32,000 nt of DNA from Nonlabens ponticola (GTDB lineage: Bacteria > Bacteroidota > Bacteroidia > Flavobacteriales > Flavobacteriaceae), in NCBI RefSeq assembly GCF_003966335.1, contig NZ_CP034549.1, positions 1,380,001 through 1,412,000 on the forward strand, written 5' to 3'. Made by a program: the position numbers and the translations under genes. Below the pieces are notes generated by a model. It was not told where the DNA came from and did no database searches. It saw nothing but the letters and a program-made list of their open reading frames with translations. Shown piece after piece: positions 1-32,000 of this stretch. The first letter of the stretch is position 1. Each line of letters opens with the position of its first letter.

Positions 1-1442
1 TTGTTCTCAAAATGAGATTTTTTCTCGTCTAGGAAATTCCAATACAGCGAATTGAAAGGACACGCGCCGTCCTCGCCACCTTTTTTGCTCACGCTATACT
101 CGCAGTTCTTGCAGTAGTTGCTCATTTTATTGATGTAGCTACCGCTAGATACATAGGGCTTGGTAGCGATGATACCGCCGTCTGCAAATTGAGACATGCC
201 GCGCACGTTGGTAATCTCTACCCATTCTACAGCATCGATATAAACACCTAGATACCACTCGTCTACATAACTAGGTTCCGTCATCGTTAGTAGTGCATAA
301 TTTCCTGTGATCATTAATCGCTGTATGTGGTGCGCATAGGCATTATCCAGTGAATTATTGATCGACTCGCTCAGGCATTTCATTTTGGTCTCGCCAGTCC
401 AATAGAAATCTGGCAAGTCGTTCTTGTTATCCAGCTCGTTTTTAGATTGATAATCTGGCATTTCCTTCCAGTAGATACCACGCATGAATTCACGCCAGCC
501 TAGAATTTGTCTTACAAAACCTTCAACCTGTGAGATCTCTATATCCTTACTATCACGATAAGCCTCGATGACTTTCTCAATCACTTCTTTTGGGCTTAGA
601 AGCTTGCTGTTCATGGTAAAACTTAAACGTGAGTGGTACAGATATTCTTCCTCAGTATGCATGGCATCTTGATAGTCGCCAAAATGCACCAGCAAATTCT
701 CACAGAAATAATTGAGTACATCAAGCGCGTCGCTGCGCGTTACTGGCCAGTTGAAATTCTTTTCGTCAATACGGCCAAAAGTCTTCACACCTTCATCTTC
801 TAGCAACTTTACAATGTCACTCACATCCTTCCGGAACCCTTTCTCATGAGGGATTTCTGTATCATGTTCCCACTTTTGCCTGTTGCTCTTGTCATAGTTC
901 CAGTCGCCACCTTCAGGTTCTTTGTCGCCTTCTATAAGTATATCGTGCTTCTTGCGCATATCACGGTAGAAATATTCCATCGTCATGCGCTTCTTGCCTT
1001 CAAAAAATTTCTCTACGTCTTTCCTTTTGGTATAAAAATGCTCTGTATCATAGCCTTCCCATTCTATATCGAGCGAGTCGCATATATCCTTGAGCTGTTT
1101 GTCCAGTCGCCACTCATCGGGAGCGAGGTATTCAAACTTTTCTATATCATGTTCTTTGATCAAGTTCTTAATGTTTTTCTCAAGATCTTGCTCATTGTCC
1201 TTATGGTCTAGCTCATAATAAACGGTTTCCCAGCCACGGTCATTCATCCATTCATTGAAACCACGCATGGCAAGAAAAAACGCACAAACCTTTTGAATAT
1301 GGTGCTTGACATAGTCCGTTTCCTGGCGCATCTCTGCCATGTGGTAAATAATGTGCTCTTGATCGCCATTAAACCAGCTGTGTTTGTGGTTGAGTTGATC
1401 ACCCAGTATAAATCGCAGTGTTTTTGGTTTGCTATCGCTCAT
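1..1442 (-). CDS. FeS-cluster cryptochrome/photolyase family protein (FeS-BCP, PhrB/CryB-like (6-4) photolyase, COG3046-type). The 3' end is cut by the window edge.
   Basis: Absent from the ORF track because no stop lies in the window. Hand translation of the minus strand from the ATG at 1442-1440 gives MSDSKPKTLRFILGDQLNHKHSWFNGDQEHIIYHMAEMRQETDYVKHHIQKVCAFFLAMRGF. The same frame at 125-3 reads MSNYCKNCEYSVSKKGGEDGACPFNSLYWNFLDEKKSHFENN, the C-terminal Cys cluster typical of the 4Fe-4S photolyase-related family. Frame continuity was checked (1442-125 = 1317 = 3 x 439). Confidence 0.8.
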   Translation of the reverse strand, partial: MSDSKPKTLRFILGDQLNHKHSWFNGDQEHIIYHMAEMRQETDYVKHHIQKVCAFFLAMRGFNEWMNDRGWETVYYELDHKDNEQDLEKNIKNLIKEHDIEKFEYLAPDEWRLDKQLKDICDSLDIEWEGYDTEHFYTKRKDVEKFFEGKKRMTMEYFYRDMRKKHDILIEGDKEPEGGDWNYDKSNRQKWEHDTEIPHEKGFRKDVSDIVKLLEDEGVKTFGRIDEKNFNWPVTRSDALDVLNYFCENLLVHFGDYQDAMHTEEEYLYHSRLSFTMNSKLLSPKEVIEKVIEAYRDSKDIEISQVEGFVRQILGWREFMRGIYWKEMPDYQSKNELDNKNDLPDFYWTGETKMKCLSESINNSLDNAYAHHIQRLMITGNYALLTMTEPSYVDEWYLGVYIDAVEWVEITNVRGMSQFADGGIIATKPYVSSGSYINKMSNYCKNCEYSVSKKGGEDGACPFNSLYWNFLDEKKSHFEN

Positions 1443-1603
1443 AATTTTGGAAAGTAGAGTGTTTTTGGCTTTTTAAAGTCAGTAAATTACTACGTGACTG
1501 TTTTGATTTGCGTTAAGGCTTTCACAGAATTTGTTGAACCACGTGCAGTAAGAAATATGACTATTCCTGCATATTTTATGAGTAAAGTAGTTTTCATGAT
1601 TAC

Positions 1604-1637
1604 GCTTTCCTGCCTGCCGGCAGGCAGGCGCGAAAGC
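1604..1637. repeat. Interrupted copy of the GCTTTCGCGAAAGC palindrome carrying a nested 20-bp perfect palindrome (CCTGCCTGCCGGCAGGCAGG, 1609-1628)
   Basis: The plus strand reads GCTTT[CCTGCCTGCCGGCAGGCAGG]CGCGAAAGC. Removing the 20-mer restores the exact 14-mer. On the reverse complement the flank reads GCGTAATCA, as in the copy at 25691. It lies 8 nt downstream of the cry-DASH stop codon. Confidence 0.9.
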
Positions 1638-1644
1638 AAAATTA

Positions 1645-2970
1645 TTACTCACTTAACCACAAGTCACGATATTCATGGTCGCCATCATAGCGATCTGCCT
1701 GCGATTGAATGTTGAAGGTGCGATTTCTAGGATCGTTGCCCACGCCGCTGTTGTACATCCAGTTACCGTAGTTGCTGTGTACGTCATAGTCAATGAGAAT
1801 GTGTTCAAAATAGGCAGCGCCTATACGCCAATCCTGCTCGCGATGCATAGACCAATAGCTGGCTACATTTTGACGGCCACGGTTACTCATGAATCCAGTG
1901 GCGGCGATCTCCTTCATGTTTGCATTGACAAAATTCTCATGCGTCTCGCCTTGCATCCATTTCTTGAGTTCTTTATCGTTAGCCTTCCAATCATAATCTT
2001 TTTGTAGAATACCACCTATGTCAAAGATCTTCTCGCGATGTTTAAGTGATACATATTTGAAAAAATCTCGCCAGATTAATTCAAAAACCAACCAATACGT
2101 ATCCTGATTTTTCTTGATCTCTTTCTCAAACTTTTTCACCTCATGATAGATCTCACGAGGGCTAATGCTACCTACTGCCAACCATGCGCTGAATTTGCTG
2201 CTGTAATCAGTTCCTACGAGTCCGTTTCTGGTTTTTTTGTAGCTTTTGAGTTGTTCTGTTTTCCAGAAATAATGCTGCAGTCGATTCCATGCCGTCTTGC
2301 TGCCGCCTTTCCATGGAAAAGCCGTGCGTTCATCTTTCTCAAAAGTCTCTAATCCTAAATCTTCTAGAGTTGGTAAGTCAGTGTTCTCAACATCGATCGC
2401 TTCTTGAGAATAATTATCAATCTCAATAAGATCGCGCACGCTGGATTCTTTTTCTAGTTTCTTGCGCAGCTCGGTAAATACCTTAGGGATTTTATCAAAA
2501 CTATCAAACGGTATATCGTCAGGATGATATAAAAACTGATCGTAGAATCTGTGACCTTTTACTTGGTCTTTCAGTCCTTTTTCTTCCAACGCTTGGCCCA
2601 GCTCTTCTTCCTGCTCTATTTCATCACGCGTCCATTCCTTTTGCAGGTAAATGTTCTTGATATCATGTTTTTCAATCAATGATGGTATGACAGCAGCTGG
2701 CTTGTCATGAAATACCAATAACGGGATATTTATCTCATCCAATTGCCTGCGCAAATCCTCGACGGATTCTATTATGAATTGTGCGCGATATTTACCAGTA
2801 CGGCTAAAAGGTAACTCTATATCCACGTTAAGATTGAAATCACTTTCTTTGTAGAATCGAGGGTCAAAAAAATACACGCCTATCACACTACCTTCTGCAT
2901 CACAGGCAGCCTTAAGACTTACTTGATCTTGTGTTCTTAAATCATTTCTAAACCAGACTAAACTTGCCAT
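1645..2970 (-). CDS. DASH-family cryptochrome (photolyase/cryptochrome family, FAD-binding)
   Basis: 441-aa ORF. The N-terminus MASLVWFRNDLRTQDQ and the C-terminal FAD-binding region (FMSNRGRQNVASYW, GNWMYNSGVGNDPR) are characteristic of Cry-DASH/photolyase proteins. It sits in a cluster with another photolyase-family gene. Confidence 0.85.
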   Translation of the reverse strand: MASLVWFRNDLRTQDQVSLKAACDAEGSVIGVYFFDPRFYKESDFNLNVDIELPFSRTGKYRAQFIIESVEDLRRQLDEINIPLLVFHDKPAAVIPSLIEKHDIKNIYLQKEWTRDEIEQEEELGQALEEKGLKDQVKGHRFYDQFLYHPDDIPFDSFDKIPKVFTELRKKLEKESSVRDLIEIDNYSQEAIDVENTDLPTLEDLGLETFEKDERTAFPWKGGSKTAWNRLQHYFWKTEQLKSYKKTRNGLVGTDYSSKFSAWLAVGSISPREIYHEVKKFEKEIKKNQDTYWLVFELIWRDFFKYVSLKHREKIFDIGGILQKDYDWKANDKELKKWMQGETHENFVNANMKEIAATGFMSNRGRQNVASYWSMHREQDWRIGAAYFEHILIDYDVHSNYGNWMYNSGVGNDPRNRTFNIQSQADRYDGDHEYRDLWLSE

Positions 2971-2982
2971 TTTCTCTTCATA

Positions 2983-3126
2983 TTATTTATTAGAACTGCA
3001 TTTTTTACTACAGTAGATCACGCTTTCCCAATTCTTTTCCCACTTCTTGCGCCAGGTAAACTCTCGTTCACAAACGGGACAAACTTTAGTAGGTAGATTA
3101 TGCGGATTGCGTGCTTTTTGTTTCAT
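2983..3126 (-). CDS. DUF2256-like small zinc-ribbon protein (47 aa)
   Basis: Below the ORF-track size cutoff. Hand translation gives [47 protein letters not shown], with a CxxC...CxxxC pattern and the WRKKW motif typical of DUF2256. Its ATG overlaps the upstream stop by 1 nt (ATGA at 3126). This family is commonly found beside photolyase genes. Confidence 0.75.
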
Positions 3127-3773
3127 CATTTTTTGATCTCTATTTCCTCAAGCTTTTGATCAACCTTAGCATAACTCAATCGCTTTTCTACAGTAGCAGT
3201 TGCATAAGCGTCCAGTCCATTGATAGTTACTGTTCCTGCCTTATCAAGATTGACCCAACCATCATCCGTCTGGATTTCTGGAGCTAGAAAAATGTCTGTG
3301 ATTCTGCAAATGACCAGCCGACAATCGTTTTCTTTAAGATAGTACTCGTTTTCATAGGTCGCTGCTACTTGTACATGAGCATATTTCACGAAAGGGGCTT
3401 TGAACCCATCACGCTTAAATCTTTCTATTCCTAGCAAATCAAATTCTGATAGTTTAGGATCATACTTGGCACTGCTTTGATGCGCTGCATCTACCAGATC
3501 CATGTTAATGTGATTAAGTGTTATAGAATTGGTTGCCTTTAAGTTCTCATAAGTGTGACCAGCGCCATGACCCAATGGTCTTTGTATGTATCCAAACAAT
3601 GCTGGATCACTTCCTAGATGGGTTACACTGCTAAAAATCGCCACGTTGTCAACGCCATCTTCTGATCTTGTGGCTAATAAATTGGCACTCTTGAATCCGG
3701 TTATACTATTGATAAGATGACCACGATAGTGGCGCTCCATTTTTTTTATTTCGTATAGGCTGTAGTGTTTCAT
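3126..3773 (-). CDS. Flavin reductase-like (FMN-binding split-barrel) family protein
   Basis: 215-aa ORF. The N-terminal region [49 protein letters not shown] resembles flavin reductase-like domain proteins. It is the first gene of the tight minus-strand photolyase cluster. Confidence 0.6.
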
Positions 3774-3786
3774 AATGCTATAATCT

Positions 3787-3794
3787 CAAAAGTA
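3787..3794 (-). promoter_or_regulatory. Candidate Bacteroidetes -7 promoter box (TACTTTTG)
   Basis: The minus strand reads TACTTTTG, matching the established TAnnTTTG consensus, 13 nt upstream of the ATG at 3773. No convincing -33 TTTG was seen. Confidence 0.3.
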
Positions 3795-3835
3795 GGTTTA
3801 ATCAATCCTTGAATAGGTTAAACAAAAATCAAAAC

Positions 3836-3869
3836 ATAAAAAAAGGCCGTTCCGTTAGGAACAGCCTTT
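3836..3869 (-). terminator. Rho-independent terminator of the S8 peptidase gene
   Basis: Minus-strand RNA: AAAGGCUGUUCC-UAAC-GGAACGGCCUUU followed by a U-run. The stem is 12 bp including one G-U pair, and it starts about 20 nt after the stop at 3891. Confidence 0.75.
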
Positions 3870-3890
3870 CTTGCTGGTAAGCTAGAAGCC

Positions 3891-6800
3891 CTACTTAATA
3901 ATGAATCGCTCTACGAGCGTTTCTTTTTTAGTCTCAATTTGTAGCATGTAAACACCTACGGCAAGATTACTCACGTTAATCGCTTGAGTGGTTTCACCTT
4001 GTAGTACCTGCTGTCCTTGCATGTTAAGCACACTATACTTGATGTTTTCAAGACTTGTCACTTTCACATTTAAGGTTCCGTTTTCAACTGGATTGGGATA
4101 AATCGAGAATAATGGCGCATCGTCTATTGGTGACTTATTCACCGCATATTGATAATCATTATTAGTAGCATTACCTAAACAGAAAGATTTTACATCTGTT
4201 CTAGTAAATGATCCACCTGATGCAAGTACAGCACCATTTGAACTGTTAGTCAATGCATAACTACCATTACCGTATTGGCAACAAATACCATCGCCGTAGG
4301 CATCAGTAAAAGTCAACGTATAACAATCCTCTGGCAACGTCAATGGAATGTTTACGGTAGAGCCGTCTGCTTGAGATGCATACGTTCCACCAGAGGCAAC
4401 TGTTGCGCCCGAACTATTAACTAACGTCCAGCTTGTCTCTTCTGGGTAGTTGTCAAAAGTAATTCTCAAGTTAGCTGCTACGGGTTGTGCTGCTGCACCA
4501 TCGGTGAGTTTCACATCATCGATAGCCATATCACCTTGCCATGTAGTTCCTGTAGTACCATTAAATCTCAATCTTACTGTTCCTGCACTATATGCTGATA
4601 AGTCAACGCTGGCATCTCTCCAGGCGTTACCTTGATTACCAGACTTGCTCCATACGGTTGACCAGCTCGCTCCATCATCTTCAGATGCTTGTAGCAATAG
4701 ACCACCCATATTGGTAGCACCATACATATGATACTTGAAGGTAAGTGTAGCATCACTTACTCCAGCAAGATCAAAACATGGCGAGTTTAATATTGCGGTT
4801 TTGGTGCTGTAGTTAGGTGCCGATGATTCCATGTAAACATAGTTAGAACCTTCGCTTGCGCTTGATGGTCCAGTTGCATTAGACGGCGTGCCACCGCTTC
4901 TACGAGTCCAGTTAAAATCATCGCCAGTCCCTTGAGTCCAGCCACCTAAACCAGATTCAAAACCTTCTGCATAAGGTGTTCCAGCTGTAGCCACACATCC
5001 AGCAGACGCCTCTGGCTCTGTAGTAAAGCTCACTGCCGCACTTTGATTACTGATGTTTCCAGCAGCATCTTTAGCTGCCACTCTAACTGAATAGTTTGTT
5101 CCAGCGGTCAATCCAGTCAAGTTTGCAGTTGTTCCTGCAAGAGAGCCTAGTAATGCACCATTTGAATACACATCATATTCTGTCACGCCAACATTATCTG
5201 TAGAAGCATTCCAGTTTAAGGATGCTGTAGTTTGTGTGATCGCGCTTACTACCACATTTGCTGGCACGCTAGGCGCCGTTTGATCAACTGGTGTAACATT
5301 TACTACATTAGAAGCATTGGACTTGTTTCCAGCTGCATCAACAGCTACAATACTAAAGCTGTAGGTCGTCCCAATAAATAATCCATTTACTACTTGACTT
5401 GTGTTAGTTGTTGTAGTAAGTAGATTAGAACCATTATAAACTTCATAGCCAGTCACGCCTACATTATCACTTGATGCATTCCAGACCAGAGTTGCAGAGG
5501 TCTCACTCACGTTATTTGCAACAAGTGAGCCTGGCGCTGTCGGTGCTGTTGTATCAGCGACAACGCTTCCTACATTCACCGTGTAATCTTCTACCTCGCC
5601 ATAGTCAAATGTTTCACAAGCTGTTGGCAACGCATTATATTTCATAGAAACTCTCAGGCGAGTTGCGCCACTCGCAGCACCACTCGGAACTGTAAATGAT
5701 CCAGAAATCAGTACATTTTGCGATGGTGCAGCAGTGAAGACTTGCTCACCAGCATCGTTGAAATCGCCATCTTGATTGTAATCAATCCACATTGCATAAG
5801 CCTCATTATACTTAGTTCCAGTCCATGTAGGCGTTATTTCTAAGGTGTATGAATCGCCAACTGCTAGGTCTGTGCTTGAGGCTGTAAAGTTGCTATAACC
5901 AGCTGCATTGCCCGTACTTGATTTATTGATCGCATTTAATTTGAAATTGCTGATGTACTCATCTGCCACGCTATTTCCTTTAGACGCACAGTACTGAACA
6001 CTGGTCGTAGAGAAATTGATTGTCGAGCTGTATGCACTTTGAGAACCGTCAGCACATACGCTTCTCACCTGAACTTGATAAGCTGTATTTGCAGTAAGTC
6101 CAGTAAGGTTTGCAGTCGCATTGTTAACTTGTTGTGTCGTCCATGCAGTTGTTCCGCTTTCGCGAAAGCGTACAACATAAGAAGCACTAGGAATTGCAGT
6201 CCATCCTATGGTGGCATCTTTGTCGCTTGCGCCGTTCAATTGAACGTTAGCCGGCACTGAAGCTACACATGGCTGTGCCTGTGCTGCGATTCCTGTAACG
6301 ATCAATGAATAATTCTGAGAACCGCCGGTAAGCGTTCCTTTATGGGTAACTCTTATGGTATAGGTCCCAGAGGCATTTGCTACAGTAATGCGCTCATAAG
6401 GATCTCTTGAATTGTCACCTAGTCCATTGGTATTAACCCCAGTCAATCTCCAAGGTAAAAACGTTGAGCCATTTTTAGAGACACGCACGTCAAGGTCATT
6501 GACAAGTCTAGCTGTGTTGCTATTTGTTGCTGTAGTTGCAACTCCAGCACGGTCAGTCCAAGAGATAGAAGCCATTAAGTCATTGATGCCATCAGAGTTC
6601 ACGGTAATCTCATATGTCTCACCAGCACTTAAAGTAAGTTCAGAAATTTGAGAAGCAGTTCCTTCATTGGTGATAACTTCTGCAGCCTTTTTAGTATTCA
6701 TTAAACCCCAACCGTAAATTGGATCTGGACCTACCATTCCAGCATCATCTGCCGTGTGTAGTGCAAGACCTTTTACCGTCGCAGCTCTCATGTATGAACC

Positions 6801-7913
6801 TGCTGTCTCATTGTGCAGCTGTTGTAACAATAGGAGTGAACCCATCACATTAGGTGACGCCATGGACGTTCCTGTGATTGAGTTGTAAGCTGTGTCGCTA
6901 GTTTCATAGGTAGAAAATACCTGTGTACCGTTACCAGTAATGTCTGGCTTAATTCTCAAATCATCAGTAGGACCTTCACTACTACTAGAGTTTATGGTCA
7001 CACTTCCTAAAGATCCGTCGCTGTTGATGACTGCGTCGTTTGCATTTGCTACTACCATGTTATTCTTTGCAGTTGCCGCGCCAGATAGTTTGTCATAAGC
7101 AGAATTGCCACCTAGTGGTGCACCATTGTAAGTATTCTGGTTACCATCGTTACCAGCGGCTTTTACCATTAAGAAATAAGGTGCATTGAACATCAACTCA
7201 TCCCAATCCCTAGAATCTGTGATGTAGGCGCCAAAATAATAGTCCGGCAATTGATCACCTCTATAACCATAAGAGTGGTTGGACAATAACATACCGTTGG
7301 CAGCTTGTGCGGCAACCTCGGCAGTATCATTGTTCCAGTCATGACCTACAGCTTTAGCCTGTGGTGCCATACCTTTTGCATTGGCATTTGCTCCATAAGC
7401 GATCACGGTACCTGTAACGTGGGCTGCGTGAAAGTTGAGTGTGGTAGAATTATCACCTATGGTAAAACGATTGTTACCACCAGGTCCATCATATTCCTGG
7501 TGCGTGCCGCGAGCCAGACCACCATCCCAAATGTAACCAGTCATATTTTGACCTTCTACATTAAGTCCTAATCCACCATTGTTGTGCAGGAAATTAGCGC
7601 GGGTAGATTTTGCAGCTGCTACATTATAGGTAGTGTAGTAAATAAGCGTACCGTCTGGATCAATGCGCTGCAATTCTTGATAGGATCCATCACTGGATTT
7701 TTGAATCATCGGGATATTCCCAGCGATGGCAGCAGCTCTCACAGCAGCTTTTTCAATTTTTTCTTTGGCCTCAAATTTTTGAGACAACTGTTGCAGATTG
7801 CTCACATCCATTCTGGATTTGATCTGCGCACGATCCTGCTCGGTTTGAGCAAATGAGATCGAGGTCATTACCGTCATAAGGGAAACGGATAACCAGGTAG
7901 TTTTTAAATTCAT
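3891..7913 (-). CDS. Secreted multidomain S8 (subtilisin/kexin-like) serine peptidase with a T9SS C-terminal sorting domain
   Basis: 1340 aa with a signal peptide (MNLKTTWLSVSLMTVMTSISFAQ). The S8 catalytic triad contexts are present: IWDGGLARGTHQE (D), HAAHVTGTV (H) and GTSMASPNVMGS (S). Next come a P-domain-like segment (SISWTDRAG...LVNDLDVRV) and three FN3-like repeats (e.g. ATLVWNASSDNVGVTGYEVY and ASLNWNASTDNVGVTEYDVY). A GEVED motif (DYGEVEDYTV), a MAM-like domain (GFESGLGGWTQ...FNWTRRSG) and a Cys-rich DAYGDGICCQYGNGSY module follow. The C-terminus has a Por/T9SS CTD (FSIYPNPVENGTLNVKV...VYMLQIE...ERFIIK). Confidence 0.9.
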   Translation of the reverse strand: MNLKTTWLSVSLMTVMTSISFAQTEQDRAQIKSRMDVSNLQQLSQKFEAKEKIEKAAVRAAAIAGNIPMIQKSSDGSYQELQRIDPDGTLIYYTTYNVAAAKSTRANFLHNNGGLGLNVEGQNMTGYIWDGGLARGTHQEYDGPGGNNRFTIGDNSTTLNFHAAHVTGTVIAYGANANAKGMAPQAKAVGHDWNNDTAEVAAQAANGMLLSNHSYGYRGDQLPDYYFGAYITDSRDWDELMFNAPYFLMVKAAGNDGNQNTYNGAPLGGNSAYDKLSGAATAKNNMVVANANDAVINSDGSLGSVTINSSSSEGPTDDLRIKPDITGNGTQVFSTYETSDTAYNSITGTSMASPNVMGSLLLLQQLHNETAGSYMRAATVKGLALHTADDAGMVGPDPIYGWGLMNTKKAAEVITNEGTASQISELTLSAGETYEITVNSDGINDLMASISWTDRAGVATTATNSNTARLVNDLDVRVSKNGSTFLPWRLTGVNTNGLGDNSRDPYERITVANASGTYTIRVTHKGTLTGGSQNYSLIVTGIAAQAQPCVASVPANVQLNGASDKDATIGWTAIPSASYVVRFRESGTTAWTTQQVNNATANLTGLTANTAYQVQVRSVCADGSQSAYSSTINFSTTSVQYCASKGNSVADEYISNFKLNAINKSSTGNAAGYSNFTASSTDLAVGDSYTLEITPTWTGTKYNEAYAMWIDYNQDGDFNDAGEQVFTAAPSQNVLISGSFTVPSGAASGATRLRVSMKYNALPTACETFDYGEVEDYTVNVGSVVADTTAPTAPGSLVANNVSETSATLVWNASSDNVGVTGYEVYNGSNLLTTTTNTSQVVNGLFIGTTYSFSIVAVDAAGNKSNASNVVNVTPVDQTAPSVPANVVVSAITQTTASLNWNASTDNVGVTEYDVYSNGALLGSLAGTTANLTGLTAGTNYSVRVAAKDAAGNISNQSAAVSFTTEPEASAGCVATAGTPYAEGFESGLGGWTQGTGDDFNWTRRSGGTPSNATGPSSASEGSNYVYMESSAPNYSTKTAILNSPCFDLAGVSDATLTFKYHMYGATNMGGLLLQASEDDGASWSTVWSKSGNQGNAWRDASVDLSAYSAGTVRLRFNGTTGTTWQGDMAIDDVKLTDGAAAQPVAANLRITFDNYPEETSWTLVNSSGATVASGGTYASQADGSTVNIPLTLPEDCYTLTFTDAYGDGICCQYGNGSYALTNSSNGAVLASGGSFTRTDVKSFCLGNATNNDYQYAVNKSPIDDAPLFSIYPNPVENGTLNVKVTSLENIKYSVLNMQGQQVLQGETTQAINVSNLAVGVYMLQIETKKETLVERFIIK
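6156..6169. repeat. GCTTTCGCGAAAGC palindrome copy (16-bp palindrome CGCTTTCGCGAAAGCG at 6155-6170)
   Basis: Exact 14-mer inside the S8 peptidase CDS, translated as RFRES. The flank on the reverse complement is GGAACAAC. Confidence 0.95.
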
Positions 7914-8190
7914 TTGTTTGGGTTTTGATTAAAACAGGCTAGAAAGAAACCAAAATTTGTGTTAACCAACTAAGGATTTGTACAGAGTTATTACCAACTA
8001 ATTATCATTTGTATAAACACGTATTATTATCCATCTCATAAACAGTTAATTACATAAAATTGACAAATGTTAAAATTTTAACTGCAGCTAAACGATTTAT
8101 CATTTCACTCGGTTAAGTGCTTTAGTTTTGTTGTTTTAGCAAGTTTCTAGTCTCAAATAATGCTAGATCGATAATTTGATAGCCAAAATC

Positions 8191-9000
8191 ATGAAAGACC
8201 AAAACCCAGACGTCTTAAAAGCCATCGAGATCAACAGGCAAACCTGGAACGATAGGACAAATGCTCATTATAGCAGTGGCTTTTATGATAGTTCCGCTTT
8301 CGCGAAAGCAAAAAATTCATTGAACTCCTACGAGATAAATGCTTTAGGAAATGTTACCGGCAAGTCTGTGCTGCACCTGCAATGTCATTTTGGGCAAGAC
8401 AGTCTGAGTTGGGCGCATAAAGGTGCTACAGTCACAGGCGTAGACTTTTCAGAAACAGCAATCAACAAGGCGCGAGAACTAAGTGCTGAGTTGAAGATTC
8501 CAGCCAAATTTGTTTCATGCAATGTTTTTGATACAGCATCTCATATCGATAAGAAATTTGACATCGTTTTTACCAGCTATGGAGTGATAGGCTGGTTACC
8601 AGATTTAAAGCCATGGGCACAAATGATTGCCACCATGCTCAAACCTGGTGGTACCTTTTATATGGTAGAGTTTCACCCAATCGCATGGATGTTTGATTAC
8701 CTAGAAAAGCCAGCCGTCATGAAATATCCATACTCAAATAAAGAGGTCATCTATGAGGAATACTCTGGCAGCTATGCCTCGACTGAAAGTGATTTGAACA
8801 GTAAGGAATATACTTGGAATCATCCCCTAAGCGAAGTGATACAATCCTTGATCGATGCAGGTCTCACCATCGAGCTTTTTGCAGAGCATGACGGCAGTCC
8901 ATATAATGTATTCCCAGAAATGACAAAAAAAGGAGATTTATATTATTTAGAAAACCAATTGTACCCTACTATTTTTGAGATTAAAGCCACAAGATCCTAG
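8191..9000 (+). CDS. Class I SAM-dependent methyltransferase
   Basis: The ORF-track entry 8176-9000 begins at a TTG, and the first ATG (8191, MKDQNPDV) is preferred. The SAM-binding motif context is VLHLQCHFGQDSLSWAHKGATVTGVDFS, followed by DIVFTSYGV. Confidence 0.75.
   Translation: MKDQNPDVLKAIEINRQTWNDRTNAHYSSGFYDSSAFAKAKNSLNSYEINALGNVTGKSVLHLQCHFGQDSLSWAHKGATVTGVDFSETAINKARELSAELKIPAKFVSCNVFDTASHIDKKFDIVFTSYGVIGWLPDLKPWAQMIATMLKPGGTFYMVEFHPIAWMFDYLEKPAVMKYPYSNKEVIYEEYSGSYASTESDLNSKEYTWNHPLSEVIQSLIDAGLTIELFAEHDGSPYNVFPEMTKKGDLYYLENQLYPTIFEIKATRS
8296..8309. repeat. GCTTTCGCGAAAGC palindrome copy
   Basis: Exact 14-mer inside the methyltransferase CDS, translated SAFAKA. The reverse-complement flanks are TTTTT...GGAAC. 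Confidence 0.95.
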
Positions 9001-9056
9001 CAGGTTAAACCTATGCTAATTGACCTGTGCTTATCACGCTAGCAAGTTGACTTAGT

Positions 9057-9064
9057 TATTTTTG
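9057..9064 (+). promoter_or_regulatory. Candidate -7 promoter box (TATTTTTG)
   Basis: Matches TAnnTTTG, 17 nt upstream of the GH3 ATG at 9082. Confidence 0.35.
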
Positions 9065-9081
9065 ACCAAATTTCAATTTTC

Positions 9082-10611
9082 ATGGCAATCCTAGGTCCTA
9101 TAATTAAAGCTGCACTCAACGTTCATGAGTATTTCACTCATGTAGATAATCATGTGGAGGCGCAGGAAAAAGTATTGCAGAATTTGCTTGATAAAGCAAA
9201 GGACACGGCCTTTGGAGAGAACTATGACTTTAATTCTATCCTGGCATCAGACGAGCCTGCGGCCATGTTTGCAGATGCAGTACCTTATCATGACTATAAC
9301 TCTATGGATGAGAAATGGTGGCAACGTATTAAAAAAGGTGAGGAAAATGTAACCTGGCCTGGCTTGCCCAACTACATGGCGCGCAGCAGTGGCACTACTG
9401 GCAAGAAATCAAAGATGATTCCCGTAACAGACGAAATGCTGGATGCCATTAGAGCTGCCGGAACTCGACAAGTAAGCTCGCTAACCAATTTTGATCTGGA
9501 TGCCGAGGTTTTTGAAAAAGAGGCGCTGGCACTAGGTAGCAGTACAGATCTTGATGAAGTTGATGGCTTTAAAGTAGGTGAGATTAGCGGTATCGCAGCC
9601 AGTAATATTCCTGAATTTCTGGAAAGTAAGTATCGTCCTGGTAGTGAGATCTCACGCATTGACGATTGGGATGAGCGTGTGGAGCGCATTGCACAGGAAT
9701 CGGGTGATTGGGATATTGCCATGATAAGCGGCATACCGTCATGGCTAGAAATGATGCTTAAAAAAGTGATGGATCACCATGGTGTGGACAGCATTCACGA
9801 TGTATGGCCTTCCTTGAGTGTTTATACATCAGGTGGCGTGGCGTTCGAGCCATATCGCAAAAGCTTTGAGAAGCTATTTTCAAAACCTGTTCAAATCGTG
9901 GACACCTATCTAGCGAGTGAAGGGTTCATCGCTTGCCAGCAGCGACAGGAGACAGATTCTATGCAATTGATTACGGATGGTGGCATCTACTTTGAATTTG
10001 TACCCTTTAAACCAGAATACATAGAGCCAGACGGCAGCATCTCGCAAAATGCACCAGCGCTTACCATGGCTCAAGTGGAAAAGGATGTGGATTACGTATT
10101 AATCATCTCCACGGTCAGTGGTGCATGGCGCTATTTGATAGGCGACACTATTGCTTTTACAGATGTCGATCACGCCGAAATCAAAATTACAGGTCGCACC
10201 AAATTCTTTTTAAACGTTGTTGGTAGCCAGCTTTCAGTTTTGAAAATGGAAAAAGCAGTTCAAGAACTGCAGGAGCAATTCAATACCAGTATCAAAGAGT
10301 TTACCGTGTATGCTCGACAGGATGATCAAGGAGATTTTTATCACTATTGGTATCTGGGAACTGATACAGAAACTAGTGAAGAAGACTTGAAAGAGGCCCT
10401 GGACCAATCATTACAGGAAGCTAACAAAAACTATAAGGTAGCTAGAACAAAAGCCTTGAAAGGAGTAAAAGTCACTAAGGTAGATCCAGATATTTTTGCT
10501 GCCTGGAACGAGCATCAAAAAAAGAAAGGCGGACAGGTAAAAATGGCCAAGGTATTATCTGACGATAAGCAAGAGGCTTGGGAAGAATTTGTTACTAATT
10601 ACAAAGGGTAA
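9082..10611 (+). CDS. GH3-family (auxin-responsive GH3-like) acyl-acid amido synthetase homologue
   Basis: 509 aa. It has the adenylating-enzyme P-loop-like motif ARSSGTTGKKSKMIPVT characteristic of GH3 proteins, and its size is typical of bacteroidetal GH3 family proteins. Confidence 0.75.
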   Translation: MAILGPIIKAALNVHEYFTHVDNHVEAQEKVLQNLLDKAKDTAFGENYDFNSILASDEPAAMFADAVPYHDYNSMDEKWWQRIKKGEENVTWPGLPNYMARSSGTTGKKSKMIPVTDEMLDAIRAAGTRQVSSLTNFDLDAEVFEKEALALGSSTDLDEVDGFKVGEISGIAASNIPEFLESKYRPGSEISRIDDWDERVERIAQESGDWDIAMISGIPSWLEMMLKKVMDHHGVDSIHDVWPSLSVYTSGGVAFEPYRKSFEKLFSKPVQIVDTYLASEGFIACQQRQETDSMQLITDGGIYFEFVPFKPEYIEPDGSISQNAPALTMAQVEKDVDYVLIISTVSGAWRYLIGDTIAFTDVDHAEIKITGRTKFFLNVVGSQLSVLKMEKAVQELQEQFNTSIKEFTVYARQDDQGDFYHYWYLGTDTETSEEDLKEALDQSLQEANKNYKVARTKALKGVKVTKVDPDIFAAWNEHQKKKGGQVKMAKVLSDDKQEAWEEFVTNYKG

Positions 10612-10638
10612 TCTAGCAATACAATTTAATAGGATTGC

Positions 10639-10652
10639 GCTTTCGCGAAAGC
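10639..10652. repeat. GCTTTCGCGAAAGC palindrome copy
   Basis: Exact 14-mer in the spacer between the convergent GH3 and HExxH genes. The reverse complement reads GTTTT-GCTTTCGCGAAAGC-GCAAT. Confidence 0.95.
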
Positions 10653-10694
10653 AAAACTTTACAAAACGTTATAAAGATGACGGACTCCTAAATG

Positions 10695-11279
10695 TTAACT
10701 CATTTCCTGCATACTAGGCTTCTCGCCAGTCTCGCCGTATCTGTTGATCAGCTCTGCAATTTCTTCTGGCGACAAGTAGAATTGGCGCATGTGGTTCTTG
10801 TATTTATCAGACAGACTAGTGTGATTTAAAATGAAGTTTTTGGTTTTTAAGATGTAATTACCCATGCCGTGCTTTACTGCATAGTCATCTGCTGCACGTT
10901 CAACTTCTTTGATATGTGCTTTGGAATACAAGTATTTTAAACCAAAAAAGATCATACCTATGGTAGATCGAGATCTATAATCCATCACGTGTCCCAATTC
11001 GTGACCCAACCAGCCTACCAACACATCATCAGGGATCTCATCAATAGTAAAAAATTTGTCTTCAACCTGAAACTTCTTGCTAATTAAAATGATGTAGGCT
11101 CGGTTTTTACGAGAGGTAAAAAGGCTTTTCCATTTAGGTTGCGCCTGCATAAAATTCTTGCGCACCATATCGTTGAATTTAAATTCAACCTCGGTGTCTT
11201 GCAATTCGGGATAATAAGATAGCGCTTGTTCTGCTTCATTTTGAATGCTTTGTGGCGCAATAAGTTTAGGATACTTCAT
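10695..11279 (-). CDS. Putative zinc metallopeptidase (HExxH motif; M48/WLM-like), function unknown
   Basis: 194-aa ORF with LGHELGHVMDY (HExxH) and a downstream acidic segment ERAADDYAV. I could not assign it to a specific family by eye. Confidence 0.5.
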   Translation of the reverse strand: MKYPKLIAPQSIQNEAEQALSYYPELQDTEVEFKFNDMVRKNFMQAQPKWKSLFTSRKNRAYIILISKKFQVEDKFFTIDEIPDDVLVGWLGHELGHVMDYRSRSTIGMIFFGLKYLYSKAHIKEVERAADDYAVKHGMGNYILKTKNFILNHTSLSDKYKNHMRQFYLSPEEIAELINRYGETGEKPSMQEMS

Positions 11280-11333
11280 TAATTGAAAGATACTGGTAAT
11301 GCGTTCATAGGTCGTGAAAAATGCGTTAAATGA

Positions 11334-11359
11334 AAAAGCATCGCCGCCGCGATGCTTTT
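11334..11359 (-). terminator. Rho-independent terminator downstream of the TonB-dependent receptor
   Basis: AAAAGCATCGC-CGCC-GCGATGCTTTT forms an 11-bp stem with a 4-nt loop. On the minus strand the stem ends in a U-run and is followed by UCAUUU. It lies 23 nt after the stop at 11382. Confidence 0.6.
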
Positions 11360-11381
11360 AAAAAATTGATAGGCTGGCCAA

Positions 11382-13583
11382 TTAAAATCTACCAATAATT
11401 CCTGCATTGATACCAAATGGATGTCCAGGTCGCAAACCAGCTGGTTGTCTGGATACAGCATAATCGTTGTCCAGTAGATTTATCACATTAGTTGTCAGGC
11501 TTACACGAGGACTTAAATGATATCTAGCAGATAAGTCCACTACAAAGTTGCTGTCCACACGATTGGCAGTAGCAATATCACCGCTTCCTGCAATCGTGCG
11601 CATCTCGCCGACAAATCTTGCATTGGCATTGATATCAAATCTCGCATTGGTCAATCCAGCAATGATGTTCCATTGATGATTTGCTATATATGGTATCTCA
11701 TCACCCACTTGAACCTCTCCATAAACATCACTATCAAACGCATTACGGAATTCTGTATCAGTATAAGTGTAGTTTACAGTGATAGGTAAGCCAAATCGTA
11801 AATTAGATTCCAGTAAATCATAACTCAAACTTAGCTCAAGACCGGCAACGTTGACTTCGCCAGCATTAAAAAGATCCGTGGTACCGCCACCACCAGCTGC
11901 TGCAAGATCACTACCTAATAAGTTACTGTAATCGTTAAAGAATAGGGTTGTCTCACCACGCAGTTTGCCGATAAGGTACCTACTTCCCAACTCATAATTG
12001 ATGCTGCTTTCTTCCTCAACATCTGGCGAACTTCCTGGAGGCGAGAAACCTTTATGTACACCACCAAAGAATGCTAGTCGATTATTCCATCTATAATGAG
12101 CACCGATTCCTGGAATAAATACCGAAATGTTATTTTCTCTTGAGGAAAGATCGCTGCCAGTTCTATTGACGTCATCGCTACCAAAATTATTTCTGGACAG
12201 CTTGATATCCTCATATCGCAGGCCAGGCGTTAAGGTCAGTTTATTAAAGTTAAACGTGTAGAGTGCATGTAGAGCAATCGCTTGCGCATCGCTTACGCGA
12301 TTTGCGTCGGTTCCTGGTGTGCCTGCTGTGGTACGATTTAAGGCACCGTTGTCTATTCCATAAAGATCTACCCATTGAAAACGATCTTCTTGATCCTCAT
12401 GATAGCGAGCGCCAACTTCTAGTTCCTGTCTCGCTGTCTCACCCCAATTGATGCGAGCTACCGTTTGAACGCCACGAGAATAGTAAACGCGGTTATTGTT
12501 CTTTACTCCAAAAACATCATCATCTGTATCTTCTTGACTAGAGACTGCTGCAAACTCATCAGCAAATTCATCTGGTCGATCAAGAATATTGTTGATCTTG
12601 ACTTTACCATCACCTGTATCTACATAATCAAGTTTGTACCAGTTGCGCTTGAAGTTATTGGAATATCCAGTTGTTGTTATGGATATGTTGCTCGCAGGTT
12701 TGATAAAATGAGTTAGCTGTATTTGATCATGCTCTTGATCAATTTGATCTGCTGCGCTGGATAAATAGCGACGGTAAGGATCTGTTTCAAAATCTGCATC
12801 GGTAAGGCCTAAGTAAGTCTCATTATCAAGGCCTTCACTGTATTGAAGTTTTAAGGTGACTGATTGAAATACTTTAGCATCTGCGCTGGAGTTGTAGCGC
12901 ACTTTGGTAGTGTAATCATTGCGGTCAAAACCTGTGTTGCCGCCACCATCGAGACTTTTAAAGCCATCGCTATTGAAGTTGAGGTACTCTGCGACAAACC
13001 CAAAATGCTCGCCAGAATCACCTACTCGCAGTTCTGTTTGTCTCGTATTGTAATTTCCAAAATTGATGCGACCGTAGCCTTGCAAGTCAGATGGTACTGC
13101 GCTGGATACAAAATTGATAGCACCACCAGTAGTAAATGGGCCGTATTGAATCTGACTGCTACCTTTGAGAACCTCAACAGACTGCATGCGTGCTACATTA
13201 GGAAAATAATAAGCTGCTGGAGCAGAGTAGGGCGCTGGCGCGATCAATACACCATCTTCCATCAAGGTGATTTTAGAAGAACGTTCTGCTTGGGTTCCTC
13301 TTAGAGAGATATTAGGACGCAAACCAAAACCATCTTCTTCGGTAATATTCACACCAGGAACTTTCAATAGAACCCGATTGACATCTGTGTAATTGAATCT
13401 TTCCAGCTCTTCGGCGGTTACTTTGTATGAACTACCAGTGCGATTTAGCTTTTCAAATCGGCTTCCAAAAAGCGATCGCTGTTTCAAATAAATCGACTCA
13501 AGATTGTTGATGCTGTCATTAGTTTGAGCAAAAAGGGTACTTGCAGAAATCAGCGCCAATCCTGTTAAAAATATTCTTATCAT
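11382..13583 (-). CDS. TonB-dependent outer-membrane receptor (siderophore/metal-chelate type, not SusC-like)
   Basis: 733 aa with a signal peptide (MIRIFLTGLALISASTLFAQ). The plug domain motifs are DVNRVLLKVPGVNITEEDGFGLRPNISLRGT. It has a long beta-barrel and a C-terminal aromatic residue (GIIGRF). Confidence 0.85.
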   Translation of the reverse strand: MIRIFLTGLALISASTLFAQTNDSINNLESIYLKQRSLFGSRFEKLNRTGSSYKVTAEELERFNYTDVNRVLLKVPGVNITEEDGFGLRPNISLRGTQAERSSKITLMEDGVLIAPAPYSAPAAYYFPNVARMQSVEVLKGSSQIQYGPFTTGGAINFVSSAVPSDLQGYGRINFGNYNTRQTELRVGDSGEHFGFVAEYLNFNSDGFKSLDGGGNTGFDRNDYTTKVRYNSSADAKVFQSVTLKLQYSEGLDNETYLGLTDADFETDPYRRYLSSAADQIDQEHDQIQLTHFIKPASNISITTTGYSNNFKRNWYKLDYVDTGDGKVKINNILDRPDEFADEFAAVSSQEDTDDDVFGVKNNNRVYYSRGVQTVARINWGETARQELEVGARYHEDQEDRFQWVDLYGIDNGALNRTTAGTPGTDANRVSDAQAIALHALYTFNFNKLTLTPGLRYEDIKLSRNNFGSDDVNRTGSDLSSRENNISVFIPGIGAHYRWNNRLAFFGGVHKGFSPPGSSPDVEEESSINYELGSRYLIGKLRGETTLFFNDYSNLLGSDLAAAGGGGTTDLFNAGEVNVAGLELSLSYDLLESNLRFGLPITVNYTYTDTEFRNAFDSDVYGEVQVGDEIPYIANHQWNIIAGLTNARFDINANARFVGEMRTIAGSGDIATANRVDSNFVVDLSARYHLSPRVSLTTNVINLLDNDYAVSRQPAGLRPGHPFGINAGIIGRF

Positions 13584-13617
13584 TATTTAGACTTAGTATA
13601 AATAGAATTTCAGATTG

Positions 13618-13625
13618 CAAAACTA
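13618..13625 (-). promoter_or_regulatory. Candidate -7 promoter box (TAGTTTTG) for the TonB-dependent receptor
   Basis: The minus strand reads TAGTTTTG, matching TAnnTTTG, 34 nt upstream of the ATG at 13583. Confidence 0.4.
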
Positions 13626-13712
13626 AAACCTTATTTAGATTTAATAAGAATAAGAAGCGAATAAATTTTTATGAAGTTTTCTAATCAAAAGATTTATAGT
13701 GATAGATAAATA

Positions 13713-15023
13713 CTATTGTACTGTACTTGCTGCCATCTTACAATGTTCATCTATGCAATCACCCAGCGAAACACCGCTTACGAAATTACCAGCGACCTTG
13801 AATCCAGTATTCTGTAATTCCCATTGAGCAATATCATTCAGTAATTGGTGATGACCTACCTTTTTTTGTGGTATAGCCTGTGGCCAGTTTTTATGATCAA
13901 GCAGCTCCAGTTTAGCAGAGTAGCCTGTCCATTTTTCAAATAGCGGCTGGCACAAGGTATCTAATAGTTTTTTTGGCTCATTGGTTGCCGTATGATCTGG
14001 TTTGATGAAAAAATTGATCAAACCATGTGTTTCCGTACGAGCTGTTTCAAAAACTAGAGCATTATACATAACGCCTATCAAATCCTTGCGCTCAAAGCCA
14101 GAGGCTAGAAAGCCAAAACCTGTGCAGCATCGCTCTAATTCCGCAAGATCGACACGTGTTTGCAAGGTGAGCATCGGGTTGTAATCGATAATTAATTTTG
14201 GAAAGTCGGCTGGCATAATTCTAAGCAACGCATAGGATGGCAAGGTTGAGATGACTCGACTAGCAGTAATTTCTTCACCCGTGGATAATTTTATTTTCCA
14301 GTGCGCATCGTTCTTATTTACATTGACTACTTCAGTGTCAAGGTGCATATGATTGTTTTGCTTTCGCGAAAGCGTAACCACCAATGACTCTAAACCATTT
14401 TTCAAAGTAATGATCTTGCGACTGGCACCGGGCGAATTTTTAAGTCCTTTAAGTACGCTTCCAAATTCACGTTCCAACTCGACAAGCCGCGGGAAAACGC
14501 TCGCCATTTCAAGTTCTCTTGCATCACCAGCATAGATACCCGATACTATCGCACCGGCCATACGTTGCGCGACCTGAGTGCCAAATCTGCGCTCAAAAAA
14601 GTCATAGACGCTCTCGCCAGCAGGTGATTTCGATTTAATAAAAGGCTCTTTAAGGATACGCAGTTTCCCAGAAACAGACAGCAATCTAGTGGTAATCAAA
14701 GTGAGCGGCGACGCCTTGAGCGTGTGCAGCTGGTCATCCCAAAGTATCTGGCGTATGTTGCTCTCTTGACGTGCATGAATAATTTCTTTTTCCAGATCCA
14801 GCTCTTTTAAAAGTTCATTCACAGCTGGCGTGGCAACGAGACTATTAGGTCCGTATTCTATGGTCAGTCCATCAACATGCTTAGACTGTATCACGCCACC
14901 AGCTCTGGCTGACTTTTCAAGAACGGCATATTCCACGCCTTGTTTGTGCAATTCAAATCCAGCACTCAAACCAGACAGGCCAGCGCCCAGAACAAGTGTG
15001 TCATAATGTGATTTGAGTTGCAT
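13713..15023 (-). CDS. hemY: Protoporphyrinogen oxidase (FAD-dependent, HemY/PgoX type)
   Basis: 436 aa. It has an N-terminal dinucleotide-binding fold (YDTLVLGAGLSGLSAGFELHKQGVEYAVLEKSARAGG). Its length and its C-terminal GNFVSGVSLGDCI are typical of HemY-type oxidases. Confidence 0.8.
   Translation of the reverse strand: MQLKSHYDTLVLGAGLSGLSAGFELHKQGVEYAVLEKSARAGGVIQSKHVDGLTIEYGPNSLVATPAVNELLKELDLEKEIIHARQESNIRQILWDDQLHTLKASPLTLITTRLLSVSGKLRILKEPFIKSKSPAGESVYDFFERRFGTQVAQRMAGAIVSGIYAGDARELEMASVFPRLVELEREFGSVLKGLKNSPGASRKIITLKNGLESLVVTLSRKQNNHMHLDTEVVNVNKNDAHWKIKLSTGEEITASRVISTLPSYALLRIMPADFPKLIIDYNPMLTLQTRVDLAELERCCTGFGFLASGFERKDLIGVMYNALVFETARTETHGLINFFIKPDHTATNEPKKLLDTLCQPLFEKWTGYSAKLELLDHKNWPQAIPQKKVGHHQLLNDIAQWELQNTGFKVAGNFVSGVSLGDCIDEHCKMAASTVQ
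14360..14373. repeat. GCTTTCGCGAAAGC palindrome copy
   Basis: Exact 14-mer inside hemY, translated LSRK. The plus-strand context is GTTTT-GCTTTCGCGAAAGC-GTAACCACC. Confidence 0.95.
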
Positions 15024-15027
15024 GATG

Positions 15028-15035
15028 CAAAGGTA
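15028..15035 (-). promoter_or_regulatory. TAnnTTTG match (TACCTTTG) only 4 nt upstream of the hemY ATG
   Basis: The minus strand reads TACCTTTG-CATC-ATG. If functional, it implies a leaderless or near-leaderless hemY transcript. It could also be a chance match. Confidence 0.2.
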
Positions 15036-15050
15036 AGTCTTGAATAGATT

Positions 15051-15113
15051 AGTTATCAGTTATCAGTTGACAGTCAACGGTTGTCGGTGGATAGCTGTCG
15101 TGGATCAGTTTTC
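15051..15113. repeat. Degenerate heptamer-phased tract (AGTTATC-like units), including the 13-bp palindrome GTTGACAGTCAAC (15066-15078)
   Basis: Read in 7-nt steps: AGTTATC AGTTATC AGTTGAC AGTCAAC GGTTGTC GGTGGAT AGCTGTC GTGGATC AGTTTTC. The 7-nt phase is the same as that of the perfect heptamer array starting 15173 (15051 + 18x7 = 15177). Confidence 0.5.
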
Positions 15114-15172
15114 AATGAACGATTATTGATTTTAACTTCTTAATTATGTGTTCCTTTCGGCCAATTCGTTAT

Positions 15173-15256
15173 TTCCATATTCCATATTCCATATTCCATA
15201 TTCCATATTCCATATTCCATATTCCATATTCCATATTCCATATTCCATATTCCGTA
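15173..15256. repeat. Heptanucleotide tandem array: (TTCCATA) x 11 perfect copies plus a 12th copy with one mismatch
   Basis: Perfect units start at 15173, 15180, 15187, 15194, 15201, 15208, 15215, 15222, 15229, 15236 and 15243. Unit 15250-15256 is TTCCGTA. The array is intergenic, between the divergent hemY and guaB genes. Confidence 0.95.
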
Positions 15257-15328
15257 CTCGATAGTTCAATTATAAGTTTAAGTTCAATATTCCGTACTCG
15301 ATAGTTCAATTATAAGTTTAAGTTCAAT
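15247..15328. repeat. Perfect tandem duplication with a 40-bp period
   Basis: Positions 15247-15288 are identical to 15287-15328. The unit is TATTCCGTACTCGATAGTTCAATTATAAGTTTAAGTTCAA. The first copy begins inside the last heptamer units, so the second copy also starts with ATATTCC. Confidence 0.95.
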
Positions 15329-15337
15329 CCATCTTCC

Positions 15338-15361
15338 TAAGTCATAACTCTTAAGTCATAA
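15338..15361. repeat. Direct repeat TAAGTCATAA x 2 with a 14-bp period
   Basis: TAAGTCATAA occurs at 15338-15347 and 15352-15361. TAAGT-containing motifs also recur inside the 40-bp unit. Confidence 0.8.
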
Positions 15362-16947
<1,586 letters not shown>

Positions 16948-16948
<1 letters not shown>

Positions 16949-17562
16949 TGAAAATCATTTGCATAGGCCGCAATTATGCCAAACATATTGAGGAGCTGGA
17001 CAACGAGCGTCCCGTTGAGCCTGTAGTTTTCATGAAGCCGGATACATCCATTTTATTGGATAAGAATCCGTTTTTTATTCCAGAATTCTCAAATGATGTT
17101 CATCATGAAGTAGAGGTTGTGGTTAAGATCAATCGCTTGGGTAAGCACATCGATAAAAAATTTGCCCATAAATACTATCAAGAAATAGGTCTAGGTATTG
17201 ATTTTACCGCACGAGATGTGCAACAACGTTGCAAGGAGCAAGGTTTGCCATGGGAAAAGGCAAAGGCCTTTGATGGTGCTACCGTAGTTTCTAGAAAGTT
17301 TATCGACAAGAATGATCTAGGTGATTTAGGACAGCTGGACTTTCAGTTACATAAAAATGGCGAGTTGCAACAAGATGGCAATACAAGTCACATGTTATGG
17401 AATATTGATGAGATCATAGCCTATGTTTCTACCTTTTTCACGCTTAAAATAGGAGACCTTATCTTTACCGGCACTCCATCAGGAGTTTCCCGCGTCATAG
17501 AGAATGACGAGCTAGTTGGCACTTTGAGTGGTCAACAATTATTTTCAATTAGAGTAAAATGA
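16948..17562 (+). CDS. Fumarylacetoacetate hydrolase (FAH) family protein
   Basis: 204 aa. MKIICIGRNYAKHIEEL...PVVFMKPDTSIL and GDLIFTGTPSGV are typical of small FAH-fold hydratase/isomerases. Its ATG overlaps the guaB stop (TAATG). Confidence 0.8.
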
Positions 17563-17897
17563 GTAAACGATATAATCTAGATAACATCAAGGTACTTTCA
17601 GACAACGACCCAGAGTTTATCAAATCCATGGTCGAGGTGTTTTGCCTGGAAATACCACAGGATCTAGAAAACCTGGCGACTGGTGTGGTAGAAGATGATA
17701 GGAATAAGGTACACGAGTACGCCCATAAGATCAAGCCTACGGTAGAGATGTTTGGTTTAAGTACGCATACAGATGTTCTAGTACTAGAAGCTTGGGGTAA
17801 GTCACAGGATCCTATGGATATCAGTGAGCACTTTATGCGCGTACAAGAGGATTTACAGGCTACGGTAAAGCAACTTAAAGAAGATTTTCCGCAATGA
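17559..17897 (+). CDS. Stand-alone Hpt (histidine phosphotransfer) domain protein
   Basis: 112 aa, predicted all-helical. VHEYAHKIKPTVEMFGL resembles the Hpt phospho-accepting helix (HxxKG-type). It has ATGA overlaps with both neighbours (17559-17562 and 17894-17897). Confidence 0.6.
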   Translation: MSKRYNLDNIKVLSDNDPEFIKSMVEVFCLEIPQDLENLATGVVEDDRNKVHEYAHKIKPTVEMFGLSTHTDVLVLEAWGKSQDPMDISEHFMRVQEDLQATVKQLKEDFPQ

Positions 17898-19150
17898 TCG
17901 CGACCATCATTACCATAGGTGATGAAATCCTTATAGGTCAAATTGTCGATACTAATTCTGCATGGATGGCTCGAGAGCTTAATCGTGTTGGGGTTTCAGT
18001 TCTTGAGATCATGTCTATTAGTGATGATGAGGATCATATAGTTTCAGCTTTCGCGAAAGCGGAACAACAATCAGACATCGTTCTAGTCACCGGCGGATTG
18101 GGACCTACCAAAGACGACGTTACCAAGACTGCTTTATGCACATATTTTCAAGATGAGCTGGTACTTGACGAGGCTACCTTGCAACACGTCAAAGATCTGT
18201 TTGCCAAATATGTAAAAGACAAATTGTTGCCCGCTAATGAGACGCAGGCGATGCTACCGTCAAAAGCCACGATTTTAAAAAATGAATACGGCACCGCACC
18301 TGGAATGTTGTTGGTGAATAATGACACCACGTTTGTATCCATGCCAGGTGTGCCCTTTGAGATGAAGGCGTTGATGATCAATCACGTGATACCTTATATA
18401 GTAGAAAAAGGTGAGTTACCTTATATATATCACAGGACGATCTTGACAGCTGGACAAGGTGAGAGTACCATCGCGCACAGGATTGAGCAATGGGAAAACT
18501 TATTGCCAAGTCATGTAAGCCTTGCATATTTGCCTAGTTTAGGATCTGTAAGACTGCGATTGTCGTGCAAAGGAATGGACAAGGAACAGGTAACTCGCGA
18601 TGTTGATGCGCAGGTGGATCAATTGTATGGATTGTTAGCAGATATTATAGTAGGCGAGAGCAACGACGAGACACTTTCACAACAGATAAGTGCCTTGTTT
18701 AAGAGTCAAGAAAAAACACTTGCCGTTGCAGAAAGTTGTACCGGCGGCCAAATCGCGCAACAATTGACACAACATCCAGGCGCGTCACAATTTTTCAAAG
18801 GAGCTTCTGTCACCTATGCAACCCAGTCAAAAGTGGATTTGCTAGACGTAGATCAAGCCTTGATAGATAAATATAGTGTGGTGAGTGAAGAAGTTGCTAT
18901 TGCCATGGCAATAGGTGCGAGAAAAAAATTTAAGGCAGACGTTGCTGTTTCTACCACAGGTAACGCTGGTCCAGATAAGGGCGATAGTGATGTAGCCGTA
19001 GGAACTGTTTGTATAGGTATTGCTACTGGTGATCAACAATATGCTCTCAAATTCATGATGGGAAATCATAGAGAACGTGTGATTCAAAAAACAGTCAATA
19101 AGTCGATGGAACTATTGCAAAAAGAATTATTAAAAAAGGCAGTAATTTAG
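17894..19150 (+). CDS. cinA: CinA family protein (competence/damage-inducible protein A; MoCF-binding N-domain plus nicotinamide-nucleotide amidohydrolase PncC-like C-domain)
   Basis: 418 aa. The N-terminus reads IITIGDEILIGQIVDTNSAWMA...VTGGLGPTKDDVTK. The C-domain reads LAVAESCTGGQIAQQLT...STTGNAGP. Confidence 0.9.
   Translation: MIATIITIGDEILIGQIVDTNSAWMARELNRVGVSVLEIMSISDDEDHIVSAFAKAEQQSDIVLVTGGLGPTKDDVTKTALCTYFQDELVLDEATLQHVKDLFAKYVKDKLLPANETQAMLPSKATILKNEYGTAPGMLLVNNDTTFVSMPGVPFEMKALMINHVIPYIVEKGELPYIYHRTILTAGQGESTIAHRIEQWENLLPSHVSLAYLPSLGSVRLRLSCKGMDKEQVTRDVDAQVDQLYGLLADIIVGESNDETLSQQISALFKSQEKTLAVAESCTGGQIAQQLTQHPGASQFFKGASVTYATQSKVDLLDVDQALIDKYSVVSEEVAIAMAIGARKKFKADVAVSTTGNAGPDKGDSDVAVGTVCIGIATGDQQYALKFMMGNHRERVIQKTVNKSMELLQKELLKKAVI
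18047..18060. repeat. GCTTTCGCGAAAGC palindrome copy
   Basis: Exact 14-mer inside cinA, translated SAFAKA. The 22-nt GCTTTCGCGAAAGCGGAACAAC (18047-18068) is identical to the reverse complement of 6148-6169. Confidence 0.95.
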
Positions 19151-19209
19151 ATTTGTGGGATTGAATTAATATTCGTTATTTTGCAGTCCGATTTTAAACA
19201 CAGATAATC

Positions 19210-19449
19210 ATGTCACGAGTTTGTGAACTTACTGGTAAGAGAGCGATGTCGGGAAACAATGTTTCTCACGCGATGAATAAGACTAAGCGTCGTTTTAACG
19301 TGAACCTTTTCAAGAAGCGTTTTTACCTACCTGAAGAAGATAAGTGGATCACACTACGTGTATCTGCAAGAGCGATAAAGAACATCAATAAAAAGGGAAT
19401 TACCCAAGTTGTGAAAGAAGCACGTGCAAACGGCATCTTGAGCAAGTAA
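19210..19449 (+). CDS. rpmB: 50S ribosomal protein L28
   Basis: 79 aa. [33 protein letters not shown] is the canonical bL28 N-terminus. Confidence 0.95.
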
Positions 19450-19470
19450 TTCTATTTAATACATTACAAG

Positions 19471-19653
19471 ATGGCAAAGAAAGGAAATAGAATTCAAGTA
19501 ATCCTTGAATGTACTGAGCATAAAGAGACTGGTAAGCCAGGAACTTCTCGTTACATCACTACTAAGAATAAAAAGAATACGCCAGACCGCCTGGAATTGA
19601 AGAAATTCAACCCAGTATTGAAGCGTATGACTGTTCATAAAGAAATTAAATAA
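19471..19653 (+). CDS. rpmG: 50S ribosomal protein L33
   Basis: 60 aa. [48 protein letters not shown] is the canonical bL33 sequence. Confidence 0.95.
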
Positions 19654-19659
19654 TAAGAC

Positions 19660-19812
19660 ATGGCAAAGAAATCAGTAGCAACCCTACAAACTGGGTCAAA
19701 GAGATTAACTAAAGCCATTAAGATGGTTAAGTCACCTAAAACTGGTGCCTACACATTTGTGAGTGCTATCATGGCTCCAGAATTAGTAAACGACTTCTTG
19801 AACAAGAAGTAA
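19660..19812 (+). CDS. DUF4295-like small basic protein (50 aa)
   Basis: Below the track cutoff. Hand translation gives MAKKSVATLQTGSKRLTKAIKMVKSPKTGAYTFVSAIMAPELVNDFLNKK. It starts 6 nt after the rpmG stop and is followed by a strong terminator. The rpmB-rpmG-DUF4295 order is a conserved Bacteroidetes arrangement. Confidence 0.7.
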   Translation: MAKKSVATLQTGSKRLTKAIKMVKSPKTGAYTFVSAIMAPELVNDFLNKK

Positions 19813-19831
19813 GTTGGTTAGTTAAGATGAT

Positions 19832-19865
19832 AAGACCGCGTTGCGATAGCAGCGCGGTCTTTTTT
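19832..19865 (+). terminator. Rho-independent terminator of the rpmB-rpmG-DUF4295 operon
   Basis: AAGACCGCGTTGC-GATA-GCAGCGCGGTCTT forms a 13-bp stem including one G-U pair, followed directly by a T-run. Confidence 0.85.
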
Positions 19866-19951
19866 GTTTAATGATCGCGCATAACCAGCGATGCTTATAG
19901 CCCTGATTATTAAAGTTCACTTGACTAACTTTACAGCACCAACGATAAACT

Positions 19952-20905
19952 ATGAGTTTTTTTAAAAACATATTTAATAAAGAGAAAAAGGAGACCCTTG
20001 ATAAGGGTCTTGAGAAGTCCAAAAATAGTTTTCTCGACAAGCTAGGAAAGGCAGTTGCAGGTAAGTCCAAAGTTGACGATGACCTACTCGATGATCTTGA
20101 AGATGTACTGGTTTCAAGTGATGTAGGCGTTGCCACAACCATCAAAGTCATCAATAGGATTGAAGAGCGAGTTGCAAGAGATAAATATCTAGGAACCGAA
20201 GAGCTCAATAAAATACTGCGTGAGGAAATTGCAGGATTGCTAAGCGAGGTAAATAGCGGCAACGCTACGGAATTCTCCATACCAGAGACCAAAGGACCTT
20301 ATGTAATCATGATTGTAGGCGTCAATGGTGTTGGTAAAACGACAACCATAGGTAAGCTGGCACATCAATTTAAGAAAGCTGGTAAAAAAGTAGTATTAGG
20401 AGCTGGCGATACCTTTAGAGCGGCAGCGGTGGATCAATTACAGATTTGGGCAGATAGAGTAGGCGTCGATATCGTCAAGCAAAAGATGGGAAGCGATCCA
20501 GCTAGCGTCGCATACGACACCTTGCAGAGTGCTGTCGCAAACAATGCCGATGTGGTATTGCTAGACACGGCAGGAAGACTACATAACAAGATCAACTTGA
20601 TGAATGAGCTTACTAAAATCAAGCGCGTCATGGATAAAGTTATCCCAGAAGCACCGCACGATGTCATGCTGGTACTCGATGGTTCTACGGGACAAAATGC
20701 CTTTGAACAGGCAAAACAATTTACTGCTGCAACCGAAGTAAGCTCACTGGCGATTACTAAATTGGATGGTACTGCCAAAGGTGGTGTCGTCATAGGAATA
20801 TCAGATCAATTCCAGATTCCTGTGAAATATATAGGAGTAGGTGAAGGCATGGAAGACCTGCAGGTATTCAATAAAATTGAATTTGTTGACAGCTTCTTTA
20901 ATTAG
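19952..20905 (+). CDS. ftsY: Signal recognition particle receptor FtsY
   Basis: 317 aa. SRP GTPase motifs are present: IVGVNGVGKTTTIGKLA, DTAGRL, TKLDGTAKGG and YIGVGE. Confidence 0.95.
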   Translation: MSFFKNIFNKEKKETLDKGLEKSKNSFLDKLGKAVAGKSKVDDDLLDDLEDVLVSSDVGVATTIKVINRIEERVARDKYLGTEELNKILREEIAGLLSEVNSGNATEFSIPETKGPYVIMIVGVNGVGKTTTIGKLAHQFKKAGKKVVLGAGDTFRAAAVDQLQIWADRVGVDIVKQKMGSDPASVAYDTLQSAVANNADVVLLDTAGRLHNKINLMNELTKIKRVMDKVIPEAPHDVMLVLDGSTGQNAFEQAKQFTAATEVSSLAITKLDGTAKGGVVIGISDQFQIPVKYIGVGEGMEDLQVFNKIEFVDSFFN

Positions 20906-20923
20906 ACTGCATAAACTTGACAT

Positions 20924-20970
20924 AAAACTCTCTGCTAGCGACGAGCCTGTGCAGAGAGTTTTCTATTTTT
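20924..20970 (+). terminator. Probable rho-independent terminator of ftsY
   Basis: AAAACTCTCTGC (20924-20935) pairs with GCAGAGAGTTTT (20951-20962) around a 15-nt loop, followed by CTATTTTT. Confidence 0.55.
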
Positions 20971-20986
20971 AGATAAATTAATTTCT

Positions 20987-22654
20987 ATGAGATTTTTGTA
21001 CTTATTTCTATTCGTTTTTATTGTTGCCTGTGGCCCATCTCAAAATGCTACCACGCAAGAAAATAATGGGGAACAAGAAGCCAAGGCTTCTCAAGAGCCT
21101 AAGGAGCTAGAAGAAATGGATTTCAAGGTACTGGATTCTAAATACATCACTAGAGATGATGTTTTTGCAGTTTTGAAGGCTGATGTGTTACGCTTTCGCG
21201 AAAGCTCGCCTAGCGGTAATCGCAAGAAAGACGAAATGAACGAGTACGTACTCGAGAAAACCATACCTGAAATACAAAGCGCGATTTATGAGAATAAATT
21301 TACCTATAGGGATCTAGCATTGTTTTATCTGGATAGGATTTATCGCTATGACCGCAATAACGAGCTTTCCTTAAACAGTGTCATCTCACTTAATCCTAAG
21401 GTCTTAGAACAAGCAACTGCTGCGGATAAGCGCATGGATCAAATGAAATCCTATGGCGAGTCCTTCAATCCATATACGATCACAGGTATGCCTATCCTAT
21501 TAAAGGATAACATCAATACGGCCGACATGCCAACGACTGCTGGCGCTGCAACATTGATGGAAAATCAAACAAGAGATGCACAGATAGTGACCAATTTGAA
21601 AGATGCCGGTGCGATTATTTTAGGGAAGGCCAACTTGAGCGAATGGGCATATTTTTTCTGTGGAGATTGCCCAAGCGGCTACAGCGCTGTCGGTGGTCAA
21701 ACATTAAGTCCCTATAAACGCAAGTTTATTGATACAGGTGGATCGAGTAGTGGTAGCGGTGTTAGTGTCGCTGCAAATCTAGCGGTTGCCGCGGTAGGAT
21801 CAGAGACAAGTGGATCTATACTGTCACCTAGTTCTCAAAATTCTGTGGTTGGGTTCAAGCCTAAAGTGGGTACTTTATCTGGTGACGGCATCGTGCCTAT
21901 TTCCAGTTATCTTGATACTGCTGGCCCGATGGCAAAAAGTGTAATAGATGCGGCTATACTTATGCAAGCGCTAACTGGTGATACGTCAAATGCTTTTATT
22001 GACAATACGTTACTTAAAAAACTTGATGAAGCTAGTTTGAAGGGTAGAAGATTTGGTATTTTCCCAGACTTTAAATCAAATCCATTGTATGCAAAAGCCA
22101 TTCAAGATGTTAAGAATCTGGGTGGTGTCATCGTTGAATTGCCTGCACGAGAAGTGCAACTCAATAATTTCTTGACGGTCTTGAATGCAGATATGCGTCA
22201 AGATTTACCGGCTTATTTTAAGGAAAGTGCAAATAAGAAATACAATGGTTGGGATGTTGGTAAGGTAATGATGGAGAATCGCAAGGACAGTATCAATGCC
22301 ATGCCTTATGGGCAAAGACTTTTTCAAGGAATCATGGACGAGAAAGAAATGACTGATGCTGAATTCCTTGCCGTCAAAAATAATATTACGGCAAACGCAC
22401 AAAATTATTTTGATAGCTATATAAATGATTATGGACTGGATGGTTTTTTATCCATCAATAATTACAGTGCAGGAATAGCAGCGGTAGGATTTTATCCTGC
22501 ATTGACTGTACCTATGGGTTATGACTTGAATGGTGTTCCCTATGGATTGACTTTTATAACTAAGGATGATTTGTCCCGACAGCTATTCGTATGGGCAGCA
22601 GCTTATGAAAACGCTTATCCTAAAAGAAAGATACCTTCTAATTATACCAAATAA
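20987..22654 (+). CDS. Amidase-signature (AS) family amidase, probable lipoprotein
   Basis: 555 aa with a lipoprotein-type signal (LFVFIVAC). AS motifs are present: ILLKDNINT (Lys), GGSSSGSGVSVAANLAVAAVGSETSGSILSPS (cis-Ser/Ser). Confidence 0.85.
   Translation: MRFLYLFLFVFIVACGPSQNATTQENNGEQEAKASQEPKELEEMDFKVLDSKYITRDDVFAVLKADVLRFRESSPSGNRKKDEMNEYVLEKTIPEIQSAIYENKFTYRDLALFYLDRIYRYDRNNELSLNSVISLNPKVLEQATAADKRMDQMKSYGESFNPYTITGMPILLKDNINTADMPTTAGAATLMENQTRDAQIVTNLKDAGAIILGKANLSEWAYFFCGDCPSGYSAVGGQTLSPYKRKFIDTGGSSSGSGVSVAANLAVAAVGSETSGSILSPSSQNSVVGFKPKVGTLSGDGIVPISSYLDTAGPMAKSVIDAAILMQALTGDTSNAFIDNTLLKKLDEASLKGRRFGIFPDFKSNPLYAKAIQDVKNLGGVIVELPAREVQLNNFLTVLNADMRQDLPAYFKESANKKYNGWDVGKVMMENRKDSINAMPYGQRLFQGIMDEKEMTDAEFLAVKNNITANAQNYFDSYINDYGLDGFLSINNYSAGIAAVGFYPALTVPMGYDLNGVPYGLTFITKDDLSRQLFVWAAAYENAYPKRKIPSNYTK
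21192..21205. repeat. GCTTTCGCGAAAGC palindrome copy
   Basis: Exact 14-mer inside the amidase CDS, translated RFRES. The reverse-complement flank is GTAACAC. Confidence 0.95.
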
Positions 22655-22657
22655 GCA

Positions 22658-22987
22658 TTGAACACCACAGATAAAAAACCACCCTTGTTTACAGATAAAA
22701 GTCTGGGCATTTTTACGAGAGTGCTGGTGATTTACGCAGCGTTTTTCATCCTAGTTGTGGTGGCAAAAAGTATAAGTGACCCTGTAAGCGATAATTCTCT
22801 AGCACCAGCAAATGGCTACTTGCCATCCTATGTGATTGCAGGCGTTCACTTTGTATTGCTAATGATCAATGGAGCCATGATTGTTCTCAAGCGATACAAT
22901 TGGTTGATACCTTCTATCAGTGCTATCATTATGCTGTTGTGCCGCATCTATTTTCAAGATCTCTCATTGTGGATATGGAGTTGGTGA
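22658..22987 (+). CDS. Hypothetical small integral membrane protein (about 3 predicted TM segments)
   Basis: 109-aa ORF with a TTG start 4 nt after the amidase stop. It has hydrophobic stretches VLVIYAAFFILVVV, YVIAGVHFVLLMINGAMIVL and LIPSISAIIMLL. No recognisable family. Confidence 0.45.
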   Translation: MNTTDKKPPLFTDKSLGIFTRVLVIYAAFFILVVVAKSISDPVSDNSLAPANGYLPSYVIAGVHFVLLMINGAMIVLKRYNWLIPSISAIIMLLCRIYFQDLSLWIWSW

Positions 22988-23015
22988 TATAAAAGATAGT
23001 TATCTCTTCAAGTAA

Positions 23016-23040
23016 AAAGCCACTCAGATTGAGTGGCTTT
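23016..23040. terminator. Bidirectional stem-loop between convergent genes
   Basis: AAAGCCACTC-AGATT-GAGTGGCTTT forms a 10-bp stem flanked by an A-run on the left and a T-rich run on the right. It could serve both 22658-22987 (+) and 23063-24283 (-). Confidence 0.7.
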
Positions 23041-23062
23041 CTTTCTATTTAGTAATATTTGA

Positions 23063-24283
23063 TTAGAATAATCGATAGCCTACCATGACGTTAAACGTGG
23101 ATAGGTTGATGTCAAAGCCAAAGTTTCTAAAGCTCGTGTCAGTATAAAATTGATATTGAGCTACCGCACTCACTTTTCTATTAAATTCTATACCTACTGA
23201 CGGTTGCACCACAAATTGATTAGAAATATCACTCACGATATTCACACTAGGATCAATGGCATAAATTTTACTATCGCCACTCGATACTTTATATCCTACG
23301 GACAGTCCTGGAAAAATTGAAAGTTTATCATTGGCATATAAGTAAGTTCTCGCACCTAGCATTGCATCGATCGATTGATATTCAAAAGACGTAATCTTTC
23401 CTGAAACATTACCATCAATTTGCTCTTGTGATAATTCAGTGGACGACCCTGCCGTGTAAAACAACTCTCCTATTATTGACCAGGTATAGTTTATTCGATC
23501 TAGACTAAACTCAGCTATGCCGCCTACACGCAGTGCTGTGTTGCTAGGATCGTCAAAACCGTCAAAGCGATCAGCAGTTGGATCTAAATTTGCATAACTG
23601 AAGCCTACTCCAGCCATTGCAGTTGCGGAGAATGGTTTGAAGTTAAATCTCTGTTTAAAGATTTTACTATTGCTACCTTGACAATCATTGTAACGTTGTA
23701 TGTAATCTTTTAAATCATTCTCATTGTAACTAGTTTCTGATAAAACCTTAAAATCATTTTTATTACACTTTAAATATTCATTGAGTATAGCTCGATATGT
23801 GGCTACATTTTTAACAACATTATCGGTTGTCATATATTTTTTAAAGGGCAGTAAAACAATACTGCTGGTGTCATTTTTAATATAGTATCTGGTATTATTT
23901 TCATTAGAGTGTAGATACAGATCAGCCTTACCTTGTATAATTTGCCTCAGGAAAATGGTGCTTTCTCGAGTTCTAATTTCAGAGCTATTAGTCAGCACTT
24001 CATCATTTGATAAGTCGATGGTTGTAGCGCTACTTATTAATTTAACATCGCCATTAGTCAATCCAACTTCGCGAGCGTTTTGCGGAGTGATTTTTACAGA
24101 CTCATTACCTTCCGTTGAGCTATAAAAATTGATAGCGCTAGGCGTCTTATAATTGGTACTTGAATTTATAAAACCTTGAGTTTTCACGCCTTCGGTATCA
24201 ATTACATAAGCGGGAATCCTTTGAGTTTGAGAGTTAGCTACTAATGTGATTAGACAAATGCATACGCATAATATTTTTTTCAT
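23063..24283 (-). CDS. Uncharacterised outer-membrane protein, paralogue 1 (N-terminal soluble domain plus C-terminal beta-barrel)
   Basis: 406 aa with a signal peptide (MKKILCVCICLITLVANSQ). The C-terminal half has an alternating-hydrophobicity beta-strand pattern ending in the OMP-type terminus VGYRLF. It is homologous along its full length to the upstream ORF. Confidence 0.7.
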   Translation of the reverse strand: MKKILCVCICLITLVANSQTQRIPAYVIDTEGVKTQGFINSSTNYKTPSAINFYSSTEGNESVKITPQNAREVGLTNGDVKLISSATTIDLSNDEVLTNSSEIRTRESTIFLRQIIQGKADLYLHSNENNTRYYIKNDTSSIVLLPFKKYMTTDNVVKNVATYRAILNEYLKCNKNDFKVLSETSYNENDLKDYIQRYNDCQGSNSKIFKQRFNFKPFSATAMAGVGFSYANLDPTADRFDGFDDPSNTALRVGGIAEFSLDRINYTWSIIGELFYTAGSSTELSQEQIDGNVSGKITSFEYQSIDAMLGARTYLYANDKLSIFPGLSVGYKVSSGDSKIYAIDPSVNIVSDISNQFVVQPSVGIEFNRKVSAVAQYQFYTDTSFRNFGFDINLSTFNVMVGYRLF

Positions 24284-24342
24284 GATGCTGGTTTTAGATC
24301 GTTATCTTGGATAAATCGGTAAATAAGATACCTTACACATAT

Positions 24343-25596
24343 TTAAAATATACGGTATCCTAAAGTAGCGCGTAAGCCGCTGTAGGTTGGTTCAAATATA
24401 GGCGAGCCTTTTTCATCATTTACTACAGGGACAAAATAATCAACATTAAGGCTAAATTTATTAAACAGCTCAAACCCTAATCCAATTCCAAATAATGGTC
24501 GATCGTCCAACGATTCAATCACTTCAGTAAAGCGATCTTGAAATCTGATAAATGAATCCTCTGAAGTAAAGAGGTAACCTGCCTTGGCAGATGCTTGAAG
24601 GTTTAAATTATCATTTAAGTAAAAAGATTTTATAGCGCCAAAGGTCACGTCAATACTGCTCACCTCATAATTGACTGGAACTATCACCGTACCTAAAACA
24701 GGTAGTCCATCATCAGAACCTACAACACTTCTATATGAAACCTGAGAATTTCCTTCTTTCTTGGCATTGTACCCAATTTCAGTTATTAGCGACCAACCAT
24801 TAATCGTCTTACTTATTCTTAGTTCTAATTGACCAGCCACCCTCAAACTACTACTGTTGTCAATATCAGATCCGTCAAATGAGTCAAATTGAGAATTTAC
24901 CGTTAAATATTGTGTGTCCACTCCAGCTAAAATGCGAGCAGAAAATCCTTTCAAATTTTCTTGTTGTCTCAACACACTGTAATTATTGTTCTCACATTCA
25001 TTATAAGCAACAATATATTCAATAAGATCTTCTTCTGTATAGCTCATCTCACCCATTGCTTTGAAATCAATTTTGCCACAGTTTAATTCTTCAGATAATA
25101 CACGCTTATACGGTTCATTAGTTTCCACACCCGTAGACTCTGAATTTAAGAAAATCTGATATTCGAGCAATTGCACATCATTACCTTCTTTGCTTATGTA
25201 ATAGCGCACATTATCATTGGTGCTGTATTTGTACAGGCTAGCAGGGCCATCAACAATTGTATTTAAGAATACAGTCCTATTAATAGTATTTATATCTTGT
25301 TCATTGACTAGTTGCTTATCATTTGCTTGATCTACAGGAATATTTTTGGCAATAAATTTCACTCGATTGTCTGTAGTACCATATTCCATAGTATTGCTAG
25401 GCGTCATGATAATTTTATCACCGTCAGTAGTTAAATAAAAATTTGTGGTAATAGGATTGAAGATATTTCTGGACGGCCTGATAAAACCATCAACCTTCTT
25501 ACCATTGGTTAATATTCTGTAGGCTTCTATACGATTGTTCTGTGCGATAGTTGCAGTAAGCACAAGTAAAAAAGCGATGGTTAGTTTCTGTTTCAT
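24343..25596 (-). CDS. Uncharacterised outer-membrane protein, paralogue 2
   Basis: The track ORF extends to 25626, but the start at 25596 (MKQKLTIAFLLVLTATIAQ) gives a canonical signal peptide. It ends in LGYRIF. Blocks shared with paralogue 1 (written paralogue 1/paralogue 2): RIPAY/RIEAY, GFI, NFY, FLRQII/FLNTIV, LY, RYYI, DFK, SYNENDLKDYIQRYNDC/SYTEEDLIEYIVAYNEC, FDGFD/FDGSD and LRVGG/LRVAG. Confidence 0.7.
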   Translation of the reverse strand: MKQKLTIAFLLVLTATIAQNNRIEAYRILTNGKKVDGFIRPSRNIFNPITTNFYLTTDGDKIIMTPSNTMEYGTTDNRVKFIAKNIPVDQANDKQLVNEQDINTINRTVFLNTIVDGPASLYKYSTNDNVRYYISKEGNDVQLLEYQIFLNSESTGVETNEPYKRVLSEELNCGKIDFKAMGEMSYTEEDLIEYIVAYNECENNNYSVLRQQENLKGFSARILAGVDTQYLTVNSQFDSFDGSDIDNSSSLRVAGQLELRISKTINGWSLITEIGYNAKKEGNSQVSYRSVVGSDDGLPVLGTVIVPVNYEVSSIDVTFGAIKSFYLNDNLNLQASAKAGYLFTSEDSFIRFQDRFTEVIESLDDRPLFGIGLGFELFNKFSLNVDYFVPVVNDEKGSPIFEPTYSGLRATLGYRIF

Positions 25597-25628
25597 ATTT
25601 TTTAATAGTTGCCGCAATATAACCATAC

Positions 25629-25644
25629 TGTTATGATCATAACA
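25629..25644. promoter_or_regulatory. 16-bp perfect palindrome TGTTATGATCATAACA, a candidate operator upstream of OMP paralogue 2
   Basis: Perfect inverted repeat (8+8, no spacer), 33-48 nt upstream of the ATG at 25596. It lies in the divergent spacer shared with rimO. Confidence 0.35.
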
Positions 25645-25690
25645 ATTAGTTAGTAAGGTCGTCGATTGTAATGGTATTAGTTTGTATTTC

Positions 25691-25704
25691 GCTTTCGCGA
25701 AAGC
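25691..25704. repeat. GCTTTCGCGAAAGC palindrome copy (16-bp palindrome at 25690-25705)
   Basis: Exact 14-mer in the divergent OMP/rimO spacer. The context is ATTTC-GCTTTCGCGAAAGC-GTAATCACC. Confidence 0.95.
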
Positions 25705-25746
25705 GTAATCACCACAACCACCATAACATACTACCTACATAAGTCG

Positions 25747-25754
25747 TAAATTTG
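25747..25754 (+). promoter_or_regulatory. Candidate -7 promoter box (TAAATTTG) for rimO
   Basis: Exact TAnnTTTG match. It overlaps the track's TTG start (25752) and lies 9 nt before the ATG at 25764, which supports the 25764 start. Confidence 0.4.
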
Positions 25755-25763
25755 CAGCCGCTT

Positions 25764-27068
25764 ATGAGAACAAAAACAAGAAAAAAGAACCGTATCAATG
25801 TCGTCACTCTAGGATGTTCTAAGAATGTCTATGATAGCGAGGTCTTGATGGGTCAATTGAAGGCCAGTGGTAAAGATGTGGTTCATGAGGAAGAAGGTAA
25901 TGTCGTGGTCATCAATACTTGTGGTTTTATTGATAATGCTAAGGAAGAATCTGTCAACACCATTCTTGACTTTGTCGAGCGCAAAAATCGTGGTGAGGTC
26001 GATCAGGTTTTTGTTTCAGGTTGTTTGTCAGAGCGTTACAAGCCAGACCTGCAAGAAGAGATTCCAGATGTGGATCAGTATTTTGGCACGACAGAGCTGC
26101 CATCACTTCTCAAGGCGCTGGGCGCAGATTATAAGCACGAACTCATAGGTGAGCGTGTAACAACAACACCTAAAAACTATGCCTACTTCAAGATTGCGGA
26201 AGGTTGTGATCGCCCATGTTCCTTCTGTGCGATACCGCTTATGCGTGGTGGACACAAGAGCACGCCCATAGAAAACCTAGTCATTGAGGCAGAAAAGCTT
26301 GCGTCAAATGGCGTTAAAGAATTGATACTCATTGCTCAAGATTTGACTTATTACGGTCTTGACCTTTATAAAAAACGCCGCCTAGCCGATTTACTAACTG
26401 AGCTTTGTAAAGTAGATGGTATTGAGTGGATAAGGATGCACTATGCGTTCCCAACTGGTTTCCCGACTGATGTTCTCGATGTCATGAATGCAGAGCCTAA
26501 GGTGTGTAATTACCTAGATATACCATTGCAACACATTTCCACACCAGTATTGAAGTCAATGCGACGCGGTACCACATTTGAGAAGACTAACGCGCTGCTA
26601 GAAAAATTCCGTGAGCAGGTGCCTGATATGGCGATTAGAACTACGCTTATTGTTGGTTATCCTGGTGAGACGCAAGAAGATTTTGACATCTTGAAGCAAT
26701 GGGTAATTGACCAGCGATTTGAAAGAATGGGTTGCTTTACCTATTCTCATGAAGAAAACACACATGCCTACAAACTTGAGGACGATGTTCCTGCAGATGT
26801 CAAACAAGAGCGCGCCAATGAAATTATGGAGATCCAGTCACAGATATCATGGGAACTGAATCAAGAAAAAATAGGTAAGCAGTTCAAGGTCATGATTGAC
26901 CGCAAGCGTGGCGGCTACTTTGTAGGCCGTACAGAATTTGACAGCCCAGACGTGGACAATGAAGTGCTCATCGATGCCAGCGAGCATTATTGCAGTGTTG
27001 GCGAGTTTGTAAATGTAGAAATAACTGCGGCTGAAGATTTTGATTTGTATGCGGTGCCAGTTGCCTAA
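25764..27068 (+). CDS. rimO: Ribosomal protein S12 methylthiotransferase RimO (radical SAM, MiaB family)
   Basis: The N-terminal UPF0004 cysteines are present (VVTLGCSKN, INTCGF, SGC), as is the radical-SAM CxxxCxxC (CDRPCSFCAIP). It has a C-terminal TRAM domain, and its size is typical of RimO. Confidence 0.85.
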   Translation: MRTKTRKKNRINVVTLGCSKNVYDSEVLMGQLKASGKDVVHEEEGNVVVINTCGFIDNAKEESVNTILDFVERKNRGEVDQVFVSGCLSERYKPDLQEEIPDVDQYFGTTELPSLLKALGADYKHELIGERVTTTPKNYAYFKIAEGCDRPCSFCAIPLMRGGHKSTPIENLVIEAEKLASNGVKELILIAQDLTYYGLDLYKKRRLADLLTELCKVDGIEWIRMHYAFPTGFPTDVLDVMNAEPKVCNYLDIPLQHISTPVLKSMRRGTTFEKTNALLEKFREQVPDMAIRTTLIVGYPGETQEDFDILKQWVIDQRFERMGCFTYSHEENTHAYKLEDDVPADVKQERANEIMEIQSQISWELNQEKIGKQFKVMIDRKRGGYFVGRTEFDSPDVDNEVLIDASEHYCSVGEFVNVEITAAEDFDLYAVPVA

Positions 27069-27078
27069 ATTAAGATGT

Positions 27079-27753
27079 ATGAAAAATTGGTTTGTTCTAA
27101 TATTTTTAATGGTGAGTTCGTTTTATCTCAACGCTCAAACCCTAGTTTATAAACTTGAAGATGGTGTCATTCTAACCGATAGTCAATACCATGATTATAA
27201 GGTAGAAATGTTACGTACTGATATGATGGGAACAATAACCAGAGTCAAAACGGTAGGTGACAGTATTATACGCAGTGTAGAGTTTAAGAATTTATCGTCC
27301 ATGAATTCAGGATTAGTGGATTACCTTGGACCTCACTGGCGTAATTTGGGTAAATATTATCCGCTGGAAGCTATCGCAAGTCATGATAATGCCACCTTTG
27401 ATTATGCTGACCTTAAAGGTAAACCCACGTTTATCAATTTTTATTTCACCAGCTGTCCACCGTGTATAGAAGAGATTCCTGCGCTCAATACACTGCGCGA
27501 CGAGTATAAGGACAAAGTTAATTTTATTGCCATCACGTTTGACGATAGGCATAAAGTGCGTAGATATAGCAAGCGTTTCAATTTTGATTATGATCAGGTG
27601 GTCAACGCAAGAGACTTGACAAGTGGTTTAGGTGTTCAAGGTTTCCCTCTTAATTTATTACTTTCTAAAAATGAGGTTCAAACTCATGTGTATCCCATGT
27701 TGCATGATATTGAATCGGTCAAGCAAGATATAGAAGCCTTGCTGGATAATTAG
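27079..27753 (+). CDS. TlpA-like thioredoxin-fold redoxin (thiol:disulfide oxidoreductase family)
   Basis: The start at 27079 (MKNWFVLIFLMVSSFYLNAQ) gives a signal peptide, whereas the track start 27040 overlaps the rimO 3' end. The CxxC active site is in FINFYFTSCPPCIEEIPAL. Confidence 0.75.
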   Translation: MKNWFVLIFLMVSSFYLNAQTLVYKLEDGVILTDSQYHDYKVEMLRTDMMGTITRVKTVGDSIIRSVEFKNLSSMNSGLVDYLGPHWRNLGKYYPLEAIASHDNATFDYADLKGKPTFINFYFTSCPPCIEEIPALNTLRDEYKDKVNFIAITFDDRHKVRRYSKRFNFDYDQVVNARDLTSGLGVQGFPLNLLLSKNEVQTHVYPMLHDIESVKQDIEALLDN

Positions 27754-27807
27754 ATACTACTTAAGGTCAGTTGGTTATTTGCAGAAGTATTTAAGTACAG
27801 TGTTCAC

Positions 27808-27999
27808 TTACTTCTTTTCAATGAAATCTGTTCCAGAATCAGATTGACGATCGGCACGTTTATCTCTAAAACTTTGTTTGAAGTTGCGACGTTTGCGTTG
27901 ACCTAAAGACTTTTGCCTGCTTTTATTCCAGCCTAAAAAGACGAAGAATGCAATGATTACAGCGGCTATGTAGATCCAGTCAGCGTATTGATCAAACAT
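27808..27999 (-). CDS. Hypothetical small membrane protein with a basic C-terminal tail
   Basis: 63-aa ORF with one TM segment (WIYIAAVIIAFFVFLGW) followed by a Lys/Arg-rich tail. No family recognised. Confidence 0.4.
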   Translation of the reverse strand: MFDQYADWIYIAAVIIAFFVFLGWNKSRQKSLGQRKRRNFKQSFRDKRADRQSDSGTDFIEKK

Positions 28000-28146
28000 G
28001 GTTACAAGTTTTATTTAAAGATAGGATTTAGTTGGTAATTACTAGTTTAAGTTTTCAGTTGCAGTGATTAGTTCATTCATAGTATAATTAACAACTAGCT
28101 ACCATATTAGCTCACTGACTCCTCAACAAATTATATAATCAGATGG

Positions 28147-30027
28147 TCATACATCTAATTTTTCTGTCAACTCCAGCCATTGCATTTCTAGTTCTTCTAG
28201 CTCTGATTTTGTTTTCTCTAGTTTGATAGAGTTTGCTGTGACATCATCAGTAGATAGACTGGTATCTAGAAAGCTGTCTTGTAAGGTCTTCTTTTGCTGT
28301 TCTAGCTTTTTAATTCTGTTTTCTAGTCTAGAAAGTTCTTTTTGCTCTTCTCTTGTTGGTCCGCTTTTAGTCGCAGTCTTTATCGCAGGTTCAGCTGTTG
28401 GTGAAGGCTTAGATGGTGCTTTTGTTTCTGGCTCTAGCGCAATATCGGTACTACCTACATAGGATCTAAAGTCTGAATAGTTGCCAGGGAAATCTGTGAT
28501 GTCGCCAGACTCGTTAAACACAAATAAGTGATCCACGATCTTATCCATAAAATATCTATCGTGGCTCACTACCAGAATACAGCCAGGAAAATCCATCAAG
28601 AAGTTCTCCAGCACATTGAGTGTTGGGATATCGAGATCATTAGTCGGCTCATCAAGAATCAAGAAATTAGGATTTTGTATCAGTACGGTACACAAATACA
28701 ATCGCTTGCGCTCGCCACCGCTCAGTTTTTCTACAAAATCATGTTTTTTCTTGTTATCAAACATGAAACGCTCAAGCAGCTGGCTAGCACTGATGATCTT
28801 GCCTTTATTAAGTGGTATGTACTCGCCGTATTCCTTGACCACATCAATCACCTTTTGGCCTGGCTTGATGTCGATTCCCGTTTGGGTATAGTAACCCATA
28901 CTAACTGTTTCTCCTACCACGACCTTACCAGTATCGGGCTTTAACTTACCAGTGAGTATATTGAGAAAGGTAGATTTACCGGTACCGTTTTTACCTATGA
29001 TTCCCAACCGTTCACCACGCTGGAAATTATAGGAGAAGTTATCGATCAATTGCTTGCCAGTAAACGATTTTGAGATCTTGTGTAGTTCTACAATTTTAGT
29101 TCCCAGACGCTGCATGTTGATCTCCAGCTCCACTTGATGTTCCTTGCGACGGTTGAAGGCTGCTTCTTTGATGGTATAAAAATCATCGATGCGTGATTTG
29201 GACTTGGTTGTACGTGCCTTGGGCTGGCGACGCATCCATTGCAGCTCTTTTTTATAGAGTTGCTGGGCTTTTTCTTGCGTGGTTTGCTCAATATCAAGTC
29301 GCTCCTGTTTTTTCTCCACATAATAGGAGTAGTTACCTTTATATGTATAGAGATTGCCGCGATCCAATTCAATAATCTCCGTACACACGCGATCCAGAAA
29401 ATAACGATCGTGCGTCACCATAAGAATAGTATAATCTTCCTGCTTAAAATAGCTCTCCAGCCACTCGATCATTTCTAGATCCAGGTGGTTTGTAGGCTCA
29501 TCCATTATGAGCAATTGTGGATCAGACAATAGTGCGATGGCCATGGCGATGCGCTTTTTTTGACCACCACTCAATTTGCCTATGATTTGGGATAGGTCGT
29601 CGAGCTTTAGTTTGGATAAAATCTGTTTGTATTTGGTCTCAAAATCCCACGCATTGGCGGCATCCATTTGGTCAAATGCTGCCTGGTAGGCATCTGCGTC
29701 TTCCATGTTTTGCATGGCGCGCTCATAGTTTGCAATGATCTTAATGGTAGGAATGTCAGAATCCAGTATGGCTTGCTCAATAGTGATTTTGGGATCCAGA
29801 TCAGGTTCCTGCGATAAAAAAGCCATGCGCAGGTCGTTGCGTCGATTGACCGTGCCGCTATCAGGTTGTTCCTTGCCAGCGATAATATTGAGTAGCGAGG
29901 ACTTGCCGTAGCCGTTTTTGGCAACGAAACCTATTTTTTGCCCTTCATTAATTCCCAGCGACACATTTTCAAACAGTGCTTTATCAGCAAAGGCTCTGGA
30001 TACATTCTCGACACTTATGTAATTCAT
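28147..30027 (-). CDS. ABC-F family ATPase (two ABC domains, no TM domain, C-terminal coiled coil; Uup-like)
   Basis: 626 aa. It has two Walker A motifs (GFVAKNGYGKSS and GIIGKNGTGKST), two LSGGQKKR/LSGGERKR signature motifs and two Walker B motifs (LLIMDEPTNHLD and FLILDEPTNDLD). The C-terminal tail is charged and helical. Confidence 0.9.
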   Translation of the reverse strand: MNYISVENVSRAFADKALFENVSLGINEGQKIGFVAKNGYGKSSLLNIIAGKEQPDSGTVNRRNDLRMAFLSQEPDLDPKITIEQAILDSDIPTIKIIANYERAMQNMEDADAYQAAFDQMDAANAWDFETKYKQILSKLKLDDLSQIIGKLSGGQKKRIAMAIALLSDPQLLIMDEPTNHLDLEMIEWLESYFKQEDYTILMVTHDRYFLDRVCTEIIELDRGNLYTYKGNYSYYVEKKQERLDIEQTTQEKAQQLYKKELQWMRRQPKARTTKSKSRIDDFYTIKEAAFNRRKEHQVELEINMQRLGTKIVELHKISKSFTGKQLIDNFSYNFQRGERLGIIGKNGTGKSTFLNILTGKLKPDTGKVVVGETVSMGYYTQTGIDIKPGQKVIDVVKEYGEYIPLNKGKIISASQLLERFMFDNKKKHDFVEKLSGGERKRLYLCTVLIQNPNFLILDEPTNDLDIPTLNVLENFLMDFPGCILVVSHDRYFMDKIVDHLFVFNESGDITDFPGNYSDFRSYVGSTDIALEPETKAPSKPSPTAEPAIKTATKSGPTREEQKELSRLENRIKKLEQQKKTLQDSFLDTSLSTDDVTANSIKLEKTKSELEELEMQWLELTEKLDV

Positions 30028-30061
30028 GCAATAGCTTTTAGGGACAGATTATCGACCTGTG

Positions 30062-30069
30062 CAAAATTA
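30062..30069 (-). promoter_or_regulatory. Candidate -7 promoter box (TAATTTTG) for the ABC-F gene
   Basis: The minus strand reads TAATTTTG, matching TAnnTTTG, 34 nt upstream of the ATG at 30027. Confidence 0.4.
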
Positions 30070-30170
30070 CGTTCAATTACTCGCTCTTGATCATGAGCAA
30101 GAAGCAAACTTGCAGTAATATTCATGAGTGTGGATAAGATGCTTTTATGGTTGCTGTTTTGGGTGATTAT

Positions 30171-30184
30171 GCTTTCGCGAAAGC
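30171..30184. repeat. GCTTTCGCGAAAGC palindrome copy
   Basis: Exact 14-mer in the divergent ABC-F/wza spacer. The context is ATTAT-GCTTTCGCGAAAGC-GGTAC. Confidence 0.95.
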
Positions 30185-30320
30185 GGTACAAAACGACATA
30201 CAACACTGCACCCTAAAATAAACCGAACGATAAAGAGTTATATAACGTGGGATCGTGTGGATTTTAATAGGCTTTTTCTTAACTAAATTTTATATTTACC
30301 GCTTACACCTCAAGGAAACT

Positions 30321-31118
30321 ATGCGTAAAGCTAGCTTACTACTATGGATAGCAATGATGTTGCTCGCGGCATCCTGCGTTCCTACCAATAAAATCACCTA
30401 TTTACAGGAGTCAAAATCACAAGTCGTGGACAGTTTGAGCTATGTGCGCAAATTGCCGGCGCCTTACCGATTGCAGGTAGGCGATGTGCTCACGATCAAC
30501 ATACGCACGGCGGTGGACGAAGAGAGTATCGCACCCATGTTTAGTATCGCGGGCGGCGCCACGGCCGATGACGGATCTGGCAATCCTTATTACACGGGTT
30601 ACAATGTGGATACTCGAGGCGAGATACGCATGCCAGAGCTGGGCAAGATTAAGGTGCTGGGTCTCACGACAGATGAGGTGCGCATGAAACTGGAAAACAA
30701 GATCAATAGCGAATATCTAAAAGAGGTCGCACAACTTTATATAACTGTAAAACTGGCTGGACTGCGCTATACCATGGTAGGTGAGGTGAGTGGTACCGGG
30801 CAAAAGGTCATCTTTAGAGATCAGGTAAACGTGATTGAGGCCATTGCAGATGGTGGTGGCGTGCCGGTAACTGGCGACCTGACAAAGGTCAAGATCGTAC
30901 GCAGTTATCCAGATGGTGTGCGCACGCACATCGTGGATGTTACAGATCTTGATATCGTGTACTCGCCATACTATTATATACAGCCCAATGACATGATTGT
31001 GGTAGATCCATTACCACAAAAAGCGCTGGGAACAGGTACCACTGGATTGAGTAGTTTTACCACTGTTTTATCCATCTTAACGGCGTTGACCACGGCAGTT
31101 TTACTTATTACTAGATAA
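30321..31118 (+). CDS. Polysaccharide export outer-membrane lipoprotein (Wza-like, Poly_export/SLBB family)
   Basis: The start at 30321 (MRKASLLLWIAMMLLAASC) gives a lipobox, whereas the track start is a GTG at 30255. YRLQVGDVLTINI and GEIRMPELGKIKVLGLT are typical of the Wza/Poly_export domain. It is followed 5 nt later by a Wzc-like gene. Confidence 0.8.
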   Translation: MRKASLLLWIAMMLLAASCVPTNKITYLQESKSQVVDSLSYVRKLPAPYRLQVGDVLTINIRTAVDEESIAPMFSIAGGATADDGSGNPYYTGYNVDTRGEIRMPELGKIKVLGLTTDEVRMKLENKINSEYLKEVAQLYITVKLAGLRYTMVGEVSGTGQKVIFRDQVNVIEAIADGGGVPVTGDLTKVKIVRSYPDGVRTHIVDVTDLDIVYSPYYYIQPNDMIVVDPLPQKALGTGTTGLSSFTTVLSILTALTTAVLLITR

Positions 31119-31123
31119 AGCAG

Positions 31124-32000
31124 ATGGAAGAAGATAAAGAGGTAAACGCGCTTTCAGGCATATTTGATATCAAGCAATTTTTCCGCAAATTGCTCAAGTT
31201 GTGGTGGTTGCTGTTATTATGTCTCGCGATAGGCTTTTCCTATGCGTATTATAAGAATCAATTTATACAAACCTATTATGACGCTAGTTCTTTGATTTCT
31301 ATCAAAGACAATACAAACCCGCTATTCACTTCAAACCAAAGCCTTACTTTTAATTGGGGTGGCACTACTGACAAGGTGACTACCATTATTACTCAATTCA
31401 AGTCTCGTTCTCATGCAGAGCAGGTTGTTGATGATCTGCAATATTATGTGGAGTACATCAAGGAAGGCGATTATTATAATGTAGATGCCTATAAACAAAC
31501 GCCATTTTTTGTTTATGTAGATACCAGTCAGGCTCAATTGTATGGTAAGGAGCTGCGCATCACGGTGCTGGATCAGGATACCTTTGAGCTTTCCACTACA
31601 TTTACAGATGCCACAGCACCTGGATATGATTATGGTGGTAAAGAAAAGGTGACGCTCAAGGTTCCTGTAGGTGAGTGGAGCGAGCAGTTCAAATTTGGCG
31701 ATCCAGTGGCTCTAGACTTTTTGCACATTGACGTACAGCGTCGTGAGGAAACCATACCTGTAGGTGGTGAGTGGCTCATCAAATTTTCGGACTATTGGGC
31801 AACGGTTAATACTTACAAGGCTATAAGTGTAAGACCAACAGATGATGGTAGTTCTATTTTAAAATTGACCCTATCTGGTAGAAACAAGCAACGTCTTATA
31901 GATTATATCAATAGGAGTAGTGAAGTATTAGTACGTCAAGAATTAGAGCGAAAGAATAAATTTGCCGTGAGTACTATTATTTATATTGATAGTAGTCTAG
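31124..32000 (+). CDS. Polysaccharide chain-length determinant/tyrosine autokinase (Wzc/GumC-like), N-terminal part, cut by the window edge
   Basis: Not in the ORF track because no stop lies in the window. Hand translation from the ATG at 31124 is open to the end of the window: MEEDKEVNALSGIFDIKQFFRKLLKLWWLLLLCLAIGFSYAYYKN...SILKLTLSGRNKQRLIDYINRSSEVLVRQELERKNKF. An N-terminal TM helix followed by a periplasmic Wzz-like region directly after wza supports the call. Confidence 0.65.
   Translation, partial: MEEDKEVNALSGIFDIKQFFRKLLKLWWLLLLCLAIGFSYAYYKNQFIQTYYDASSLISIKDNTNPLFTSNQSLTFNWGGTTDKVTTIITQFKSRSHAEQVVDDLQYYVEYIKEGDYYNVDAYKQTPFFVYVDTSQAQLYGKELRITVLDQDTFELSTTFTDATAPGYDYGGKEKVTLKVPVGEWSEQFKFGDPVALDFLHIDVQRREETIPVGGEWLIKFSDYWATVNTYKAISVRPTDDGSSILKLTLSGRNKQRLIDYINRSSEVLVRQELERKNKFAVSTIIYIDSSL

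What the first reader, a model, noticed from the sequence alone, without database searches (positions are those of the whole stretch)
1604..30184. Highly over-represented dispersed palindrome GCTTTCGCGAAAGC with a conserved asymmetric flank (8 perfect copies plus 1 interrupted in 32 kb)
Perfect copies lie at 6156-6169, 8296-8309, 10639-10652, 14360-14373, 18047-18060, 21192-21205, 25691-25704 and 30171-30184. A ninth copy (1604-1637) is split by a 20-bp insert. A given 14-mer is expected about 1e-4 times in 32 kb of random sequence (32000/4^14).

This is more than a symmetric binding site. When every copy is oriented so that the next base is G, the 3' flank takes only a few forms:
- GGAAC in three copies (6156 rc, 8296 rc, 18047).
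- GTAAC or GTAAT in four copies (14360, 21192 rc, 25691, 1604 rc).
- GCAAT in one copy (10639 rc).
- GGTAC in one copy (30171).

The 5' flank is usually T-rich; TTTT directly abuts the 14-mer in four copies. The unit is therefore about TTTT-GCTTTCGCGAAAGC-GKAAY (at least 19 nt) and falls into at least two subfamilies. Orientation is mixed (4 plus, 5 minus).

Four of the nine copies lie in the roughly 10% of the window that is non-coding. Their contexts differ: after a stop codon, between convergent genes, and in two divergent promoter spacers. The core contains TCGCGA.

I do not recognise this as a described repeat family. Its behaviour recalls cyanobacterial HIP1, REP/BIME elements, neisserial DNA uptake sequences and Rickettsia palindromic elements. 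It is shorter than REPs or MITEs and longer than HIP1.
Basis: partly seen in the sequence, partly recalled or inferred. Interest (0 to 1): 0.8.

Follow-up and report, generated by a model that had tools for sequence, protein, structure and literature searches.

The report
Hyper-abundant evenly spaced flavobacterial palindrome
Nonlabens and Dokdonia, two genera of marine flavobacteria, keep one perfect copy of the palindrome (C)GCTTTCGCGAAAGC(G) about every 3.5 kb, inside genes and between them, which resembles the DNA-uptake sequences of Neisseria/Haemophilus and the HIP1 palindrome of cyanobacteria and seems not to have been described in this phylum.

Summary
The window (Nonlabens ponticola) has 8 perfect GCTTTCGCGAAAGC copies against 0.08 expected. 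A ninth copy is split by a 20-nt palindrome.

The claimed asymmetric flank does not hold. Across 151 copies from related genomes, both sides follow the same rule: G at +1 in 80% of cases, then K-A-A, then about 18 nt of G-poor sequence. The unit is therefore a symmetric CGCTTTCGCGAAAGCG with AT-rich shoulders.

- The motif is concentrated in Nonlabens, Dokdonia and unnamed Flavobacteriaceae.
- Copies arise by substitution, not insertion.
- Copies are conserved at orthologous positions while neighbouring synonymous sites are saturated.
- Perfect copies outnumber one-mismatch copies about 10:1.
- Non-coding density is about 2.8 times coding density.
- Spacing is far more even than random, with no gap under 1.4 kb among 35 gaps (11.4 expected).
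- A lytic Nonlabens phage has no copy. Prophage-like contigs carry the motif at host density.
- One lineage carries a single transition in every copy.

REP, MITE, RPE, operator and terminator readings fail. Best reading (about 0.4): a DUS/USS/HIP1-like self-DNA tag, read as duplex DNA by a dimeric protein and acting in DNA uptake or recombination. Main rival (about 0.3): an intracellular chromosome-organisation or repair landmark. I found no published description.

The parts
1604..1637 (.). Motif copy interrupted after its fifth base: GCTTT | 20-nt insert | CGCGAAAGC. Intergenic, between convergent genes (846-1211 + and the photolyase gene 1645-2970 -).
   Evidence: Folded as one strand it forms a -14.2 kcal/mol hairpin.
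1609..1628 (.). Inserted perfect 20-nt palindrome CCTGCCTGCCGGCAGGCAGG. It is not part of the motif family. It is a separate, widely dispersed sequence.
   Evidence: Single copy in the window. Exact copies occur in at least 120 metagenome stretches and 35 viral stretches with unrelated flanks.
6156..6169 (.). Perfect copy inside the T9SS-type protease gene 3891-7913 (-), read as RFRES. Full 16-mer, C at -1 and G at +1.
8296..8309 (.). Perfect copy near the 5' end of the small-molecule methyltransferase gene 8176-9000 (+), read as AFAKA. The equivalent position (+90) is occupied in N. arenilitoris (L123) and N. xiamenensis (L124).
10639..10652 (.). Perfect copy, intergenic, between the convergent genes 9082-10611 (+) and 10695-11279 (-). 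It is absent from the orthologous spacer of a Dokdonia MAG (L103).
14360..14373 (.). Perfect copy inside the amine-oxidase-type gene 13713-15023 (-), read as LSRK.
18047..18060 (.). Perfect copy in cinA (17894-19150 +), read as AFAKA. It is conserved at the same codons in 10 of 11 Nonlabens DNA sequences examined. Every synonymous position is identical, while about 50% of same-amino-acid codons differ elsewhere in the gene.
21192..21205 (.). Perfect copy near the 5' end of the amidase gene 20987-22654 (+), read as RFRES. The orthologous copy is perfect in L122 and L123, has one mismatch in L125 and L170, and has 9 mismatches in L121.
25691..25704 (.). Perfect copy in the divergent spacer 61 nt upstream of the rimO/miaB-type gene 25752-27068. 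A full 16-mer. Orthologous copies lie 66-76 nt upstream of the same gene in L122, L123 and L170, and a one-mismatch copy in L125.
30171..30184 (.). Perfect copy in the divergent spacer between the ABC-F gene 28147-30027 (-) and the polysaccharide-export gene 30255-31118 (+).

Best explanation
The element is a clade-specific genomic signature sequence of the DUS/USS/HIP1 kind. It is a perfect 14-bp palindrome, usually the 16-mer CGCTTTCGCGAAAGCG, with about 18 bp of A/T-rich, G-poor sequence on each side.

Shown:
- It is maintained at roughly one copy per 3.5 kb in Nonlabens, Dokdonia and related Flavobacteriaceae. Extrapolated to the 2.87-Mb N. ponticola genome, that is about 800 copies (inference).
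- Copies arise in place by base substitution, in genes and spacers alike.
- Copies are then held invariant.
- A second copy almost never appears within about 1.4 kb of an existing one.

Inferred mechanism:
- A homodimeric protein reads the motif as duplex DNA.
- One site per few-kb segment is enough, so the benefit or drive saturates locally.
- The most likely process is preferential uptake and/or recombination of self DNA during natural transformation. This is the role of DUS/USS and the role now proposed for HIP1.
- Biased uptake plus recombination, or selection for it, would spread and preserve perfect copies.
For: Over-representation and specificity:
- Observed/expected is 1.5e5 for the perfect motif, 236 at one mismatch and 3.7 at two. 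The drops are 650-fold and 64-fold. For DUS/USS the published drops are 92/82-fold and 9/7-fold (PMC1939737).

Clade restriction:
- Of 120 genome stretches returned, 91 come from Flavobacteriaceae or unnamed MAGs with family-like flanks (2 labelled only 'uncultured bacterium'), many with 2-3 copies per 8 kb. The other 29 stretches carry single copies with random flanks.

Origin and maintenance:
- Copies arise by substitution, not insertion.
- Orthologous copies stay conserved although synonymous sites around them are saturated.
- Non-coding density is 0.52 per kb against 0.19 per kb coding. The reading frame is biased (AFAKA 78, xFRES 32, LSRK 29). Coding copies favour the 5' fifth of genes. 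Uptake sequences likewise sit where constraint is weak (PMC7811141).

Spacing:
- In the window the coefficient of variation of gaps is 0.27, P about 4e-4.
- In 8-kb tiles of other genomes no gap is under 500 bp (7.6 expected).
- In seven loci (the window and six loci fetched through cinA, not through the motif) no gap among 35 is under 1.4 kb (11.4 expected).
- Even spacing is reported for USS and expected under molecular drive (PMC1939737; PMC7811141).

Flanks and structure:
- AT-rich flanks next to a GC-rich core resemble the USS (PMC7811141).
- The hairpin is weak at -2.1 kcal/mol, and flanks of one copy are not complementary beyond +2. Both point to recognition of duplex DNA.

Phages:
- The lytic Nonlabens phage P12024S has no copy in 35.7 kb.
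- Siphovirus-like or provirus contigs carry 3-6 copies each.
- USS show the same contrast between lytic and temperate phages (PMC6776037).

Precedents:
- Riemerella, in the same family, is naturally competent and prefers its own DNA, but no uptake sequence has been found for it (PMC7965970).
- The palindromic HIP1 raises transformation efficiency (10.1101/2024.09.10.611283).
Against: - No experiment or gene links this motif to uptake.
- Competence is not documented for Nonlabens or Dokdonia in the papers I could search.
- Classical DUS and USS are not palindromes and are 3-4 times denser.
- The exclusion of neighbours closer than about 1.4 kb is stricter than reported for USS.
- Only one lytic phage was examined. 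The lifestyle of the motif-bearing viral contigs is inferred.
- Even spacing, conservation and phage patterns fit an intracellular function equally well.
- I could not search whole genomes for a receptor, a methyltransferase or competence genes.
Confidence: 0.4

Rival explanations
1. The motif is an intracellular chromosome landmark. It would be the binding or modification site of a dimeric nucleoid-associated protein or loop anchor. Alternatively it would be a methylated landmark for strand discrimination in mismatch repair, as Elhai proposed for HIP1. Selection would keep one site per few kb along the chromosome.
For: - Spacing is very even, with a hard exclusion zone.
- Individual sites are strongly conserved.
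- The symmetric flank footprint spans about 50 bp in all.
- HIP1 has been argued to act in nucleoid structure (PMC5861425) or in methyl-directed repair (PMC4390886).
- Resident prophages would gain the sites and a lytic phage would not.
- CGCG is strongly depleted in phage P12024S, 9 observed against 35-43 expected. This hints that CGCG is a restriction-modification target in that host, so the motif centre may be methylated.
Against: - I know of no nucleoid-associated protein that needs about 800 perfect 16-mers. Known palindromic chromosome sites (parS, the Noc-binding site, matS, the SlmA-binding site) number about 10-100 per genome (own knowledge).
- Keeping each of about 800 sites perfect by selection on a collective function needs a strong benefit per site.
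- No candidate protein or methylation data are available.
Confidence: 0.3
2. The motif is self-propagating and is written into the genome by templated short-patch conversion. A site-specific nickase or repair system would convert near-cognate sequence to the perfect motif. A biased very-short-patch-type repair coupled to a methyltransferase is one form. The motif would then have no organismal function.
For: - Orthologous positions are all-or-none. The RimO +841 site is perfect in N. marinus and in a Dokdonia, but carries 7-10 mismatches and different amino acids in four other Nonlabens.
- Copies with 2-5 mismatches are almost absent.
- Perfect copies outnumber one-mismatch copies about 10:1.
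- In lineage L125 all five copies carry one transition, four of them C-to-T, as if a maintenance activity had been lost.
Against: - A purely mutational or repair bias predicts neither the exclusion zone and even spacing nor the long-term conservation of particular sites. Xu et al. made the same argument for HIP1 (PMC5861425).
- The sampled species are saturated at synonymous sites, so gradual intermediates could simply be unsampled.
- No enzyme is known that writes a 14-16-mer.
Confidence: 0.12
3. The motif is a miniature insertional mobile element or REP-type extragenic palindrome (REP/BIME with a RAYT transposase, MITE, Rickettsia palindromic element, cyanobacterial SDR).
For: - It is a dispersed, identical palindromic sequence.
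- One copy (1604-1637) is involved in a nested insertion.
Against: - About 75% of copies lie inside ORFs.
- There is no length difference from orthologues that lack the motif. CinA has the same spacing to GGLGPT in 120 homologues. The RimO alignment is gap-free at the site; in amidase the motif columns align without a gap (a gap begins just after them).
- Flanks beyond about +4 share only composition, with no terminal repeats and no target duplications.
- No transposase or RAYT-like gene lies in the window.
- The hairpin is only -2.1 kcal/mol.
Confidence: 0.03
4. The motif is an operator of a global transcription factor, a transcription terminator or an RNA element.
For: - It is a palindromic 16-mer of operator-like design.
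- It is enriched in spacers and in the 5' parts of genes.
Against: - Most copies are inside genes in all three reading frames. Spacer contexts are mixed: convergent, divergent and tandem.
- The T-rich flank lies 5' and the A-rich flank 3' of the stem, the reverse of an intrinsic terminator.
- No Rfam family matches in the window.
- The RNA or DNA hairpin is weak.
- About 800 perfect sites is far beyond any regulon.
Confidence: 0.03

Closest known systems
HIP1 (GCGATCGC) and alternate highly iterated palindromes of cyanobacteria
   Same: - A perfect palindrome, hyper-abundant, found in ORFs and spacers.
- It often carries palindromic extensions.
- It is conserved at orthologous positions, which implies selection.
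- Its distribution along the chromosome is non-random.
- Its function was long unknown and is now linked to natural transformation.
(PMC4390886, PMC5861425, 10.1101/2024.09.10.611283, 10.64898/2026.06.24.733823)
   Different: - A different phylum (Bacteroidota).
- An unrelated sequence. HIP1 itself occurs once in the window.
- Twice as long (14-16 nt against 8-10 nt).
- Lower density, about 0.26-0.29 per kb here against the 0.3-2.7 per kb reported for HIP1 (PMC4390886).
- A short-range exclusion zone of about 1.4 kb, rather than the 10-90-kb periodicity of HIP1.
- The inner hexamer TCGCGA is not enriched by itself.
- No cognate methyltransferase has been identified.
DNA uptake sequences: neisserial DUS (10-12 nt) and pasteurellacean USS (9-nt core plus AT-rich flanks)
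   Same: - Specific to a family or genus.
- A core of similar length with AT-rich flanks.
- Hundreds to thousands of copies.
- Built by substitution within genes, with reading-frame and position biases.
- Over-represented in spacers.
- Over-representation collapses with a single mismatch.
- Relatively even spacing.
- Accumulates in temperate phages but not in lytic ones.
(PMC1939737, PMC7811141, PMC6776037)
   Different: - The element is palindromic, whereas DUS and USS are not.
- It is 3-4 times sparser.
- It falls off more steeply with mismatches (650-fold against about 90-fold).
- Uptake bias, a receptor and competence itself are all undemonstrated in these genera.
REP/BIME elements with RAYT transposases; MITEs; Rickettsia palindromic elements; Nostoc small dispersed repeats
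   Same: Short, dispersed, palindromic repeats.
   Different: - Those elements are insertions and mostly extragenic. Rickettsia palindromic elements do enter genes but add residues in frame.
- This motif replaces existing bases, adds no length, lies mostly in ORFs and has no associated transposase in view.
Chi sites
   Same: - Similar density, about 1 per 4-5 kb in E. coli (own knowledge).
- Present in genes.
- Serves as a marker of self DNA.
- A Chi-like role was suggested for HIP1.
   Different: Chi sites are 5-8 nt, asymmetric, biased by strand and orientation, and read as single-stranded DNA. This motif is a 14-16-bp palindrome.

Membership tests
DNA uptake sequence (DUS/USS) | Motif-bearing DNA is preferentially taken up or transformed by competent cells through a specific receptor | not testable with these tools
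   This needs uptake or transformation competition assays. The only precedent in the family is Riemerella, which prefers its own DNA (PMC7965970).
DNA uptake sequence (DUS/USS) | Hundreds to thousands of copies per genome, clade-specific, far above compositional expectation | tested here: met
   42 copies in 160 kb against 2.7e-4 expected. The motif is concentrated in Nonlabens, Dokdonia and related Flavobacteriaceae.
DNA uptake sequence (DUS/USS) | Copies arise by point substitution in ORFs and spacers, with over-representation collapsing as mismatches increase | tested here: met
   There are no indels relative to orthologues. Observed/expected is 1.5e5, 236 and 3.7 at 0, 1 and 2 mismatches.
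DNA uptake sequence (DUS/USS) | Accumulates in temperate phages and prophages but not in lytic phages | tested here: inconclusive
   The lytic phage P12024S has 0 copies in 35.7 kb. Several siphovirus-like or provirus contigs have 3-6 copies. Only one lytic phage was examined, and the lifestyles of the contigs were not verified.
Highly iterated palindrome (HIP1-type) | A perfect palindrome that is the most over-represented oligomer of the genome, in ORFs and spacers | tested here: met
   It is the top repeated 10-12-mer in the window, L122 and L127. About 75% of copies are in ORFs.
Highly iterated palindrome (HIP1-type) | Sites conserved between genomes beyond what the coding constraint explains | tested here: met
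   The cinA site reads GCT TTC GCG AAA GCG identically in 10 of 11 Nonlabens sequences, although about 50% of same-amino-acid codons differ elsewhere. Outgroups encode other residues at this position.
Highly iterated palindrome (HIP1-type) | The sequence GCGATCGC or a derivative, in cyanobacteria | tested here: not met
   GCGATCGC occurs once in the window. The organism is a flavobacterium.
Highly iterated palindrome (HIP1-type) | Co-occurring orphan methyltransferase(s) that recognise the inner sequence | not testable with these tools
   No whole-genome gene search or methylome was available. TCGCGA outside the motif occurs at the expected frequency.
REP/BIME (RAYT-associated) | Extragenic location | tested here: not met
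   139 of 186 copies lie inside long ORFs.
REP/BIME (RAYT-associated) | Imperfect palindrome forming a stable stem-loop, with a RAYT gene in the genome | tested here: not met
   The 14-mer hairpin is -2.1 kcal/mol with z = -0.2. No transposase-like gene lies in the window. A genome-wide search for RAYT was not possible.
MITE / Rickettsia palindromic element / small dispersed repeat (insertional) | Presence or absence appears as an insertion relative to orthologous loci | tested here: not met
   CinA keeps the same length to GGLGPT across 120 homologues. RimO is aligned without a gap at the site; in amidase the 14 motif columns are aligned without a gap, though a gap starts immediately downstream.
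Intrinsic terminator | GC-rich hairpin followed by a T-run, located at the 3' ends of genes | tested here: not met
   The flanks are T-rich on the 5' side and A-rich on the 3' side. Most copies are intragenic.
ParB/Noc-type chromosome sites (parS, the Noc-binding site) | A 14-16-bp palindrome TTTC-N4-GAAA, about 10-100 sites per genome | tested here: not met
   Here the TTTC and GAAA blocks are separated by 2 nt, not 4 (direct reading of the sequence; the consensus sequences are from my own knowledge). The density implies about 800 sites.

The most novel reading that the evidence does not exclude
The motif would be the first DNA-uptake or recombination signal sequence in Bacteroidota. It would be a palindromic 16-mer read by a dimeric receptor. 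That would mean Nonlabens, Dokdonia and related abundant marine Flavobacteriaceae are naturally transformable and preferentially exchange self DNA. The 'one mutation per site' lineage (L125) would be a natural loss or purge of the system and would point to the partner gene.
Probability: 0.3. Interest if true: 0.85.

Novelty: new variant of a known kind. Interest (0 to 1): 0.7.

Why it matters
Sequence tags that mark self DNA are known experimentally in only two proteobacterial families. HIP1 in cyanobacteria is now suspected to be a third case.

A third or fourth independent case, in ecologically important marine flavobacteria, has several useful properties:
- It is unusually long and perfectly palindromic.
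- It is almost lattice-like in spacing.
- It provides a sharply defined 16-bp bait for finding the protein that reads it.
- It provides a natural mutant lineage for comparative genomics.
- It makes an open question testable: are such motifs products of uptake drive or of an intracellular function?

There are practical uses as well. The motif is a specific marker for binning Nonlabens and Dokdonia DNA and for predicting the hosts of their temperate phages. Adding it to constructs might improve genetic manipulation of these bacteria.

Tried and rejected
- **HIP1 or cyanobacterial origin:** GCGATCGC is not enriched. The window is Nonlabens ponticola.
- **Other interrupted copies:** a search of about 0.8 Mb of clade DNA found only the window's copy.
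- **Alternative palindromic variants or compensatory two-mismatch forms:** none found.
- **Palindromic extension of the flanks (a longer hairpin):** no complementarity within a copy beyond +2.
- **TCGCGA or CGCG as the real unit:** TCGCGA outside the motif is at expectation in host DNA.
- **RNA family or tRNA association in the window:** none.
- **Mobile-element genes in the window:** only housekeeping genes.
- **Literature:** the motif string, and Dokdonia/Nonlabens with repeats, palindromes or methylomes, gave nothing relevant.
- **Extending the N. ponticola sequence beyond the window by exact-protein look-ups:** three attempts failed because the proteins were not on record. The apparent one-sided G flank in this species could therefore not be tested on more copies.
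- **Homology of viral contigs to the window:** the repeated 4480-bp gap is a coincidence, with no nucleotide similarity.
- **The 20-nt insert as a hairpin-apex-seeking element:** adjacent flank complementarity is not above chance, 2.13 against 2.05 of 8. An excess of flanking direct repeats is real, 22% against 5%.

Full report
**1. Observation**

The 14-mer GCTTTCGCGAAAGC occurs eight times in the window, exactly at the reported coordinates. No copy with one or two mismatches exists. Dinucleotide-preserving shuffles give 0.08 matches, and that count allows up to two mismatches.

The ninth copy at 1604-1637 reads GCTTT | CCTGCCTGCCGGCAGGCAGG | CGCGAAAGC. The motif is split after its fifth base by a perfect 20-nt palindrome, with no target duplication.

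Five copies lie in ORFs, in all three reading frames:
- AFAKA in a methyltransferase gene and in cinA.
- RFRES in a T9SS-type protease gene and an amidase gene.
- LSRK in an amine-oxidase-type gene.

Four copies are intergenic. The window encodes ordinary housekeeping genes and no transposase. No Rfam family and no tRNA gene is present.

**2. Source and distribution**

The cinA product is 100% identical to that of Nonlabens ponticola, on a contig of 2,872,100 bp.

- 91 stretches come from Flavobacteriaceae (2 of them from MAGs labelled only 'uncultured bacterium'). Most are Dokdonia, Nonlabens (including strain BBFL7) and unnamed Flavobacteriaceae MAGs. Many carry 2-3 copies per 8 kb.
- A few hits with family-like flanks come from Aquimarina, Leeuwenhoekiella, Altibacter and a Flavobacterium.
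- The 29 stretches from other phyla each carry one copy with random flanks.

I fetched 21-kb regions syntenic with the window through cinA orthologues. They hold 4-6 copies in N. marinus, N. dokdonensis, N. arenilitoris, N. xiamenensis and one MAG. Dokdonia sp. Hel_I_53 holds 8.

The motif is the top repeated 10-12-mer in these sequences. HIP1 is not enriched.

**3. True extent of the element; the asymmetry claim**

I pooled 151 copies and read both flanks outward from the core.
- +1 is G in 80% of sides.
- +2 is T or G.
- +3 is A in 70% and +4 is A in 60%.
- G stays at 2-10% out to about +18, against a background of 19-20%.

Both sides carry G at +1 in 100 of 151 copies. The joint counts match independent draws from one distribution. 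The logo is the same for coding and non-coding copies.

Within a copy the two flanks are no more complementary than composition predicts beyond +2. The element is therefore symmetric: CGCTTTCGCGAAAGCG with A/T-rich, G-poor shoulders, about 50 bp in all.

N. ponticola does show fewer G at +1 (11 of 18 sides), but the difference is not significant. There is only a weak genus preference at +2 to +3.

The 14-mer folds weakly as a single strand, at -2.1 kcal/mol with z = -0.2. Together with the lack of flank complementarity, this points to recognition of duplex DNA by a dimeric protein rather than to a hairpin.

**4. How copies arise and persist**

In CinA the copy encodes S-AFAKA-E/K.
- Among 120 homologues, 70 contain AFAKA at this site: 69 Nonlabens or Nonlabens-like sequences as S/D/N-AFAKA and one, P0101, as SFAFAKA.
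- Dokdonia and more distant genera have other residues (EAFDAAQ, KSLQEAG and others).
- The distance to the conserved GGLGPT is identical in all of them, so the copy is a substitution and not an insertion.

At the DNA level, GCT TTC GCG AAA GCG is identical in 10 of 11 Nonlabens sequences. Between the same species about 50% of same-amino-acid codons differ, so synonymous sites are saturated.

Other orthologous copies are shared among species:
- The amidase N-terminus.
- The spacer 61-76 nt upstream of rimO.
- The methyltransferase gene at +90.
- A Top1B gene.
- An HTTM-domain gene.

There is also turnover. The 10639 copy is absent from the orthologous Dokdonia spacer, and N. marinus lacks two conserved sites and has others nearby.

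States at a given position are all-or-none. The RimO +841 site is perfect in N. marinus and in a Dokdonia. In four other Nonlabens it shows 7-10 mismatches and different amino acids.

In 833 kb of clade DNA there are about 190 perfect copies, 21 with one mismatch and 15 with two. No alternative palindromic variant exists.

In 160 kb of DNA (the window plus six loci fetched through cinA rather than through the motif), observed/expected is 1.5e5, 236 and 3.7 at 0, 1 and 2 mismatches. This fall is steeper than the published one for DUS and USS (PMC1939737).

TCGCGA outside the motif occurs at the expected frequency, so the whole 14-16-mer is the unit.

**5. Placement**

Density is about 0.52 per kb outside long ORFs and 0.19 per kb inside them. 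Frame use is biased: AFAKA 78, xFRES 32, LSRK 29. These figures rest on crude ORF models.

Coding copies favour the first fifth of genes: 40 of 103, KS P = 7e-4, again with crude gene starts.

Spacer contexts are mixed: convergent, divergent and tandem. The T-rich flank lies 5' and the A-rich flank 3' of the core, the reverse of a terminator.

**6. Spacing (new)**

| Data set | Result |
|---|---|
| Window, nine copies | Gaps 2140-4542 bp, CV 0.27, P about 4e-4 against random placement |
| 8-kb tiles of other genomes | 0 gaps under 500 bp (7.6 expected); 2 under 1 kb (14.4 expected) |
| Window plus six cinA-fetched loci, 35 gaps | Minimum gap 1415 bp; 0 under 1.4 kb (11.4 expected); CV 0.51 against 0.89; P < 5e-5 |

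An existing copy therefore suppresses a second one nearby. Whatever maintains the copies saturates at about one per few kb.

**7. Phages**

The 16-mer occurs in only 40 stretches of IMG/VR.
- Several contigs with tape-measure, HK97-type capsid or portal, and terminase genes carry 3-6 copies at host-like density.
- One of these appears to be a provirus from an isolate genome, judged from its IMG/VR identifier (my reading).

The cultured lytic Nonlabens phage P12024S has none in 35.7 kb, even allowing two mismatches. USS in Pasteurellaceae show the same contrast: temperate phages accumulate them and lytic ones do not (PMC6776037).

**8. A lineage without perfect copies**

A Nonlabens-like metagenomic contig (L125) has no perfect copy in 21 kb.
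- It has five relics, each with exactly one transition, four of them C-to-T.
- All five lie at positions where relatives have perfect copies.
- Its closest sampled relatives (L169, L170) keep perfect copies.

With a usual perfect to one-mismatch ratio of about 10:1, this is not chance. 'Exactly one hit in all five' also fits poorly with simple neutral decay, at most 0.007 by my Poisson estimate.

Three explanations are possible:
- The motif was purged in this lineage.
- The maintenance system was lost recently.
- There is a methyl-cytosine hot spot that extinguishes itself after one hit.

The hits fall at half-site positions 2, 5, 6, 6 and 7. The reader of the motif therefore senses at least positions 2-13. 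This lineage is a natural handle for finding the partner gene.

**9. Interpretation**

These readings fail tests of their defining features (see the membership table):
- Insertional or extragenic repeat families (REP/BIME, MITE, Rickettsia palindromic element, small dispersed repeat).
- Operator, terminator and RNA readings.

What remains is the class of genomic signature sequences. The element shares nearly every computable property of DUS and USS:
- Clade specificity.
- Copy number.
- Origin by substitution, with costs to the proteome.
- Enrichment in spacers.
- Collapse of over-representation with mismatches.
- AT-rich flanks.
- Even spacing.
- The contrast between temperate and lytic phages.

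It shares with HIP1 its palindromy and its conservation by selection (PMC5861425). HIP1 has recently been shown to raise transformation efficiency and has been proposed as an uptake signal. Natural competence with a preference for self DNA exists in the same family, in Riemerella, without an identified uptake sequence (PMC7965970).

I therefore rank a self-DNA tag acting in uptake or recombination first, at about 0.4. An intracellular landmark (nucleoid or loop protein, or a methyl-directed repair signal as Elhai proposed for HIP1) explains spacing and conservation equally well and ranks second, at about 0.3. A self-writing conversion process ranks third, at about 0.12. It fits the all-or-none states but does not explain the exclusion zone.

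Shown: abundance, symmetry, substitutional origin, conservation, spacing and distribution. Inferred: the dimeric reader and any function.

**10. Novelty**

I found no description of this motif. It is a new variant of a known kind. It is as long as an uptake sequence, palindromic like HIP1, in a new phylum, and has an unusually strict spacing rule.

**11. Side observation**

The 20-nt palindrome that interrupts the copy at 1604-1637 is itself widespread.
- Exact copies occur in at least 120 metagenome stretches (the scan was truncated) and 35 viral stretches. The contigs range from 32% to 71% GC, and the flanks are unrelated.
- One copy sits inside a tRNA gene that is still recognisable (L195).
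- Flanking direct repeats are in excess, 22% against 5%.
- No paper in the library holds the string.

I did not resolve what it is.

Noticed in passing
window 1609-1628; loci L171-L290: The 20-nt perfect palindrome CCTGCCTGCCGGCAGGCAGG that splits one motif copy occurs as exact copies in at least 120 metagenome stretches (scan truncated) and 35 viral-contig stretches. The contigs range from 32% to 71% GC and the flanks are unrelated. Some contigs carry several copies. One copy lies inside a still-recognisable tRNA gene (L195 2239-2330). Flanking short direct repeats are in excess (22% against 5%), while complementarity of the adjacent flanks is not. No paper in the library holds the string. 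It may be a tiny, widely dispersed insertion. An artefact is not fully excluded.
   Followed up: partly
L125 (Logan SRR12366084 contig) 2608, 10154, 13325, 16080, 16997: A Nonlabens-like lineage in which every motif copy carries exactly one transition and no perfect copy remains in 21 kb. Its sister contigs L169 and L170 keep perfect copies. This suggests a purge or a recent loss of the maintenance system.
   Followed up: partly
L168 (Nonlabens phage P12024S, JQ823122), whole genome: The lytic phage has no motif copy. It is also strongly depleted in CGCG (9 observed against about 35-43 expected) and has no TCGCGA (about 3.5 expected). This looks like avoidance of a CGCG-specific restriction system of its host, so the centre of the motif may be methylated in hosts.
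   Followed up: no
window 15173-15328: A perfect heptamer tandem array, TTCCATA x 11.6 (15173-15253), is followed at once by a 40-nt unit repeated 2.2 times (15243-15328). Both lie in the spacer upstream of the IMP dehydrogenase gene (15452).
   Followed up: no
about 18 nt on each side of every copy (e.g. window 30150-30205): There is a strand-specific composition flip at the motif. The strand read outward from the core is G-depleted (2-10% G against 19-20%) and A-rich on both sides, in coding and non-coding copies alike. The two flanks are not complementary to each other.
   Followed up: partly
RimO genes: L121 20096, L109 1478, L125 16997; window about 26600: The same codon position (+841) carries a perfect copy in N. 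marinus and in a Dokdonia MAG and a one-mismatch copy in L125. It carries 7-10 mismatches, with different amino acids, in N. ponticola and three other Nonlabens. States are all-or-none, with no intermediates.
   Followed up: partly
clade loci, coding copies: Coding copies are concentrated in the first 20% of genes (40 of 103, KS P = 7e-4, crude gene starts). Many lie 80-200 nt after the start codon, for example in the cinA, amidase, methyltransferase and RNase HII genes.
   Followed up: partly
L135, L147/L164/L167, L157, L152, L133/L148/L155 (IMG/VR contigs): Siphovirus-like contigs with tape-measure, HK97 capsid or portal, and terminase genes carry the motif at host-like density. One copy lies inside a terminase gene, read as AFAKA. 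The motif could serve to predict Nonlabens or Dokdonia as hosts of temperate phages.
   Followed up: partly

Follow-up and report, generated by a model that had tools for sequence, protein, structure and literature searches.

A palindromic 14-16-nt DNA word iterated in Nonlabens and Dokdonia, a putative flavobacterial counterpart of HIP1 and DNA-uptake sequences

DNA-uptake sequences, to our knowledge confined to two proteobacterial families, are lineage-specific words with weaker extended flanks that accumulated by point mutation in the Pasteurellaceae (USS) and the Neisseriaceae (DUS). They are evenly spaced, enriched between genes and kept at orthologous positions, while their coding copies lie in tolerated frames. 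Chi in E. coli occurs about once per 4.5-5 kb. In cyanobacteria, HIP1 (GCGATCGC, Highly Iterated Palindrome 1) reaches densities of up to one per 350 nt and went unexplained for three decades. HIP1 sites are conserved and periodically distributed, at more than one per gene (PMC5861425), and HIP1 has cognate orphan methyltransferases (PMC4390886). It increases the efficiency of natural transformation, a Chi-like role having also been suggested (10.1101/2024.09.10.611283), and it has been put forward as an uptake sequence (10.64898/2026.06.24.733823). The function of HIP1, long a puzzle, is now linked to natural transformation (PMC5861425; PMC4390886; 10.1101/2024.09.10.611283; 10.64898/2026.06.24.733823). 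Riemerella columbina favours its own DNA in transformation, with no motif identified as yet (PMC7965970).

The window, the whole 32-kb stretch of Nonlabens ponticola DNA that was analysed, contains eight exact copies of the palindrome GCTTTCGCGAAAGC, which is its own reverse complement and thus reads alike on both strands. The strict core of the word is this 14-mer and its usual extension is the 16-mer CGCTTTCGCGAAAGCG. Markov models of order 0-3 predict 6e-6 to 1e-4 copies per window against the 8 observed, an excess over composition of approximately 1e5-fold, and 100 shufflings of the window yielded 0 copies. Variants of the 14-mer carrying one or two mismatches were searched for in the window and none was found, while in metagenome loci 171 copies were perfect and single or double mismatches were seen in 18 and 21, respectively. 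Five of the eight window copies lie within genes, where frames 0, 1 and 2 are all used, and the remaining three are intergenic:

Copy 1, 6156..6169: S8 peptidase gene (3891-7913, minus strand), in an FN3-like domain, read R-F-R-E-S
Copy 2, 8296..8309: class-I SAM methyltransferase gene (8191-9000, plus strand), read A-F-A-K-A
Copy 3, 10639..10652: intergenic, between a convergent GH3-family gene (ending at 10611) and a 194-aa ORF (10695-11279, minus strand)
Copy 4, 14360..14373: protoporphyrinogen oxidase gene (13713-15023, minus strand), read L-S-R-K
Copy 5, 18047..18060: cinA (17894-19150, plus strand), read A-F-A-K-A
Copy 6, 21192..21205: amidase gene (20987-22654, plus strand), read R-F-R-E-S
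Copy 7, 25691..25704: intergenic, between a divergent 427-aa ORF and a MiaB-like radical-SAM gene
Copy 8, 30171..30184: intergenic, between a divergent ABC-F ATPase gene (28147-30027, minus strand) and an ORF at 30255-31118

The sequence-only reading of this DNA had described one palindromic element inside five unrelated genes and in three frames, and the exact copies, their frames and the gene identities bear this out; the intergenic copies at 10639, 25691 and 30171 were absent from it. A reading-frame check confirmed the AFAKA peptides that it reported in the methyltransferase (SSAFAKAKNS) and CinA (VSAFAKAEQQ), and RFRES in the FN3-like region of the S8 peptidase (VVRFRESGTT) and in the amidase (VLRFRESSPS), together with LSRK in protoporphyrinogen oxidase (VVTLSRKQNN), were found as described. 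The 22-nt identity it had noticed, GCTTTCGCGAAAGCGGAACAAC, was confirmed for 6148-6169 (reverse complement) against 18047-18068, as were the 19 of these nucleotides common to the methyltransferase copy. By our own arithmetic from flank frequencies, an 8-nt flank coincidence among 16 half-sites has a chance of roughly 5%, and the 22-nt identity therefore needs no separate explanation. The sole methyltransferase of the window is of the class-I small-molecule type. Rfam covariance models, applied at gathering thresholds, gave no match in the window, which also contains no tRNA.

Conservation of the word is most clearly seen in cinA, where the copy is found at offset 153 in 9/9 Nonlabens species and in L327 and is identical across the nine species although the genes are only 67% identical. 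The longest invariant run of cinA in these species is the 15 nt at the motif, the runner-up measuring 8 nt, and third-codon positions are invariant at 28/418 (6.7%) gene-wide against 5/5 within the motif. The site of copy 2 is also occupied in N. tegetincola, N. xiamenensis, Hel1_33_55 and N. arenilitoris, and that of copy 6 in N. dokdonensis and N. arenilitoris, the latter site being without the motif, through substitutions only, in four other Nonlabens. In the CANLKV MAG, which aligns to N. arenilitoris, blastn located an orthologue of copy 7 upstream of the MiaB-like gene, and N. dokdonensis displays a motif copy 53 nt upstream of the same gene. Copies, once made, stay invariant between species. 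They lie between genes where they can, and within genes they occupy spots that tolerate AFAKA, RFRES or LSRK, and both codon and amino-acid choice are overridden. Neither AFAKA nor RFRES was found in the 1.39 Mb sampled from other Flavobacteriaceae. At the motif, distant orthologues have different residues, rather than the same ones through unrelated codons, and nucleotide identity between copies exceeds what the peptide needs, all 30 of the 30 AFAKA peptides in motif-clade loci using identical codons; the spread of an element, as first proposed, is not refuted by either comparison.

Alignments of all five genes with their orthologues show no indel in the motif columns, and the copies therefore arose in place by substitution, as the sequence-only reading had favoured over in-frame insertion. 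For CinA, 120 homologous proteins and 86 genomic loci aligned with zero gaps within 12 residues on either side of the motif. Protoporphyrinogen oxidase aligned with 39 homologues with zero gaps at the motif, LSRK being kept in Nonlabens whereas the same columns outside the genus read LSKA, LSNA or LHTA. RFRES of the S8 peptidase FN3-like domain is matched by RYRL, RYRV, QYRE or RYRE in homologous domains, ungapped, and the motif columns of the amidase are free of gaps, an adjoining 6-8-aa indel being independent of the motif. Orthologue comparison of the amidase and MiaB-like genes revealed gain or loss of the motif by substitutions only, with a single MAG carrying a 1-mismatch intermediate. 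In Hel1_33_55 the position of copy 3 is without the motif and differs by substitutions and small indels, with no element-sized insertion, and in a Dokdonia MAG an independent CinA copy is displaced by 2 codons.

Every Nonlabens and Dokdonia locus sampled contains 3-8 copies per 21 kb, or one per 2.6-7 kb, with 53 copies in the 227 kb of clade loci. In contrast, zero copies were found in 76 loci of other Flavobacteriaceae (1.39 Mb), and a comparable iterated word was sought in the same 76 loci with none detected. The copies are near-perfect and of similar density in every sampled locus, random metagenome contigs included. By extrapolation from loci totalling about 1 Mb, much of the genome set being syntenic around cinA, a Nonlabens or Dokdonia chromosome would hold several hundred copies. 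The word is evenly spaced, with a mode of 3-4 kb. In the genome loci the coefficient of variation of spacing is 0.52-0.54 against 0.88-0.89 for random placement, with 1 gap below 1.5 kb where 18 are expected, and the metagenome replicate gave 0.55 against 0.87-0.89, with 9 short gaps against 27 expected. This evenness was matched by 0 of 3,000-20,000 simulations, which included a null model holding the numbers of coding and intergenic copies. Intergenic copies account for 43% of the total against 14% non-coding DNA, an approximately 3-fold enrichment (P = 2e-19), and are distributed over convergent (9), divergent (10) and tandem (34) gene contexts, convergent gene ends not being favoured. Conserved copies of the motif also occur on phage contigs that bear portal, capsid and integrase genes. 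The cultured Nonlabens phages P12024S and P12024L, neither with an annotated integrase, are free of copies and near-matches alike (P = 1e-4, assuming that their host IMCC12024 has the density seen in the hosts sampled).

The 14-16-nt word is bordered by symmetric flanks of about 13-19 nt that are weaker than the core and, read outward, are poor in G and place an A at every third position. Two site sets, independent of each other, both gave this flank signal, which is stronger at non-coding copies; 5' of the core, each strand is T/G-rich and C-poor. Copy-to-copy identity collapses beyond the 16-mer, and self-complementarity of the flanks within a site does not exceed that of flanks paired across different sites. 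Since identity ends at the 16-mer and the flanks are not extra self-complementary, there is no sign of template copying. The single-stranded 16-mer is predicted to fold into a plain 6-bp hairpin of only -4.3 kcal/mol. At its centre the word carries TCGCGA and CGCG, sequences of a kind commonly targeted by methyltransferases. The oligonucleotide d(GCGAAAGC) forms an extraordinarily stable mini-hairpin (PMC13037366) and is exactly the 3' half of the word on both strands, a match that may be a coincidence.

The word and HIP1 are both perfect palindromes, hugely over-represented, present in genes in all frames as well as between genes, spread by substitution, more conserved between genomes than coding demands and distributed non-randomly in a quasi-regular manner. 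They differ in length (14-16 against 8 nt), in range (a few genera against a phylum), in excess (about 1e5-fold against 15-300-fold) and in density, the word being roughly 4-10 times sparser at one per ~4 kb, and the extended G-poor, triplet-periodic flanks are a property of the word and not of HIP1. As the sequence and the hosts are different, GCTTTCGCGAAAGC belonging to Flavobacteriaceae and GCGATCGC to cyanobacteria of another phylum, the word is an analogue and not a member of HIP1. With USS and DUS it shares lineage specificity, weaker extended flanks, accumulation by point mutation, even spacing, coding copies in tolerated frames, intergenic enrichment and orthologous conservation. In contrast, USS and DUS are asymmetric words of 9-12 nt at about 1 per kb, whereas the word is palindromic, 14-16 nt long and 3-4 times sparser (~0.25 per kb). 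USS and DUS often form inverted pairs acting as terminators, unlike the intergenic copies of the word with their lack of convergent-end preference, and uptake bias has been demonstrated experimentally for them. Chi has a similar density to the word and, as a marker of self-DNA, can be likened to the role proposed below; the T/G-rich strand 5' of the core adds to this likeness, such a strand resembling the sequence preferred by RecA. Chi, however, is a 5-8-nt, asymmetric, replication-oriented site read on single-stranded DNA by RecBCD or AddAB, and the word, being a palindrome, cannot carry an orientation of the Chi type. More generally, a strict 14-16-nt palindrome is unlike the known uptake sequences and Chi, all asymmetric and 5-12 nt long, a difference that, together with the lower density, weighs against the uptake role proposed below; it shares with architectural sites (parS, NBS, SBS and matS) the form of a palindromic 12-16-bp site.

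That the word is a lineage-specific genomic signal of the HIP1 or USS kind, maintained by selection or drive, is the reading we favour, and from its sequence properties we consider it somewhat likelier to be right than wrong. A host factor would read it, most simply as a symmetric dimer on the double-stranded core, and each stretch of a few kb would gain from holding one copy. Its most likely role, for which we put the chance at slightly short of even, would be to tag self-DNA for uptake, for homologous recombination or for both, the role established for USS and DUS and proposed for HIP1. Near-matches would then become fixed as perfect copies through selection combined with biased uptake or recombination, and the T/G-rich, C-poor 5' flank has a composition that would suit a preserved, RecA-friendly 3' tail, a candidate function. 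A more ambitious joint reading, which we advance tentatively and judge rather unlikely as a whole, would make this palindromic, dimer-read 16-mer the first sequence-specific self-DNA signal of the Bacteroidota, acting in natural transformation, in recombination or in both. A RecA- or DprA-type protein that forms filaments on single-stranded DNA would load on its symmetric, triplet-periodic, T/G-rich 5' flanks, and the word would combine an uptake sequence with a bidirectional Chi, independent in origin from USS, DUS and HIP1.

An architectural DNA-binding site would account just as well for the even spacing, the conservation and the intergenic preference. The word might be bound with high affinity by a protein that structures the chromosome or associates with the nucleoid, with regular spacing setting loop or domain size and no part in uptake or recombination, in the manner of Noc/NBS, SlmA/SBS, MatP/matS or the nucleoid role first proposed for HIP1, whose periodicity has been read likewise (PMC5861425). 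We regard this as unlikely. In its favour, the perfect-dyad core suits a dimeric double-stranded-DNA binder, the sites recur every 3-4 kb and are kept across species, and copies occur on integrase-encoding phage contigs, presumably part-time chromosomal, and not on the two cultured phages without an annotated integrase. Against it, the architectural sites known so far are present in tens of copies per genome and allow degenerate versions, whereas the several hundred copies extrapolated here are nearly all perfect, and a reader of B-form DNA would not impose a 3-nt periodicity on the flanks. An improbable further account holds the word to be a functionless by-product of a neutral sequence-specific process, either very-short-patch-like or methyltransferase-linked repair or gene conversion between copies. 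It would accommodate the origin of copies in place by substitution, the perfection of essentially all of them and the central TCGCGA/CGCG, with the cognate orphan methyltransferases of HIP1 as precedent (PMC4390886). Neutral bias does not, however, predict even spacing and a 3-fold intergenic preference, nor two phages that replicate in Nonlabens with neither copy nor near-match. Identity between copies stops at the 16-mer, with nothing suggesting template copying, while homologous gene conversion needs a length above 14-16 nt and we know of no repair enzyme with 14-16-nt specificity. Even spacing, intergenic enrichment and motif-free phages argue for selection or population-level drive on point mutations, and a repair bias acting on all cell DNA is unlikely. 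Where the sequence-only reading had called for a mechanism other than drift, drift is indeed excluded by cross-species conservation and the 1e5-fold excess; the active templated or biased-repair mechanism that it named is unsupported, with the 16-mer-limited identity, the spacing, the intergenic enrichment and the motif-free phages speaking against it.

Insertion of a small mobile palindromic element of the Rickettsia palindromic element, MITE or REP/RAYT type, able to land in frame within genes, is suggested by a repeated palindrome inside unrelated genes, and Rickettsia palindromic elements likewise occur within genes and are translated. All of these are repeated palindromic DNA, but the known elements (Rickettsia palindromic elements, MITEs and REP) are 20-150-bp insertions seen as indels against orthologues, whereas the word comprises 14-16 conserved nucleotides with no indel; REP elements are extragenic and clustered, and the word copies single and evenly spaced. 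Nothing is conserved past the 16-mer, terminal repeats and target duplications are lacking, and motif-less orthologous sites differ by substitutions. Insertion has therefore very little chance of being correct, and for the copies examined it is refuted by the absence of a motif indel in five genes with up to 120 homologues. Still less credible is that AFAKA, RFRES and LSRK were selected as peptides and so account for the repeated DNA, or that it arose by chance from codon usage. Peptide recurrence taken by itself would point there, but one DNA word is used across three frames, 28-43% of copies are intergenic and synonymous positions within the motif are frozen. The identical AFAKA codons, the absence of AFAKA and RFRES in relatives and these frozen synonymous sites refute it.

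The favoured reading of the word as a maintained signal, drawn from sequence comparison, makes it a probable flavobacterial counterpart of HIP1 and DNA-uptake sequences. A DNA-level signal has rewritten codons, including those of conserved protein segments, genus-wide. A long palindromic word in culturable marine Flavobacteriaceae provides a second, independent case to compare with HIP1, and the 16-mer is specific enough for pull-downs, ChIP, DAP-seq and clean uptake assays with and without the motif. Added to constructs, it might improve genetic tools for Nonlabens and Dokdonia. For marine metagenomes the word is a sharp marker of taxonomy, and one that sets integrated phage apart from non-integrating phage.

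The 14-nt perfect palindrome GCTTTCGCGAAAGC is present in eight exact copies in the window, five of them genic and three intergenic. Markov models of order 0–3, trained on the window with the motif copies masked, give an expectation of 6e-6 to 1e-4 copies, so that the excess is about 1e5-fold, and no copy of the 14-mer is found in 100 dinucleotide-preserving shuffles of the window. Variants with one or two mismatches are absent from the window, while a tolerance of up to three mismatches adds a single hit, which has three. One further base at each end gives the 16-mer CGCTTTCGCGAAAGCG; when sites were sampled without bias, 79% of half-sites had this form. The five genic copies, covering all three frames, were recovered by exact match and translation in genes whose identities are confirmed by Pfam. 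They are the copies listed in the sequence-only reading, which did not include the three intergenic ones in this finding; the 22-nt identity that it reported between the peptidase and cinA copies is correct, as is the 19-nt stretch common to the methyltransferase copy.

Copies of the palindrome in the window (exact 14-mer match, first base of the 14-mer) and the peptides read from the genic copies.
6156, palindromic copy
8296, palindromic copy
10639, palindromic copy
14360, palindromic copy
18047, palindromic copy
21192, palindromic copy
25691, palindromic copy
30171, palindromic copy
AFAKA frame, class-I methyltransferase and CinA
RFRES frame, S8 peptidase (FN3-like region) and amidase
LSRK frame, protoporphyrinogen oxidase
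17894–19150, cinA, 418-aa product

All five genic copies were compared with homologues for gaps at the motif. In CinA no gap lies within 12 residues on either side of it among 120 proteins or in a separate alignment of 86 genomic loci, and the motif columns, fixed as SAFAKAE in Nonlabens, read KALKEA, KSLQEA or EAFAAA in other genera. Similarly, the LSRK of Nonlabens protoporphyrinogen oxidase aligns ungapped with LSKA, LSNA or LHTA outside the genus, RFRES in the FN3 region of the S8 peptidase aligns ungapped with RYRL, RYRV, QYRE or RYRE, and in the amidase the motif columns are free of gaps and overlie an ancestral x-F-x-E-x. The methyltransferase site is present in all four available orthologues, the outgroup search having returned none. 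An indel of 6–8 residues lies directly downstream of the motif in the amidase (window 20987–22654; residues about 74–81, SPSGNRKK-like), the insertion being carried by N. ponticola and three other Nonlabens and lacking in other Flavobacteriaceae. It is independent of the motif, since it is found in species without the motif and is lacking in N. dokdonensis and N. arenilitoris, which have the motif. The amidase site itself is missing from four Nonlabens through substitutions alone, and a site in a MiaB-like gene matches the word perfectly in N. marinus and Hel1_33_55, departs from it by one base in a MAG and is collinear yet unrecognisable in N. ponticola, N. dokdonensis and N. arenilitoris. 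A Dokdonia MAG carries an independent copy in CinA, shifted by two codons with the length unchanged. Gain of the word forces amino-acid replacements, such as KFREQ to RFRES, and substitutions are the sole difference between presence and absence at these orthologous sites. This, with the gap-free alignments of CinA, protoporphyrinogen oxidase, the S8 FN3 region and the amidase, rules out insertion or a mobile element and upholds the in-place conversion that the sequence-only reading had favoured. REP-like extended site-specific inverted repeats are likewise ruled out, as the flanks of the copies hold no such repeats.

When the cinA genes of nine Nonlabens species are aligned by codon (67.5% mean pairwise nucleotide identity), no more than 28 of the 418 third codon positions are invariant. 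The longest invariant run is the 15-nt GCTTTCGCGAAAGCG, conserved across all nine species, and the runner-up measures 8 nt. Every AFAKA peptide in the clade loci is encoded by the word (30/30), and neither AFAKA nor RFRES occurs in the 1.39-Mb control set of 76 other flavobacterial loci among the matches listed. It is the DNA word that accounts for the peptides and not vice versa; the same amino acids encoded by unrelated codons elsewhere, named beforehand as an argument against spread of a DNA element, are not seen. Peptide selection or codon-usage coincidence is ruled out by the codon uniformity of AFAKA, its absence from controls and the frozen cinA run.

The CinA protein of the window shows 100% identity to Nonlabens ponticola CinA. 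A scan of cinA loci with one genome per species covered at least 80 flavobacterial loci, and among the matches listed the word is confined to the two Nonlabens and two Dokdonia loci. The 76 remaining loci among the matches listed (1,393,903 nt, dozens of genera) contain neither the word nor any other 11-mer iterated to a comparable extent. At 6367–6900 of a locus from an unrelated flavobacterial MAG (L073), a 102-nt coding unit (…AAAGCAGAAGGTGATTTA…) is repeated six times in tandem; this is an ordinary repeat protein and no iterated genomic word. Eight more loci, obtained through CinA orthologues (N. marinus, N. dokdonensis, Hel1_33_55, N. arenilitoris, three MAGs and Dokdonia Hel_I_53), hold 3–8 exact copies per 19–21 kb. 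In the locus of Dokdonia sp. R86516 (L003), four of the eight TTTCGCGAAA cores are imperfect at the outermost two bases (7643, 8118, 11267 and 21089; variants GCTTTCGCGAAAAA, ATTTTCGCGAAAGC and GTTTTCGCGAAAGC), so that constraint there is slightly looser, and these variants may represent a looser ‘dialect’ of the word. Copies in Dokdonia Hel_I_53 (L328) are mostly perfect and number one per 2.6 kb. A metagenome scan with the 16-mer recovered 171 copies in 104 low-GC loci (674 kb), together with 16 high-GC loci of one copy each, which are chance-level matches. Extrapolated from the sampled density of about one per 3.5–4 kb, the predicted number for a genome of 2.9 Mb is several hundred. In a Nonlabens MAG (L085), a restriction-modification cassette at 4046–7124 (C5 DNA methylase, HNH, HpaII-type endonuclease) takes the place occupied in other species by TonB-dependent receptor and protoporphyrinogen oxidase genes.

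The copies are evenly spaced. In the genome loci the coefficient of variation of the gaps is 0.52 against 0.88 for random placement, the shortest gap measures 1.6 kb where simulations give a median minimum of 65 nt, and the window on its own displays regular spacing at P = 0.001. Some of these loci share synteny, of which the metagenome and phage loci are independent, and in the metagenome sample the coefficient of variation is 0.55 against 0.87 for random placement, with 9 gaps below 1.5 kb observed against 27 expected. On crude ORF calls, 73 of the 171 metagenome copies are intergenic against 14% non-coding DNA, an enrichment of about 3-fold (P = 2e-19), and frame use in genes, from the same crude calls, is 58:23:17 with AFAKA favoured. 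Even spacing persists in both samples under a null model that places coding and intergenic copies within their own class, which rules out an artefact of intergenic preference. Skew, scattered DnaA boxes and equal motif density in unrelated loci rule out that the window holds a parS-like cluster or an origin of replication. The GC skew follows gene orientation, with sign changes near 8, 11, 15, 23 and 25 kb, and thus gives no sign of an origin, and DnaA-box-like 9-mers (TTATCCACA, up to one mismatch), 19 against 9.5 expected in the window, are scattered.

The flanks of the copies display a pattern of their own. In the outward 5' to 3' direction, G hardly occurs between +4 and about +13 and is still low until about +19, and A is maximal at +3/+4, +7, +10 and +13, i.e. 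at every third base. The pattern is symmetric from ±4 to ±19 around copies in the window and in all motif loci, with P = 3e-13 for the metagenome copies outside genes and P = 2e-8 for another, independent set of sites. It is more pronounced in strictly non-coding copies than inside genes and is therefore no codon artefact. On each strand a T-rich flank precedes the hairpin and an A-rich flank succeeds it, the reverse of a terminator, and the 16-mer as single-stranded DNA has a weak predicted fold of -4.3 kcal/mol. No Rfam families or tRNAs overlap the copies, and intergenic copies display neither a preference for convergent gene ends nor a fixed distance to stops or starts; on these grounds a structured RNA or intrinsic terminator is ruled out. 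The 3' half of the word on each strand is d(GCGAAAGC), a known mini-hairpin sequence (PMC13037366). This match may be coincidental. The 5' flanks, being triplet-periodic and T/G-rich, hint at a possible part for a single-stranded-DNA filament protein. DnaA-trios provide an analogy for triplet-periodic flanks, and RecA prefers GT-rich DNA.

Matches in viral contigs are mostly single copies in compositionally unrelated DNA or repeats of one high-GC phage family, and these lack the clade flank pattern. Several copies per contig are found in one related group of low-GC phage contigs, whose members encode integrases, which suggests that they are temperate. The phage contig L175, with portal, protease, capsid and adaptor genes, holds three copies in 12 kb, and a relative 65–75% identical to it keeps one site and has another as a one-mismatch version. 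Motif-bearing phage sequence has no blastn match among cultured phages, and a distant Cellulophaga phage is its sole match in a protein search. The cultured Nonlabens phages P12024S and P12024L (L325 and L326; 35.7 kb each, integrase not annotated) contain no copy even at up to two mismatches, against about 9 expected at host density as sampled in other strains (Poisson P = 1e-4). Thus, DNA merely replicating in these cells does not acquire the word, and the contrast between integrase-encoding contigs and cultured phages suggests that long chromosomal residence may be decisive for carrying it. Both cultured phages, each with a DNA methyltransferase gene, also lack TCGCGA, against about 3.7 expected from composition, which might point to a host restriction system directed at TCGCGA; TCGCGA is not avoided in the host chromosome, with 6 window copies outside the motif. 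Two related phage contigs with an integrase gene have the palindrome directly beside the integrase stop codon, 7 nt away in L122 (palindrome 2735–2748, integrase 2756–3952, minus strand) and 0 nt away in L199 (palindrome 10000–10013, integrase 10014–11216, minus strand). attP sites often adjoin integrase genes at this place, and these two phages might use the host word, or a position next to it, for integration.

The strictness of the word, its in-place origin, its conservation across species with turnover, its even spacing, intergenic preference and clade specificity and its absence from the two cultured phages point to a cellular reader of the word and to its maintenance by selection or population-level drive. 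USS/DUS and HIP1 behave likewise. The likeness to USS/DUS and HIP1 in overall behaviour places a self-DNA tag for uptake and/or recombination first among the candidate roles, a reading that would hold with a probability a little short of even. A site for an architectural protein ranks second, possible and distinctly less probable, and a neutral repair or methylation-linked bias third. Such a bias, to which the templated or biased-repair mechanism put forward by the sequence-only reading belongs, is improbable, as both the spacing and the phage data speak against it.

The self-DNA tag has precedents. Conservation and a periodic distribution are documented for HIP1 sites (PMC5861425), orphan methyltransferases are associated with them (PMC4390886), and HIP1 enhances natural transformation (10.1101/2024.09.10.611283); a role in DNA uptake has also been put forward for it, as an uptake sequence (10.64898/2026.06.24.733823). 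Among the Flavobacteriales, a preference for self-DNA in transformation is described for Riemerella columbina, with no motif identified (PMC7965970). A literature search found no paper containing the 14-mer or the 12-mer and no link between Nonlabens or Dokdonia and such a repeat or palindrome. A hyper-abundant genomic word spreading by substitution is a known kind of feature; distinctive of this instance are the phylum, the strict palindrome of 14–16 nt, the spacing and the flank architecture.
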